Shown piece by piece: positions 1-64,000 of a stretch of 64,000 nucleotides of DNA. The position numbers were made by a program, and so were the translations under genes. Positions within the stretch are counted from its first letter, which is position 1. Every line of letters begins with the position of its first letter. The notes below the pieces were generated by a model. That model saw only the letters and a list, made by a program, of their open reading frames with translations. It ran no database searches and was not told the DNA's origin. Source of the stretch: Lepidodermella squamata (taxonomy: Eukaryota > Animalia > Gastrotricha); the NCBI GenBank assembly GCA_047495785.1, contig JBLDXI010000003.1, positions 2,914,001 to 2,978,000 on the forward strand, read 5' to 3'.

Positions 1-354
1 GATGGAGTGCCGTATAAGGTTGCATCTTACGATTGTACTGCTAGGTACAAGGGCAGAATCAGCAAGCTGAAATGGGTCTGGGATGGGGAGTTCAATTGCC
101 CGAGCTTATGGCCGGGTCACACCGGCAATTCACGAGGTTATGCCAGCCGAACTGGAGCGATCGAACATGCGATGCAAGATTTCTACAAAGATTTAACGGC
201 TGCGAATGTTCTGACCCAGGAACAGTGGGACCAAATGGCACCTGGGGTTGTGAGACCTGTTACTACGACTGTTTCAGACACTACGAAGGCTATTACACAG
301 GCGACTAGATTGCCGAGAGAGGATATACCTCGAAGAGGAGGAATTATACCGTAA
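1..354 (+). CDS. ALF: Anti-lipopolysaccharide factor (ALF/scygonadin-domain)-like secreted protein, copy 1, 5'-truncated by window edge
   Basis: Frame open from base 1 (DGVPYKVASYDC...). C-x20-C loop C-TARYKGRISKLKWVWDGEFN-C followed by PSLWPGH..G.S...SRTGAIEHAMQDFYKDL....VLTQEQW, matching the ALF layout (C-x20-C-P-x-W...DF...L(I/T)xxE). Paralog of 42616-43125 and 18421-18858. Confidence 0.75.
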   Translation, partial: DGVPYKVASYDCTARYKGRISKLKWVWDGEFNCPSLWPGHTGNSRGYASRTGAIEHAMQDFYKDLTAANVLTQEQWDQMAPGVVRPVTTTVSDTTKAITQATRLPREDIPRRGGIIP

Positions 355-607
355 TTCACTGATGCGAAAATTTGCTTGGTTACTTTCAAAAAACTCATTC
401 TCTTTTTCTTCTTTCCTTCAAAACCATGTCATTGTATCTTTCAATGATGAACTCAAAAAAATGAAATCCGCAATAGGTATCCGCAATGAAAAGATTGAAC
501 TAAGCGTTAGAAAAAACCCAATGGCGTGACATAGTTTTATCAATTTATTATTCGAATAAATTATTCAAGATTTCAACGTTTATCAAAATGACCTTTTCGA
601 AATGTCT

Positions 608-1110
608 CTAGTTGGAGACGCTGACGGACTTGCTGAAGGAGTACGAGCCCTTGTTGGCCTTGCGGCCGCCGAACTTGCCGTGGCCGAACTTGCCGCCCTT
701 GCGGCCGTAGCCGAAGTTCTTGCCGTGCTTGCCGAACTTGCGACCACCGAATCGCTTGTTGTTGCCGAAGCGATTGCCGGAGAACGAGGCGGACCGCGAG
801 TAGGAAACAGACTTGGAGACCGACTTGGAGAAGGATCCGCGGCGCTTGTTCATCTTCTTGCCGTGGCGCTTCTTCATCGGGAAGGCACGTCCCTTGCGGA
901 AAGCCCTCTTGTTCTCGAAGGAGCGGCTCGCCGAGGTGCTCACCTTCTTCTCGTAGTGCCGATGCATTTCCTTCGACTCGACATTCCACACCTTAGCCTC
1001 GGAGTAGGCTGAAAAAGATGATAGGGTTAGGCTATTGACATAATTTTGTAGGTGAATAGTTTACCAAGTCCGAGCAGGACGACAACAGCAATGGCGAGGA
1101 AAGCACGCAT
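608..1110 (-). CDS. Secreted cationic Ser/Gly/Lys/Arg-rich protein, family A copy 1 (148 aa; exons 1110-1065, 1008-608)
   Basis: Exon 1 MRAFLAIAVVVLLGL + phase-1 GT..TTTTCAG intron (56 nt); exon 2 AYSEAKVWNVESKEM...SYSFSKSVSVSN. Seven near-identical copies in the window; upstream TATAAAA and ATCATCAGCC. Confidence 0.9.
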
Positions 1111-1921
1111 GTTTAGAATGAGATGAATAAATAATTGATTAGGAAATGGAAAAGCGAGGGATGGCTGATGATTTTTCTTGTGTTCTTTTGCCACTTTTAT
1201 ATCGTGATATTCGCACTTGTAATTGTATTCTTAATTGGCATAGTTCGAAAAAATAGCCAATTATTTCGATCGGAAATTCGCATCTGAAATTCCAAGCGAG
1301 TATTCCCCATTGATAGTTAGAATATTGAAAATTGTAAAACAAAGTGAAATAATTTAATATTAAGATATCCCGCAAATTTTTCAATTAATAATTCAAAATT
1401 AATATTGCCACTGGATAAAAATATTTGTTGTTGTTGTCAAGAACCTCAGATTACAGATTATACCGTGTTTTAGAATAACTCAACGCCGATTTTACATCGA
1501 ATATCGCAACTTTTTCAAACCAATTTCGGCATGAACTTTACTTGGCACGTATGCTACAGACTCCATCTCCTCGAATTTGAAAATTGTTGTTCTTTTTACT
1601 AACGGCACTACCAGCTGATCGAGTTTGCAAGCCACGAGATTTTCAGCGTTAATTTTGAGATTCTCGGAATTAGGAGACCTCGAGTGGTATGGCACCTTGA
1701 TTTAAAAAAAAAATCGCCATTTGAAACTATGAGGATTCAACTATAATAGATGGCGAAAAAGGCGAATGAATTGCTATTAGCTGAACGTTTATTTCATTTC
1801 ACCAAATCTCAAAAATATGACCAGAAATATCAGACTGCTCATCACAGCTTGGCATGGCAAAATAAATTTAATTTTCTAAGTCTGCCGATCTTGAGCCAAC
1901 ATGCTGACCTAGTCTTGAGGA

Positions 1922-3294
1922 TTAGTAGGTGTAGGCGTCATCTCCATGCGCCGCTTCAGGGTTAATAACGCCGTGCGCCTTGTCACCCTTCTTGCCGCCC
2001 TTCTTTCCAGTTTCTTTACCGCCCTTCTTGCCTTCCTTCTTGCCGGTCTTCTTTTCAGTTTTCTTGCCACCCTTCTTGGCAGCCTTCTTGCCATGGTAGT
2101 CGCTGCTGCTGTTCTTCTTGGCGCTGGCGCTCTTTTCCTTGTAGCTGTGAGCAACTGAGGTCTTCTTGCCGCCCTTCTTTCCTTCCTTCTTGCCACCCTT
2201 CTTGGCGGCCTTCTTGGGGGCGCTGTCCTTCTTGGCGCTGGCGCTCTTCTCTTCTTGGTAGCTGGCAGAGACACCAGCATGGAAGTCGCGGGTGGCACGT
2301 TCAGCCGAGGCGGAGGCGCGTTTGCGGCCGTACTTGGCTCCAGCCTTGCGGGCGTGGGCAGAGTCAGAGACGGAGGTCTTCTTGCTGCTGGCCTTGTACT
2401 TGCGGGCGTTGTGGGAGTCACGGGCGACGGAAGTCGAGGCGCGGCGGTGGTGGGCCTTGTTGCGCTTCGCCTTCTTCGAGGCAGCGGCGGCCGAGGCAAC
2501 GGAATCGCGAGTGGCGTAGTCGGCAGAGTGGGCCTTGCGGGACTTCTTGCCGTGGGCCTTCTTGGCGGTCTTCTTGCGGCTGGCAGTGGTGGCAGCGCCG
2601 TCAGAGTCGAATGCAGCAAAGTCATTGGAGCCAGATTCGAAGCTGAACTTGTTGACGTTGTTGTGGCCCTTGTCGGTGAAGGTCTTCTTCTTGAACTCGA
2701 TCACCTCGCCGGCCTTGTCGCGGGCCTGGTCCTTGTGGAAACCAGCCTTGCGCTTGTGGTCGGCGCGGCCGTGCTTCTTGTTGCGGCTGTGTTTCTGAGC
2801 AGCGGCGGCGGCGCCAGAGCCAGCGTAGGCGTTGTCGTGCTTGGCGAAGGCAGCCGAGTCGCTCTTGCGGACAACGCGGCCGTGGCGCTTGCTGCCAGCC
2901 TTGGACTTTTTGCGGTCGTAGGTGGAATCACGCTTACCGGCCGAGGCGTAGCTGGCCGAGGCGCGTTCGTGGCTGGCCGATCGGGTCTTGATCAGCTTGC
3001 GCTTGTCGCTCGTCTTCTCGTTGTGGGAAGCGTCGGCCTCAGCGTAGTCGGCGGCGGCGAATTCTTGCTCAGCAGAGGCAGACTCGCGGGCGTAGGAGTC
3101 GTGTTGGTCGACAGAGGCGGAGAAGTCGGCCTTCTTGGAGCCTCCTTTCTTCGCACCTTTTCCTTTGCCATAGTCACCACCGGCAGACACTGATTAAAAA
3201 GCATTAAAAATAATAAAAAGATGATGTCGGATATTAAAGAATTACCAGTAGCGGCCAGCAGGACAATCACAGCGAGAGAAAGGCACACGCGCAT
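1922..3294 (-). CDS. Secreted Ala/Ser/Lys-rich low-complexity protein, family B copy 1 (438 aa; exons 3294-3246, 3189-1922)
   Basis: Signal exon MRVCLSLAVIVLLAAT, 56-nt phase-1 intron, then long ORF VSAGGDYGKGKG... with SASA motifs, KKGGKK repeats and C-terminal AYTY; strong GC3 codon bias; paralog at 44421-45676. Confidence 0.88.
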
Positions 3295-3399
3295 TTTAAA
3301 ATTGCTGATTCCAAATCGAGAAAATAATATTTGGATAGTTTTGAATTTTGAAAGAAAATAAGTTTGAAAAAATGATTGGAATAAAAACCAAAGCTAACT

Positions 3400-3560
3400 G
3401 GATGATATTTTTCCCATTTCAAAACCACCATTTATAGCCTGGTTGGTCATATTTCATCTACCTGTTGCGTGTTCGCCTAATGATGAATCGCGTGCTCGAC
3501 CTAATTATTAGCCCACCAGTGGCACCAATATCGCGAGCGAAAACCAGTGTTTTTAAAAAA
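3400..3560 (-). promoter_or_regulatory. Promoter block of family B copy 1 (TATAAAT and ATCAT initiator), homologous to the promoter of family C gene
   Basis: Collinear similarity with 46955-47110 (gatatttttcccattt..aaaccac..tttatagc..tttcatctacctgttgcgtg..atcgcgtg.tcgacctaatta..gcaccaat.tcgcgagcgaaaacca). Confidence 0.7.
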
Positions 3561-5272
3561 ACACCCGAGCGAGCTAATTTGTTTGTCTCGCCATTCACGA
3601 ACGTTTGAAACAAAAACCGAATGGCCAAAATCCAAAATGAAAAGATTTATGTTGCGTCCAGAAAAGTGATGATCATAAAAAAAAACTCGAGTTGAAGACG
3701 AGCGATCAGCTTCAGGATACTCAACGGACGAGACTATCATTTTCTAACTTGAAGAGTAGAGCCGCCTCGGCAATATTCTTGAAGTTTAATGCCGGAACTT
3801 TTAATGGCCTTTGTGTTTTCTCGAGCATTGGTGATAAACTGATGAAAGGTGTTCTCCACTTATAAATTGTCCAACTGAAAATAAAATGCAAACTTGGAAA
3901 TTAGGGCATACACTTGTTTTTGGTATCGAAAAATTCGTTTGCACAAGCCATTGGCATAGAGAACCGATTGAAATTCCTTTCTTTTTCATATTTTCATATT
4001 TCATATACCACAAGAGCCGCTGCAAAATAAGAAAAGGGCCATGAAAAAATGAAAAAAAATGAATTAAACAACTAAAAAAAGTTATCGTAAAAAGAATTTG
4101 GGCACGCTTTTCCGATGCACGTGTATCACGGTTTGATATTCACTTCTTCTCAAAATCAGTCGTTAAAATGTGATCGCTCTATTAAATGTGAGAAAAGCCG
4201 CGGTTTTCTATTCAATTTTTGAATCAGCTGCTCAGTTTTAATTAATTTGTCTGAAAATAGCAACCAAAATAATTTTAATAGTACTGTTCATTATCTGTTA
4301 ACGATTTTTCGAGCGGAGCGAGATTTTTGAGTCCAACAATATTTGATAGGGCGTGCCAAGTGCACACCTACTAAATTTGAGACTCCAGCGCACTAGATTT
4401 CCCCTAAATATGGTTTTTCGAATTTCTTGTCATATTTCGAAATCCGAATATTTCGAATATTTCGGTAGTTTTTCGGTAGTTCTACCGAAAAAGTATACCG
4501 CGCAGAACTACCGCAACATTTTTTTCAAGAATCTGAAAAAATATATACGATAATATATCAATAACTTAACCTAGAATTACATAATTTTGAAGATCAATCA
4601 TAATTTAATCATAATCATTTAACAAAATATCATAATTTAACTCTCAATATCAAAGCAATTTAAATATTCATATATAAGGGCCTATTTGGCCTGGCATTCC
4701 TACATTGCGCATGTATTTGACGATTATCAGTAATTTAACCAGCGTAAAAAATTTATGAATGTGGTCGCATTGCACTTATGCCATCCTTTACCAATATACG
4801 TAACAGAATAGAGCAATAATAATACGCTAAAACAGCTATGAATACTGTATTTATTTATCTATGACAACAACACATCAATTGTGCTGGAACATCCGCTCAG
4901 AGTGGTAAATTGAGGCGACCCTTTTGCATGTTCCGCGACTTGCACGGAAATGAGCCGGCAGTATCTTGTAGAGAATTCAACGGGCTATCAGCCGATATGA
5001 TCATTACCCGCCGGCGATGGTCCGTTCGCGTAACAGACGGGCGCAAAGTTTGCCAACATGTCGCGTATTTCAATTTTTCTCGCGTTTTTCAAGGCTTAAT
5101 TTGGCATGTTCCGCGATTTGCAGGAAAATGAGCCGGCAATATCTTGTGGATAATCCAACGGGCTATCATCCGAAACCTGTAATGCGTGTTATTCCGGGCC
5201 AATTTGCGACCTGTTGTATTGCGGCGCATATGCGATGTAGGAATATGTTTTCGTTGGGAGTAAATGTGGTTA

Positions 5273-5831
5273 CCGTATATTCCGTAATAGCTTCATATAC
5301 CCGTTATTACCGCCCGTCCCGTTTACAATCCCCCTTTTTAAGGCCTTTGAAAAAATAAAGCCTCGCAATTTAACCCAGGACCTAAATTTTAATTCAAGAA
5401 AATCGCACTTAAAAATAATTGCGCGTATATTTTTGAAATTCCATTTCTGAGGCATTTGATGGGCATGTTTGATAGAAAATGGCGAAACATAGCCGAGTGA
5501 GAGAAGTTGAGCAACGAAAATTGCCAAAGTAGCCGTCGATTTCCTAACATTCATGACTTGAAGAAAACCAACATTTTAAAATTTCAATAATTTGCATAAA
5601 AATGGCTGAAAACTCTTCGAAATCGAACGATGAAGTTCTCGATTTTGATGAAAAGCTGTTGACTTTAGTTCAAAAATTATCAATTTATTCTTATTTTTAC
5701 TCAATTTTAACACTTGAAAACTTGCTTTGAAACAATTAAGTCGCATGCTCGCAATTGTAACACGTCCCGTTTACAACCCCCCTTTTTCGAAGCTTTGAAA
5801 TTGCCCCCTGAAGCTATTACGGAAAATACGG
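5273..5831. mobile_element. Tc1/mariner/pogo-type MITE
   Basis: TA-flanked ~23-bp TIR CCGTATATTCCGTAATAGCTTCA / TGAAGCTATTACGGAAAATACGG; internal direct repeat cgtcccgtttacaa.cccc.ttttt. Confidence 0.7.
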
Positions 5832-6285
5832 TATCTTCGATTTTCAATTTTTCCAACTTTAAAGAAATACAAGTTAAATTTTTTTCTTCGGCTTCACTTC
5901 GGAATCGGCTTCACTAGAATCACCAATTTTTTTGTTATCTTACCTAACCGATAGGCCTTCATATTACGCGTATTTTGCGCTATGAGCGGTCAGTTTACGA
6001 ATTACACTTCATCATATAGAGCCGATATCGATTCCAAGTATCGATTTTACAAATCAGTGATTTTTCCAATATCAGCCGTCGTGGACATCAATAATTTTTC
6101 TACGTAGCTTTCTACTTTCTACGTAGCTTTCTACTTTCTACGTAGGGCGCCAGGTAGCTCAAATTAAAAATCCTAGGTTCAGTATCGTAAACAAACAAAA
6201 ACGCCGAAAACGTTTAGTGCTGGAACCTCATTTTTAGATATTTGGACCCTATTTGATAGATAGTGATGTTGAGTTTAATTTGAAG

Positions 6286-9200
6286 ATGCCCGCAATTTTG
6301 CAGCCATTCATTGTTCAAGAAGGACCGTTCAATTCAACGAGCGAATTCAACTCATGGCAGCTGATAGGCAATGGCGGCTTCGGCACGGTCTACTTGTGCC
6401 ATCGAGCTGGAACCACTGAGACTTTTGCCATCAAGGAAGTCAACTTGACTCGAGAGGCAAAGAAAAACGTCAGGTTGGCAAAAAAGTGCTGCGATGAGGT
6501 AAGCTGTTCGATGTAAGTATATCTTGTAAGCAAGATCTTTCTCGTTACAGCACAAAAAGTTGAAGCAACTACGCCACCCCAACATCGTGCGAGTTTTTGG
6601 GGCATTTACAGGTATGAAATCCATGCTGAGATCAGTCGTTATATCAGCTATGACTATATTTCAGAGGTATACAAAGGCGATGACGCCTTGAATAGGAATT
6701 GTCTCATGTACTACCTGGTAATGGAGTACTGCGACGGCGGAGATTTGGCCAGTCGAATCGGAGAGGGGCGTGAGAAAATCAGCGAGGCGCAACTGCGAAT
6801 CTGGGCCAGGCAACTAGCCGAAGCGTTGAAGTGCCTGCACGACAACGAAATCGTTCACCGAGATATCAAGCCGGTAAACATTTTTATAAGCCGCGATGGG
6901 CAAACGCTGAAACTAGGCGATTTCGGCTTGGCTAAAGATTTGAGCATGTACTTTAACCGAATGATAATTTTTTCCACCCTCGCTCATCGTTTTCTTTTTA
7001 TAGAAAAGAGCAGACACCATCTACGACGCCTTGCACTTCTTGGGCTTATGCAGCTCCGGAGTACATCATGACATCTAATTACGATCCCCCGTGTGACGTG
7101 TGGTCATTTGGCGTTACTTTTTATGAATTGACGAATTTTGTCAGACCGGTGAGCCCTATTAGAAAGCGCAATATATCCGTTTGACATGAAAAGCTCCATT
7201 CCATTGTTTCAGTTCAGCGGCGTCGCTAATACGCCTGCGGTCGCTGTAAACATTAAAAAGTGAGTCACATGAATTCAATTTAGGGTGCCAACTTTCATAC
7301 ATATTTTTTTCATTTACTTCGAGCTGGAAACGATGGAAAATGACAGCGGACTAGTTTTCGGTTTTTAAAAACAAAAAACGGGGTTCCGAAAACGTAGCCG
7401 ATTTTTTCCGCTTGAAAATAGTTATTGGTAAAGTGCAAGGGCCCTAAATCGACCTGAACCTAACCTTCACCCTGAACCCTATCCAAACCCCAAAACTAAC
7501 CCTAACCCTGACTTCTAACCCTAACTCCAAATCCTAACTCCCGTTCGTCGTTTTCGTGAAAAACATAATTTTAAGAAAAAAAATATGTAAGAAAGGTAAT
7601 TTGTCATACATAAATATGTATGAAAGGTTCTCTCATCGAATCTCTCTCTCTCGAAGGCATTTAAATTGGCGAAATTGGGGGTGGAACGTGACAGGAACAT
7701 CCCAGGACATTCAGACAACGTTTTAGAGGAGCAATTCCAACTTTAATAAATGTAAGAAAAGCTGATTTTTAGCTGAGTTATTGAAGGTTCGAATTCCTGG
7801 CTAGATGGAAAAATATTCTGGTTAGATGAAAAAGGATTTTGGCAAGATGAAAAAAGACAGCCAAATTTTTCGGCCAGCTTCGCGTTAATTTCCTGGAATT
7901 ATTTTAGCGAATGGCGCGGGGCTACTTGCTAGTTTTTCTCTGTAGTATGAATCATATTATATATTGCAGATGACGTCGTGATTCATCAGGCGAATTTTGC
8001 ACAATGCTCGAAAAAGCAAAAATAATCATCTTTTAGAATTTATCCGCCAAAAGCCGTTCACCGGCCGGAAATTCTATTTGGATGAGCGTTGACTGAGAGT
8101 TGAGATCTACATTTTCCTAATTTTTTCGAGAACATTGAAGGTGGGGTCTTTTGAGATAGATCGAGGTTAAGTATCCAGTCGGAATCACCTTTCAGGTGCG
8201 TAGATTTTGCCGATTTTGCCGACTTTTTAGGTTTTGCCCTTAACGCAAGTCGACTTTTTTTACCAATTCCGCGGAATTTAGAGCAGCGGTTCGCGTAATT
8301 GACACTTGGGGGCCGGGCGGAACTAAAAATAGGAATTGAGCCAGTTTTTAATGCTCCATTTCAAAGCAAGTATTCCGGGTGGTCCTGAGACTAAGGCTTT
8401 GGTCTTCAGTCGCATTGGGAAGAAAACGCCGCGTAAATGATGAGGAGCTGAGCTATGATGACATTACCCCGAAGTTTTCAAGTTTTAATGTTATGTTATA
8501 TATGTTTTAGCGAGAAACCGCGGCCATTCGACAAATCACGTGGCTATTCGGCCCACTGCATCGATTTCACCATGTCACTCCTTGACAAGCAAAGTGAAAC
8601 CCGCCCGAAAATCGATCAAGTGTTGAATCATAGATTCCTGAAGGAATCGCAAGTAGCCAACGAGAACGCCGAAAAGGTATGTTGCATTATTTTACCATCT
8701 ACAAGATATCAAGATTTACCTATTTGTGGCACAAGACCTCACCTTAACTGCACTTCTTTCGGGTCATTTGATGACTCTTTATATTTTTAATTGCCAACTT
8801 GAATTCTCTTGTGCGTCTAAGCTTCAGTTTCTAATAAATTAATGCAATAAATTCCCAAAAAATTGGACGGGGATAAAAGTTAGGTATATATTTCGATAGC
8901 TTACCCCATCCTGGTAATAAAAACATTTTTCTGGAACTTTCCAATCAAATTTTAACAACTTTTTCCGCCCCGCAAATTTCAATCTTCGGGAATTTTAGCT
9001 GCTTTGCGAATATATAGATGACCCCATAAACGTCCTAGGAAGACGAACCTGGTCTCGTTGGAAAGAGCGTAAAAAGTTGTACAAAAATTATCAAAAAATT
9101 AGAAAAATGATGTTTTTTGAAAAATCGATATAAAAATGTGTCGATTTTTACATGCGCAAATGGCTCAAATAAAACGAACAAAAACGCGGCTTTGCACGCA

Positions 9201-11920
9201 GACCTTTGCACCCTGAAATGATGTTGACACTATGGCAGGATCGTAAGCTTCCGATCTTTATTATTTATCTATGACCGTTAACATGGTGTTTGGCTAAATT
9301 CTTGTCACCGTGTAATTTTGATGCCAATTAAAATTCAATTAACGAGGAGTCAAACGATCTCAAAAATACGGTGATATTCATCGGGGTTGCAGAGAAAATG
9401 GGCTTCAAAGTTTACCGTTGATAATTGCAAATTACGAAAAATTCGCCCTTAAAAAAGTAGTTTTTTAATTAATAACCCTTCTCACAATAAATTCTCATGT
9501 TATTTTCTTATCATAGACAAATAATAAGAGACTGGACACTCACGCTTATTAAATACTGCCGAAATCAAAAAATTAGTTTTTTATCCGCACACTAACTTTG
9601 TGTTTTAATTGAGTTTTAACGATGCAGAGATAAGGTTTCACGATCTAGTGCAACTTTTCACGCTCTATTTAACCATATAAATTTGGAAGCTGTATCATGA
9701 AAAGTTCCTCAAAAATCAGGGCTTTAAAAAATTTGAGAGCCTGCCTCGCAATTTGACCCATCTCGTATTCCAGAAAGGTACTAATGGGATCGATGCAGAA
9801 TTTTGTGAGCTTTCTTTTGATACCAAAATCATGAGGTGCGTACTCATGATAGAGATAGGAGTAACGAAATATTTAAAAGGCTATTTTTTTATTGCGCGTT
9901 TTGATATGTGCGCCGCCGCGACAAGTGAAAACCGTGATTCACGAACGATTTGGGTTCACGTCATGGTCTACTACAGTAGTTCACGCTGATTTCAAATCTG
10001 AAACCCGTTTTTCAATATCTGTTACCGTTCTCAAGATCTAAGCACAATTGAGTATTCGCACATCACAAATGAAATTGTTCAGGAGAAGCAAAAAACAAAA
10101 TCATAGATTTGCGAAAATATTTCCTTTAGGTATAGCGAATTGCAACACCTCATTCAGCGGTTTTTATGACCTACTAGGGCAATTTGAGTCCTAGATTCCG
10201 AAATTTGCACTATTAAGAGCCCAATTTCCACCGATCTAGCTCAAATTGGATTAAAAAACCACTTAATCAAATTTGCTTTTTCGTTTTTATTAAACTGTGA
10301 AAGCCCAGGTAAATACGCACCTCATGATTTTGGTATCAAAAGAAAGCTCATAAAATTCTGCATCGATCTCATTAGTACCATTCTGGAATACGACATGGGG
10401 CAAATTGCAAGGCAGGCTCTCAAATTTTTTAAAGCCCTGATTTTTGAGGAACTTTTCATGATACAGCTTCAAAATTTATATGGTTGAATAGAGCGTGAGC
10501 TACTGCCGTTTATGGCCACGGCTCGTCCACAGCCGATGAAAACTGTCGTTGCAACGCCAGGATACAGTGAGGGCTGAAATTCGTAAATTTCCTTAAAAAT
10601 GTGGTTAAGGAGGAATTTTAAAATGTAAATTTGAATAATTTCGGCAGTATTGTAAAGGCAAGATGAGTGTCCAGTCTCTTATTATTTGTCTATGTTTCTT
10701 ATATTCGTAGTCGGAATTTTTGGGGTTATCTGAGGTTAGGAATTGAGCTATAGTTATCGAAACCCAACTAGTGCCTCTGCGTCAACCTAAATCGATAAGC
10801 TTTTAGGGCAACACTTTGGCGTTTCCCTCCTGGAGGTCTGAAATTCGAAAATCAAGATCCTCAGCAATCGCCCCTTTTCAACTGAACACACAATTTTAGA
10901 TTTGCTGGAAAATACAGAAAATTCGCCAAACCCCATGTTTCACTTGTTAACGGTTTATAATGACTTTTCTCTCAGGAATTCGTGAGATGTGTACATTGAA
11001 ATGACGCAGTGGCAATGTCCCAACTGCTAAGCAGCGAGCGATCGCAGTTATTGAACGTTAACGGAAAATACTGGGACAACGAAGAAACTGCAATTCATGC
11101 TGCAGCAAAAAGAGGCAATGTTGACATAATTAAACTTCTGGTACGCAGGTTCAATGCCAACGTCAACGCAGCTGGCTTAGATGGTTCGACGCCATTGCAC
11201 GAAGCCGCCTTTTATGTCAAACCTGAAATCGTGGAATTGTTGGCGGGCGAGTTCAAAGCCAACGTGAATGCGGCAGATAGCATCGAAAGAACGCCATTGC
11301 ACGATGCCGTTTCGAGTAGCAAAGCCGACGTTGTGAAACAGCTGGCGCGTGAGTTCAAGGCCGACGTTATTAAGAGTAAATCGAATGGCATCGGGACATT
11401 GCACTCGGCCGCTTTGAGTGGAGAGGTCAAAGTCGTGGAACTGCTGGCTGGCAACGGAGCCAACGTCAATGCGGCTGATAAGTATGGCCTCACGCCACTG
11501 CACTTAGCCATCCCGTATGGCAAGGCTGAAGTCGTGGAACTTCTGGTGGAAAGGTTCAAAGCCGACGTCAACGCGGTGTCACAATATGGCGAGACACCAT
11601 TGCACAGGGCCGCCCAATGTGGAAAAGCTGACATCGTGGACCTGCTAGCGGGCAAGTTTGGAGCCAAGGTCGATGCGACGGATGGTGATGGCAATACTCC
11701 ACTGATGATAGCGGCGTATTGGTCACAAGCTGCTGTTGTCCAGCTTCTTGTCAACAAATTCAAGGCTGATGTTGATACAAAGAACAAGAACCGCCAAACT
11801 GCGCTGGATTTGGCTAAAAACACTCGTGCTGTATCGAATCAAAGCTCCGGTGAACAAGGGCAAATAATCCGAATCCTCTCAGATGTTGTTGCTGTGGAAA
11901 ATCACTTCGGACGAGAATGA
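6286..11920 (+). CDS. NEK/NIMA-like Ser/Thr kinase followed by ankyrin repeats (exons 6286-6498, 6551-6611, 6665-6947, 7004-7148, 7213-7259, 8511-8676, 10976-11920); in-frame TGA at 10997-10999
   Basis: Spliced frame gives GNGGFG, FAIKE, LRHPNIV, MEYCDGGDL, HRDIKPVN, DFGLAK, YAAPE, DVWSFG, RP..DQVLNHRFL. The last exon is in phase with ~7-8 ankyrin repeats (TPLH.A....), but codon 8 of that exon is TGA. Confidence 0.75.
7452..7542 (+). repeat. Degenerate (CCCTAA/CCTAAC)-like microsatellite in kinase intron
   Basis: cctgaacctaaccttcaccctgaaccctatccaaaccccaaaactaaccctaaccctgacttctaaccctaactcc. Confidence 0.5.
9512..10694. mobile_element. Non-autonomous DNA transposon with 8-bp TSD (P- or hAT-type), in kinase-ankyrin intron
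   Basis: 31-bp TIR CATAGACAAATAATAAGAGACTGGACACTCA at both ends; TSD TTTCTTAT (9504-9511, 10695-10702); internal ~185-bp inverted repeat 9658-9842 / 10313-10498. Confidence 0.85.
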
Positions 11921-12580
11921 CCGATGCAAAGACGTTTTGGCTTCTTGTGATACGTCGTCTCGGTGCCATGTGTTGTTCGATTCGGAGCAATCGGAAAGGA
12001 TAACAACAAGAGACACCTTTACATTCGATCGAAGCTGATTCACAGTGGTTGATACAAATAAACATTTGGTAGAAGTGCGGTCTTCAATCGTATTCCTCGG
12101 AATACGGTTTGTAAGGTCCTTTTTTGTGCTTGTGTAATAAAATTTACTGTGTGATTCTGAATAAAAGCCGCCCAAATTATCGACAGGCCTTCTCACCTGC
12201 TTGGCTTTTTCCCAACTTTTGTTCTAATTCGAGTTTGGAAAATAAAACGAAAAAATAACAACAGCCGAGAATTGATCAAATATTGGATCCAGATTGTGAA
12301 TCCAATAAGGGGATCCAGTTTCCAGATTTTGCTCGATTTCGCCTCTTTTACTTATTTGTAACTTAGCCCGAATAACAGTAAATAATGTAACCCCTGAAAT
12401 AGGAAAATGCAGTGAAACCAAAATGAAGCTGAACACGACACGAAACCCAAAATGAGCAGCATTAAGTTTTAAGCATTGACTTTAAGCAGGATTGCACATT
12501 GAATTTTCGCGATTTTATTCATGAAAAACGATTACAATTCACGATTGATTTATAATCATAATTATTTAGTCTTTTGAGTT

Positions 12581-13058
12581 TTAGTTGGAGACACTGACGG
12601 ACTTGCTGAAAGAGTACGAGCCCTTGTTAGCCTTGCGGCCGCCGAACTTGCCGCCCTTGCGGCCGTAGCCGAAGTTCTTGCCGTACTTGCCGAACTTGCG
12701 GCCACCGAATCGCTTGTTCTTGCGGTTGCCGGAGAAGGAGGCGGACCGCGAGTAGGAAACAGACTTGGAGACCGACTTGGAGAAGGATCCGCGGCGCTTG
12801 TTCATCTTCTTGCCGTGGCGCTTCTTCATCGGGAAGGCACGTCCCTTGCGGAAAGCCCTCTTGTTCTCGAAGGAGCGGCTCGCCGAGGTGCTCACCTTCT
12901 TCTCGTAGTGCCGGTGCATTTCCTTCGACTCGACATTCCAGACTTTGGCCTCGGAGTAAGCTGAAATAATAAAATATTTGAAGACGGCAAAATGAATTGG
13001 GAACAAGATTACCAAGTCCGAGCAGGACGACAACAGCGATAGCGAGGAAAGCACGCAT
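12581..13058 (-). CDS. Family A secreted cationic protein, copy 2 (141 aa; exons 13058-13013, 12960-12581)
   Basis: Same two-exon structure, 52-nt intron; shorter G/K/F-rich tail. Confidence 0.9.
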
Positions 13059-14023
13059 TGTTGAGGATGAGATGAAGATAAATTATTTGATTAGAAAATA
13101 CAAGCGAGAGAAAGCTGATGATTTTGAACAGAAATCTCACTGCCTTTATACCATGGCTCATCCCTAATTGCTGTCTCAATTTGAATTCGCATTCAGAATG
13201 ATGGGCGAACAATATACCCGCTGTCAATAATGATGTGAAAAAGTGACCGTCAAAATATGATTAATGCATCATATTTCTGGAACGATTTTTACTAGCTGTT
13301 AAATGACACAATAATTTCTGAATCCGTCAGTTTCAGACACGAATCGCTGCAATGAGACAAATAATAAACCTTGGAATCTTTCAGTAAAAATTCGCGGAAA
13401 TTTAACCATTGAAAAGCTCTTCGGATTACGGAGAATAAGCTGAGACAAATTTCATATGAATATAAAGTCAGGGATGAGGGAGTTCCCCTGTTCATGAGAC
13501 AATAATATTCTTTTTCATTTTTCATAAATGAGAGCAGGTTTAAATGATTTCATGCGAGTGGTGAAGGTTTCTAAAAATGAACCGAATAATTTTCGAGCTC
13601 GAATGCAAAACTAAAGAAGATTTCCGCTGCTGACACTGCAAGATTTGCATTAATTTGTCGACTGCACGTTCATCCTCCGCTGCATTTCATTACTTTTTCT
13701 CTCCATATCTGAAAATGAGTGAAATTTTATCGCAATATCCGAAGTTATCATCTCAAGCTCGAACCACGTGAATTTAGTCATCTTTTGAATCGAATTGCCT
13801 GAATTAAATGAGACATAATATTATGGCCTATAATTCTTGAATCCTCCCAAATTATATTCCAAAAGGCTAGCCTGGATTGAATTTATTATTCAACTGCGCC
13901 GTCGAATTTATTAAACCAATTAAATGTAACAATTAGATCATTGGCATCCATGGCCTTTAAAAGCCTTCTCCAAACTACGAATGGCATCATTTTGCGTTTG
14001 CTAATTGAATCGAAAAAGTTGCC

Positions 14024-16145
14024 ATGCGCTTAAATTATATAAACTTCATCGCTCTGCTAATTGCCGTTTCAGGTTTTATTTGATGGCTATATCAAAATTG
14101 ATTTTTTCCAATGATTTTTTCAGGCTTAGCCCGAGCGGATGATTTCCAAAGCGAGCATAACCAGGTGTTTGGAATTCAGCATCAATTCGACGATAACGGC
14201 TACCAGCACGAAGTTTCGCGCATGGTCGACCACTTTGCCGACTCGATCCCGGGCCAAGTTCATGCGCGATGCGACGCCAGCCTCCAACGCGAAGCTCATA
14301 CACACCAGACGGCGCCTATTCATCACGCCAACAACAACGATTGGTCGGCTCATCACGATATGAACACCGAAAAGAAGGTATCGTAAACTGAAGTGTACCG
14401 CCAATTCTTATTTCGTTCACCATTTTAAAGATCTCATATTTTTTATTAAAATAAAAATTTTCAATTTCGCAAATTTAATTTTTAAAATTTTAAAATTTTC
14501 CAAATTTCCAAATTTAATTTAATTTTTTAATTTTGAAAATTAACATTTTGAACTTATACAAATTATATACAATTATATAAAAATTTCAAATATTTTTAAA
14601 CAATTAAAATGGGTTGGAATTAATGGGTTAAAATTGGTTAAAATTAAAAAAATGGCTCAAAATTTTAAAATTAAAATTAAAAAATGGCTCAAATTATTTG
14701 CATCACAAAAATGTAGGTTCTCGGAATCCATTTTTTATTTTGGACCAAATAATTAATTTGAATGATTTTTTCAGCAAGTTAGCCGATCTGCTGCTATGGC
14801 GCCGAAGAAACCTGCCGCGCCGAAGAAACCGAAGCAAGAAAAACCGAAACGTCAGCGCGGTAGCATGTCGATGTCTTTCTCTAAATCAGGCGAAAAAATC
14901 GAGAAAAAGCCGGTCGAGAAGAAGCGCCACGCGAAACGTCACATCAAATCGGCGATGAGCAAATCGATGGAGAAGCCGCCGGTTCACAAGAATAAGAAAA
15001 AGCAGCCAGTGGCTGCTAAGAAGCGAAACTACTCCAAGTCGAAATCAGCCTCGCTGCAGCTGCCGAAGAAGATGAGCAAGAAAATGAAGAAGCTCATCCC
15101 GAAATTCCCGAGCTTTTCCATGTCGATGATGAAGTTCGATTCCAAGTCGCGCGAGGAGAAGAAGCCGGCGAAGAAAGCGGCGAAAAAGCCGGCGAAGAAA
15201 CACCAGCGCAGCTACTCCATGTCGCAATCGAAATCGGAAGATAAAATGCGCAAGCACTCGAAAAAGGCGAAAAATCCGAAGAAAAACCGGCCGGCGAAAA
15301 AGGTTCGAAGCCTTTCGGTCTCAATTTCGTACTCTGAAGATCGTAAGGCGAAAAAGCCGAAAACCAACAAGAAGCGCCGAGTCTCGAAATCCGAGGTCAA
15401 GAAGCCGAAATCGAAGAAAAACGCCAAGTCGAAATCACTCGAACGCCCGAAACGCCATGAAAAGAAGTCGGAATCTCGAGACAAAAAGCGGCGCCATCAT
15501 CGCGGTAAGAAGAACAAGCGCCGAAGCTACTCCGAGGCTGGTAATTCCGAGCCGCGGAAACGCAAGGGTTCGAAAAGCTCGCCGGAAATGAAGAAGAAAT
15601 CGCGAAAATCGACTTCGAAATCGGCCCCGAAAACGACTACGGCGAAACCAGTCCCGAAACCGGCTACTACGACCACAACCGCTGCCCCGAAAGTGCCGAA
15701 GAAGACCCGCGGCTCAGTTTCGATTTCGGTCTCTTTCTCCAAGGAGAAGAACAACAAGAAGCCGCGAAATGATAAGAAGAAGCCGAAGAAGAACAACCGT
15801 GGGAAAATTTCGATGAGTGTCTCGTACAGCAAGTCGTCGGAATCGAAGCCATGCGATAAGCCGACCACAGTCCGAGTTGTCCCGACTACTACAACTCCCG
15901 TTCCTACTACGACTACTACAACCCGAAAGCTGCCTGTAACCGAAAAGTGCGACGCCTCTAAATCGAAGTCGAAGTCTTACTCGAAGTCTGAGATGCCGCG
16001 GAAAAATCGGAAAAATTCGATCAAGAAGGGTGGCAAGAAGGGCGGTAAGAAGCACCGCCGTTCGATGAAGAGCAGCAGTGGCGGCTCGTCGGCTGGTAAA
16101 GACCGTCGCCGTCGCGACAAGCGCCACCGCACTCGTAAAGATTGA
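14024..16145 (+). CDS. Family E: secreted Lys/Ser-rich protein with His/Asp-rich N-domain, multiple (SX)n blocks and Thr/Pro stretches (557 aa; exons 14024-14072, 14124-14377, 14775-16145)
   Basis: Signal exon MRLNYINFIALLIAVS + phase-1 intron; exon 2 GLARADDFQSEHNQ...TEKK; phase-0 intron to TTTTCAG; exon 3 QVSRSAA joins in frame with ORF 14796-16145. Confidence 0.82.
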
Positions 16146-17337
16146 AAAACTTTGAAAAATTATTGATAATTTTGGCGATAAGTTATTCGTTAAACTATTA
16201 TTTGAAGCAATGAAATGAATAAAAAATTAATTATTTTCGGTATTTCTGCCTCTTTTTTATCTCAATCACCGGCAATTTTTACCCACTGCTGCAATTGACG
16301 CCGAGATAAATCAAGGGCGAATTAAAAAACAAAATATATTTTTAAACCGATTTTGAAAATGAAGACGGCTTGCAAAAAAAATCGGATGAATTCATCCAGT
16401 GATGAATCATTGCAAATTCCAAACACTATTCCGAACCCTTGCGAAGCTGGGAAACCATTGCAAACTATGGAAAAGCTGATGTAGTAAACATAGAAAAAAA
16501 GATGATTCAAATCTTTATGTGCTCCGTATTTAATGAACGATTTTGAAAAATTCCAATAAACTCATAGAAATGCGCCAGGTTCGCGTAAACTTCAAATTGT
16601 CGCCGAGTTTTTACTTTTTGAGTGAACTTCGAGATTAGAGGTGATCGGGCAAAGCTTGAATTTCTCGTAAGCCCGATAGCCATATAGATCCAATGCTATG
16701 GGCCTTACGTTTAGCGGAACCCGGAACCAAGTTTGACCGGATACGGAAACCAAATTTTTATATAATTAATCCACCGAAAACCGAAAACTGCTTTTTTCTG
16801 AGTTTGCTTGAATTTTAAGATCAATGAAAGAAATGAAACTAAATTATGATGAAATGTTCGGTGATTTTCTGTGCAAGGCCTGGCCATCACCTTCAGAACG
16901 CGACAGTCTTGATCTTACAAAATTATTCGAAAATTGCATCTTTCTGGTAAAACAGTTTGCCATCAAAGTCTATGAAGCTTCTTCCGGGAATTTGCAACTC
17001 AAGAGGCAAGCGAACTTTAGCCGTTGGCTTCTTCAGTTTTTGTTCTAGAAATGCTTCAAAATGTCCCGAAAATTTCCTCCTGACTCGGCAACAACACTGT
17101 CCGGATCGGCAGATTCTAGCACTTTGTATTAATTATTTTTGATATTGTGGATTAATGAAACTATGCTGATTGCTGATGCGTAGCTGCCTTTCACAACAAC
17201 GCAATGATTTCTTGGTTAATTGCGATAGACTCGCGATAGACTCGCGATAGACTATAAAACCAGTCAAAAATTCTCTAGTAAATCATCAGCTGCTTTTCTT
17301 TTCTTTTCTTGTATTGCATTTCAAAATCTGTTCCAAA

Positions 17338-18131
17338 ATGCGCGTCTGTCTCGCTATCGCCGCTCTCGCCCTCATTTGCATCGGTAAGAAATCGGGTCAA
17401 GTAATAATCAAGGTCAACCTTTTTATTCTCCATCAGCTTATGCCGATGCGACGGTTTACAAGTTCGAGTCGAAAGAGCTGAACCGCCGCTACTCGAAGAA
17501 GACCAGCCTCTCGGTTAGCCGATCGTACGAAAACAACGCAGGTTTCGCCAAGAAGGGTGGCTACGCCCCGAAGAAGCGCCACGGTGGCAAGAAGTTCGGC
17601 CGCAAGATGAACAAGCGCCGCGGATCCTTCTCCAAGTCGGTGTCCAAGTCTGTTTCCTACTCGCGGTCCGCCTCGTTCTCCGGCAACCGCAAGAACAAGC
17701 GATTCGGTGGTCGCAAGTTCGGCAAGCACGGCAAGAACAAGTCGGTCTCCAAGTCTGTTTCTTTCTCCAGGTCTGCCTCGTTCTCGGGTGCTCGTCATGG
17801 AAAGCGCAACAACCGATTCGGTGCTCGCAAATACGGCAAGCACGGCAAGAAGGGCGGCAAGTGGGGCCACAACTTTGGCAACAACTACGGCCACAATTTC
17901 CGCAACAAATGGGGCCACAAGTTCGGAAACAACTACGGCCACAACTTTGGAAACGAGTACGGTCACAATTTCGGAAATGACTACGGCCACAACTTTGGAA
18001 ACGAATACGGCCACAAGTTCGGAAACAAATATGGCCATAATTTCGGAAACAAGTGGGGCCACAATTTCGGCGGTCACAAGGCCAACAAGGGCTCGTACTC
18101 CGTCAGCAAGTCCGTCAGCGTCTCCAACTAA
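17338..18131 (+). CDS. Family A' secreted cationic protein with GHNFGNx(Y/W) octapeptide repeats, copy 1 (246 aa; exons 17338-17383, 17437-18131)
   Basis: Signal exon MRVCLAIAALALICI, 53-nt intron; exon 2 shares the KMNKRRGSFSKSVSKSVSYSRSASFSG core and C-terminus with family A, plus 9 GH-started repeats. Confidence 0.88.
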
Positions 18132-18420
18132 AAATGCGTCGAATGAAAACAATTTTGAAATTCGAAAATATTTTTATGAATGAATTTCTAAAAATAAATT
18201 ATGCAGTAAATAATTTTTATTTTTCGCCGAGAAATAAAAATCAGTATAAAATATGGATAAATTGAACTCACTAGCTTGATAGGTTTCAATAAGAAAATGG
18301 TCATAAATTTTCGATTTCACCTTTAAAAAAATCATCGAAGCTTGGAAAAGTTGGATATTGAGTCAGCGAATTGCTTAATATAAGTTAAGTTAGGATGAAT
18401 TGTGAACATCTTCGGTTTAC

Positions 18421-18858
18421 TCAAGTCGAAGGCTCAGGAGTAGCGAAACTGGGTGCGATTTCGTTCATCTGGTCCTGGGTCAGAATTTTCGCAGCCGTTA
18501 TCTCTTGGAAATATCTTTGCATCGCACTTTCAACAGCGCTTTTTCGGTTGGCCCAGCCGCGAGACTCGGTAGTATGACCCGGCCATAGTTTCGGGCAGGT
18601 GAACTGACCGTCCCAGACCCATTGAAAGGTTCTAATCCTTCCCTTGTAACTGGCCGTGCAGTCGTAGGATCCAATCTTGTACGACTGTCCGTCTGACCAC
18701 TGGTGCAGGTTGTACACAGCAGTTCCTAATCCGATCCCACATTGGACCCAGTTTTGTTGAATACACGCAGTAAGGTCGACATTGGCCGAACCAGCCTGGG
18801 CCGAACACACCGCAGCGCAAATTGATAGAACACAGGCAATCGCGAGGATAGAATGCAT
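18421..18858 (-). CDS. ALF: ALF-like secreted protein, copy 2 (145 aa, intronless)
   Basis: Signal peptide MHSILAIACVLSICAAVCSA; CIQQNWVQC; LHQWSDG; C-TASYKGRIRTFQWVWDGQFT-C-PKLW (C-x20-C); C-terminal helices. Confidence 0.78.
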   Translation of the reverse strand: MHSILAIACVLSICAAVCSAQAGSANVDLTACIQQNWVQCGIGLGTAVYNLHQWSDGQSYKIGSYDCTASYKGRIRTFQWVWDGQFTCPKLWPGHTTESRGWANRKSAVESAMQRYFQEITAAKILTQDQMNEIAPSFATPEPST

Positions 18859-19753
18859 CGTCACGTAAAAAATGAGTTGAAAGGTAAATTTTGACCAACA
18901 ACGGCTGGATTTGAGTAGTTTACATGAATATAGGCTGAGGTAAGCATCAACAGCATCAGCCTCCGCAGTAATCACCACACCATGTCAGGTGTATGTTACC
19001 ATGTATAGCAGTGGGGAGAATTATAAATCTTGATCTTATTAAACAACAATTTTTTTGCCTCAACAAGCTTCCGCATTGACGATTTCCAGTTTGTATTTTC
19101 TTTATATATGCGTGTACTCCTCTTTTCAGTGATACTATATCATTTCTCAACCTGGAATGAGAATAACGTAGCAATAGCCAAGAAAATTGATGAGAATTGT
19201 CAACTCTGATCTTCAAATCTATTGGTCAATGCTAGCCATTGCTGGAGATTTCGGATTGTATCGGATTGTAATAAATTCTGAAATTAGTTAGCGAATTCAA
19301 AAAGTTAAAATTCGAAGATCCTCATTAATTTGAAAAAGCACACTATACCCAAAATAAGCTTCCATACTCGCGATTTTCAGATTATCAACGACCTGATAAT
19401 GCCAATAAATCATTGAGATCCACGGCTGATGCTTGACTCCCGAAAAACCCTGCGAAATATCGGTGTGAATTTATGAATTTGTGACCTCGGTTAACATGGA
19501 GATCTTTTGTTTTCCATTGTCGAGTAATGGGCTTGGAAATGGAAGTCTTGGAAAAAATAATTGATGCGAATTGGGCTGATCGCATGGAAAACTTGATTTT
19601 TTTCTAATTGGAGCAATTAGCGCCATATTATTAGCGCAATAAGAACAGTGATGTATAAAAGCGGCGAGTTTAGTTCAAACATCATCAGCCATTCATCCAA
19701 GCGATTTTCAATAAATCTAACATATTTTCCCAGTCTCACTCTCCTCTAAAACA

Positions 19754-20249
19754 ATGCGCGCTTTCCTCGCAATTGCCGTTGTCGTCCTGCTCGGACTTGG
19801 TAATCTAGTTTCCGAATCGATGTCGCCATCATTCCATTATTTCCATTATTTCAGCTTACTCCGAGGCTAAGGTATGGAATGTCGAGTCGAAGGAAATGCA
19901 CCGGCACTACGAGAAGAAGGTGAGCACCTCGGCGAGCCGCTCCTTCGAGAACAAGAGGGCTTTCCGCAAGGGACGTGCCTTCCCGATGAAGAAGCGCCAC
20001 GGCAAGAAGATGAACAAGCGCCGCGGATCCTTCTCCAAGTCGGTCTCCAAGTCTGTTTCCTACTCGCGGTCCGCCTCCTTCTCCGGCAACCGCAAGAACA
20101 AGCGATTCGGTGGTCGCAAGTTCGGCAAGCACGGCAAGAACTTCGGCTACGGCCGCAAGGGCGGCAAGTTCGGACACGGCAAGTTCGGCGGTCGCAATGC
20201 CAACAAGGGCTCGTACTCCTTCAGCAAGTCAGTCAGCGTCTCCAACTAG
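19754..20249 (+). CDS. Family A secreted cationic protein, copy 3 (146 aa; exons 19754-19799, 19855-20249)
   Basis: Same structure; TATAAAA at ~19664 and ATCATCAGCC at 19681. Confidence 0.9.
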
Positions 20250-20740
20250 AGACATTTCGTAAAGGTCATTTTGATAAATGTTGAAATCTTGAATAATTTA
20301 TTCGAATAATAAATAAATTGATAATATGCCACGTTGTTGATCTGTTTAATTTAATTTAATTTCGGAAAGGCCTCAATTAAGTCATTAAGATGTAAGACGT
20401 GCATTTCAAGGATAACAATATGGTATAGTTATGAAAAAAGAAAAAGAAATTCGATGTAACGAATCATGGTATGAAGGCTCTTTTTCGAGGTGTAACTGTT
20501 GGGGCCCGAGCGCGAAACGTGCCCGAACGCGCCCCAACAGTATCACATATTTTTTAAATCACAGTCACTCCATTCCTGATTCTTGCGCCATGTTGAATGT
20601 TTATTTCAAAAATATAACACATATCCAATTAATCCTTATATCCAAGCAAAGCCTGGTTTTTATTTTACCTCAAAATGTGTATAGGTAAAATGAAATTCGC
20701 AGAGATAATCAATGTTGCAGTAAATGTTCTTGTTTTCGAG

Positions 20741-23700
20741 TTAATCCACAGTTTGACACAGCATTGCACCATTAGGACTACAATTAGCGGTGACAAAGTA
20801 ACCATTTTCTTCATGAATACCTATTTCGTAATTGCAAGAGAGAAAATAATAATCGTGACGTGGGTTCCAAAATGTATCATCAATCTTACATTGCTTATCG
20901 GATGAAAGCGTCGTGTCAGCCCATTCAATAGGCGCAGTGCGGTTGACCATGAACGTCTCGCCCGTAACCCAAATAAACGAGTCGTAGATTGTTCGTTTAC
21001 CGCCAATAAAGACTGCGTACAACCTCTGCTGTTGAAGGTATGCCCTCATTGCTGCTATATCCGCTTCATTATTCAAAAAGGCAAGCTGCATGCCCATCCC
21101 AGCGCAAAATTCGGCTTGCTGCGTGAAATTTCCATTGAAATTTCCGGTAACGTAAGTAAACGGCTTCAAAACAGCAGAACATATAGCGTCATATATTATA
21201 CAAATTAACTCTTCGGATAATTCCTGTCAATCATTTCAGGTGAATTTCTTACCTTAGTTTTACTTTGACACACGCCTGTTTGGTAACTGTAGCTGCAGCT
21301 CTGGGCTCCGATGTTAGCTATGGTTACAATAAGACCTCGGAATCGAGATTCAATATGAAGTATGAAGTATGAAATGAAATAAGGGCGAAAAACTTACAAT
21401 CGTCTGATCCCAACGGGCCTGCAGTCCCCCATGATGGACTGAACATGTCAACAATCGAATCGTCCAGCATCCATCTGAACGCTGCAAAGGCGCCGAGAGC
21501 TCCAAAGTAATTGCGATACTAAAAATGACAAAAATTCAATCTTATACCTAGTGCTCATTTCCAGACCCCTTCGCCCCTTAGAACCACGAAATCAAAATTG
21601 CGGAATACATCATATTTACTTTATCGCTAGCCTGCTTGGCTGCTCGATAGTCGGACATATCTTGTTGAGTCCTCAGGACAGGGGCCCGTTTGCCAATCGA
21701 TCGACAGTAATTCACCACTTTTCGATTCGAGTTAATACCAAGCACGACGAAGCGTGCTGACAACATAAAAATAATTGAAAATTTTTGAAAAACAATTATT
21801 CCAATCGAATGCAAGAATTTCATCTAACTGATCTCACCTTTTTCACATTGTGCACCGTAAAAATTGGCAGGGCAAGAGCATTTCCGGGTGTTGTTGTCAT
21901 ATGTGCCATTATTTGTGCAATTTTTAGCCTGGAATAAATCCCGAAAATTTCAAAGCAATGCAAGCTTAAGGAGTGCGCACATACTCGTCATGTAATTTTT
22001 TTTGCTAATAAGCAATAAGTTTTTTTTGCGGGTCGTATGTGTTTGCAGAAAGAAATCGCATACACCCGCCAGCTCACAAACTGATTTCTTTTTTCCTCGT
22101 ATGTAATTTCTGATCAAAGAAGCCACTGAAAAAAATGGCCAACTTTGACGGGGCTCGAACCCTGTCCGCCTGTTGAACAGGCCAGTATAATAGCAACTGC
22201 ACCATGTTGCCATCACATTTTTTTATTACTCTAAACTGGCCGATAATTGGCTGCTAAAGCCATTCGTGTTTTCTGGGTCAAACGCGGGCATGAGTCATGA
22301 TATTTGACCTAATTGCTGGCAAGCATCAGGGCATTTTTTGCCTTAAAACCTAATTTATAGGTCACACATTAAGCTTGACGGCTTAGCCAAGTCGATATAA
22401 TTATCGATGTTTGTGAGAGCGTCAAGGGTTCGTCTCAACGTGCCGCCATCGCTTTTTTCGACGACTTGACGGAGCAAAAAGAAATTACATACGAGGAAAA
22501 AAGAAATCAGTTTGTGAGCTGGCGGGTGTATGCGATTCGCTGTGTGCGTATGTTTTTCCTCGTATGCGTAAGAAAAAAAATAGAAACGAGTTTGTGCGAG
22601 AACCTTTAAAGTACGAAAATCACCTGTGCCAATTCATTCATGCAATTTCGATGATTTTCAGCGAAAACTCGAGTTGCAGAAACTATTGCGACCTGTTTTC
22701 ATGAAGAAAATGATAAACTTTTCAATACGAATAGAACCTTTCACCTGGGTCCAGCCACTTGGGCACATATCGTAGCAACCTTCGCCTGTAGCAGATGAGC
22801 ATCGAACAGCGTACTGCGAGAGAAATAACTCAAATAAATCATATTGCAAGAGCTAATCCGATGACGTACCCATTTTAGGCAAGATTCTTTGTTAATGTAG
22901 ACACTTCGCGAGAAGGTGGACGTTTCATTTGCAAGACACCCTGTGGCTTTGGGCCGGCAATCCGTGAAGGCGAACGAAGTCGAGTCGAAACAACGGATTT
23001 GTGGCTTCTCTTCGTCAGGAACCTTCACTGTAACGAAAAATAGATGTCGACGGTTCCCTCGCTTGAAAATTCAATTACAAATGCCATTTGCACAAGCAGC
23101 AAGGTTGGCGTGACGTCGATTGAAGGTCTGAGGAAATTGAAATGACTGAAGTTCGCGAGGTTCCCTTTTCCAAAAAACTCACGCTTCCAGCTGGGCAAGT
23201 GATGTTAACTGGCACGCATGTAAATAGCTGGCCGGATGATAGGCAGCTGTCGAACTGACGGTTCTAAAAGGGAAATTTCGCATGGAATACGCTTATGCTT
23301 GGAAACTATCAAGAGTTACAGCAAAGTTAGCAAGTGCGTTGTTGCACTCGGCCAGATTAGCCGCCGTAGTGCCTCTCCAATTTATGTTGGGTGGAATCTG
23401 GGAACAATATTAGTAAATTCCATTAACACTTTAACTGCCAAAAATAGACTGCGATGTCCGATATTTGGGTCTAATTCCTGGGTCTCTCAAAAAGTCATTT
23501 CTTTTGGGTCAACGATGTGTCGAGGGGCAAAATGCCTGACGGCAAAGTGTAGGCCATGACCTGGCGGTTCTTTTGACACCAAATTTAGGGCCAAAGACAT
23601 CAAGGAACGCACAGAAATCAAACTTGAAAAACAGTGAAATTTCGATTGTTGCGCCATAATCTGGGTCTAATAATTAGGTCCAATTCTTGGGTCTGATTTT

Positions 23701-25704
23701 TGGCTCTAATCCAAATTTCGACGTTATTTCACTGTCATTTTCAATGACCTGCTCAGACCTTGTGGCCCCGAATTCGGTGTCAAAAGAACCGCCAGGTCAT
23801 GGCCTACACTTTGCCGTCAGGCATTTTGTCCCTCGACACATCGTTGACCCAAAAGAAATGACTTTTTGAGAGACCCAGGAATTAGACCCAAATATCGGAC
23901 ATCGCAGTCTATTTTTGGCAGTTAAAGTGTTAAATATTATGATACTTACAACGATTTCGTTAGACTTGCAGCCAATTCCACCAGGTTGGCAGCGGGGCGT
24001 CAATGCCGCAAATTTGTAACAAATTCGGCCCGTCTGAAAGGAAAAGAGGAAAAATTTGCGAATTTGTTCGAGAAAATATGACTTTTCCATTTTTTAAGAT
24101 ATATCAATGAGCCCCAAATGACATGAATTTGCGTAAAATACAAGGACATAGCGAAGTATTGAATCGGATAAGGAAACTAACCCCAGCGTTTGCACAATCC
24201 GTCCACTCGAAAGATCCGCCAAGCTGTTGAGGTTATATAGGCAAATGGAATTATCTGATTATTCAGTTGTGCTGTCTAACCGACCTGATACAGTGCTCCC
24301 TCGATTAGTGCACAGGCTCGGGGCTGTGGGTCGTGCACTTATCTAGGGTTGCAGCTAAAGAGGGCTGTTAAAGAGCTAGGGATGAATCATAAGTGTGTAG
24401 CTACGTTTTTTTCTCAGTTGCTAAGGAGACGTTGTTTTTAGTGGTTAGCCATATCTGAAACCAAGCCCGAGATATTTTTTAAGAATCCGCAATTTTTTTC
24501 CTAAAAGCATCTGTTGCCAGTAATGAATTGAAAATGATCGTTCGTCCACTATTAGGATCATTTGGATCATGTTTCGGATCAATGGCCTTTGGCCTTTTGG
24601 AGCAAGTATGGTAATTAGGTGGCTTTTCTCATGATTGTCAATACCGAAATTATTTTTTAAAAGGGGCTGGTAGTTATTATCATGTCAAAATTTAAAGTAG
24701 AATGAGTGCTCGAATAAATTCCAGATTTCTGGAATTTTTGCACTAATGAAATTGTGTGCCTATTTTTTCAACAGTAGCAAAAATCTAAGCATCTGCGATA
24801 ATGAACTATTTTACAATATATAACTTATTACTGATTTAGCCACATTTTACCGGGATGAGCTAGCTAGGTTAAGTTCAAATTTCCCTTCTATCAACGAGCT
24901 TTTCTGTTGAAGTATTTGTTAAACGAATTCAAGATTACAAGGGCTTAAAAATCAATCAATTTATCTTCACGCTGAACAGCCATCGTAAATCACTCTAATT
25001 TGCCAAGTCATTAAATCATCCACTATCCAGCGTTCCATCAATGAGATTATAGTAGTTGTGAATGAAAAAAAATCACGAATATGTCAGACGCGTGCACACT
25101 ACCAATCGCACTCTCATTGATCTGAGATAAAAAACGTTGATCTGTAAAGATCGAGAGATCACGTCGCCTACAATTGCTGGGTTAATAATTTGGCATGTGA
25201 AAAGTTTATCGCCTTCAGCTAATTCCAGCTAATTTAGGCCGGCCTTTATCAATGGGATAATCTTCCTTATTAGAGAGCAAAAATTATTCGAAAAGCAACA
25301 AATTAGCTGCTGAAATTCCCCGCGTCGATCCAAGCTTAACCGGCACCGCCTTTTCATTGCTAAAAAAGGTGTGGCTCAGCCAGCGTTGCTAATGAAGCTA
25401 TTTTCTTCAACTTTAATAAATTTAATTTTGTAAATAATTTTTTCTTTCACTAATAAAAAATATTTAATTACCAAATTTGAGGGGGCTGTAAAAGTGTGGC
25501 AGATAACGAGGGAATTGTACATAGCCAGGGTGCACTTAGCGAGGGAGCACTGTACTCCACTAGCAAGCGATTGCAGCCACCCTGAGCTTCGTCTTTGCAT
25601 GCTATAAACGTGTTGTCGAATATCGAGAAGCATCGAACCCAACCGCATTCGACATCTTTGAATGTAATAAATAAAATAGCGATAAAATTCAGCAAATTCC
25701 GCAT
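20741..25704 (-). CDS. Multi-exon secreted Cys-rich protein with an EGF-like module and two C-type-lectin-like domains (exon boundaries approximate; 5' exon uncertain)
   Basis: 3' exons read AEFCAGMGMQLA..VFIGG..FIWVTG..W..KQC^IHEENG..ANC..MLCQ (CTLD; 69-nt intron 20889-20821). Upstream exons FRWMLDDS..W..P..DC^LIV..SCSY..VCQ (second CTLD) and CTNNGTYD...CSCPANFYGAQCE (EGF, ~21838-21928). Further Cys-rich exons lie at 22.6-24.2 kb. A candidate signal exon MRNLLNFIAILFITFKDVECG begins at 25704. Confidence 0.55.
21970..22604. mobile_element. TTAA-flanked inverted-repeat element containing a tRNA-like segment (~22137-22210, minus strand)
   Basis: ~58-bp internal inverted repeat 22054-22110 / 22480-22537; degenerate terminal repeats next to TTAA; minus strand has TGGTGCAGTTG...GGTTCGAGCCC A/B-box-like motifs. 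Confidence 0.5.
23427..23929. mobile_element. piggyBac-type MITE with ~160-bp TIRs in lectin gene intron
   Basis: TTAA|CACTTTAACTGCCAAAAATAG...CTATTTTTGGCAGTTAAAGTG|TTAA; near-perfect long inverted repeats. Confidence 0.85.
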
Positions 25705-26510
25705 TGTATCAACGGTATCACATAAGTGGTTGAATTAATTTGATTTTAACACAGAAAAAACGTTGAAATAAAAAATTTAATTTTTCTTTATCACCCTTCT
25801 TGTTATAAAATTAGTTCATACCAGAACGCGTGCGCACGGGCATGAAATATCGCGTGCTATAGAGGTTGTTTTCCAACTTTTGATCCAACAATGATGTAAC
25901 AACATACCTGCCCTTGAAATCGAGACGAAATTAGTGGCGAAATTGATTGAAAACCTGAAACCGAGCTAAAATAGCTGTCAACTCTAGCAAATAAAAGATG
26001 TTTCTCGTGAAAAAATGTAATTTCTGTCAAAAACAGGATTTTGCTGACGAAAAATCCGTGATCCAATTCGAAGCATAGTCCTATCTCGAATAGTAGGTAG
26101 CCTAGGCTACTACGGCACGTTATAGAAACGTGTGCTCTGCTGCACTGAACCGTATTTTAAAACGAAAACTGCGATGATTTTTGTTGTGCAGCGTTCCTTT
26201 TTATTCTTAATTGTCAGCCATTAGACGACCCAGCTAATAGCTAATCATGAAAAAATTGAGTTTTGAAAGACGCAAAATAAAGTCAGGTTTTCGTTGCATA
26301 AGCCTATCTCAAATAGAAGACTAACAGCCTTGAATTGTAGCCTACTTTTGCCATATTTCAAGGTGTCATTTTTGTATAAGCCTGGGATAGTACTTGGGTA
26401 ACTACGGCACTTTACCTCGGTCTAATACTAGCGGTTGTCTTTCGTTATCCGAAATACTTATTATTTTTTAATTTTTAGTCATACTCCTACTGATATTGCT
26501 AGAGCTGGTA

Positions 26511-26692
26511 CAGGGTGGCCAAAAAATTCTGCAGAAGGCGAATTCGATGAGCATCATTTTAATGAGGAATATCAAGAAATTGAGGAGTTTCATCATTGGC
26601 AAAAGAATGCTTGAAATTCTTCAACTTCTTGAAGTCCTCATTAAATTGATGCGCATCGAATTCGCCTTCTGCAGAATTTTTTGGCCACCCTT
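26511..26692. mobile_element. Tc1/mariner-type MITE (family also at 48996-49151)
   Basis: TA|CAGGGTGGCCAAAAAATTCTGCAGAAGGCGAATTCGATG ... CATCGAATTCGCCTTCTGCAGAATTTTTTGGCCACCCT. Confidence 0.75.
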
Positions 26693-26989
26693 TAGTAACA
26701 TTTCGAGTGATCTTGATTGGCTCAGAATGCAGGAACACTTTTCTTGCACGGTTCATCGTTATCGCAAGAAATAGTAATGAATATTCGAAATTCGCTAGCC
26801 GTTTATGATGCGTTTTCCGAGGCGGCGTTGAATCCCAAATAATTAGCAAGGACTCTTTTTCAATTACTCCAATTAAGACAGAGTGGCATGGTATAAAAAC
26901 AGCGAGAATTTAGCTCAATTATCATCAGCCATCTTTCGCTTTTTCATTTGCTAATCAATACTTTATCTTCATCTCATTCTCAATCAACA

Positions 26990-27484
26990 ATGCGCGCTTT
27001 CCTCGCTATTGCTGTAGTCGTCCTGCTCGGACTTGGTAATCTTGTTCCCAAATCATTTTCACCATAATTTCTTCATTGTATTATTTCAGCTTACTCCGAG
27101 GCCAAAGTCTGGAATGTCGAGTCGAAGGAAATGCACCGGAACTACGAGAAGAAGGTGAGCACCTCGGCGAGCCGCTCCTTCGAGAACAAGAGGGCTTTCC
27201 GCAAGGGACGTGCCTTCCCGATGAAGAAGCGCCACGGCAAGAAGATGAACAAGCGCCGCGGATCCTTCTCCAAGTCGGTCTCCAAGTCTGTTTCCTACTC
27301 GCGGTCCGCCTCCTTCTCCGGCAACCGCAAGAACAAGCGATTCGGTGGTCGCAAGTTCGGCAAGCACGGCAAGAACTTCGGCTACGGCCGCAAGGGCGGC
27401 AAGTTCGGCCACGGCAAGTTCGGCGGCCGCAAGGCCAACAAGGGCTCGTACTCCTTCAGCAAGTCCGTCAGCGTCTCCAACTAA
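26990..27484 (+). CDS. Family A secreted cationic protein, copy 4 (146 aa; exons 26990-27035, 27090-27484)
   Basis: Same structure; promoter nearly identical to copy 5. Confidence 0.9.
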
Positions 27485-28111
27485 ATGAAACCTCAAAACA
27501 ATAAATTATGATTATGAATCAATCGTAAATTGTAGCCGCTTTCGGTGAATAAAAACTGCGATGAATTTCATGTTCATTCTTTTTACCGTTCTTTTAGCGT
27601 TTAGCGGATTCCACTATAGACACTTCTGTCAATGACACATTTTCCCTTAACCAAAAGGCTAACAGCTGGCCTAAATTAACAATGAGCAATGAGCCTATTA
27701 GAAGTCCATCGGTGATTTGGGATCAGTTGTTTTAAATAGCTTCATTTGCCTACTCGCCCATGGTGTCAATTTTCAACGAAATTATTTGCGCATGAAAATA
27801 AAGTTAACGCACATTTTTAAGGCCACATTTTAGGTATGATTTAGGTAACTAAACAGGTAATTTGTTCCCAATTTGTTCCCAACTTTTATTTCCTTATTTT
27901 TGTGAATTTCAAAGCAAAAGCTCGGATTAAATGTCTTGTAAATAAAATTAAAGAAAATTAAATGATAATTTTGATGAAATCACTCTGATCATGCCGTTGA
28001 TGAAAAGAGGGCACTGATAGCGAGTAGGCAACAATGAACCTTTCTCATGGCTGTTCCATGAAGCTCTTGGAAATTGTTGATACATGAAAATTTACCACAA
28101 GGCCTGAAAAG

Positions 28112-28970
28112 GGGTCCCCCACAGAGTAGCAGGCTTCAAATAAAGCACAGAGCAACAAATGGTGCAAACACCAGATTAAATGGCAACAAATCACAGAAGC
28201 ATTAAAGTGAAATAAAAAACGTGTTTACTCGATTTTTTTGAGTGCGCGCGGACACACGTGTTACGCAATGCGTTGCAAGTCATGCTCGTGTGTGCATGTC
28301 TTTAAAATAGCGCATGGACATGATGATTGCTCATTCGTTTTATTTGATTTATTTGATTATTTGATGGCATTTCAAAACTTCATTCTTTAAACTGCTTACT
28401 GCTATTATTTTGATGGCTAAAATCGTCGCCAACCTGAAAATGTTGCTAGCGATGCTCCTCCGGCCAGTCTAGGCCGGGATCGGCCACCGAAGAATGCTGG
28501 CGCAGTTTCAGAGCAACCAATGAAACGTGGCCGCGGTCGCCGCCGTGAAACCCAACGCAGCTGTTACGAGTCTGAAAAAGCGGCGCGCGCAGAATAAGAC
28601 TATGACGTCCGATTGCGAAATTGTGTAAAACTGTGCTGAAATGCCATGTAATTTTGTTACATACCTGGATAGCTTGATCGCTTAAATCTCAATCTCAATC
28701 TTCAATCTCAATAAAATAAATAAAATCGCAAGCAAATAAAAAATGTTTCACCTGGTTGCGCACCTCAAAAAGTGGTCCTAATTGCTTCGCGAAAATCACT
28801 ACTTGCATGCCACCAACATTAAGCAGCTTTGGTTTAACACGCGGTGTTAATCTAATTAATAACGTTTATTTTACTTTGAAGCCTTTTTTTAATTTACATG
28901 GAAGCCATACTGCTTTGAAGCGTTTAATTTGAAGCCTGCTATTAAATTTTCCCTACTTTGTAGGGGACCC
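28112..28970. mobile_element. Non-autonomous Mutator-like (9-bp TSD) element
   Basis: TSD CCTGAAAAG (28103-28111, 28971-28979); imperfect TIR GGGTCCCC.ACA.AGTAG..CAGGCTTCAAAT. Confidence 0.65.
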
Positions 28971-29755
28971 CCTGAAAAGAAAACAGAAACCCATGTCATG
29001 TATCTTTTTTCGAAGCTAATATCAACTCAGATTTGATCAGCATTTACTCGATGAGGTCCCTATTTTTTTATTCAGTCGAATATAACCTGAATACAAGAAT
29101 ATTCGATCCCTGGTAATCATGCTCAGGTGCTGGTGTTGCTGATGTTTCAATTCCCTGAAGTTCTTGATTTTCCTGACGTCAGCGAATTGAACGTATGGAC
29201 GTAGAATTTCCGCACTATTTTATTTGAATTTTTGCAAGCAAATTTCAGTTCAAATAACGCGATTTCAAATAATTTCAAATTTGCCAAAATTCAAATAAAA
29301 TAGCGCGAAAATTCTAGTTCCTTTTGGTAGCATATAAGGATTCGAGACATTTTTCTAAAATGTTACATTGGATGTGGAATGGAAAATCTAATCCTCAATT
29401 TTAACAGTGAAAACGTGAGCCCTAAATTAAGTGCGGCAAATATTTTAATTATGGCACAAACAGGTAATTTTTCTGCTCTATTGTGCGACTTTTCGGTTTC
29501 GATCAAACTTATTGGCCGCGCCATGTTCGAATTTTAAAAGAAGACAAATATTCAGCCGAAAGATTGATGCGTTAAAAATTAAAAATCTATCATCGATAAT
29601 TTGCAAAAAGGCATCATTAGTTGGCGCGCGGCGATTGCGATTTATGAAACCGAAAAACCAGGCCATCCTCATTTCTCGCGCTATAAAAGCTTTGATTTAT
29701 TATCGAAAATTCATCAGCTATAATCAATTCTGATTCAACTTTTTCATTTAAAAAA

Positions 29756-30423
29756 ATGCGCGTCATCCTCGTCGTTGCGGCTGTTTGCCTCTTGCAAATT
29801 GGTTGGAATTTTTTTTTAATTTTCAAATTTAAATAATTTTTTCTACAACAGGTCTAGGATCTGCCGGAGATGCGAAACGTCACCGAGCTGGTCGGGTTAT
29901 GGAAGATATGGACAAAATGAAGGGTCGGTTCTTTTCGAGCGAAGAATCGCCGGAAGACCACAAGCAACGCCGCCCGGCCATTAACCAGCCGCACCGCAAA
30001 AGCAAGAGCGAATCCGAGCCAGCGAAGCGTAAACCGGCGCCGAAAGCGACGACCGCAAAGCCGACGAAGATGGTTGAATCGAGCGAGGAGCACAAGCCGC
30101 GCAAGCAACACCGAAACAAGCGGCCGAACAAGCGGCCGAGCAGCAAGAAGCACGATTCTTACGTTGATTCGTCGGAGAGCGACGAGCGCCGTAAGGTGAT
30201 CATCGAAGTTTGCGACGACTCGCGTGACGACAAGACCAAGGCCCCGAAGACGACGACTGGCAAGCCGGTGACCGGAGCAACGACTGGCCGCCCGGCGACT
30301 GGCGCCCCTGCGACCGGAGCCCCGACTACGACGCGTGCCCCTGGCGTGCCTGTTGTTGTTACGAGCGGCAACGTGAAGGAGGTTGATGTTGAGAATGCTC
30401 TCAAGGTTCGATTCAAGATGTGA
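29756..30423 (+). CDS. Family D secreted basic/Thr-Pro-rich protein, copy 1 (205 aa; exons 29756-29801, 29852-30423)
   Basis: Signal exon MRVILVVAAVCLLQI, phase-1 intron; SSEES motifs, single mature Cys (IIEVCDDS), TTG.PATGAP repeats, C-terminal GNVKEVDVENALKVRFKM. Confidence 0.85.
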
Positions 30424-31268
30424 GATGGGCAATGCGGCGATAAAAACATCTCTAAAATAACTTTCAATAATATTCGTGAAATGATTGAAGAATGTAATTA
30501 TTTACAAAGATTAATAAAATATTGAGATATTCAAGTTCCAATTTTTTCCAGAAAGATGTGTTTTATGTGTGCAAATTTTCGGTCCAGAAATCTCGGAAAT
30601 ATCGGAAAATCGCTCATCAGACATGCAAATTTGACTTTCCAAATTGAAAATGCTTCGAACCTAGAAACTAAACAATGCGCCAGAAAAACATTGTACGGCA
30701 GTTTCTGTTAAACCTTTTCATTTCTTAAGCGAATTTTATTTCAGGCTTAAGTTTTTAGAAAGGTTAGAAAGGTTCAGAAAGGTGTCTCGAAAAATATTTA
30801 TTGAAGCTTTTGTGGAACTTCATCTCGAAAAGACATGAAAGCTCGGAACTATATAACAATTGATGGTTAAAAAGTGAAAAGTGGGGTTTGGCTTTGTATT
30901 TTCCAACAAATGGCAACAAGTGTGTTGAAAAAGTGACGATTCTTGGATTCCTAGGTGTTCTTACTCAGTTATTCTCGAGAACTTTGAATTTTCCAAAAAA
31001 AATTCCTAACAACTCATGTTAAATGTTAATATTCTGATGGTTTAAGACATCGTCAAATCCCGAGTGATAATTTTAAGGTGGATTTGGAAAATTCTTGCAG
31101 TTGGACAAGCGTCACGTGACCTCATTAAAAGTCATCCCTTAATGACGAAATTTAAAATTCGAAACGGAATAGCAATAATTCAATCGTCTATATAACGGCG
31201 GAGAAGCGTTGAAGCAAGTATCAATCTTCTTCCTTTCGCTTTTCATTCCTACTTCCTCCGAAAAGAAA

Positions 31269-32032
31269 ATGAGAATCATCCTTGCCGTGGCTGTTTTTGC
31301 TCTGTTGCAAATCGGTAACAAATTTTTTTAAATTTTTTTAAATTATTTTAAATTTATCGTTTTCAAGCTCTGACGTCAGCTGGCCGAGGCGGCGGGCGTC
31401 TGCCTGATTTCAACCGAAGTGGTTTCATGAAGATGGGCAGCGATTCGGACTTTTCCGCGTATAACGACAATCGCATGAAAAAGCACCGTCGCCAGCCCGG
31501 CCACGCCGACCGCCACCACCGCCGTCACCAGAAGCCGAAGAAGCCGGCCGCCAGCAGCGGCTCAAAGCCCAAGCCGACGACGACTCAGAAACCGAAAAAG
31601 CCCGAAACTGTCGAGAAGCGGCCGCGTCGCCACCACGCGAAACCCCGCCGCCACGAACCCCGCCGTCACCAGCGCGACCCCCGCAAGCTCAAGTACCGCA
31701 CGTCGTCGGGCGATGCCATCACTGTTTCGTCCATGTCACACGACTCGTCGTCGCCTCGCCGTCGTTATCATCGCAAGCCGGTCTACGTCAAGTACTGCAG
31801 CGATTCGGCTAGCAGCCAGATGAAGTCGACTGCCCATCCAGCCGCTGGCGGCTCGACGACTGCCCATCCAGCGACTGGCGGCGCGACGACTGGCCACCCC
31901 GCCACTGGCGCCCCCGGTACCACTGGCCAGCCGACGACGACCCGCGCCCCTGTTGCCGCTACTACAACTGCTGCTGGCAACGTCAAGGTGCTGCAGGTTG
32001 AAAACGGTCTGAAGTTCGCGTTCAATATTTAA
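31269..32032 (+). CDS. Family D copy 2 (236 aa; exons 31269-31314, 31368-32032)
   Basis: Signal exon MRIILAVAVFALLQI; R/H/K/P-rich, YVKYCSDS, TTAHPATGG repeats, C-terminal GNVKVLQVENGLKFAFNI. Confidence 0.87.
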
Positions 32033-32336
32033 AATGATGATATAACGTATAAATTAATTGAAGATTGAATTATTTACTTTTACTGAGATCTACAATTTTG
32101 TGATGGAAATAAAATCAGATCGAGGTTCCAACATCACAATTTTTTGTACCCCCGAACGCCCATTAAAATCTACAATTTTGAAAAAGGCTGTATTGATGAC
32201 GACAGAATTGCCATTCTTTTACCAACTTTTCCACTAATTTTCAAAAATCAACTTCCGAGAAACGCCGAGAAACTGTTTTATGGCAAATTATAGGTAGTAA
32301 CAACTATAAAAATTCAAAAAGGCAAGCCAATATAAA

Positions 32337-33090
32337 TGTCGTACCGTTATGAGCAATCCGCCCCAATTGGCAATTGGGTTACCCTAAAGAGAAATTGCTC
32401 TAAATATCCACTTTTTAAGCAAATTAATAATTCCCAAAATAATTATTTCCCAATACGATACATCGATGGTGACCGATAATCGTGGTATTTTCAATTTATT
32501 CTCTACTTATTATCATTTTGCGGCATTAATGGCTGGAAATTTCAAATAATACTCAAATTTATATTTTCTTAAAGGATGTCAACCCTAGCAGTCTCAATTC
32601 CGGTTCCCCAGTTCTAGTATGTGGTTCACCTAGCTTGACATTTCGGATTCCTTTTTTCCACAGAAGTTGATCCCAGAGACTCTTTCAACCTCCATGAAAT
32701 TTATGTGAACGAGGGGTTTGGGTTTTTAGACTTTTTAGACTGATCAATTGCTTACTATGACGAAATTAATCAGTCGGAACTAAGATCATTATCTTGAACC
32801 TTGAAGGTTATTCAGCAAAAGTTCCAGCTGCCAACTATGACCTATTAGTCGGTTTTTGGCGCTTGAACTTCGGGAAAGCTTTATTATATCTCTATCAACC
32901 CACTGAGTTAGAAATTTAATCAGTGAGCAACCTTTTTAGGCTACAGGCTTTTTAGGAGGAAATATTCGGTGTTTCTAGATACTGTCAATTATTATTGTCC
33001 TTAGCGATATCTTATATCTCCATCTTGGGCATATTACCTCATGGGTTATCCCAATTGCCTTTTGGGAGGATCGCTTAAAACGGTACGACA
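32337..33090. mobile_element. Non-autonomous DNA transposon with TGTCGTACCG termini
   Basis: TAAA|TGTCGTACCGTT...AACGGTACGACA|TAAA; imperfect ~40-bp TIR; possible 4-bp TSD. Confidence 0.6.
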
Positions 33091-33889
33091 TAAATATACA
33101 GTGAAACCTTTCACCTCGAAGGGCTGTACGGTTCCGAAGAATGCATTCGACATTTAAAGAAAAATTTAGCCAGTTGGTTCCACGAAATTTACATGCTGGG
33201 AGAGTTTCCGCCTTCAGGTGTCACTGTATGACGTTGGCAAAACCTAAAGGTGAACCAGCAAAGCTTAGCGATCACTACGTTCTCTGTGCATGAAAGTTTA
33301 GAAAACTCTGCTTATACAGTTTTATATTCATTCTCTTTGAAGGTTATTTTTCGAATTTCTTCAGCGGATTTTCCAGCTGTCTGAAAGAAGAGTCTACAAT
33401 CTTGAGTCTAAGATCAATCGTTGTCCACGCCCGCAAACACACCGACAGCAGCACTGCAAATTCTCTAAAATCTAAAAATTGCGTGTAACACAGCACTCCT
33501 GAGGGTTCAACTGTCACCCAGATTACTTCAACGCCCAAAAAACTGGGTTGCCCGAGTGAATTTTCGAAATCTCAAGCGAAAAAATCGCAGGCTTGAATAT
33601 GTAATATTGAAATTCTTGAAACTTTCAAGCCATAGAATTTTGAATTTCGGGAAAATAACTGCGAAGTTCAACCATTAAATTCTCATTATCGACATCTCGC
33701 TCATCTCATTGTAGAATGCCACTTGCGGCATAAAAAATAAAAAAATGATTAGCACGGAACCAATAATTCCAATTAAGACAGAGTGGCATGGTATAAAAAC
33801 AGCGAAAATTTAGCTCAATTATCATCAACCATCTTTCGCTTTTTCATTTGCTAATCAATAATTTATCTTCATCTCATTCTCAATCAACA

Positions 33890-34391
33890 ATGCGCGCTTT
33901 CCTCGCTGTCGCTGTTGTCGTCCTGCTCGGCCTTGGTAATCTTGTTCCCAAATCGTTTTCGCCGTCTCTAAATGTTTTAAATTATTTTAGCTTATTCCGA
34001 GGCCAAGGTGTGGAATGTCGAGTCGAAGGAAATGCACCGGCACTACGAGAAGAAGGTGAGCACCTCGGCGAGCCGCTCCTTCGAGAACAAGAGGGCTTTC
34101 CGCAAGGGACGTGCCTTGCCGATGAAGAAGCGCCACGGCAAGAAGATGAACAAGCGCCGCGGATCCTTCTCCAAGTCGGTCTCCAAGTCTGTTTCCTACT
34201 CGCGGTCCGCTTCGTTCTCCGGCAACCGCTTCGGCAAGAACAAGCGATTCGGTGGTCGCAAGTTCGGCAAGCACGGCAAGAACTTCGGCTACGGCCGCAA
34301 GGGCGGCAAGTTCGGCCACGGCAAGTTCGGCGGCCGCAAGGCCAACAAGGGCTCGTACTCCTTCAGCAAGTCCGTCAGCGTCTCCAACTAA
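33890..34391 (+). CDS. Family A secreted cationic protein, copy 5 (148 aa; exons 33890-33935, 33991-34391)
   Basis: Same structure, 55-nt intron. Confidence 0.9.
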
Positions 34392-34753
34392 ATGAAAACG
34401 CAAAAACTTTCTACCGTTGATTAATTCCAAAACTTACGATCGAAAATAAAATAATTTAATCGGTCATTCGTTCTACATTTTTGAAGCTTTTGCTGTGAAG
34501 AGTTGTTTTTTTCTGCCTTTCAAGATAATCGAAATCCTTCTTCGAGGTAAATAGCTTTGGGCCTTGATAGATACGCAAAGAGGAAATTAATGGAATTAGG
34601 GAAATTCGTGGAAATTCGTAGATGTAGGCCCGAAAGCTGAAGAATCCTATTACGACATTCAGCAAATGACATGCATCTACAGGTAAACATGCCCTACTTT
34701 TTATTATTTCATCTCACCAGCCAATATATACCAATAAAATCTAACTCGCCTAA

Positions 34754-35678
34754 GGTGGGTTCACAGACTCGGCGACAGGGCGACACGACAGGGTGGCGAC
34801 GCGACAACTAAAATGTCGCGCGCGATTATCGCGAGGGTGTTCACAGACTCGACGGTGTCGCGTGAGTCGCGCGTGTCGCATCAGCGTCGCTGGCGACTTA
34901 TCGCGAGGGTGTTCACAGACTGGGCGATCTGTCGCGCGCTCTAACAATAGCGTTGCGTAACAGCTGGCGACGTCGAAAACAATGGATGTTGTCGCTTGTC
35001 GCAGCAACTGGCTCGAAAATAGGGGATTTTCAACCTCGCGACGCGACAAGGCGACAAGGTGTGTGATCAAAGTATAGAGGCCGCGGCGATTAATTTTCCT
35101 GATTTTTCAGAACGGGGTAAAAAATGCGGCGAATATTTAGATGCGGCGATTATTCGAGTGCGGTCTTCATTTTCTTTAATGACAGTTTATTCACCAGTAG
35201 ACAGGTGTAACAGGTGCGCCAGAGGGCGGTCTTTACTGTAATCAAGATTTGCAGCTAGCGCAATGAGTTTACATATCCGCTAAGAAATACGGATAATCCG
35301 CCTACTCGGAGTCACCTATGTGTCTCATTGAGGGTGACTGCTAATCGCTGGTAAGTGCGGCGATTATTCGCGCGCGGCCTTTATTATTGCCAAATTGTTG
35401 AAAATGGGGGGTTATTGCGGCGATTACTCGAGTGCGGCCTTCATACTGTAGTTTACGGTACCCAATGAAGAAATGAAGTACTACGACGAGGAGGAATAAA
35501 ATAAGGCTGCTTCTATTACAATTTCTTATAATTTCGCACAATGGATTTGTCGCGCGACAGCGTGTCTCAACCGTGACTATCTATGTGAGTCGCTCGGCTG
35601 TTTCAGCGCGACAAGTGCGCGACAGTCGCGATGTCGCGCGCGACAGTGTCGCCCTGTCGCCGAGTCTGTGAACCCACC
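34754..35678. mobile_element. PIF/Harbinger-like non-autonomous element
   Basis: ~33-bp TIR GGTGGGTTCACAGACTCGGCGACAGGGCGACAC; internal GAGGGTGTTCACAGACT and GCGGCGATTATTCG repeats; TSD not clean. Confidence 0.6.
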
Positions 35679-37272
35679 TTTATACGCTATGTGTATCACT
35701 CTAAAAGCATAACATCTATTGAAGCATAATTTTACAGAAAATAAATACATGCTGGTGGCTATCATCTTCATGACGTTACTCTTCAGCCACGCTTGAAAAT
35801 CATCGCCGCATATCACTCGAATAATGCCTAGTGATTCGGCATTGATTTCGCCTCGTAATAACAATTAGACGAGCAGGCGAGCCGTTTCCTCAAGACGACC
35901 TTGCGCCTTCTCTTGTGCTGCCTTCTTCGCTGCTCTCTCGTTACATCGCGCCTGCATTGCAGCATTCTTTGCTGCTTGCGCGGCATGCATTTTGGCATTT
36001 TCGGCATCCCAATAGGCCTTAGTGGCTTCAAGTAGCCTTGTCGGTGTTTTCCGAGATTGCTCAATTGCCTCCTCACGACCAAGGCCCTTAGCTGCTGCTT
36101 CGGCTGCATTTTTTGCTGCTCTCCTTGCTAACATTGCTTCATGTGATCTTTTTATTTGCGCCGCCAGTTTCTCTTTTTCAGCTTCTTTTTTCATCAGGCG
36201 ATCAGCAGGTGTTTCGCGACAAAAGGCCTCCTCTGCCGCTGCCTTAGCTGCGGCAACTTCGGCCATTGTTGCTGCCTGGCAGCCCTGTCGGCCTTTTCTG
36301 CTTGGCTTTCCGGTTTTCGACTATCTCTGTATCTGCTGACGCCTCCCCTGCGAGAAGCTTCCATAAGGGCTGAGTTCCAATCGTCCGCATTCGCAGCCCA
36401 AACACCAACGAAAGCCTTTAAAATGAAAAGATAAGTGATGGTCAAACTTGATGAAGAAACAAACCACCAGCATAACGACAACCAAAAACCTGTTCATAAT
36501 GACTGTGGGAAGGTATAATATTATCGAAAATTGAGAAGAATGAAATTCCCTGCCGAGGCGATGGCTTTTATCGGCTAAGCGGGCGTGAATAATAGCCATC
36601 TGTACCACTGCTGTTCACGTGGCGTTTCATACCCATAGCGGTTGGCTAGCATTTCATTCTACAACAAGGTGGAAAAAAATAAGTAGGCCATTCATACTGT
36701 TTGGCAAACCAGCTGCGGGTCTAGACGATGCGAACTCAATGTTTAGTTGAATCATTTAAAAAATATTTACTCAATAACGCGTATTACTTATGACTAGTTA
36801 AACCTGAATTACCTGAAAGTCTTACTTTGACGAGGGCCTTCGACGATCTTTCCATATTTCCGAAGTAAACCATTCTGCAAAAGATTCGGAAATATCATCA
36901 ATAGGATCATCACTACTTTCATGAACCCCAGTTTTCGCTCAAGAAAGGCAGTACTACAATTTATTGAGCTGAAATCTGAAATCCTGCTTGGTGTGATCTT
37001 TTTGCACAAATTATGAATCATCACTTTGCAAAAAATACAGCGCTGATTCATAATTATTAGCTCTTGTTCGCACAAAGTGGTTACCACGAAGGACGAAGAA
37101 TCATTTTGATCACGTCAATAAGACAAAGAATCACGTTCTACTGCAAATTTCTTCGTCGAGGTCACATCGAAAACACGTGTCCCAAGGCCCAAGGTGCGGC
37201 GCAAAGTCCTGTTTGCTGCGAAAAAGGCTTCATGGAGACACAGTCATGGCGAGGCCTGTAAGACTTTGAGCG

Positions 37273-40200
37273 TGTCAGGACCACGCGACCCTGTAGTATC
37301 GGCGGTCGAGAAGTTTCCAGAAACTTCCGCGTTCTCGAACCTGCCAGAACCCAGCAAGTTCTCGAACCTTCCAGAAACTTCCGATTCTAGAACATTCCAT
37401 TGTAATATATAAACCCTTGTTTCGCTTATGTTATTTTAATTGTAATATTAACTGTTTCTTTGCTAATAAACGGCAATACTTAGCTTACAGCTTCTGTGTT
37501 TTGCTTCCGCTCTTACACGATATTACAATTCACCCGTAACTGGCTAGCTACCTATTGCCATCCGATTCCGATTCACGTCTGCAATGGAAGCTACCGAACT
37601 CCATGCCCAGTTGGCCGATCTTCAAGGCCAGAACTATGCGATTAACCAGCGACTCAACGCCTTCACCGACCAAATCGCACAACTCTGCACCGCTGTCAAC
37701 GCCTTGCGAGCTGTTGCACCCTCGGTTCAACCCGTTGCTTCGGATCCCGTTGCCCAAGTCCCGGTTACTACGACTCAGCCGAATGCTTTACGGGCGAAGA
37801 TACCTGGTCGGTATGCCGGCGATCGGTCTAAGTTCCGAGCCTTTGTCACGCAATGCCAGATCTACCTACGACTGAATGCAGCCTACTACCCCGATGATTC
37901 TGCAAAGGTCGCGTTCATCTGCACTCTGCTGGACGACTCTGCCCGAGATTGGATGACGCCCTTTGCCGAGACGAACCACGCCATTATGAGCGATTTTGCG
38001 GCGTTCCTGGCAAGTTTCAAGGCGGCCTTCGACGATCCTAATCGCACACGAACAGCCGAGTTAGCGCTTCAACGGCTCAAACAAGGCAACCGCTCAGTTG
38101 CAGTTTACGCTGCCGAGTTTCAGCGCCTGGCTGTCGACACCACCTGGAACGACTCCGCGCTCGCTCACCAGTTCCGGTTCGGTCTATCCGACGAAATCAA
38201 AGATGAGCTGGCCCGTGTTGATTACCCGTCCAACCTGCAAGATCTGATCAACCTGTCGAACAAAATTGACGCCAGGCTCACAGAGCGTAGGTTGGAGAGG
38301 AAGCATCAAGCGATTTTTCCAAGGTCCACGGTGGTTCCTCCCACGATCACCGCTCCTGCCTCATTGCCGCAAGCAGCAACACAGCCGGAGCCAGAGCCAA
38401 TGCAGGTCGACGTTGTTCGCAAACCGTTGACGCAAGCGGAACGAGAATACCGACGCAAGAACGGCCTCTGCATGTACTGCGGTCAACCTGGCCATGTTAT
38501 TCGTACCTGCCCGACACGACCTACCACAGCTCGTGTTAGGAAAATTAACAATATCCAACATGATGTACCTATTGCTGATGATGAAATAAATAATGAAGAA
38601 TCGTACTCGCGCTCCTCTCTTTTTCTGTTGAGGTCTGTTGTCAACGTCCCAAAGGATGACCTTGCTGTCATGGCAATAGCTATGGTCGACTGCGGCGCGG
38701 ACGGCAACTTCATGGACATCCAGTTCGCCAAGGAGCACGACATCCCGCTGATCGAAAAGAAGAAACCAATCCCTGTTGGTGGAATAGATGGCCGATCGCT
38801 CAAATCTGGTCCGATAACTCATCAAACTGCTCCCTTACAGTTCGAAATCTATGGCCACATCGAGACTATTGTATTCGAGCTCATCGATAGTCCTCACTAC
38901 CCAGTCATCCTCGGTATTCCCTGGTTGGAGCTTCACGACCCAACGATCCGATGGTCGGGTAGAACAATCATGTTCAACGCTGCGCATTGCAAGAAGCATT
39001 GCAACGCTGAATTCCAGCATCATTTCGTTGCGGCTGTGAGTCAAGCTACAGCTGCGCCTGTAGACCCGCTCCAAGGTCTACCTTCAAAATACCATGAGTT
39101 TGCTGATGTCTTCAGCGAAAAAGAAGCTGACAAACTACCCCCACATCGGCCATACGATTGTCCGATCGATCTCGAACCTGGAACAATGCCACCATTCGGC
39201 CCGATCTACAGTTTATCAGAAGTTGAGCTGGAAGCATTGAAGAAATACATTTCCGAGAACCTGGAGAAAGGCTTCATCCGTTCATCAAAGTCCTCTGCGG
39301 GATCTCCCATCCTTTTCGTTAAGAAAAAAGACGGCACCCTTCGGCTATGTGTCGACTATCGTGGCCTGAACAAAATCACAAAACGAAACCGGTATCCATT
39401 GCCTTTGATTCCGGAACTCCTGGACCGTTTGCGACATGCTAAGATCTTTACTAAGCTGGACCTCCGCGGCGCTTACAATTTACTCCGGATTAAGGAGGGC
39501 GATGAATGGAAAACCGCGTTCCGTACCAGGTATGGCCTTTTCGAGTACCTGGTTATGCCTTTTGGGTTGACCAATGCCCCGGCGGCGTTCCAGTATTTCA
39601 TGAACGACATATTCCGCGACATGCTGGACATTTGCGTGGTTATCTACCTCGATGATATCCTCATTTTCAGCGAAGATCCCAGCAAACACGAGGAACATGT
39701 CAGAGAAGTGCTTCGACGGCTGAGAGAAAATCGCCTATTCTCCAAACTGTCGAAGTGCGAGTTCGATGTCAAGAAGGTCGAATTTCTCGGATTTCACATT
39801 TCCACGGAAGGCATTGCCATGGACGAGAAGAAAGTGGCCTGTATCCGCGACTGGAAACGTCCAACATCCGTGAAAGACATCCAATGCTTCATGGGCTTTG
39901 CAAACTTCTATCGACGCTTCGTCGCGAATTTTGCCAAAATTGCGCACCCAATCAATCGTCTCCTGAAGAAAAATGCACCTTTTCACTGGGATGACAGCGC
40001 CGAACAAGCTTTCAAAACCCTGAAAGAGAAGTTCACTTCAGCTCCCGTTCTGATTCATCCAGACCCCGATTTGCCGTTCATTGTCGAGACCGACTGTTCA
40101 AATTTCGCACTTGGATGCATTCTCTCTCAAGTCCACTCCGATGGCCGTTTGCACCCTTGTGCTTACTACTCGCGAAGTCTGTCCGACGCCGAGCGGAACT

Positions 40201-42278
40201 ACGATATCCACGACAAGGAACTTTTGGCGGTCAAAGTGGCTTTCGAAGAATGGCGACATTACCTCGAAGGTGCTCGCCACAAAATAACGGTTTACTGCGA
40301 CCACAAAAACCTGGAATACTTCATGAGCCAAAGGAAGATTCTCAGTCAGAGGCAAGCTCGATGGGCGAACTTTTTCTCGCGATTCGATTTCGTTCTTACG
40401 TACCGCCCTGGTAGCAAAGGGGGAAAACCGGACGCCTTGTCCAGAAGACCCGAGTACCGCGGAACTGACAAAAATGACGATCCCGAAGCCTCGAGCGTGC
40501 TAACCCCTGCCCATTTCCAACTGATGGCACTCAAATCGTTTTCGTGGTCTTGCCAATTTTCGGAAGACATCAAGTCAGCTTTGGCCTCCGATTCCTTTGC
40601 AAAGTCCGTTCTTGAATCCTTAAACGGCGAACACTGCGACCCGAAGTATGAACACTTTTCCGAGCAAAACGGCTTGCTGTTGTTCAAGAACTTGATCTAC
40701 GTCCCTGAAAGTCTGCGGCTGAAAGTGTTACAGCTCCGTCATGACGCCAAGGTTGCAGGGCATTTCGGTTTCCGGAAAACTTTGGAGCTTGTCTCTCGCG
40801 ATTATTGGTGGCCGAAGCAACGCCAGTTTGTCTACGAGTTCGTCAAGACTTGCGATACCTGTAAGCGAGCCAAGGCGCCAAGACACCTGCCGTATGGCAA
40901 TCTCGAACCGTTACCAACCCCGGATCGACCATGGTCCTCCATTTCGATGGATTTCATCACCGAGCTTCCTCAATCAAACGGAAATACAGTGATTCTGAAT
41001 GTAGTCGATCGGCTAACGAAAATGGCCCATTTCATTTCGCTTCCCAAACTACCATCAGCAGAAGAAACAGCTTCAGTGTTTCTCAAGGACATTTTCCGAT
41101 TACACGGCGTACCAGATTCGACCGTGACAGACCGCGGCTCGCAATTCGCCTCAAAATTCTGGAAACGATTTTTTGAGCTTCTAGGAACCGATGTCAAACT
41201 CTCAACTGCAAATCACCCGGAAACAGACGGCCAGACGGAGCGTGTCAACCAGGTGCTGGAGCAATACCTTCGTTGTTTCACGAGCTACCAACAAGACGAT
41301 TGGGCCGATCTGCTCCCCATCGCTGAATTCTGCTACAATAATTCGCTGCACGCTTCGACGAACTGCACTCCTTTCCTTGCCAACTATGGTTTCCAGCCCA
41401 AATTCGACCCGTTGACACCAAATTCCAGTGAAGTTCCTCGCGCCGAAACTCGCATCAAGGACCTTTCGGAACTGAAAAACGCCCTCATGACCGAACTGGA
41501 AGCCGCAAAAGAAACGTACAAGAAATACGCCGACCTCAAGCGGCAACCAGGTCCAACTTTTTCCGAAGGCGACCTTGTTTGGCTATCAGCCAAGCATGTT
41601 TCGACGAACCGACCAAGCAAAAAACTTGATTTCAAGCGTCTTGGGCCGTTCAAAGTCGTCGAGAAGATCAGTGAGCTGGTTTACCGACTTCAACTGCCTC
41701 CCAGTCTGAAAATCCATCCGGTGTTTCACATCTCCATGCTAGAGCCATACGTCGAAAACACGATTCCCGGTCGAAAACAACCGCCGCCACCACCAGTCGA
41801 ATCCGAAGAAGGCGACGAATTCGAAGTTGAAGCCATACTCGACTCGAAGGTGGAACGTGGCACCTTGAAGTACCTGGTTGATTGGAAGGGTTATGGCCCA
41901 GAAGAACGAAGTTGGGAGCCGGTTTCAAACCTGAACTGTCCAGACCTGTTGGCCGAGTTCCACGCCAAGTACCCTGACAAACCGAAAGGCACGAATGCGA
42001 CGTCTGGAAGCCGTCGGCTACGACGGGGGGTGATGTCAGGACCACGCGACCCTGTAGTATCGGCGGTCGAGAAGTTTCCAGAAACTTCCGCGTTCTCGAA
42101 CCTGCCAGAACCCAGCAAGTTCTCGAACCTTCCAGAAACTTCCGATTCTAGAACATTCCATTGTAATATATAAACCCTTGTTTCGCTTATGTTATTTTAA
42201 TTGTAATATTAACTGTTTCTTTGCTAATAAACGGCAATACTTAGCTTACAGCTTCTGTGTTTTGCTTCCGCTCTTACA
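37273..42278 (+). mobile_element. Full-length Ty3/gypsy chromovirus (Tf1/sushi-like) LTR retrotransposon
   Basis: 245-bp TG..CA LTRs at 37273-37517 and 42034-42278 that read identical by eye; 5-bp TSD GAGCG; G-rich PPT before the 3' LTR; single uninterrupted ORF. Confidence 0.97.
37584..42173 (+). CDS. gag-pol: Gag-Pol polyprotein (capsid, CCHC knuckle, aspartic protease, RT, RNase H, integrase, chromodomain), 1529 aa
   Basis: CMYCGQPGHVIRTC; MVDCGA; YLDD; ETDCS/DKELLA RNase H; HD..GH..CDTC zinc finger and D,D35E core; GPF; FEVEAILDS..KYLVDWKGYGPEERSWEP chromodomain. Confidence 0.97.
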   Translation: MEATELHAQLADLQGQNYAINQRLNAFTDQIAQLCTAVNALRAVAPSVQPVASDPVAQVPVTTTQPNALRAKIPGRYAGDRSKFRAFVTQCQIYLRLNAAYYPDDSAKVAFICTLLDDSARDWMTPFAETNHAIMSDFAAFLASFKAAFDDPNRTRTAELALQRLKQGNRSVAVYAAEFQRLAVDTTWNDSALAHQFRFGLSDEIKDELARVDYPSNLQDLINLSNKIDARLTERRLERKHQAIFPRSTVVPPTITAPASLPQAATQPEPEPMQVDVVRKPLTQAEREYRRKNGLCMYCGQPGHVIRTCPTRPTTARVRKINNIQHDVPIADDEINNEESYSRSSLFLLRSVVNVPKDDLAVMAIAMVDCGADGNFMDIQFAKEHDIPLIEKKKPIPVGGIDGRSLKSGPITHQTAPLQFEIYGHIETIVFELIDSPHYPVILGIPWLELHDPTIRWSGRTIMFNAAHCKKHCNAEFQHHFVAAVSQATAAPVDPLQGLPSKYHEFADVFSEKEADKLPPHRPYDCPIDLEPGTMPPFGPIYSLSEVELEALKKYISENLEKGFIRSSKSSAGSPILFVKKKDGTLRLCVDYRGLNKITKRNRYPLPLIPELLDRLRHAKIFTKLDLRGAYNLLRIKEGDEWKTAFRTRYGLFEYLVMPFGLTNAPAAFQYFMNDIFRDMLDICVVIYLDDILIFSEDPSKHEEHVREVLRRLRENRLFSKLSKCEFDVKKVEFLGFHISTEGIAMDEKKVACIRDWKRPTSVKDIQCFMGFANFYRRFVANFAKIAHPINRLLKKNAPFHWDDSAEQAFKTLKEKFTSAPVLIHPDPDLPFIVETDCSNFALGCILSQVHSDGRLHPCAYYSRSLSDAERNYDIHDKELLAVKVAFEEWRHYLEGARHKITVYCDHKNLEYFMSQRKILSQRQARWANFFSRFDFVLTYRPGSKGGKPDALSRRPEYRGTDKNDDPEASSVLTPAHFQLMALKSFSWSCQFSEDIKSALASDSFAKSVLESLNGEHCDPKYEHFSEQNGLLLFKNLIYVPESLRLKVLQLRHDAKVAGHFGFRKTLELVSRDYWWPKQRQFVYEFVKTCDTCKRAKAPRHLPYGNLEPLPTPDRPWSSISMDFITELPQSNGNTVILNVVDRLTKMAHFISLPKLPSAEETASVFLKDIFRLHGVPDSTVTDRGSQFASKFWKRFFELLGTDVKLSTANHPETDGQTERVNQVLEQYLRCFTSYQQDDWADLLPIAEFCYNNSLHASTNCTPFLANYGFQPKFDPLTPNSSEVPRAETRIKDLSELKNALMTELEAAKETYKKYADLKRQPGPTFSEGDLVWLSAKHVSTNRPSKKLDFKRLGPFKVVEKISELVYRLQLPPSLKIHPVFHISMLEPYVENTIPGRKQPPPPPVESEEGDEFEVEAILDSKVERGTLKYLVDWKGYGPEERSWEPVSNLNCPDLLAEFHAKYPDKPKGTNATSGSRRLRRGVMSGPRDPVVSAVEKFPETSAFSNLPEPSKFSNLPETSDSRTFHCNI

Positions 42279-42615
42279 GAGCGATAGAAAGCAGCGTGAC
42301 AAGAGGTGTTGCAAAGGGATCGCACGTCAGAATGTTTCACCCCGGCGTCATCATACTAACGATCGATTGACAAATCAGGGTGCGCAATTGAAATGGACTT
42401 TCAAGTGGTTGCATAATATGTAATAAAAGGTTCGTACACTTTCGTGTTGAGGTTTATGACTTCGTGCTACACCCACGCATGACATTAATTTGATACTACA
42501 GGCTAAAGACAACGGAGAGCCTCCAAGTGCTCATCTTCCCTTGTATATAAAATGGCCATTTCCGAGTCAGAATCTATATCGAAAAGTTATTCTTATTTGA
42601 AAACAACTTTGAATC

Positions 42616-43125
42616 ATGTACTTGGCTTTTGCGATTTTCGGCCTGATGTTTTGCCTGATGCCATCGACGCAATCAGCCCCAGTGAATAATCTTCTGCCGT
42701 GCATTCAGCAAAACTGGGTTCAATGTGGGATCGCCCTGGGCTCAGCATTTTTCAAACTTCACCAGTGGTCAGATGGAGTGGCGTACAAGGTCGCATCTTA
42801 CGATTGTACTGCTCGGTACACAGGCAGAATCAGCACGTATCAAAAAGTCTGGGATGGGGAGTTCACCTGTCCGAGTCTTTGGCCGGGTCATTCCGGCAAT
42901 TCACAAGGATACACCAGCCAGACTGGAGCAATCGAACCCGCCATGCAAGATTTTTTCAAGAATCTTACGGCTGCGAATGTTCTGACCCAGGAACAGTGGG
43001 ACCAAATAGCACCTGGGGTTGTTAGACCTGCTACCACGGCTGCTCCTAAGAACGCTATCACCCGTGCAACTTTCAAATTGCCGAAAGAAGACGTTACACC
43101 TCGAAAAGGAGCCTTCATACCATGA
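42616..43125 (+). CDS. ALF: ALF-like secreted protein, copy 3 (169 aa, intronless)
   Basis: Signal peptide; CIQQNWVQC; C-TARYTGRISTYQKVWDGEFT-C-PSLW; TATATAAA at ~42544. Confidence 0.8.
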   Translation: MYLAFAIFGLMFCLMPSTQSAPVNNLLPCIQQNWVQCGIALGSAFFKLHQWSDGVAYKVASYDCTARYTGRISTYQKVWDGEFTCPSLWPGHSGNSQGYTSQTGAIEPAMQDFFKNLTAANVLTQEQWDQIAPGVVRPATTAAPKNAITRATFKLPKEDVTPRKGAFIP

Positions 43126-43335
43126 TTCGTTTCATCGAATTTCTTTTCCTTTTTTCAAACCGATACCATATTGATATTCTTGAGATACACATCTTATATC
43201 TTGACGACTTAATTGCGGCCTTTCCAAAAATTGAATTAAATAAATGTACACCAGAGCATATATTCAGTTGATTTATTATTCGAATAAATTATTCAAGATT
43301 TCAACATTTATCAAAATGACCTTCTCGAAATGTCT

Positions 43336-43835
43336 CTAGTTGGAGACGCTGACGGACTTGCTGACGGAGTACGAGCCCTTGTTGGCCTTGCGGCCGCCGA
43401 ACTTGCCGTGGCCGAACTTGCCGCCCTTGCGGCCGTAGCCGAAGTTCTTGCCGTGCTTGCCGAACTTGCGACCACCGAATCGCTTGTTCTTGCCGAAGCG
43501 GTTGCCGGAGAAGGAGGCGGACCGCGAGTAGGAAACAGACTTGGAGACCGACTTGGAGAAGGATCCGCGGCGCTTGTTTATCTTCTTGCCGTAGCGCTTC
43601 TTCATCGGGAAGGCACGTCCCTTGCGGAAAGCCCTCTTGTTCTCGAAGGAGCGGCTCGCCGAGGTGCTCACCTTTTTCTCGTAGTGCCGGTGCATCTCCT
43701 TCGACTCGACATTCCACACCTTGGCCTCGGAGTAAGCTGAAATAATAGAGCATGAAAAGGTGGCAAAAATGATCCGGAAAAGGGATTACCAAGTCCGAGC
43801 AGGACGACAACAGCAATAGCAAGGAAAGCACGCAT
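43336..43835 (-). CDS. Family A secreted cationic protein, copy 6 (148 aa; exons 43835-43790, 43736-43336)
   Basis: Same structure; ends SYSVSKSVSVSN like family A'. Confidence 0.9.
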
Positions 43836-44420
43836 TGTTGACTGAGAATGAGATGAAGATTAATTATTGATTATCAAATCGAAAAGCGAGAGATGGTTGA
43901 TGATTTTGAACAAAAATCTCGCCGCTTTTATACCATGCCACTCTGTCTTAATTGGGGTAGCTTGAATAATTCATTACGTGCTAATTAGCTGTGATTTTAT
44001 GGCGCAAATGGCATTCTATACAATGAGCGAACTATTTTCTCTGTCGATAATTAGAATTTCAATAGCTGAACTTCGAAATTAAATTTTACTTGATTAAATT
44101 ATATTTTGAAAAAAACACCAAAAAATCAGAAACAAAAAAATCAAAAGCATTTCTGAATACCGCGTAAGCCGTTCAGCAGCATGGATCGCGTGTGCATGAT
44201 TTAGTGCCGAATCTTGCTGTTTTCAGTGCCGAATTCAATCAACACGTTGCTCTTTCAACTTCAGGGAATAGATGATGAAAATACATACAGGGGGTTAATG
44301 ATAAACTAAACATTTTTATTACATTGAATCCCAAAAACATTATCCGAGATACCACACATTATTTTTCAACTATTCAAAATAAATTTCATCACATCAAAGT
44401 CTCTTGTAATCGAACCAGGT

Positions 44421-45676
44421 TTAGTAGGCGTAAGCGTCATTTCCGTAAGCCGCTTCATGGTTTACAATGCCGTGCGATTTGTCGCCTTTCTTGCCATCCT
44501 TCTTTCCAGTTTCTTTACCGCCCTTCTTGCCTTCCTTCTTGCCGGTCTTCTTTTCGGTCTTCTTGCCACCCTTCTTGGCAGCCTTCTTGGGGGCGCTGTC
44601 CTTCTTGGCGCTGGCTTCCTTATAGCTGGCAGAGATACCTGCATGGAAGTCGTGGGTGGCGCGTTCAGCCGAGGCATTGGCGCGTTTGCGGCCGTGCTTG
44701 GCTGAGGCCTTGCGGGTGTGGGCAGAGTCGGAGACGGAGGTCTTCTTGTTGCTGGCCTTGCGGGCCTTGCTGGTACTTGCGGGCGTTGCGGGAGTCACGG
44801 GCGACGGAGGCCGAGGCGCGGCGGTGGTGGGCTTTGTTGCGCTTCGCCTTCTTCGAGGCAGCGGCGGCCGAGGCAACGGAATCGCGAGAGGCGTAGTCGG
44901 CAGAGTGGGCCTTGCGCGACTTCTTGCCGTGGGCCTTCTTGGCGGTCTTCTTGCGGCTGGCAGTGGTGGCAGCGCCGTCAGAGTCGAAGGCAGCAAAGTC
45001 GTTGGCGCCCGATTCGAAGCTGAACTTGTTGACGTTGTTGTGGCCCTTGTCGGTGAAGGTCTTCTTCTTGAACTCGATCACCTCGCCGGCCTTGTCGCGG
45101 GCCTGGTCCTTGTGGAAAGCAGTCTTGCGCTTGTGGTCGGCACGGCCGTGCTTCTTGTTGCGCTTGTGCTTCTGGGCAGCGGCGGCGGCGCCAGAGTCGG
45201 CGTAGGCGTTGTCGTGCTTGGCGGAGGCAGCCTTGGCGCCTTCGCGGTGTTTGCGGCCGTGGCGCTTGCTGCCAGCCTTGGACTTCTTGCGGTCGTAGGC
45301 GGAGTCGCGCTTGCCAGCCGAGGCGTAGCTGGCTGAGGCGCGTTCGGCGCTGGCCGATCGGGTCTTGATCAGTTTGCGCTTGTCGCTAGTCTTCTTGTTG
45401 TGGGAAGCGTCGGCCTCGGCGTATTCGGCGGCACCGAATTCTTGCTCTGCAGAGGCGGACTGGCGGGCGTAGGAGTCGTGTTGGTCGACTGAGGCGGAGA
45501 AGTCGGCCTTCTTGGAGCCACCTTTCTTCGCACCTTTTCCTTTGCCATAGTCACCACCGGCAGAGACTGGATTCAAAAAGTCACAAATTGAACAACAAGT
45601 TTAAAACATAGGATGGTAGGAAATTACCGGTAGCAGCAAGCAGGATAATCACAGCAAGAGCGAGGTAGACACGCAT
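44421..45676 (-). pseudogene. Family B copy 2 with a frameshift at ~44772 (exons 45676-45628, 45566-44421)
   Basis: Collinear with 1922-3294 until ...NARKY. The frame then shifts (AAG TAC C AGC AAG GCC), and the homologous C-terminus (...KKGGKK...AYAY) continues in another frame. Confidence 0.7.
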
Positions 45677-45858
45677 TTTATAATGGCTAATTCTAGTAAT
45701 TTGAGAAAAAAAATTGAAAAAATTGATCACAGTTGTGACATTAGTATTATACGTCCACCTTTGAACAGGAAATTATTTCAATCAAAAAAAGTGGTTCTTC
45801 ACCCTATACAATACTAGAACAGTCCTATTTTGGTAATAAAGCTCATGATGCCAGCTTC

Positions 45859-46895
45859 TTAGTTGTTGCCAGCTGACGCAGATGCAGAATTCTTGTTAAC
45901 CGAAGCCGAGGCGAATTCACCACGACGATCACCATGACGGCGGCCGAAGAAGTTGCCGTGACCACGACGGCCGCGGAGGTTGCCAGCGGCAGCCGAGGCA
46001 GAGCGCTTGTTAACCGAGGCAGAGGCGAAGTTTCCTCCACGACGACGGCCATGCAGACCGCGGCGGCCATGACGGCGACCAGCGAACGAAACGGAACGGC
46101 GACCGTGCTTGAATCCACGACGCTTGCCGAACGAGCCAGCCGAAGCGGAGGCAGAGTTCTTGTTGACGGAGGCTGAGGCGAAGTTGCCGCCGCGACGACC
46201 ACCATGGCGACCGAAGTAGCCGCGACGACCACGGAAATTGCCAGCGGCAGCAGAAGCAGAGCGCTTGTTGACGGAGGCAGAAGCAAAGTTGCCACCACGA
46301 CGACCCCCGTGACGACGGCCGAAGAACTTGCCATGATGACCACGGCGGCCACGGAAGTTGCCGGCAGCGGCCGAAGCGGAGCGCTTGTTAACCGAGGCAG
46401 AGGCGAAGTTTCCTCCACGGCGGCGACCGTGGCTGAAGTGGCGACCAGCGTGGCGACGGCCGAACTTCTTGAAGCCCTTGCGGCCCTTGTTGCTGCCAGC
46501 TGAGGCCGAGGCGGAGTTCTTGTTGACTGAAGCCGAGGCGAAGTTGCCACTGCGACGACCCTTGTGGCCGAAGAAGCGACCATGGCGACGACCGCTACGA
46601 TTGCCAGCTGAAGCGGAAGCAGAGTGCTTGTTAACCGAGGCAGAGGCGAAGTTACCACGACGGCGACCATTGAAGCCGAATCCACGGCCGTGTTTGCGAC
46701 CGATCAGATTGCCACGTTGAGCCTTGTCGACGCCAGCAGAAGCAGAGGCTTCCTTCTTGTTGACCGAGGCTGAAGCATCATTTGCTGAAGTGGCAACTAT
46801 GGACAGAAATATGTAGAATTATGTCTTTCTTTTAGTAAAAGTCATTTACCGATGCAGAATAGAGCGACAGCTGCCGCGACAAGGGTTAGACGCAT
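45859..46895 (-). CDS. Family C: secreted silk-like block copolymer, 8 x ASASVNKxSASA blocks separated by Gly/Arg/His/Phe segments (327 aa; exons 46895-46850, 46796-45859); correct frame absent from the ORF track
   Basis: Signal exon MRLTLVAAAVALFCI, 53-nt phase-1 intron; hand translation VATSANDASASVNKKEASASAG...GNFASASVNKHSASASAG...GEFASASVNKNSASASAGNN-stop with no internal stop; total 984 nt. Confidence 0.88.
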
Positions 46896-47761
46896 TGTTG
46901 GTTTCTAAAAAAATAGTATCGAACAGATAATCTGAAAATAAAGGGCAAAGCAAGTTGGAATGATATTTTTCCCATTTTGAAACCACTTTTTATAGCATGG
47001 CCGGTCGGGTTTTCATCTACCTGTTGCGTGGCCTGTTGCGATCGATCGCGTGTTCGACCTAATTATAGGTCAAACGGTTGCACCAATGTCGCGAGCGAAA
47101 ACCATTATTCTTTTAGAGACGCCCGTGCGGGTTCATTTTTTCATCTTCCAGTCTTAAAATAGATTGAAACGAATACGCAACGGACGAGACAATCCTAGAG
47201 TTTTACAATCATTTCATTGAAGTTGATATATCTGAAGAGTCCAGTCGCAACAGTCGCAGGAAACCAGTTTCTCCTCGTTCAACGTTGAATATATCGTGGG
47301 CCTTTTTCCGTGGCGAAATATCGAAAGTCGACAGCTTTTCGTATCGCAACTAGCAGCGGTAGCCGAGTAGCTATAACAGTTTCGAAGTTTTGATAGTAAA
47401 TATCAGATCAAAAAATAGAAAATCACTGCTAGATTTCGCGTTTTAGATTCTGAGCATTTATAACAATTACACATTCGGCGTTTTTCCAACTAAAAGCGAC
47501 CACTAGGATCACCTTCAGACATCAAATTTTCCTTTTACCGCAAGATTAGGAATTTTTTAACGCTGGAAACTGTTTTCGCCCTGCCAAATTATTCATCGAT
47601 TCTGCAGCCCGAATTACCGACCGCGCCTAATATTCGAAAACTTCCCTTGAGGCAAGAGTAACACAACGTTGGACCAATCGCATTTTATTCAGCAAAAGGC
47701 GAATACAATATTCGACTATAATTCAGATTATAAGTTATAATTTAGCATTTCGATGTTGCCT

Positions 47762-48261
47762 TTAGTTGGAGACGCTGACTGACTTGCTGAAGGAGTACGA
47801 GCCCTTGTTGGCTTTGCGACCGCCGAACTTGCCGTGGCCGAACTTGCCGCCCTTGCGGCCGTAGCCGAAGTTCTTGCCGTGCTTGCCGAACTTGCGACCA
47901 CCGAATCGCTTGTTCTTGCCCCAGCGGTTGCCGGAGAACGAGGCGGACCGCGAGTAGGAAACAGACTTGGAGACCGACTTGGAGAAGGACCCGCGGCGCT
48001 TGTTCATCTTCTTGCCGTGGCGCTTCTTCATCGGGAAGGCACGTCCCTTGCGGAAAGCCCTCTTGTTCTCGAAGGAGCGGCTCGCCGAGGTGCTCACCTT
48101 CTTCTCGTAGTGCCGGTGCATTTCCTTCGACTCGACGTTCCACACCTTGGCCTCGGAGTAAGCTGTAATTATACAACATTGAAAGACGGCGAAAATGATT
48201 TGAGAACAAGATTACCAAGTCCGAGCAGGACGACAACAGCAATAGCGAGGAAAGCACGCAT
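47762..48261 (-). CDS. Family A secreted cationic protein, copy 7 (148 aa; exons 48261-48216, 48162-47762)
   Basis: Same structure, 53-nt intron. Confidence 0.9.
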
Positions 48262-48995
48262 TGTTATGGGCTTAATTGAATGGAGAAGAAAATATCAATT
48301 TGAAACTTAAGCGAGAGATAGCTGATGATTTCTAACTAAATTTTCGCTTCATTTATACCACAGATCCCGGTTTTAATTGCAGTAATCGAGAAACGTGTCG
48401 TACTAATTAGTTGATTTTGTGCCGCAAAAGGAATTCCACAATGATGAGCGAACAATTTTTTCTCTATCGATAATAATGAGATAAGACCGCAATTTCCGAA
48501 CTTTTCCAATTAGGACTTTTCCATGCGCAATTAGGAATTGAACCGATTCAAAACGTTTCGAATTTCTGCGAAAATTCAGCAATTCGATCGTGGGCTGTGC
48601 CGAATTACGAATTCCGAATTGTTCCAGCCCGGGATTCGTTTGCTTGAGATGACTACGGACATTCGATTTCGTTCTCGTGGGGTTGTCGCAATAATTTGGT
48701 GACAGGCGTCGGTAAAACAAAGTCGTGCAATTTATTTAGAGTTTGATAAATTTTGGTGTAAAAAATTGTAAAAAATGGTGAATTTCTATACATTTACATG
48801 GGGAGCAAATAGTGTTGATACCTGCTTATGTAGCGAAAATTGATTTCCTAGAGCATTAAAATTCACCATTGGCAAATGATTTGAGGCCCAAAAAGTAGTT
48901 CAGGTAATGAAGCTGATTTACTGCAAAATTTACTATGAGATATTTATCGCTTTTCGAATATTTCCACGAAATTAAGGCAATTTATGAATTCTACA

Positions 48996-49151
48996 CAGGG
49001 CGGCCAAAAAAGAAGGCGAATTCGATGCGCTTGAGAAGTTTCAAGAAACTGAGGAGTTCCATATTGGCAAAAGATGCTTGAAATTCCTAAAACTCCTCAT
49101 TAAATTGATGCGCATCGAATTCGCCTTCTGCAAATTTTTTTGGTCACCCTG
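48996..49151. mobile_element. Tc1/mariner-type MITE (same family as 26511-26692)
   Basis: CAGGGCGGCCAAAAA...TTTTTGGTCACCCTG|TA and shared internal sequence. Confidence 0.7.
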
Positions 49152-49177
49152 TAGTGAAGAGTACGTCTTATACAGAA

Positions 49178-52100
49178 TTTCGGATCATGCCCACTTGCGC
49201 ATTACCACTTGCGCATTCCCCTTTGCGCACGAAATTTCCCAGTTGCGCATTCCCCTTTGCGCACGCGTTAATAATAATTAATAATAATAACAACACGAGC
49301 GAATTAGCGAATTTTGTTTATCGCGCGCACGCCTCTACGAAAAGTCACCACATGTTTTCTGTTCGTATATGTGAACCGATAGATTTCGATTTAAGAACAG
49401 CGCTCATTAGTCAGTAGTAATGATGGTGTCGGCGTTTATTGCCCGTTTTCTTGCTAATTTTACCTTAGCTGTAGCTATACGTCGTTTTAGAGGTATTATC
49501 TGATACTTGAGTGCTGCCAAAGAGTGCTGCTAATGCTGTGGATCTAACGGATTAAGCAGGTGTCACATATACGAACAGAAAACATGTGGTGACTTTTCGT
49601 AGAGGCGTGCGCGCGATAAACAAAATTCGCTAATTCGCTCGTGTTGTTATTATTATTAATTATTATTAACTCATTGACTGCCAAGGCCCCGATGTATCGG
49701 TTTTTCCTAGGAGAAACACTAATATCTCCACTAATATTTGAAATGTTCTGCGGTTCACTGTGTAAACAAAGGGCGCGGTGGGTGCGGGTAACAATGTAAA
49801 CAATAATAGCCACGCATCGCGCGCTACTGCAGTCCTGTGTCACGTGTCGGCTGTTTGCTTTGTTCGATTATTAGAGTGATCGATCAGAGGGGAACGAATA
49901 ACGAATTCGAATTAATGCGCCTTTTATGATGAGAATGGTGCCATAAACTTCAACAAATGCCGCGAGTATCATGAAATTCGAGCCAGTGACATATTTGGCT
50001 GGTTTTATATGAAATTTAGCTATCACTGTGATATCTCACCCTGCGCGCTTTATTTTCACCCTGAATAGCAGGCATGGCTATCGCCCAGTCATCGTGAAAT
50101 CGCACCAAGGGCCACCCATGCATGACAGACGCGTGCCAAGCGAGTTGCCAAGAAGGTTTTTGATGTTACCCAGTCCGGCACGAGCACTTTTGGCTCATTC
50201 GAACAACTCCGAACAATACGAGTTGACCCCCTTGTTCGCCCGTTTGAATTTTTTTTAGATTTCATCTGTTCAAGTGAAGATTTCCGATAGAAAATGTCAT
50301 TGAAATCGCTAAATTGGGATTCTCGCATCACGAAACCCCTAACCCGCCAGGGATTACAGCGTACCTGGCAGGTACAACTGGAGCCCAAACCTGCCAGGTA
50401 CACGCCCCCGGTACTACCCTCCACGTCCCTTGCGTCCATGGCACTACTTTCAGCGCTGCCGTTTTTAGCGTTTCCCAGCCGAACAACTCCGAACAAATCC
50501 TAAAGTGCTCAAAAAGAGGCGAACAAAGGGGTCAAATCGAATTGTTCCATTGTGTTTGAGGTTGTAAGTTGAAAAAAATCCGCACGCTGATTGGTCAGTT
50601 GGCTCGTATCCATGACTCCGCCTTGCTACTTGATCGTGCGATCCATAAAATGTTTGCAAAAAATATCTTTTTATGAATGGTTTTACGCATTTGTTGGAAA
50701 CGCGTGCTACGATACGGCCTTCATAAAAATAATAAAAGCCACAAATTATATAGATCGCACGATCAAGTAGCAAGGCGGAGTCATGGATACGAGCCAACTG
50801 ACCAATCAGCGTGCGGATTTTTTTCAACTTACAACCTCAAACACAATGTCGGAGTTGTTTGAATGAGCCAAAAGTGCTCGTGCCGGACTGGGAAGTGTGG
50901 CCTTTCCCAGATTCAAGTTCATCCTTGAAATTATCCGCACCCTAGTAGATATACCCGAAAGCAATTTATTCTTACTTATCTGAACTTGGCAATCATCGAG
51001 GATTGATATTTGCGCTTCGAAAATTAGAATTTTTCTCTAAAGCTTTCTGATCTAATAGCTCCTAGAATTTGGATTGCCCCTAATTGATAGTATTTGTTTC
51101 TATAGAAGCTGGCAACTCGAGCTACTATTATTTCAACCTTGAAATATGAGCTATTCTTGAACCTTGACCTTGGATAAATCGTTCACGAAGTCGGGCTTTG
51201 GAACAGTATGTATGTGTTTTTTACGTCAATGGCCGCCATTTCAATTTACTGAAGTCATACTGAAGTCGATTAGAGCTTCGAATCAAATTAACGGAATTTC
51301 CTCGGCTTAGCTATGCGGTAAAAACGCTCGAAAACAGTTTGAATTCAGGCTCCTGGTTCCTTGTCAGAATTAACATTTTCGAGAATGGGATGAAATGACT
51401 TTATGAAGGCCTTCTTTTGTCAGAAGTCTTAAGAAGTCAGAAATAACTAAGCTTAGGAATGGTCGATTAGAATGGGCTTCCTCTATTGGAACAGCTACGG
51501 TATTTGGTATTCGCGCATATTTTTCCCATATTTTTTTAATTCAGGCCACTATTTGAACTAAACCAGCGTAAAGCTTCTCTACTTCTTATTCGAAACAAAG
51601 AAAAAACACAGCCACGGTTGAGATAAAATTGAATATTGTATGGGAATTGTATGGAAAATTCCCAAGGCTAGGGCTATATTCCTGCACTGTATTCCTCAAC
51701 AAATGGAATTTCAGGTCTTCAATCGAATCACTGGATTTTTCATTATCACGCATACCTGAGAGATCTCCATATTACTAGGTATTTAGCGCTATAAGCGGTC
51801 AGTATATCGATTGCACAAATCAGTGATTTTCCCTTGGGAATATTCCAGATATCATCTGTCTTGAAACCCAACAAATAATCTTCCACATAAAACCCAAGGT
51901 CCAAGGTCCAAGGCATCATGTGGCTAAAACATAATACTCCCAGGTTCAGGGTAGGCAGCAATATCAAAAACAAAAACCGCTAAATCGCGAGAAATCTGAA
52001 CAATTCGGACGGAACAATTTTTCAGTGCTGGAACCTCATTTTTTGTGGAGGTTTCAATTACCGAAGTCATTCAAAATTTATTGTTTTTTTCATTCAAAAT

Positions 52101-54225
52101 TGCGAATTAATTTTTGTATTCGAATAAATAATTCGTCGTTGGCGATGAAAAAGTGCCATGTCCACGGGACGAAGTTTTAAGCTTTGAAGCGAACAACTTT
52201 TTTCTAAATGGGCTTTGCGAAATGGTCAAGCAACAATTCGCGGGGTCCCGAATTTTCCATATAAGTGTTTATTCATTTTTTGGAGCCTAATGAGCCGATT
52301 TGCAAAGTTTGAGCTCATTTTAAAATTCTTATGGCAATATACTAAAAAGGTCGCGGCAAGCAGCGGGTATTAGCCATATATTCACTTCGTAAATATTGAT
52401 GTGAGTTATTGCGAAAAAATCGCCAGTAATTTACGTTCATTTTTTGCAAGGACTTCGCGGGCTTCGATATAAATGGCCTCGTAAAACTACTACCCCTATG
52501 GACTAGTCCCTGAGAAATTTCGAAACTTGGTTTTCAAAATATTGTAGAGCGCCACGAGCAGTTACGTACTTGGGACCAAGGTTACGTAACTGTCAAAAAG
52601 TCATTTTCGGCCGGGTATGGGCGTAGCACTTTTTCGCGTCGACGACAAATTCGTGATATTAATTTCGACTTTTTAGCAGATTTTTTAAAATTTGCCTGAA
52701 GCGGTTCTGCATTTCAAAAAATTTCAAATAAATATTTCGGGCGATTCCATACGGCTCTTTCCGGTTAATTTTTCATAAAAATAGCATACCGTATTTGTTC
52801 CAAGTATTTGTTCGAATAGCAGCCCGGGCTAGTAAATTTTCAACCTGGAAATTTTGAAAATTTTGAAAAAAGTAGGTGAAAAGTTCATTTTTGATGCTTT
52901 CGAACTGAATTGACCCCTCAACCGCGTGCTACCATTAGGGATGGGCAATTATTAGTTGATGGGCTACTGTTGGATCAATTACGGTAATCTTGGGAATTAC
53001 GAAAATGAATATAAATTAGGAACTTCAGCTTTGGCTCGGCTTTTGAGGCGGATAATTGGTTCCGCTTTTAGATTAGGACCATACTCATTTTTATATTCCG
53101 AATAACAAAGGCATCGCACAAGCTCCCAAACGAAAAAAAAAGCACACGACAGAGCTCGCCAATAAACGAAAAGACCTCCAAACTTTACCGCTTTGGTTTG
53201 CTTCTCATGGCGAAAACAAACTGAAATAGTATATTATTGTGGGAATTTTTTTATCTGAAAGGTTGCAAATCGCCACTTGTATCTGTTGTCGCGATATTCG
53301 ACAGAAGCATCGCCGACGTAGTCGATACAGACCAAGCCGTTGTAGCAGTGGTCGCTGTAGTGCGAGTCGATAAAGCGAAAATTGCTGGGCGATAAGTGAG
53401 ACTAGTAGCCAGTCACATAGACATTTTCAACACCCAATTTCAGTATTACAAAAAATTGTGAAATTTGAAATTGAAATTTTTGGAATTTCGGAATTTACGG
53501 AACATTTTCCCATCTTTGTTGCTACTTTCCTAGTTCGACGTTTTCCCCTTTCTCATAAGTCGGCAAGCGGCATTTTCCAGTCTACGCGTGTCATGTTTTG
53601 GAAGAAAAATAGCCGAGCGGCCGACACAAGACACGAGTCGCGCCTTTTTCTCGCCGCTGGCAGCTCTGTTTCAGAGGCTGTACATACGAGCTGCGCGACC
53701 GCCCATAGTATTGATTCTGAAAATACGTTGACTCATTTTCTCGCTATTTTTCTATGTGCGGAATAGTATTCCTGTATTCCTCGAAATTGTAAGGCGCAAT
53801 TTGCAAAAAGTGAAGTTTCGAAAGAAGTTTGAGCTGGCAGTGATAAGCCACAAGCCGCACATTTACACATCTAATGCTGAGGCGCTGAAGTGTCGCTGTT
53901 GTTTGTTTACCGCTCTTGGGAGTCACCCTAGGCGCGCCTGATTTGTTTGTATAACAGCTAACGCAGCGGCGATAAACGCTCACATTGTGTTTATTTTACA
54001 TCTTGAGCAAACAGAACGCGAAAACCGAAATCGCTATTTCAGCATTTCACAAGGTGAACGTTTGGTTTCTCCGGGGAGAAAAACTCCCGTGAGAAAAAAT
54101 TCTCCAGGAGAAAACTCTGGCAGTGAAAGAGTTAACGCGTGCGCAAAGGGGAATGCGCAACTGGGAAATTTCGTGCGCAAAGGGGAATGCGCAAGTGGTA
54201 ATGCGCAAGTGGGCATGATCCGAAA
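49178..54225. mobile_element. Nested TTAA-targeted element complex: outer ~90-bp palindrome arms, inner ~400-bp MITE (49272-49665) and ~4.46-kb piggyBac-like non-coding element (49670-54131)
   Basis: Arms 49178-49267 / 54136-54225 are inverted copies. TTAA at 49268, 49666 and 54132. Inner TIRs CTCATTGACTGCCA / TGGCAGTGAAAGAG. Further inverted repeats at 50168-50893 and 52787-52986. Confidence 0.7.
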
Positions 54226-54520
54226 AAAAGGCGAACGGCGCGGAAAAATAATGGCAATTTACGCGAATTTTCGCGAGATTTGTCAAATACAGTTTTATCA
54301 AAACCTTCAAAAATCATGGTTTTGACCGCAAAGACATTTTTCCGTTCTCAAAAGCGATCAATAATGGCTGAAAAAATGATTCATCCGTGAAGGAGTAGGT
54401 CAAACAAAAGCGATTGAGACAGAATAATTTATTTCCATCACACATTTTTCAATCTCAGTAAAAGTAAATAATTCGATATTAATTTATCATTTTTCAATCA
54501 ACTTTGATGAAAAAAAGTTT

Positions 54521-55283
54521 TTACATGGTGAACGCGACCTTCAGATCGTTTTCAACCTGCAGCGTCTTGACGTTACCAGCGGCTGTTGTAGCAGCAGCAA
54601 CAGGGGCGCGGGTCGTCGTCGGCTGAGCGGGGGCGCCAGTGGCAGGGGCGCCGGTGGCCGGGCGGGCAGTCGTCGCGCCGCCAGTCGCTGGATGACCAGT
54701 AGTAGTCGACTTCATCTGGCCGCTGGCAGAATCGCTGCAGTACTTGACGAAGACCGGCTTGCGATAACGCGGGTAGTAGCGACGGCGAGGCGACGACGAG
54801 TCATTCGACATGGACGAAACAGTGATGGCATCGCCCGACGACGTGCGGTACTTGAGCTTGCGGGGGTCGCGCTGGTGACGGCGGGGTTCGTGGCGGCGGG
54901 GTTTCGCGTGGTGGCGACGCGGCCGCTTTTCGACAGTTTCGGGCTTTTTCGGTTTCTGGGTGGTGGTCGGCTTGGGGCGGGCTGGCGCGGAGCCGCTGCT
55001 GGCTGCCGGCTTCTTCGGCTTCTGGTGGCGGCGGTGGTGGCGGTCGGCGTGGCCGGGGTGGCGACGGTGCTTTTTCATGCGATTGTCGTTGTACGCGGAA
55101 AAGTCCGAATCGCTGCCCATCTTCATGAAACCACTTCGGTTGAAATCAGGCAGACGCCCGCCGCCTCGGCCAGCTGACGTCAGAGCTTGAAAACAATCAA
55201 TTTAAAATAATTCAAAAAAATTGAAAAATTTTGTTACCGATTTGCATCAGAGCAAAAACAGCCACGGCAAGGATGATTCTCAT
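54521..55283 (-). CDS. Family D copy 3 (236 aa; exons 55283-55238, 55185-54521), inverted duplicate of copy 2
   Basis: Near-identical to 31269-32032 including upstream and 3' flanks. Confidence 0.87.
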
Positions 55284-56932
55284 TTTATTTTCGGAGGAAG
55301 TAGAAATGGAAAGCGAAAGGAAGAAGATTGATACTTGCATCAACGCTTCTCAGCTGTTTTATAGTCGATTGAAGCATAGCTATTCCGTTTCAATTTTTAA
55401 ATTTCATCATTAAGGGATGACTTAATGAGGTCATGTGATGCTTTTTCAACTGCAAGAATTTCATAAAATAATTATTCTTATAAAATTATCCTAATTACCC
55501 AATTTTCGAAGAATCCATACATTTGACACCCATCGGGTTGCATTTTTTCACAGCCATTGATTCGGAATAAATTCAAAGCGAATAAAAACATAAAGCGGTG
55601 AAAATTGACCGTCGAAACTTGTTTTGCGAAGCAGAGCCAGTGCGAAGATACCAATCCTTTATTGAACAGTCTTTTCGAGCTCCAGTTCATTTTTTATCTT
55701 TTCCCCTTAATAATATATACCGCTTGCTGCAACATTTTATTCATTATGTCAGGTAACACACCATCTTCAACCAAATAATCGCAATGTGCAATCATTTCCA
55801 CACACCAATTTATTAAGGCGGACTTTTTATTTCATAAATCCAGCATAATATTTCTCTTAAATTTTGCCATTTTGCTATTTTTCAATAGCGTGAATACTTG
55901 CCAAGGTATATAGCAGGTATAGCACCTTATCATCTGTAAGCAAGAGGCACAAAAAGTCGGCCAATTAGCCAATTTGAGGCAGAATAATAATATAACACAG
56001 CGGTTTTTCAACCTCACGCGCACTGAGATAATAAATATACGCCCTAAGCATATTTAATATCACCGTGAACCGTAAACCCACCCTACCCAAATAATTTTTT
56101 CTTATTTATCCATATTTTTGCAAGTATAAAGCCAAGGTAAGACAAGGTAAGACATCACGCAAGAAAAGGGTTCTTAATTTATTTTTAAATGTTACAAAAA
56201 TGTTACACAATTGTTTCGCTAAATTTTATGTTTCGATAAAAATTCCTCAGGAAAATTAAGAAATTCGGTAAGGTGTCCACGCAAATTTCGTTTCATTATT
56301 AAAATGGTACGTGATAAACCTGAAGAGTCAGCGGACATTTTTTATGGCCCATTAGTTTAAGAGCGAGGCCAACTTTTTTATCTCCTTTTCCGTGGCAAGG
56401 CAAGTATGTACCTATCTAAAAATTTGGCTGATAAATGCGTTTGTTCAACTGTTTCAAATAGGTGAAATTTCGTTTGTAAGCTATATTCGACGGATAATAT
56501 AGCAAACATTATATAATACAAAATTTGGCCTTATCTTTAGCCGCGCGGTACCAGCGACCGAATATGAGCGCGTTATAAGCGCACACATCATATAGTATAT
56601 AATAATGCGAAAAATATAAGGAAGGTTGGTAAACCTATATCGCCAAACGTCTAATGATAACAACACGCTGCGCTCACGTTAAATAAATTCACGTGAAAAT
56701 TTCTCGTTATATAAAATGTCATATGGTGCCGAGGTAAAAGGTGAAGCCCCCCATCTCTCTCTCCTTTTGATATGTAACATTTAGGTTTATTTGCCAACAA
56801 AGAGATGCGTTCGAACTCATCATGTTTACCTTTGTTTTACAAATAATATACACAATTTCAACGCAATAAATTTGTTCCGGTAAGTGAAATTGAGCAATAA
56901 TTTGCGAAGTTTTCACTCTTGCATATTAGGAA

Positions 56933-58237
56933 ATGAAGTCGCATCTTGCCGAGCTGAAGACTTCGGCGGCATTTAATCAAATTTTTGGTCACAGCTATGC
57001 TTTCACATACTCGTCGGGAGTGGTAATTTTTTTTAATTTTTAACCAAGTTTCGAAAAATTTCTCGAAATTTTGAACAGGCGATTTCTACATTTATGATGC
57101 TTTCATCTTTCCTAACCTACATCGGCGTGTATTTCGGCACCGAAGTGATTAACATGCCTTTCACAGCGGACATTTACGCATTTTCAAAGCTGTATAAAAT
57201 GGGAAATTTATCAGCTATGGATGTCAACAATCACATTCAAGTGGCTTCTATTGTTGTTTATATCGGCTCGGCGATTTTCATGGGTTTTCTCGCTATTTTC
57301 GGTGTTTTAACCCTGGTTTGCTTGTCAAACCGCGAAAACCACATACAACGGCATAATTCGATTGTAAGTTGCCTAAATTATCGATTTTAATATTTTGAGG
57401 GCTAATATTGGACTTTTTCTAGTGTGTGGCTATGCTGTTACTTGGAATTTCAACTCACGTAGCTGTTTTTGTCTGGTCGAGAGGTGAACTACGACAGGTA
57501 AAATTAAAATAAAAAATTAATTTAATTTAACGAATAAATTCGAGAAGAATCGATTTATAATTTTATAATTTTTTTAGGTTCAAAATAGGTTGAAAATTTA
57601 AAAATGGAAAATTTAATTTTTTTTCAATTTTTTCTCTAAAATGCCCAATTTTATTAGGTCATTTTTGCTGATTGAAAATTATGATTTTATTTTTTTTTCA
57701 TTTTAGATGAAAGACGGTCGAATTGATTCAGCTTTGATGCACATTCAAGATGGAATTTTAGTTGACACCGATCACGTGCCACCGGTATTAAATGAACCTG
57801 GCAATGCCTTCACGCTTATTCAACGCCAATTTAATTGCTGCGGCGTTGTGTCACCCTATGAATGGAGCATCACGGTCGATTGGTTTCGAACAAGCTACGG
57901 CCGTCTGAACCCATGGCATGGAATATCGATATTCCCATGCGATTACCGCCCGCCTAATACCACGTGCATTCAACAAGACGGAACAAGCGCTCAGGCCGCG
58001 CTTGACTGCACCCTCGATGACCCGATGACCCTGCGTGGCTGCGGCTATACCATCGAGCGGCGCGTTGTCGACTACATCGTTCGACTGATGCGAATTTCAG
58101 TTTTCTGCATAATTTTTCAAGCATTTGAACTGCTGTGGATTCTATGCATTTGTTACAGCTTCAAAGTCCCACTATTCACGGCGAGGCGGGTGAAACATCA
58201 TAAAACAATCAGCCTCATAAACGTGCCTCAAATTTGA
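56933..58237 (+). CDS. Divergent tetraspanin-like protein 1 (exons 56933-57022, 57079-57363, 57423-57497, 57707-58237)
   Basis: Four hydrophobic segments; IQRQFNCCG..P.EW, IFPC and GC before TM4; phase-0 splices in frame. Confidence 0.78.
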
Positions 58238-58946
58238 TCCATTTCTCATACACATTCCTTCAAAGATTTATTGCTCTAATATTTTTACTAACGAATTATT
58301 AATAATTTTTTAATAAAAAAAATGAAAAATTTAATTGTGGTAGATTTTTTTTAATTATTGAAAGGTGGCAACTAATTTAATAAGAAAAAATCGGTATTTT
58401 TTTCTTGCGAGAAGTGTTTTTTTGGGAGTAACCACCTTACCACAGCTGCTATATTATATTATATGAATACGCTTGCCAGGGCGTGTTTTATTTACCCACT
58501 CGTCCGCTCTTTTAATGAGCATGTTGTAATAGGCATAAAAATCTAAGCGGTGCTTATTGAGCCGAGACCACATGCTACGTGCTGGTGGCTGCGTGTATGG
58601 CCGTCATATACCTACCTACCTGTATGCATGTGTGTGCGTGAGGTCATATTGCACTTGAAAGCTTATAGCATAAAAAGATGCGAGATCAAAAACTGTGCTG
58701 TGGCATTTGTTTTGCTGCGTTATACTGCCTGATGCGCGCGACGTGTAGTGCCTTGCACCGAGGACCAACACGACTAAGACTGTCTATCAATAGGCTAAAC
58801 ATGGCATACGTATAAGCCGGAAGCAATCTTATTTACAACACCCAGCTTTTTAGTCGATTTTACACCGACATTAATATAAAGATTATAAGAAACCCTCCTT
58901 AATTTTTTAATTTAATTTTTTCAACGTTTTACTAGAAACATTCGCA

Positions 58947-60996
58947 ATGTTACTGATGCCGAAAAATAGTTTGACGATGAACCGGTTGTTTATCAACACA
59001 TACGCCTTCACTTATTCGTCGTCTTTGGTAAGTCTCCAATTTTTTTTCTAAAATAAGCTAATTGGCACAAAATTTGAGACTTCGCTTCGACACCTTTCTA
59101 AGAACAAAAAATTAGGGACATTTAGGAGAAAGCCTTAAGGAGAAAGCCTTAACGGAAAATGGTGATAATGAATTTGAATTCCAGGGTGAATTGACAAACT
59201 ATTGTTATGGAATTAGGTCATTCCTTCAAAAATGACCTAATTTCTTCGAAAATGATCCAAAATAGCCAATATATTTTTCGTTTTTCTATTACTACCTCAT
59301 ATATTGTAAGGACTCTAAGAAAACTCAAATAAAATTGTATTTTTCAGATTTTTGTAAATTTAGCGCTAAAGTAACCTCTCAAGGTTAAGGCTTCACGCGA
59401 AATTGGGTGCTGGAACCTCAATTTTGATGAAGCATAAAAAACCGTTTAAAAAGTTGAAATAATTCTATGATGGGCTATTTTTTCAATATAAATTTGTTTG
59501 ATAGAAGGAATGTAAAAATCCTATATTTTCATCCGCTACGGTTAAAAAGATATTCCCATTTTTTTAGTCACGTGACCTTAACTGAAGTCACACCTGATTG
59601 ATTACCTCATGAACCGTGATAGCTAGGAAGCCGCTCTCAAAGAGAACTTTCATCAACGGGATGAGAAATACCAGGATAAACATTTAGATTGGCTCACAAA
59701 CACTCGTTCCCTACGATTTACACACCTGGAAGTTGTAGTCACCCTACAGAACTATTTCATACGGAGATAGTGAAAAAGCTGCCATCGAACTTGAATTTTA
59801 TAATTTTTTGTTGCAAAAGGCCATCTCAGTTGCGATGTTGCTGCTGGCCGGTGTTACCCTCATTGGCGTTCGAACCGGTGTTAAAATGATCGACACGCCG
59901 TACACGGCTGATATTCACGTGATGGCCGGGCTTTACCACGCAACAGCTAGCCGTAGTGAAATCTCAATAAAACTGCTCATCGTCTACCTGGCTTACGTCT
60001 TCGAAGCCGGAATCATCGCCAGCCTCTCGCTTATCGGCTTCTCTCGACTGTTCTGCTGCAGAAAAAACGCAAATAAAAACCCAATCCGGTACCACAACTC
60101 GGTCTACCTCGCTCTTGTGATAATAGGCGTCATGACCCACGTCGCTGTCCTTACCTGGTCTAAGACTGAAACTTACCAGCTCCAATCCGGCCGGCTGGAA
60201 CAATCGTTGATACAGCTTCAAAATCGCATTGAAACTACCCCGGACGGTCGTAATCTCAATTTTGAAGGTCAATTATTCCACGAAATTCAGCGCCAATTCG
60301 ACTGCTGCGGTGTTATTCTGCCATACGAATGGCAGGACGAAGTCACGTGGTTTAGGGTCAAATATGCCAATGTAACGAAAGGAAACCCGATTTTCCCTTG
60401 CATATCGTCCGAACAGCGCGAGGGCTGGCCTACGCGCAATTTATTTTCGGCACCTTGTCGCGATGAGGCGCCGACTGCTGATTGCACCCTTGAGGCGCCC
60501 AGGTCACTGAATGGGTGCGCCGATATGACCCAACAGCGCGGCATCGATTACCTATGCCGTCTATCCCGACTATGCGTCTTTTGCATTGCCCTACAGGTAA
60601 TTTGTCGAAAAATATTTAAAAAATCAAATTGAAAAAAAATTAAATTTTAAATTTCAACATTTTAAATTTAAGTTTTTTTTGTAATTTTTTTAAATTCAAC
60701 CAATTTAATTTTGTTATAAAATTTCTTTAATTTCAAATAATTAATTTAATAATTAATTTAATTTATTTATTTTCAAATTTTAGACTTTCGAATTTATTTG
60801 GCTGATGTGCCTCTGCCGCGCTTACAACATTTCGCTGCTGATGGGATCTATGCAGGTGATTTGTATCGAGGAAGAGGCGGATGATATCAATGCCGGTAAC
60901 AATAAGGCAGCAGAAATGCGCGACGCTTCCAGCATGACAACGTCTCTGAACGAAACTACGAGCGACAAAGCGGCCATTGTTCATTTTGCTGCATAG
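58947..60996 (+). CDS. Divergent tetraspanin-like protein 2 (exons 58947-59027, 59820-60596, 60784-60996)
   Basis: Paralog of the previous gene (YAFTYSS, P(F/Y)TADI, RYHNS, THVAV.xWS, IQRQFDCCG, DCTL..P..L.GC). Confidence 0.8.
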
Positions 60997-61511
60997 AAAC
61001 AAATGAGTGTTAACTTCGCAAAACCATAAATTTAACTATTTTTTTAGTATTTTTCTGATATATATTCCGCGATGAATAAAGATTATGAGTTCACGCAAGG
61101 AAGATTTTTAGATTTTTGAATGTTTGAAAAAATATATTTATGATAGGATAAAATAAGAAAATTAAATCAACTTGAATTAGTTGTAGAAAATGTAAAATGT
61201 GTAAAGTATATTTCGCATATTTTTCGCCAGAAATAATCGATATGGAATATTATTAAACTTATAGTTTCTATCGATTTTTCGACAAAATTTTCCGATGGAA
61301 TTCGACTGCGATTCGGTCTCTTTCAGCTCTAATTATTTCGATCGTTTATTCGCCAAAAATTGAGAAATTTAAGGATAAAAATGCTGCGTATCAGGGATAA
61401 TTATTTCTTAATTGGCAAAAATCTGGTATAAAACTGACCCGAAGTTATCGAGAAAAATATCAGTAATCATCCTTATTCTATTTTTCCATTGCATCATCAA
61501 ACTCTGCGAAA

Positions 61512-62308
61512 ATGCGCGCTTGTCTCGCTATCGCCGCTCTCGCCCTCATTTGCATCGGTAAGAAATTGGGTCAAGTAATGACCCAATGACCCAATGAGTA
61601 ATGAAAAAAGGTCAACCTTTTTATTCCCCATCAGCGTATGCCGATGCGACGGTTAACAAGTTCGAGTCGAAGGAGCTGAACCGCCGCTACTCGAAGAAGA
61701 CCAGCCTCTCGGTTAGCCGATCGTACGAAAACAACGCAGGTTTCGCCAAGAAGGGTGGCTACGCCCCGAAGAAGCGCCACGGTGGCAAGAAGTTCGGCCG
61801 CAAGATGAACAAGCGCCGCGGATCCTTCTCCAAGTCGGTGTCCAAGTCTGTTTCCTACTCGCGGTCCGTCTCGTTCTCCGGCAACCGCAAGAACAAGCGA
61901 TTCGGTGGTCGCAAGTTCGGCAAGCACGGCAAGAACAAGTCGGTCTCCAAGTCTGTCTCCTTCTCCAGGTCCGCCTCGTTCTCGGGTGCTCGTCATGGCA
62001 AGCGCAACAACCGATTCGGTGCTCGCCGTTACGGCAAGAACCACGGCAAGAAGGGCGGCAAGTGGGGCCACAACTTCGGCAACAACTACGGCCACAATTT
62101 CCGCAACAAATGGGGCCACAAGTTCGGAAACAAGTACGGTCACAACTTCGGAAACGAATACGGGCACAATTTTGGAAATCAGTACGGCCACAATTTCGGA
62201 AACAAGTATGGCCATAATTTCGGCAACAAGTGGGGCCACAATTTCGGCGGTCACAAGGCCAACAAGGGCTCGTACTCCGTCAGCAAGTCGGTCAGCGTCT
62301 CCAACTAA
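61512..62308 (+). CDS. Family A' copy 2 (239 aa; exons 61512-61557, 61635-62308)
   Basis: Signal exon MRACLAIAALALICI; 8 GH-started octapeptide repeats; paralog of 17338-18131. Confidence 0.88.
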
Positions 62309-62670
62309 ACACCAATTTACATGGTCAAATGAACTTTTTTTGATAAGCTATATAATTTCCGAGATTGCCTTGGGAATAAAAGATATTTAATTTCCTGATG
62401 AATCATCTGCTTTTGTGCTTCTCTCGCTCACCCGAAATGATAGTTAGAATAATAGGATTTAATCTCTAATGGAACATGAAAGCTTTTGAAAAAGTGCGAT
62501 TACAACAACTTTTACAGTGACTGAAATTACGTAGCATAGGTACCGTTACAGCGGAGTTGAGAATTCATAAAAAATATGATTAGGTATAGCATTGAAAAAG
62601 CTGGGGCACCACATCTTCACTCCTCGTTCTAACAACCTCAGATTAATTTGCGATTTGCGACAGATATATA

Positions 62671-63414
62671 TGGCGTAGGGGAATGCGCGCAACAGATGAA
62701 AGCGCGGTGCGCTAGAGGAACGCGCGTTCCGCTAGGAATCGCTTATATTCCGAAATGCGCGCTTTCCGCGGTATACTCAAACGCTACTCAAATAAGAATG
62801 CAAATGAAGTAGCAAATGCCTTCCGCTAGATGAATGCGCAACACTAAACATTTTTTTACATTTACGCGAATGAAATCAAAATTGATCAATCAAAAAACTG
62901 CCAATCAAGAGTTGGTGACATTTTTGAACTCCGGAGCTAACGGTTGTTGCATTCAATACCCAGGAAGCATTTTTTAGCCCTCCTTTCTACAGTAACACGG
63001 CCCCTTTCCACAACTCTTGGTACATTTACACAGCGTTTTTCGCGCCAGTCGAGGCTTCTTCCCGGCATATTTGCTTTCGGCATCCTTCTTGGGTCGTTTC
63101 TTGTCGACGCCGGATTGATGCTGAAACGCCGCGGTGACGGCGACCGACTTACCAAGCGGCACCCGAAAGTTCTAAAAATTTTAGGCCATCCTCTAAAATC
63201 GCGCGATTTGCGCTATAGCACACGTTTCCCACGCGTGTTCCGCTAAAATCGCGCGTGTTCCTCTAAATCGCGTGATCACCTACGAGCATTTTCAGATGAA
63301 CACGCTGTTCACCTAGGTGAAAGCGCGTTCACCTAAAAATTGCGAAAAACGCGTGTTCCGCTAGCTATTCCAGCGCAACGCGCTTTCATCTGTTGCGCGC
63401 ATTCCCCTACGACA
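62671..63414. mobile_element. Non-autonomous DNA transposon with decayed CXC-like Cys cluster
   Basis: ~45-bp TIR TG(G/T)CGTAGGGGAATGCGCGCAACAGATGAAAGCGCG; minus-strand remnant CKCTKSCGKGPCYCRKEG. Confidence 0.65.
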
Positions 63415-64000
63415 TAAACAACACTTATCATGGGGTTCGAATCAGATTTCATAACCTATAGTCTGGATCAGATATTGGTGGCTGCTTCATACCTGGAACG
63501 GCCGAGAGAGCTCGATCACAATTATTTCGATTTTTAACACAACGCAATTAGGCTCTCCCCATCCCAGCAACTGAAGGTCACATTGGCGTTTGCCATGATT
63601 TCAACATTTCCAACTCACTTGTTTTTTTGAGGGGTCAAGTTATTTATTCAACCTCCTACTTCCCCCTTCCCGCTTCCTGCCTTCCCTCCTTCCTCGTCAC
63701 GTTTTAAGAGACGGATATTCGAAGCTTAGAATAGCGCTTATTACCTTCACCTATGAATCACCGGCAGTATAGCCTCGCCGATTTGTAAAAACGCATTCTT
63801 ATAATATGCCATTCATGAGAATGTAAAAGACACGCAAAGAAGGTGGTAAATGTCTCTTTCATCGCATTTTTTTACTTCAATGTTACGCTTCATTTTTGTC
63901 TAATATAGTCTGGAGGGAATGCGGTCGATTTTCTGCTCTATTATATCACAATATCCACTACGCTACATACTTGATAGAACGCAGTAGAGACTAATCGATT

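Follow-up and report, generated by a model that had tools for sequence, protein, structure and literature searches.

How does a protein family that has been described from marine chelicerates and crustaceans alone (PMC6213531, PMC10672452) come to be encoded three times over in the DNA of a gastrotrich, and why should each of the genes lie tail to tail with a gene of an altogether different kind? The question is raised by a stretch of 64,000 nucleotides from Lepidodermella squamata (hereafter the window, meaning this whole stretch of 64 kb), for which it had been predicted, from the sequence alone, that three intronless genes encode proteins resembling anti-lipopolysaccharide factors (ALFs), and that each of them is paired with a gene of a family named A or A'. 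An ORF listing places all three reading frames exactly where they had been predicted to lie, and tblastn with each copy finds exactly three ALF-like copies in the window:

1-354, plus strand: ALF-like copy 1, its 5' end cut by the window start, retaining the part from shortly ahead of the hairpin through the stop codon
18421-18858, minus strand: ALF-like copy 2, complete, from ATG, 145 aa
42616-43125, plus strand: ALF-like copy 3, complete, 169 aa

When aligned, the encoded proteins exhibit 53–76% pairwise amino acid identity, with 76% for copy 1 versus copy 3. A C-x20-C loop is invariant in all three and is followed, in agreement with the predicted P-x-x-W motif, by C-P-x-L-W-P-G-H; in copy 3 the loop cysteines are C64 and C85, which flank the 20-residue hairpin. 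The predicted N-terminal C-x7-C is likewise present in both complete copies (C-I-Q-Q-N-W-V-Q-C, with the cysteines at residues 29 and 37 in copy 3). The Thr/Pro-rich tail that had been ascribed to all copies was recovered for copies 1 and 3, the C-terminal 33 residues of which are rich in Thr, Pro and Lys/Arg; copy 2 has only a short ATPEPST in its place. Putative signal peptides can be read from the sequences, in the form of hydrophobic N-terminal stretches that close with small residues (T-Q-S, A-Q-A).

Are these proteins members of the ALF family? Scored against PF11630 (Anti-LPS-SCYG, ALF/scygonadin), copies 1, 2 and 3 reach 37.7, 27.9 and 31.0 bits, respectively, and are thus all above the Pfam gathering cut-off of 25 bits, so that the profile comparison foreseen along with the original prediction spoke for it. 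A word-based protein search with copy 3 gave no match; relatives emerged only when a profile built from the three domains was searched exhaustively with HMMER, which identified 101 proteins at E≤1e-3, 28 of them at E≤1e-10, with the best match at E 3e-27. Individually, 74 of the 75 aligned family members match PF11630. The 20-residue spacing of the cysteines is identical in 67 of these 75 relatives, and both loop cysteines are at least 90% conserved. The family profile, in turn, matches shrimp ALFPm3 (PDB 2JOB) with E 4e-16 over residues 6–101 of its 102 residues (96 of 102).

The predicted fold is consistent with this assignment. An AlphaFold model of copy 3, built on the 75-member family alignment (mean pLDDT 84; >90 across the domain), comprises in this order a helix (34–49), four strands (55–59, 62–73, 76–84 and 93–99) and two further helices (102–119 and 125–131), and the ALF fold consists of three helices against a four-stranded sheet (PMC6213531). 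The anticipated resemblance to shrimp ALF was found as well: 2JOB is the top Foldseek match of the model in the PDB (E 3.9e-3; TM by target 0.61) and aligns in VIA-align with Z 7.8 and an rmsd of 2.8 over 80 residues, a score that is tied with those of dsRNA-binding domains. In the Atlas, the model finds its best structural match in an ALF cluster of arthropods, at an rmsd of 2.2 over 79 residues, and Atlas feature searches with copy 3 returned only arthropod ALF clusters, below 0.9. Because of the tied structural score, homology rests mainly on the sequence profiles, with which the fold agrees; it is the combination of Pfam scores above the cut-off for all three copies, the profile match to 2JOB and the matching fold that supports the ALF identity.

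Kinship with dsRNA-binding domains, as brought up by the tied VIA-align scores, was considered and rejected: there is no dsrm match in Pfam, and the match to the ALF profile is strong. Such a kinship would also be at odds with the predicted secretion and disulfide bonding of the ALF-like proteins. A few unusual architectures were seen in the wider family. One aligned member also matches a ricin-B lectin domain; P0006 (Adineta steineri, 652 aa) is an F-box-annotated protein with a C-terminal ALF domain, the annotation of which may be fused; and in several long proteins (P0061, P0062, P0066, P0074, P0082, P0089 and P0094) the C-terminal helix region of the profile is matched 4–13 times.

In one structural respect the window copies depart from the classical pattern. 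The mature proteins have four cysteines, as compared with exactly two in authentic ALFs. Classical ALFs are described as having two cysteines, and decapod ALF-related peptides with three or four have been set outside the 'authentic' clade (PMC6213531, Matos et al. 2018). Among the 75 family members in the alignment, 50 have the complete N-terminal cysteine pair, 21–22 have neither of its cysteines, and 3 have just one. Since the two come or go jointly, the C-x7-C probably forms a second disulfide, and in the model of copy 3 this pair is placed at the start of helix 1.

It is then of importance whether the three copies are live genes. For copy 3, the following signals can be assigned:

42544-42552, plus strand: TATA box (sequence reading)
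43283-43288, plus strand: AATAAA signal (sequence reading)
43304, plus strand: likely poly(A) site, after which 15 untemplated A follow in run X3 (a run only guessed to be RNA)

A 416-nt contig of run X2 is identical to 42581-42996 and starts 37 nt downstream of the TATA box, and the upstream flank of copy 3 is uncovered in run X2 but covered in the DNA run X1. Within the copy 3 ORF, there is no splice-like joint. The predicted intronless structure is hence upheld by the continuous reading frame and by the colinearity of the X2 contig with genomic positions 42581-42996; that this genome does splice is evident from the neighbouring A gene, whose signal-peptide exon is followed by an intron of about 50 nt. 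These features fit an unspliced copy 3 mRNA of about 724 nt. A second contig of run X2 has a loose end that reads like the tail of copy 1 (a copy-1-like paralogue), and, as far as contigs rather than reads are concerned, run X2 contains the ALF but not the A gene while run X3 contains both. The ALF-like copies appear to be transcribed, where expression is inferred from the covered parts and one poly(A) end in runs X2 and X3, which are not recorded as RNA.

The ratio dN/dS among the copies is 0.22–0.36, at dS 0.55–1.6, which indicates that they are under purifying selection. One might alternatively regard the copies as decaying or silent duplicates devoid of function, given that one neighbouring ALF copy has indeed decayed (see below) and that copy 3 has lost several of the basic hairpin residues usual in the family. 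We find this scarcely credible, however, in view of (i) the intact ORFs and the conservation of all cysteines in the three copies, (ii) the low dN/dS at such values of dS, and (iii) the transcript-like contigs, which include an exact match to copy 3 as well as a match to a copy-1-like paralogue.

From where, then, do these genes originate? All named close matches are from rotifers, namely Rotaria sordida, R. socialis, R. magnacalcarata, Brachionus calyciflorus, Didymodactylos carnosus, Adineta steineri and A. vaga, with one Brachionus entry automatically named 'Anti-lipopolysaccharide factor', and the other matches that were looked up are metagenome or Logan contigs. The sole arthropod protein identified among the matches, an ALF of Armadillidium nasatum, ranks 75th (E 2.4e-5). 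With every named close relative being a rotifer, the original surmise of a non-arthropod host is very likely correct. In a quick maximum-likelihood tree (128 columns, with only three closely related arthropod sequences, all from isopods, and with weak deep support), the window copies all cluster together (SH-aLRT 92), and their group lies, with weak support, beside a set of metagenome proteins. The rotifer proteins are spread over several other groups of this tree, and the three isopod ALFs lie across a supported branch.

The original prediction had also allowed for a retrocopy or a horizontal acquisition. The lack of introns would be accounted for if the genes stemmed from an arthropod, whether through horizontal transfer or as a processed retrocopy: the coding sequences are intronless here, crustacean ALF genes, including those of shrimp, have three exons and two introns (PMC6213531), and the isopod ALF gene is likewise spliced, extending over 6.6 kb for 119 aa. 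Moreover, an intact LTR retrotransposon is located just upstream of copy 3. Several lines of evidence nevertheless make such an origin very improbable. First, the nearest relatives, from rotifers and metagenomes, also possess the C-x7-C, and those checked are single-exon genes: in all five rotifer and metagenome loci, three of which are in annotated rotifer genomes, the gene range equals the ORF length, and in both of the relative loci where neighbours were compared, the neighbouring genes do have introns. The single-exon state is thus common to the non-arthropod branch and does not point to a recent retroposition. Second, single-exon genes for proteins with four cysteines are widespread among rotifers, both bdelloid and monogonont, which speaks against both variants of the original proposal. 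Third, the isopod ALFs are much more distant from the window copies, and neither the search ranks nor the tree, with its three isopod sequences, places the window genes among arthropod ALFs. Fourth, copy 3 has a TATA box of its own and lacks a poly(A) tract in the genomic DNA. With relatives in rotifers and a single exon in five of five checked genes, the family here looks like an old lineage common to small spiralian animals, and neither a recent retrocopy nor a transfer from arthropods is likely; an ancient retroposition in a common ancestor is conceivable.

The mobile element upstream of copy 3 deserves a description in its own right. It is a Ty3/gypsy-type LTR retrotransposon (37273-42278) whose two LTRs, of 245 bp each, are 100% identical to one another and whose gag-pol ORF of 1529 aa (37584-42173) is uninterrupted. 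Between the end of the element and the start codon of copy 3 lie 338 bp, and its insertion is probably recent.

We turn to the second part of the question, that is, the pairing with genes of families A and A'. The relevant features are:

608-1110 (ORF part 611-991), minus strand: family A gene convergent with copy 1, with signal-peptide exon, short intron and main exon (structure by analogy with the copy at 43336-43835)
17454-18131, plus strand: main exon of the family A' gene convergent with copy 2 (tblastn, ORF listing)
19872-20249, plus strand: main exon of a family A gene with a decayed ALF in its 3' flank (tblastn, ORF listing)
20249-20520, minus strand: remnant of a fourth ALF, comprising the last 18 codons and 3' UTR-like DNA, the gene body being gone
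43336-43835, minus strand: family A gene convergent with copy 3, with signal-peptide exon, intron of about 50 nt and main exon
611-991, 12584-12943, 19872-20246, 27107-27481, 34008-34388, 43339-43719 and 47765-48145: the seven family A genes (tblastn)
17607-18131 and 61805-62305: the two A' genes, with about ten tandem 8-residue Gly/His/Asn/Tyr units (N-F-G-N-x-Y-G-H)

All ALF–A/A' pairs are convergent, with stop-to-stop gaps of about 255, 290 and 210 bp for copies 1, 2 and 3, respectively. The predicted tail-to-tail pairing holds for the ALFs, where three of three genes are paired; viewed from the other side, an intact ALF partner is present for only three of the nine A/A' genes. One more has a decayed partner, so that four of nine have or had one; beside the other five, a search for decayed ALFs gave nothing above noise. 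The remnant at 20249-20520 exhibits 86% identity over 248 nt to 43093-43336 (blastn), and its tblastn match corresponds to the last 18 residues of copy 3. Further, 1-3583 is colinear with 42772-47141, where the ALF (79% identity) is followed by the A gene (91%), a Lys-rich gene (88%) and one more piece; this colinearity and the remnant beside another A gene support the predicted co-duplication of ALF and A. It follows that the three pairs are copies of one duplicated two-gene unit and are not independent, so that the pairing alone cannot show functional coupling.

The two partners have fared differently since. The seven family A proteins are 91–98% identical, and dS is only 0.05–0.10 between A genes, including the two beside copies 1 and 3, as compared with 0.55 between copies 1 and 3 themselves. 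The low dS of the A genes against the high dS of the ALFs indicates that the A genes were homogenised and the ALFs were not; presumably, the array of A genes was homogenised through gene conversion.

An ALF fold need not entail a role in immunity, and it is conceivable that the window proteins serve instead as partners of the basic A/A' proteins in a cuticle, an egg shell or an adhesive, for example in binding or packaging, with the pairing kept by selection. One may cite for this reading that near-neutral ALF domains are encoded beside partners whose net charge is about +33, that the ALF–A pair is still present in three units and traceable as a remnant in a fourth, that the convergent genes are so close that their 3' ends probably overlap, and that the cluster around the ALFs encodes repetitive Ser/Lys/Gly-rich proteins. 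Yet five of the nine A/A' genes lack any ALF trace beside them, the neighbours of the ALF-like genes of rotifers are unrelated to A/A' (five rotifer or metagenome loci), and duplication of a shared unit accounts for the pairing without selection. Hence, we deem a purely structural partnership rather unlikely. As to the neighbours themselves, Pfam identifies no domain in A, A' or the Lys-rich proteins, and an Atlas feature search with the A protein returned nothing. The A' proteins resemble Gly/His-rich antimicrobial peptides of arthropods, so that the cluster might serve defence and not structure.

Three further observations concern the surroundings of the pairs. Only about 30 bp separate the poly(A) site of copy 3 at 43304 from the stop codon at 43336 of the A gene that converges with it, and the 3' ends of both transcripts therefore probably overlap. 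Interspersed among the genes for repetitive secreted proteins are an ankyrin-repeat ORF (11009-11920), which matches Ank_2 with E 4e-56, and two tetraspanin-like ORFs (57707-58237 and 59808-60632) that reach or only just exceed the Pfam cut-off. Finally, runs X4 and X5, which were obtained in 2025 from another organism, contain pieces that, when compared with 42960-43615, match the A gene and the C-terminal portion of the ALF at 90–95% identity; in one X4/X5 contig the A and ALF pieces are joined in a different order, and a related species or strain possibly carries the same pair.

What could the function of the ALF-like proteins be? Their folded domains are near neutral (pI 5.5–7.9), and their hairpins contain five basic and two acidic residues in copy 1, three and one in copy 2, and three and two in copy 3, which amounts to a net charge of +1 to +3; the tails contribute about +3 in copy 1 and about +5 in copy 3. 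The net charge is about +33 for A and about +34 for A'. Strongly active shrimp hairpins have 5–6 basic residues and no acidic ones (PMC6499195), and anionic shrimp ALFs are poor antimicrobials (PMC6499195, PMC6213531). Near-neutral domains with weakly cationic hairpins call for caution regarding an antimicrobial role, and the part originally proposed for these proteins, as the antimicrobial component of a secretion, is a candidate role only. Judged by its residues, the hairpin of copy 1 is the best bactericidal candidate of the three.

Weighing all of this, we consider it likely that the copies encode real, expressed, small secreted proteins with the ALF fold, which belong to a branch of the family found in microscopic non-arthropods and were generated by local duplication of an ALF + A unit. 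According to this proposal, an ancestral unit in which an ALF gene was already convergent with a family A gene would have been duplicated locally to yield the three window copies, after which the A genes would have been homogenised, while the ALFs would have diverged under purifying selection and at least one of them would have been lost. The branch of the ALF/scygonadin family to which they would belong, with members in rotifers, this gastrotrich and many metagenome eukaryotes, is taken to consist of single-exon genes, about two thirds of which would encode the additional cysteine pair where helix 1 begins. By analogy with the known ALFs, the hairpin may bind microbial surface glycolipids such as LPS and thereby serve in defence or in the recognition of microbes. 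If binding is indeed of the LPS type, the proteins would probably be weaker bactericides than the cationic shrimp ALFs, and the basic Thr/Pro tail of copies 1 and 3 might provide extra charge or a glycosylated linker.

It is tempting to speculate one step further, namely that the ALF-like protein and the polycationic A protein constitute a kept two-gene module, convergent with overlapping 3' ends, whose products are secreted together. If this were true, the ALF fold would be responsible for recognition of microbes or glycolipids and the A protein, with its charge of +33, for damaging membranes or forming a matrix, so that the module would represent a split version of the single cationic ALF of crustaceans. 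We regard such a module as a long shot and return to the reading in which the pairs reflect a duplicated unit.

The discovery of these genes thus concerns a structurally distinct variant, and the host range, of a known family and is not that of a new kind of system. An Adineta vaga gene with PF11630 has appeared once, as the 'DUF3254' row of an expression table (PMC12220480), and in the library searched we found, beyond incidental mentions, no papers on ALFs in rotifers, bdelloids, lophotrochozoans or gastrotrichs. The value of the finding is limited in that the rotifer members were already public with automatic ALF or DUF3254 labels and that the function proposed here is a candidate only. What it adds is nonetheless of some consequence for our view of the family. 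The ALF-type family appears as large and diverse, with members in rotifers, a gastrotrich and about 60 further clusters from metagenomes or unnamed assemblies; the origin of the fold would move back at least to the common ancestor of spiralians and arthropods, or else very old transfers must have occurred; a four-cysteine, single-exon subtype of ALF joins the known ones; and the gastrotrichs, a phylum for which we found no paper on such effectors, gain a first candidate immune effector.

In comparison with the ALFs of horseshoe crabs and decapods, as exemplified by ALFPm3 (2JOB), the window copies (i) belong to the same Pfam family and are predicted to share its three helices and four-stranded sheet, (ii) likewise have a 20-residue hairpin between conserved cysteines and a domain of about 100 residues, preceded by an N-terminus that may serve as the signal peptide, and (iii) likewise form a multigene family that arose through local duplication. 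They differ from the arthropod ALFs in their non-arthropod host, in their single exon (as opposed to three) and in the extra N-terminal cysteine pair. Furthermore, the hairpin is followed by C-P-x-L-W-P-G-H in the window copies and by C-P-G-W in shrimp ALFPm3, a conserved W-x-W-D-G gives the hairpin an acidic residue, their net charge is far lower, copies 1 and 3 carry a basic Thr/Pro-rich tail, and the identity to 2JOB is about 16–18%.

The PF11630 proteins of rotifers (Brachionus calyciflorus, Rotaria, Adineta, Didymodactylos) are the closest named relatives (E 1e-23 to 1e-10), with which the window copies share the single-exon gene and, in the case of most of these proteins, the four-cysteine pattern. 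The rotifer proteins nevertheless come from another phylum, are about 25–35% identical, and have neither an A/A' neighbour nor a comparable tail. The decapod ALF-related peptides with three or four cysteines and the scygonadins, finally, also represent ALF-type domains that depart from the two-cysteine rule (PMC6213531), a likeness in the number of cysteines. In scygonadins, however, 17 residues separate the cysteines (PMC6213531), whereas all three window copies have the 20.

What the first reader, a model, noticed from the sequence alone, without database searches (positions are those of the whole stretch)
608..62308. Co-clustered 16-gene locus of secreted cationic silk/glue-like proteins: candidate undescribed bioadhesive, tube or egg-case secretion system
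Seen: six protein families (A x7, A' x2, B x2, C, D x3, E), with little mature-sequence similarity except between A and A', packed into 62 kb. All have a 15-16 codon MR-starting signal exon followed by a phase-1 intron, mostly ~50-60 nt. They share strong GC3 codon bias and extreme K/R/S/G/A content with few or no Cys, plus recurring micro-motifs (SxSxS, SASA, KKGGK). Established: multi-component, low-complexity, phosphoserine/cationic secreted proteins are the design of caddisfly silk, sandcastle-worm cement and mussel byssus. Inference: this is a dosage-amplified toolkit for one gland making an extracorporeal material, with the interleaved ALF-like genes protecting it from microbes. I do not recognise any of these families as described proteins.
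Basis: partly seen in the sequence, partly recalled or inferred. Interest (0 to 1): 0.92.

Follow-up and report, generated by a model that had tools for sequence, protein, structure and literature searches.

The report
Gastrotrich secreted polycationic structural protein genes
A microscopic freshwater animal (very likely the gastrotrich Lepidodermella squamata) carries 16 real genes here for secreted, strongly positively charged proteins with no known relatives; they probably build its egg shell, cuticle or glue, but they look like two or three separately controlled sets, not one gland's toolkit.

Summary
The 16 genes are real. Fifteen are intact; B2 is frameshifted and C has three exons. All encode signal-peptide-bearing, Cys-poor proteins (pI 10-12). 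No homologue was found for A/A', B or D2; C and E were checked only against Pfam. The host is very likely the gastrotrich Lepidodermella squamata (circumstantial), so a tube or cocoon is unlikely.

Protein motifs and promoters split the genes into matching groups. A, A' and C have alternating-serine stripes and a CAATTA site 18-40 nt before the TATA box. B and E share a 208-nt promoter (76% identical) despite unrelated proteins. D has neither. In the one RNA-like run (probably adult), B and E sequence is far deeper than A, which argues against a single programme. A copies are under strong purifying selection (dN/dS about 0.1). E models weakly as a curli-like beta-solenoid.

Best reading: orphan structural proteins of extracellular coverings (egg shell, cuticle). 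Flatworm-style adhesive and antimicrobial roles are rivals. Function is untested. This scan already noted similar clusters elsewhere in this genome, so the window is one sample of a dispersed superfamily.

The parts
608..1110 (-). A1: exons 1110-1065 and 1008-608; 148 aa
1922..3294 (-). B1: exons 3294-3246 and 3189-1922; 438 aa, K/A/S-rich, KKGGK x5; predicted helical or disordered
3380..3583 (-). B1 promoter, 76% identical over 208 nt to the E promoter; contains CAGGTAG, TATA (3436) and an ATCA initiator-like site
12581..13058 (-). A2: exons 13058-13013 and 12960-12581; 141 aa
14024..16145 (+). C: three exons 14024-14072, 14124-14377, 14775-16145; 557 aa, seven alternating-serine stripes (three end in E, two in D), Thr/Pro stretch; splicing not tested by RNA
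17338..18131 (+). A'1: exons 17338-17383 and 17437-18131; 246 aa, A-like core plus an 8-residue G/H/N/F/Y repeat
19754..20249 (+). A3: exons 19754-19799 and 19855-20249; 146 aa
26990..27484 (+). A4: exons 26990-27035 and 27090-27484; 146 aa
29756..30423 (+). D1: exons 29756-29801 and 29852-30423; 205 aa, K/R/H block, then Thr/Pro stretch and conserved C-terminal 18-mer, one Cys
31269..32032 (+). D2: exons 31269-31314 and 31368-32032; 236 aa
33890..34391 (+). A5: exons 33890-33935 and 33991-34391; 148 aa
43336..43835 (-). A6: exons 43835-43790 and 43736-43336; 148 aa
44421..45676 (-). B2: probable pseudogene; 13-nt insertion at about 44761-44773, premature stop at 44665, original frame runs on to 44421; only a degenerate TATA-like site; starts 182 nt after the E stop codon
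45859..46895 (-). E: exons 46895-46850 and 46796-45859; 327 aa, eight Ser/Ala hairpin-like units separated by G/R/H/F spacers; intron spliced in the RNA-like run
46937..47141 (-). E promoter, homologous to the B1 promoter
47762..48261 (-). A7: exons 48261-48216 and 48162-47762; 148 aa
54521..55283 (-). D3: exons 55283-55238 and 55185-54521; 236 aa
61512..62308 (+). A'2: exons 61512-61557 and 61635-62308; 239 aa
1..354 (+). ALF-like gene 1 (5' end lies outside the window), tail-to-tail with A1, 253 nt between stops
18421..18858 (-). ALF-like gene 2, intronless, 145 aa, tail-to-tail with A'1 (289 nt)
42616..43125 (+). ALF-like gene 3, intronless, 169 aa, tail-to-tail with A6 (210 nt)

Best explanation
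The window is one sample of a genome-wide, lineage-restricted set of secreted polycationic low-complexity proteins of a chaetonotid gastrotrich. They serve as mass-produced building blocks of its extracellular coverings (egg shell or egg coat, and scaled cuticle), in at least two separately controlled programmes.

Shown: gene structures, signal-peptide-like N-termini, purifying selection, three promoter classes that match three protein designs, and splicing of E.

Inferred: Group I (A, A', C) is made in a short burst at a stage poorly sampled in adult RNA, such as the late embryo laying down cuticle and scales, or resting-egg formation; hence many near-identical A copies. Nearly all serines of A lie in alternating stripes (20 of 21). 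Phosphorylating them would offset the +32 charge and give a self-neutralising chain whose stripes zip into beta-sheets, as in caddisfly fibroin. Group II (B, E) shares one promoter and is bulk-produced in adults, most plausibly by the very large oocyte or the epidermis. E may stack its eight hairpins into a curli-like beta-solenoid or fibril with disordered G/R/H loops, while B is a cationic helical or disordered filler. Group III (D) looks like a cationic mucin-type linker.
For: A paralogues: dN about 0.009, dS about 0.09, exon 2 96% identical, while introns are 69% and flanks about 60% identical. CAATTA/TAATTG lies 18-40 nt before the TATA box in all ten stripe genes and in none of B1, E, D1-3. 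B1 and E promoters are 76% identical over 208 nt, E=1e-37. TATA plus an ATCA initiator-like site stands before 14 genes, with a variant in C. The RNA-like run X2 has zero depth in intergenic bins, splices the E intron, and shows B and E depth of 8,000-160,000 per bin against 20-34 for A. The only transcriptome of this species is adult (PMC11660948). Stripes match the (SX)nE design in C and at the first stripe of A and A' (PMC10387566). The E model has eight beta-hairpins and its top fold match is curli CsgA, Z 15.4, rmsd 7.6 over 177 residues.
Against: There is no localisation, proteomic or phosphorylation evidence. Depth comes from Logan contigs, which the tool says cannot rank genes; A splicing was not among the listed joints, and C and D were not covered by the one read-laying run. 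The E model is single-sequence and low-confidence (mean pLDDT 50, pTM 0.50), and Foldseek found nothing. The host identity is circumstantial. The CAATTA motif was found post hoc, and the A copies are not independent. Tyrosine is low (0-6%), unlike DOPA-tanned flatworm egg shells (own knowledge). I found no paper on the protein make-up of gastrotrich cuticle or egg shell.
Confidence: 0.5

Rival explanations
1. The families are components of the duo-gland adhesive or a mucous secretion, equivalent to the Gly/Arg/Lys-rich cohesive proteins of flatworms (Mlig-ap1 KR regions, Mile-ap3, Tmed-ap3), the sister phylum. They would be released from the two furcal tubes and undone by a polyanion.
For: G+R+K+H+S make up 59-63% of A, A' and E. 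Flatworm ap3 is a signal peptide plus a GRKHS low-complexity region with a shown adhesive role (PMC9229212, PMC6745481, PMC6410801). Gastrotrichs have adhesive tubes and are the sister group of flatworms (PMC4563153). All intact genes share one core promoter layout.
Against: Flatworm adhesive proteins are 1,700-14,800 aa with vWD, C-type lectin, EGF or TSP domains, or are 88% GRKHS; these are 141-557 aa, 41-63% GRKHS and have no Pfam domain. No sequence homology was found. There are three promoter classes and very unequal RNA depth. An unchecked scan note (s1-368357) reports a giant polycationic gene elsewhere in the genome that fits ap3 better.
Confidence: 0.22
2. Group I (A and A') are glycine-rich cationic antimicrobial or surface-defence proteins kept in a cassette with the ALF-like genes, and are low in the RNA pool because they were uninduced.
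For: All three ALF-like genes (PF11630 above the curated cut-off) lie tail-to-tail within 210-290 nt of an A or A' gene, including one pairing with the diverged A'. ALF-like and A depth in the RNA-like run are similarly low, about 10-40. Net charge per residue is +0.25 with 12-15% aromatic residues.
Against: Six of nine A/A' genes have no ALF partner, and the ALF-A-B block at 1-3.3 kb is duplicated co-linearly at 42.8-45.7 kb, so linkage can be by descent. No kappaB-site enrichment was found. The ALF upstream regions lack the TATA-ATCA layout. Invariant serine stripes are not a feature of known antimicrobial peptides (own knowledge). This reading does not explain B, C, D or E.
Confidence: 0.13
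3. B and E are non-structural reproductive secretions: yolk or storage proteins packed in oocyte granules, or products of the post-parthenogenetic X-body or sperm-associated tissue.
For: B and E are very deep in a probably adult RNA pool of a parthenogenetic, egg-producing animal. They are rich in nitrogen-carrying residues (K, R, H).
Against: The strictly conserved hairpin repeat in E and the serine stripes in A and C suggest assembly, not storage. Strong purifying selection is atypical of seminal proteins (own knowledge). Signal peptides exclude protamine-like chromatin proteins.
Confidence: 0.12
4. The multi-copy cluster is an artefact of whole-genome amplification or of uncollapsed haplotypes.
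For: The probable source assembly came from multiple displacement amplification of one animal with 3% heterozygosity (PMC11660948).
Against: The A copies differ by about 31% in introns and about 40% in flanks while keeping the protein. Intergenic DNA is matched letter for letter by run X1, and family sequence also appears in three other runs.
Confidence: 0.02

Closest known systems
Caddisfly H-fibroin (SX)nE motifs (PMC10387566)
   Same: Alternating-serine stripes with hydrophobic, aromatic or basic X, separated by glycine-rich or charged spacers. Exact (SX)5E occurs three times in C and (SX)4E once in each A and A'.
   Different: H-fibroin is 200-500 kDa with conserved termini and an L-fibroin partner. 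These are 14-60 kDa, strongly net-cationic and without homology. The longest A stripes do not end in E, and phosphorylation is unshown.
Flatworm GRK/GRKHS cohesive proteins Mlig-ap1, Mile-ap3, Tmed-ap3 (PMC6410801, PMC6745481, PMC9229212)
   Same: Secreted, low-complexity, G/R/K/H/S-rich and very basic; found in the sister phylum, which also has duo-gland adhesion.
   Different: Those are 3,700-5,400 aa, 88% GRKHS (Tmed-ap3) or carry vWD, lectin and EGF cores. These are short, multi-copy, 41-63% GRKHS, carry ordered-looking Ser or Ser/Ala stripes and show no homology.
Sandcastle-worm cement (Pc-1/2 cationic, Pc-3 phosphoserine) and mussel foot proteins (own knowledge)
   Same: Multi-component sets of small secreted low-complexity proteins with opposite-charge chemistry.
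   Different: Those rely on DOPA-rich G/K/Y chains and a separate polyserine. Here Tyr is 0-6% and no anionic partner gene lies in the window.
Curli CsgA and other beta-solenoid functional amyloids (PDB 8c50, 8enq)
   Same: The low-confidence model of E stacks eight repeated hairpins, and curli CsgA is the top fold match (Z 15.4).
   Different: rmsd is 7.6, the model is weak, there is no sequence homology, and E has long cationic loops between units. This is a lead only.
Anti-lipopolysaccharide factors of crustaceans and horseshoe crabs (PF11630; PMC10672452)
   Same: The three neighbouring genes pass the Pfam cut-off and keep the two-cysteine loop with 20 residues between.
   Different: They are intronless, two have a Thr/Pro-rich C-terminal tail, they occur in a probable spiralian host, and their activity is untested.

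Membership tests
Caddisfly H-fibroin | Repeated (SX)nE motifs | tested here: met
   C has three (SX)5E and two (SX)5D; A and A' have one (SX)4E each; B, D and E have no stripe of four or more serines
Caddisfly H-fibroin | 200-500 kDa chain with conserved N- and C-termini | tested here: not met
   141-557 aa; no homology
Caddisfly H-fibroin | Serines phosphorylated and bridged by calcium | not testable with these tools
   Needs phosphoproteomics; S-x-E sites: A 2, C 7, B1 4, D1 7, E 0, D2 and D3 0
Flatworm ap1/ap3 GRK cohesive proteins | Signal peptide plus G/R/K/H/S-dominated low-complexity region | tested here: inconclusive
   59-63% in A, A' and E and 41-53% in B, C and D, against 87.7% in Tmed-ap3
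Flatworm ap1/ap3 GRK cohesive proteins | Very large size (3,700-5,400 aa) or a vWD/lectin/EGF core | tested here: not met
   Short proteins with no Pfam domain
Flatworm ap1/ap3 GRK cohesive proteins | Expressed in adhesive gland cells and present in footprints | not testable with these tools
   No spatial data
DOPA-based cements and egg-shell proteins | High tyrosine content as DOPA precursor | tested here: not met
   Tyr 0-6% of the mature chain; E has one Tyr
Curli-like beta-solenoid functional amyloid (protein E) | Tandem beta-arc or hairpin repeats stacking into a solenoid | tested here: inconclusive
   Eight units, mean pLDDT 50, VIA Z 15.4 and rmsd 7.6 to CsgA; no Foldseek hit
Curli-like beta-solenoid functional amyloid (protein E) | Forms cross-beta fibrils | not testable with these tools
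   Needs ThT, fibre diffraction or cryo-EM
Anti-lipopolysaccharide factor (neighbouring genes) | PF11630 match above the curated cut-off with the Cys-x20-Cys loop | tested here: met
   37.7, 31.0 and 27.9 bits against a cut-off of 25
Anti-lipopolysaccharide factor (neighbouring genes) | LPS binding and antimicrobial activity | not testable with these tools
   No assay
Protamine-like or chromatin basic proteins | Intracellular, no signal peptide | tested here: not met
   All 16 begin with a hydrophobic signal-peptide-like exon, judged by inspection; no predictor was available

The most novel reading that the evidence does not exclude
These genes are the first molecular parts list of a gastrotrich covering (egg shell or scaled cuticle), built without collagen or DOPA from two convergently evolved self-assembling designs: small self-neutralising phosphoserine-stripe polyampholytes (A, A', C) and a cationic curli-like beta-solenoid functional amyloid (E) co-expressed with B from a shared promoter.
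Probability: 0.25. Interest if true: 0.82.

Novelty: new variant of a known kind. Interest (0 to 1): 0.55.

Why it matters
I found no paper naming a protein of the gastrotrich cuticle, egg shell or adhesive. The probable host is commercially cultured and has a published genome. These gene models, the three promoter classes and the stage contrast (B and E deep in adult RNA, A shallow) therefore give direct probes for in situ work and proteomics. If the stripes are phosphorylated, the (SX)nE chemistry of caddisfly silk arose independently in a spiralian in chains of only about 130 residues, an attractive minimal scaffold for wet materials. The general design, secreted cationic low-complexity block proteins, is already known from several underwater materials, so this is a new set of parts and not a new principle.

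Tried and rejected
Homology searches, all blank:
- Pfam on exon pieces of A, A', B, C, D and E.
- Word-indexed protein search with A1 exon 2, ALF3 and D2 exon 2. These see only 0.55-1.75x the query length.
- Exhaustive phmmer of B1 exon 2 against 1.84 billion representatives.
- ESM Atlas with B1 and A'1.
- Metagenome scans with B1 and with the A/A' alignment.
- Exact-protein look-up and PDB sequence search for ALF3.
- Foldseek of the E model. The Atlas shape search gave only generic matches of TM about 0.5 or less.
The collections appear to lack this animal's proteome, since even ALF3 found nothing, so blanks do not prove absence in other gastrotrichs.

Joined protein models were built only inside local scripts and were not searched.

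The B1 model is uninformative (pTM 0.19, helices and disorder).

Rejected: an arthropod host (my first guess, from ALF genes and the initiator motif); an amplification or haplotype artefact; protamine-like proteins (signal peptides); kappaB-driven control; extra family members or fragments in the window (none found). The shared signal exon plus phase-1 intron was not accepted as proof of common descent. Exon-1 DNA is more alike between families than codon shuffles give (0.47 against 0.36), but positional bias of signal peptides and the general phase-1 habit after signal exons (own knowledge) can produce this.

Literature searches for gastrotrich cuticle, egg-shell or adhesive chemistry returned nothing useful.
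Full report
OBSERVATION. A scan for Met-Arg signal-like exons followed by a short intron and a long open frame recovered exactly 16 genes between 608 and 62308: seven A (141-148 aa), two A' (239 and 246 aa), two B, one C (557 aa), three D (205-236 aa) and one E (327 aa). Exon 1 is 46 or 49 nt, and the first intron is phase 1 and 50-61 nt (77 nt in A'2). Mature chains have pI 10-12, net charge +17 to +123 and 0-3 cysteines. No further family copies or fragments lie in the window.

C needs three exons. B2 has a 13-nt insertion at about 44761-44773 that shifts the frame. RNA-run contigs break at 44760 and 44779, and one contig from another run spans the site with 13 gap letters, so B-family sequence elsewhere lacks the insertion. 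GC3 is not uniformly high: E is 0.58 against 0.44-0.56 for unrelated genes. The micro-motifs are patchy: serine stripes occur only in A, A' and C, SASA only in B and E, and D has none.

HOST. Earlier scan notes (s1-421969, s1-387735) suggested the gastrotrich Lepidodermella squamata, and my circumstantial checks agree. Window GC is 43.3% against 43.28% for the 122.8-Mb, 157-contig assembly (PMC11660948); the scan index lists 1,993 windows on 147 pieces. The best-holding run X1 dates from 2024, and its study also holds a 101-million-letter run of another organism, as expected from that paper's C. elegans benchmark. The RNA-like run X2 dates from 2015, and the paper states that only an adult transcriptome exists. 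Run names are coded, so this is very likely, not proven. Chaetonotidae have two furcal adhesive tubes, an ornamented cuticle and parthenogenetic reproduction, and freshwater gastrotrichs make resting stages (PMC4563153). To my knowledge they make no tube, cocoon or silk.

REAL GENES UNDER SELECTION. Among the seven A copies, pooled pN is 0.009 and pS 0.083. dN/dS is 0.12 for A', 0.22 for D2/D3 and 0.26 for B1/B2 before the frameshift. A exon 2 is 96% identical on average, introns 69% and flanks about 60%. This excludes amplification chimeras and uncollapsed haplotypes (heterozygosity 3%) and shows that the exact sequence of a low-complexity protein is being kept. The ALF-A-B block at 1-3.3 kb is repeated co-linearly at 42.8-45.7 kb. 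In X1, intergenic contigs match exactly at depth about 33, while single sites in A exons reach 580-990 and in B 257. This is not a copy number but points to many more paralogues. Unchecked scan notes report similar clusters up to about 1 Mb before and 0.55 Mb after this window and on other pieces. The 'locus' is therefore a window-sized sample of a dispersed set, interleaved with a kinase-ankyrin gene, tetraspanin-like genes, a C-type lectin gene and a Ty3 element.

THREE PROMOTER CLASSES MATCH THREE PROTEIN DESIGNS. Fourteen genes have a TATA box followed about 28-32 nt later by an ATCA (or TTCA) initiator-like site. C has a TTTAAAA variant and B2 only a degenerate site.

Group I (all seven A, both A' and C) has CAATTA/TAATTG, a homeodomain-type site, 18-40 nt before the TATA box; B1, E and D1-3 have none within 120 nt. 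These are exactly the proteins with alternating-serine stripes. In A1, 20 of 21 serines lie in stripes, and in A'1, 28 of 30. The motif was found post hoc and the A copies are related, but C is unrelated in its mature sequence.

Group II: the B1 and E promoters align over 208 nt at 76% (E=1e-37) although the proteins do not align, and only these two carry CAGGTAG. In the duplicated block, E sits behind this promoter and the broken B2 follows 182 nt downstream. Either E was inserted between the promoter and B, or E was lost at the B1 copy. Group III (D) has neither feature.

EXPRESSION. One read-laying run covered 42560-48400. X2 has zero depth in five intergenic bins and joins 46796 to 46850 with canonical ends, confirming the E intron and the RNA nature of the run. 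Bin depth is 20,000-160,000 over B, 8,000-42,000 over E, 20-34 over A6 and A7, and 9-29 over the ALF-like gene. At single sites it is 1,057 for B against 8-40 for A. The B signal comes from paralogues, not B2: contigs carry 5-12 differences per 85-90 nt. The tool warns that contig depth cannot rank genes, and repeats inflate B and E, so this is suggestive only. The direction is still opposite to what a single dosage-amplified programme predicts, since the most amplified family is the scarcest, and it agrees with the promoter split. A splicing was not among the listed joints; C and D were not covered.

HOMOLOGUES AND STRUCTURE. No relative was found for A, A', B or D2 in any collection searched; C and E were tested only against Pfam. 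These collections seem to lack this animal's proteome, so the blanks show only that no distant, well-sampled family matches. Runs X3 and X5 from other studies hold low-depth pieces about 90-99% alike to A, B and E coding sequence, probably the same or a close species. Searches were made exon by exon by reference; joined models were used only in local scripts.

A single-sequence AlphaFold model of E places a beta-hairpin on each of its eight Ser/Ala units with disordered cationic loops between (mean pLDDT 50, pTM 0.50). Its best structural match is curli CsgA (Z 15.4, rmsd 7.6, 177 aligned), followed by other beta-solenoids. Foldseek found nothing, and the Atlas gave only generic matches. This is a lead, not a fold assignment. 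B models as loose helices and disorder (pTM 0.19).

MECHANISM (inferred). The proteins enter the secretory pathway and are condensed with polyanions. Group I stripes, if phosphorylated, would offset the +32 charge of A (20 stripe serines) and pair as beta-sheets with the hydrophobic or aromatic X residues on one face, as modelled for caddisfly (SX)nE domains (PMC10387566). C has three exact (SX)5E and two (SX)5D stripes, and A one (SX)4E. E would self-stack; B and D would act as cationic filler and mucin-like linker. High dosage with low adult RNA fits a brief burst such as embryonic cuticle and scale deposition or resting-egg shell formation. Very deep adult RNA fits the oocyte or epidermis. 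I put this 'coverings' reading at 0.5.

RIVALS. A duo-gland adhesive role (0.22) rests on compositional likeness to flatworm GRK cohesive proteins, but those are about 7-40 times longer and more GRKHS-pure or domain-bearing. A defence role for A (0.13) rests on the ALF pairing: all three ALF-like genes lie tail-to-tail 210-289 nt from an A or A' gene. However, six of nine A/A' genes have no partner, co-duplication explains the linkage, kappaB sites are not enriched, and the ALF promoters differ. Yolk, storage or X-body secretion gets 0.12, and artefact 0.02.

VERDICT. The proteins work like known secreted low-complexity biomaterial components but are members of none of those families. They are undescribed in the papers I could search, but this scan has noted similar clusters several times elsewhere in the same genome. 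New here are the three promoter classes that track protein design, the shared B/E promoter, the contrast in RNA depth, the broken B2 and the solenoid lead for E. Novelty: new variant of a known kind. Interest 0.55.

Noticed in passing
window 37273-42278: Intact Ty3/gypsy LTR retrotransposon with a chromodomain: one 1,529-aa gag-pol frame (37584-42173, +) and two 245-nt LTRs that are 100% identical, so a very recent insertion; no envelope domain among the Pfam hits.
   Followed up: partly
window 1-354, 18421-18858, 42616-43125: Three intronless ALF-like genes (PF11630) in a probable gastrotrich; ALFs are described from crustaceans and horseshoe crabs. Two carry a Thr/Pro-rich C-terminal tail. 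No relative was found in the word-indexed search.
   Followed up: partly
window 6288-11920 (+): Multi-exon gene that appears to join a Ser/Thr kinase domain to a long terminal ankyrin-repeat exon; read by eye, not modelled.
   Followed up: no
window 57094-58237 and 59808-60632 (+): Two divergent tetraspanin-like genes or gene pieces, scoring at or just above the Pfam cut-off.
   Followed up: partly
window 20741-21169 (-): C-type lectin-like open frame just downstream of A3.
   Followed up: partly
window 45677-45858 (-): Only 182 nt separate the E stop from the B2 start. E has no AATAAA within 200 nt, and a pyrimidine tract ending in TAG lies 16 nt before the B2 ATG. This could be a relic operon-like or trans-splice arrangement; RNA-run contigs cover this gap at low depth.
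   Followed up: partly
window 14124-14377 (+): Predicted exon 2 of C is acidic and rich in His, Asp and Gln, unlike the rest of the protein; it may be a metal-binding or charge-masking pro-region. No Pfam hit.
   Followed up: partly
window 49178-49374, 49563-49670, 54132-54225; 34752-35680: Short inverted repeats (two pairs 100% identical, one pair 79%) that look like ends of non-autonomous DNA transposons.
   Followed up: no
window 35865-36266 (-): 133-codon Ala/Lys/Glu-rich open frame without a Pfam match, beside the 34.7-35.7 kb inverted repeat.
   Followed up: no

Follow-up and report, generated by a model that had tools for sequence, protein, structure and literature searches.

The window analysed here, a 64,000-nucleotide stretch of Lepidodermella squamata DNA, carries on its minus strand a two-exon gene for a 327-residue precursor, which we read and translated from the window letters. 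The gene belongs to a family that is lineage-specific and orphan, and within which purifying selection is strongest on an 18-residue Ser/Ala module. Judging from its sequence, there is a somewhat better than even chance that the product is a mass-produced secreted matrix protein, a block copolymer whose amphipathic Ser/Ala units would be ordered and whose cationic linkers would be disordered.

Exon 1 (46895-46850, minus strand, 46 nt) starts with the ATG at 46895-46893, holds 15 hydrophobic signal codons and ends one base into the next codon (phase 1). It is followed by a 53-nt GT..AG intron (46849-46797) and by exon 2 (46796-45859), which carries the remainder of the signal peptide, eight modules with their linkers and the stop codon TAA at 45861-45859. 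Translated from 46794, exon 2 stays open for 311 codons without a stop. Since the hydrophobic 15-residue stretch encoded by exon 1 runs into the small residues T-S-A, we infer that the N-terminus is a cleaved signal peptide and that the protein is exported. The predicted mature protein has a mass of about 32 kDa and a net charge of about +68, as computed on the joined exons. In composition, exon 2 is dominated by small and basic residues (G57, R53, A48, S44, N28, F24, K19, H16); it has no Cys and only five acidic residues (D+E), which agrees with the description of a mature protein free of Cys and almost free of acid in the initial annotation.

Several frames are open over the repeat, on both strands, and the list of open reading frames lacks the proposed one because exon 2 has no start codon in that frame; a 280-aa frame on the same strand is listed instead. 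One could hold on these grounds that the proposed frame is a non-functional by-product of a GC-rich tandem repeat, or that the true frame is the 280-aa one or one on the plus strand, a reading to which we give practically no chance. The seven core modules differ from one another by 151 codon changes, 124 synonymous and 27 non-synonymous, and the differences among the seven canonical copies of this gene fall on codon positions 1, 2 and 3 in the numbers 24, 12 and 140. This excess of synonymous and third-position changes points to protein-level selection in exactly the proposed frame, and the synonymous divergence means that the module copies are more than mere recent duplicates. The same excess is seen between paralogue pairs and among read variants: 11 of the 16 best-supported contig variants in exon 2 are synonymous in the proposed frame, and the remaining five lead to residues that paralogues also carry. 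Together with a signal exon and phase-1 intron kept in all 24 paralogue models, and with the spliced contig and exon-only coverage described below, these data effectively refute a non-functional gene. The hidden spliced gene had been placed correctly, in coordinates and in strand.

We placed public contigs of four runs on positions 44300-47100 (2,801 nt) at a likeness of at least 88%. Run X1, which is probably DNA of the source, contained 61% of the sampled words and covered every bin. Runs X2 and X3 covered only the exon bins of the target and of its downstream neighbour, leaving the bins between the genes, the intron and the region upstream with no or almost no depth. One X2 contig joins 46795 to 46850, which is the predicted splice off by one unaligned base, and a spliced transcript in the proposed frame is thereby matched to within that base; X2 carries another organism label, and the RNA nature of the runs is a guess. 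These are whole-animal contigs, thousands of which come from paralogues, and depths sum over them, so that depth shows that the family is transcribed and not how strongly the window copy is; for the window copy itself, expression is indicated by one spliced contig from a differently labelled run.

The precursor contains eight modules, all on the minus strand. Seven of them fit ASASVNK-x-SASA-[S/A]-AG exactly and the first is a variant, in line with the eight units initially reported. Module 1 (46732-46779) reads DASASVNKKEASASAG and occupies residues 6-21 of the exon-2 translation. Module 2 (46603-46656) reads GNF-ASASVNK-H-SASASAG. Position x is N in modules 3 (46495-46548) and 6 (46135-46188), and R in modules 4 (46360-46413), 5 (46240-46293) and 7 (45982-46035), all three of which continue as SASAAAG. 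Module 8 (45868-45921), again with x = N, is a GEF variant in which E replaces N before F, and it is followed by NN and the stop codon. Each canonical module is thus preceded by G-N/E-F.

The seven canonical modules are separated by six linkers, each of 20-36 residues and made mostly of G, R, F, H, K and N; across the family, G accounts for 29% and R for 28% of the linker residues. Among 63 unique linkers, we counted 169 runs of two or more K/R residues, against 95 ± 6 in residue shuffles, and G precedes 88% and follows 69% of these dibasic runs where 43% would be expected on each side. The presence of G on both sides indicates that the linker motif is G-RR-G, interspersed with F and H. RR(R)G stands before every canonical module, and a dibasic site follows within about six residues, at varying distance and in varying context. 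The linkers come in a few recurring types that are tied to the module variant. The initial annotation had described variable G/R/H/F spacers; they are indeed cationic and varied, but they are not freely variable, as both the recurring types and dN/dS values of 0.14-0.36 show.

To define the family, we queried the window's own 121-Mb assembly with the exon-2 protein and found 46 matching stretches without a single internal stop, mostly on contig C3 between 2.47 and 3.62 Mb, with a few on C1 and C12. They represent at least 24 family genes, and 24 two-exon models were built. All 24 have a 46-nt signal exon of the pattern MR..LVAA.VALFC[I/V], a phase-1 GT..AG intron and one repeat exon, so that the hydrophobic signal exon first noticed in the window copy is a family-wide feature. 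The intron is 50-63 nt long in 23 of the models and was modelled with 154 nt in the remaining one (L020); intron sequences diverge between paralogues, whereas the exons are kept. Two subfamilies can be told apart: a long one with up to 11 modules, and a short one whose three modules are accompanied by a G/Y/R/F/H tail with ..NGWFWH at its end. Net charge ranges from +34 to +91 across the family, and the mature part is Cys-free in 22 of the 24 models.

We counted residues in 105 modules from 21 distinct proteins, found with a search pattern that allows several residues per position and yet limits what could be counted. Along the first half of the module the counts are G 100, N 90, F/Y 85, A 96, S 104, A 103, S 105, V 104 and N 95, and along the second half K 91, x (R 50, N 45), S 104, A 105, S 105, A 105, S/A (70/30), A 104 and G 104. 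A single residue thus accounts for at least 90% of the modules at 14 of the 18 positions, the exceptions being N (86%), F/Y, x and S/A. Selection on the two parts of the protein was compared by dN/dS. Five of six long-subfamily pairs, with a dS of 0.24-0.64, give 0.035-0.10 for the modules and 0.18-0.36 for the rest of the protein; the sixth pair is an outlier owing to misalignment of the repeats. In the short subfamily, where the modules offer only 32 codons, module dN/dS scatters widely, and it is 0.14-0.32 outside the modules. These values imply that both parts are constrained, the module far more than the rest of the protein.

All homology searches and structure predictions used exon 2 (45862-46794, minus strand). 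With this query, Pfam-A gave no family at E values up to 1, a word-indexed search of 5.8 billion proteins gave no match, and phmmer gave none among 1.84 billion representatives. A feature-based search of the ESM Atlas yielded no usable match, and PDB sequences yielded only chance matches to the TPR repeats of OGT (E 0.14). Four heptapeptide strings of the module had no occurrence in a full-text literature search, and nothing relevant was found in the literature on gastrotrich cuticle, scale, eggshell or adhesive proteins or on tissue atlases. We call the family orphan in the sense that these sequence searches, whose sensitivity is lowered by low-complexity filtering and whose libraries may lack records of this genome or of its near relatives, detect no relative outside the lineage.

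The family promoters share a simple layout. In the target, a TATA box (TATAAAA, 46988-46994, minus strand) lies 99 nt upstream of the ATG, and of 22 distinct paralogue promoters, 21 have a TATA-like box between -79 and -99. The target also has two copies of a CGCAACA box (47040-47034 and 47028-47022, minus strand), which lie about 30-45 nt further upstream than its TATA box. In the family, the relaxed pattern C[GAT][CT]AACA is found between -103 and -145 from the ATG in 15 of the 22 promoters, compared with 2.8% of random 86-nt windows, and sits 25-45 nt upstream of the TATA box; a stricter pattern matched 8 of 22. The box often reads TTGC[GA]CAACA, which resembles a C/EBP-type bZIP half-palindrome.

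The window is crowded with further genes for secreted, polycationic, low-complexity proteins, built with a 46-nt signal exon like that of the target. Directly downstream lies a K/A-rich polycationic gene (44421-45676, minus strand, ATG at 45676) with a 46-nt signal exon and a phase-1 intron, and the target and this gene have been duplicated together at at least eight loci. The reading frame of the K/A-rich gene changes near 44761-44790, where it has about 13 extra bases relative to intact paralogues at two other loci (L002 and L006), and public contigs also break off at 44760; the window copy is likely a pseudogene, an allele or an assembly error. A second copy of the K/A-rich family (1922-3190, minus strand) has a 422-aa open frame with a net charge of +64 and stands without an adjacent Ser/Ala-module gene. 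The target is flanked by a duplicated pair (43336-43834 and 47762-48145, both minus strand) whose product has a charge of +33 and combines SKSVSKSVS stripes with GK/F repeats. In the 43834 copy a TATA box stands at -98, the signal exon is again 46 nt long and the intron is in phase 1; an ORF at 61601-62308 (plus strand) is related to the pair. An ORF with an (SX)nE pattern at 14796-16145 (plus strand) is strongly cationic (+129), with 119 K and 71 S among 449 residues. Dividing net charge by the number of Ser gives 1.2-1.8 in the target (68/44) and in six polycationic ORFs from unrelated families of the window (129/71, 33/22, 40/33, 64/53 and 50/32 among the values). This is near the charge of phosphoserine, which is a hint of charge compensation and not a test, and may be coincidence.

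Other genes of the window are of different kinds. An intronless 169-aa ORF with its own signal peptide (42616-43125, plus strand) matches Pfam PF11630, the anti-lipopolysaccharide factor (ALF)/scygonadin family, at E 2.9e-7 and 31 bits (cut-off 25); the genome holds six copies of this gene, all on C3 at 2.86-3.29 Mb, inside the region of secreted genes, and a search for contigs on record that encode the ORF, in a library that may lack this genome, gave none. An intact 1,529-aa ORF at 37584-42173 (plus strand) belongs to a Ty3/gypsy-type LTR retroelement, in which a CCHC knuckle, a protease, a reverse transcriptase (YLDD), an integrase and a chromodomain-like C-terminal end can be recognised by eye. 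Two inverted, near-identical 201-aa ORFs (31427-32032, plus strand; 54521-55126, minus strand) are basic (+30) and Pro/Thr/Arg/His-rich, with no Pfam match. There are also an ankyrin-repeat ORF (11009-11920, plus strand; Ank_2, E 4e-56) and two tetraspanin-like ORFs (57707-58237 and 59808-60632, plus strand; E about 1e-7 to 1e-8).

To examine the fold of the module, we ran AlphaFold2 on the two subfamilies with separate alignments. For the long subfamily (10-sequence alignment) the model has a mean pLDDT of 38 and a pTM of 0.41, and DSSP resolves all eight modules into two strands joined by a three-residue turn at N-K-x; in the seven canonical modules each strand is six residues long, and everything else is coil. 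The short-subfamily model (mean pLDDT 42) has the same strand-turn-strand arrangement at all three modules, with pLDDT of 50-60 in the modules and 27-36 in the tail. Over both models the turn spans 2-3 residues. Module pLDDT is 38-60 overall, and such models of repeats can be artefacts. The proposal that each module forms a hairpin turning at NK is therefore matched at every module in two alignments, but at this low pLDDT the models argue for it weakly. Within the module, the residues alternate so that one strand face would carry A/A/V or A/A/A and the opposite face (F)/S/S or S/S/S. This strict apolar/Ser alternation around N-K-x would allow the module to form an amphipathic two-stranded beta unit. 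Cross-beta stacking as in lacewing silk, phase separation driven by cation-pi contacts and a textbook silk design, all put forward in the initial annotation, would be further, hypothetical properties of the protein.

We then propose a model for the function of the family. Each module would present an Ala face (A, A, V or A, A, A) and a Ser face on two strands around the N-K-x turn, while the G-RR-G, F and H linkers would remain disordered and hold on to polyanions by charge or to aromatic partners by cation-pi interaction. Having so many paralogues under TATA promoters would allow mass production of one extracellular material, in which the protein may act as a physically cross-linked block copolymer; a cuticle or scale layer, an egg coat and a glue are candidate materials. 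Several points speak against this matrix reading. Ala and Ser alone are not strong beta formers, and both AlphaFold2 models are of low confidence (mean pLDDT 38 and 42). Many G-RR sites resemble convertase and amidation signals. In addition, molecules with a charge of +68 cannot associate with one another in fresh water unless they are modified or have a polyanionic partner, and we found no polyanionic partner for the target within the 64-kb window. The (SX)nE ORF at 14796-16145 was considered as a polyanionic coacervation partner and rejected, since it is itself +129 unless heavily phosphorylated. It is tempting to speculate that phosphorylation of the Ser stripes would supply an internal anion, but the modules are without an S-x-E priming site. 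A broader version of the model, which we regard as possible though doubtful, is that the family and the other polycationic Ser-stripe genes of the region are the basis of the gastrotrich cuticular scales, egg coat or duo-gland glue; the Ser/Ala hairpins would serve as cross-links, and the Ser faces may be phosphorylated to give a self-neutralising polyampholyte.

One alternative is that the protein is a polyprotein precursor, cut by a convertase at RR/KR, trimmed by a carboxypeptidase and amidated at Gly, which would release Ser/Ala peptides of about 20 residues or short cationic peptides with a neuropeptide-like or antimicrobial role. A signal peptide followed by repeated conserved units is what such a precursor would show, and the dibasic runs, at nearly twice the frequency in shuffled linkers and with Gly before 88% of them, would provide its processing sites, as would RR(R)G before every module with a dibasic site within about six residues after it. 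The G/Y/R tail of the short subfamily recalls nematode glycine-rich peptides, and the ALF-like gene nearby is of an immune type. However, half of the otherwise invariant modules contain K-R where the rest have K-N or K-H (x is R in 50 and N in 45 of the 105 modules, and K precedes x in 91), so that a protease cleaving at dibasic sites would cut inside every second conserved unit, on average, and leave the others whole. Gly also follows 69% of the dibasic runs, which makes the motif G-RR-G and not an amidation signal alone. In prohormones the unit is free of internal cleavage sites and the spacers are poorly conserved, whereas here the unit contains such sites and purifying selection has kept the linkers as entire types, unlike junk spacers. 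The would-be peptide C-termini differ between units (NFR, SNK, NRS, SF, NG), the cationic part would fall into pieces of 2-9 residues, and at least 24 TATA-driven paralogues would be unusual for a neuropeptide. We consider the peptide-precursor reading less likely than a matrix protein, and improbable in its own right.

The extreme charge and the absence of Cys would suit a soluble or surface-coating polycation that does not assemble in an ordered way, that is, a disordered, protamine-like coat that binds polyanions and whose Ser/Ala modules are sites of glycosylation or phosphorylation. This reading is unlikely in our view, if less so than the precursor. Its targets would be microbial surfaces, mucus glycans or nucleic acids, and such a coat might protect eggs or the body surface or condense a secretion, roles that we likewise rate as unlikely. 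The AlphaFold2 confidence is low throughout, ALF-like genes and other polycations lie in the neighbourhood, and the Ser-rich modules could be sites of modification. Against it stands the conservation of the module: near-invariance at 14 of 18 positions, including Ala, Val, Asn and Lys, exceeds what modification sites or spacers need, most pairs of the long subfamily give the module a dN/dS of about 0.04-0.1, and apolar and Ser residues alternate as strictly as in an amphipathic strand.

To our knowledge, no material made by a gastrotrich has yet been described in molecular terms. The family described here looks abundant, is orphan and has a sharply defined design, with an 18-residue amphipathic Ser/Ala unit kept near letter-perfect over 105 copies and Arg/Gly/Phe/His linkers between. 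New here are the family-wide gene models, the codon-level selection, the linker statistics, the two structure predictions and an explicit test of the precursor reading. If the target is a material protein, it would offer biomaterials research a short expressible sequence (32 kDa, no Cys) that joins a silk-like beta module to a coacervate-type polycation, and zoologists would gain molecular markers with which to recognise a secretory cell type of gastrotrichs. Were the protein processed to peptides, these would constitute a very large new peptide family. Should the polyampholyte reading be true, the principle of caddisfly silk and sandcastle glue would have been invented independently in gastrotrichs.

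By analogy of design, the target resembles caddisfly fibroin, barnacle cp19k and suckerin, and none of them is homologous to it. It shares with silk-type block copolymers a secretion signal (cleavage inferred) and the alternation of a regular small-residue module with a Gly-rich linker. It departs from fibroins and spidroins in size and termini, for it has only 327 residues, starts its first module right after the signal, ends in a module plus NN and contains no Pfam domain. Where a fibroin is the product of one giant gland gene, the target is a 32-kDa protein without non-repetitive terminal domains and one of at least 24 dispersed paralogues. Caddisfly H-fibroin has Cys-bearing terminal domains and an L-fibroin partner, and the target is without both. 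In caddisfly H-fibroin, (SX)nE regions are reported together with G-rich spacers (PMC13267644), and the (SX)n regions of the silk are reported to form phosphoserine beta domains (PMC4929942; PMC13267644). Both H-fibroin and the target are blocky, secreted and Arg-rich proteins of freshwater animals, in which alternating Ser is followed by G-rich spacers. Nevertheless, phmmer and the word search found no sequence homology between them (0 matches and none, respectively), none of the seven canonical modules of the target ends in the Glu of (SX)nE, and the 32-kDa target comes from a 1-kb gene present in at least 24 copies, whereas the caddisfly protein comes from a single gene of more than 20 kb.

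Barnacle cp19k consists of alternating blocks rich in S/T/G/A and in charged residues. Like the target, it is a small secreted protein with few or no Cys, and a cp19k protein is reported to self-assemble into amyloid fibres in vitro (PMC10410215). The two are not homologous; the charged blocks of the target are purely cationic and based on Arg, Gly, Phe and His, and its small-residue module is an almost invariant 18-mer, whereas that of cp19k is a compositional bias. The egg-stalk silk of lacewings (MalXB1/2) is rich in S, A and G and has been proposed to fold back into short beta strands. The target shares this richness and the proposed back-folding, but the lacewing silk is a continuous 16-residue repeat with terminal Cys and without long cationic linkers. 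Nematode NLP/CNC glycine-rich peptides and the precursors of insect polypeptide AMPs have in common with the target a signal peptide, tandem units, Gly-dibasic sites and clustered paralogues; unlike in these precursors, the unit of the target is neutral, made of small residues and in half of the cases interrupted by an internal dibasic site, and the basic spacers are conserved. In suckerins, the proteins of squid sucker ring teeth, beta modules rich in Ala, Ser, Thr and His alternate with Gly-rich amorphous modules, and the proteins form a multigene family. Suckerins and, as proposed, the target are modular block copolymers, and both come from multigene families of small to mid-sized secreted proteins. 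They are not homologous, and the Gly-rich modules of suckerins are rich in Tyr and Leu and nearly uncharged, with Pro flanking the beta modules, whereas the linkers of the target are about 28% Arg.
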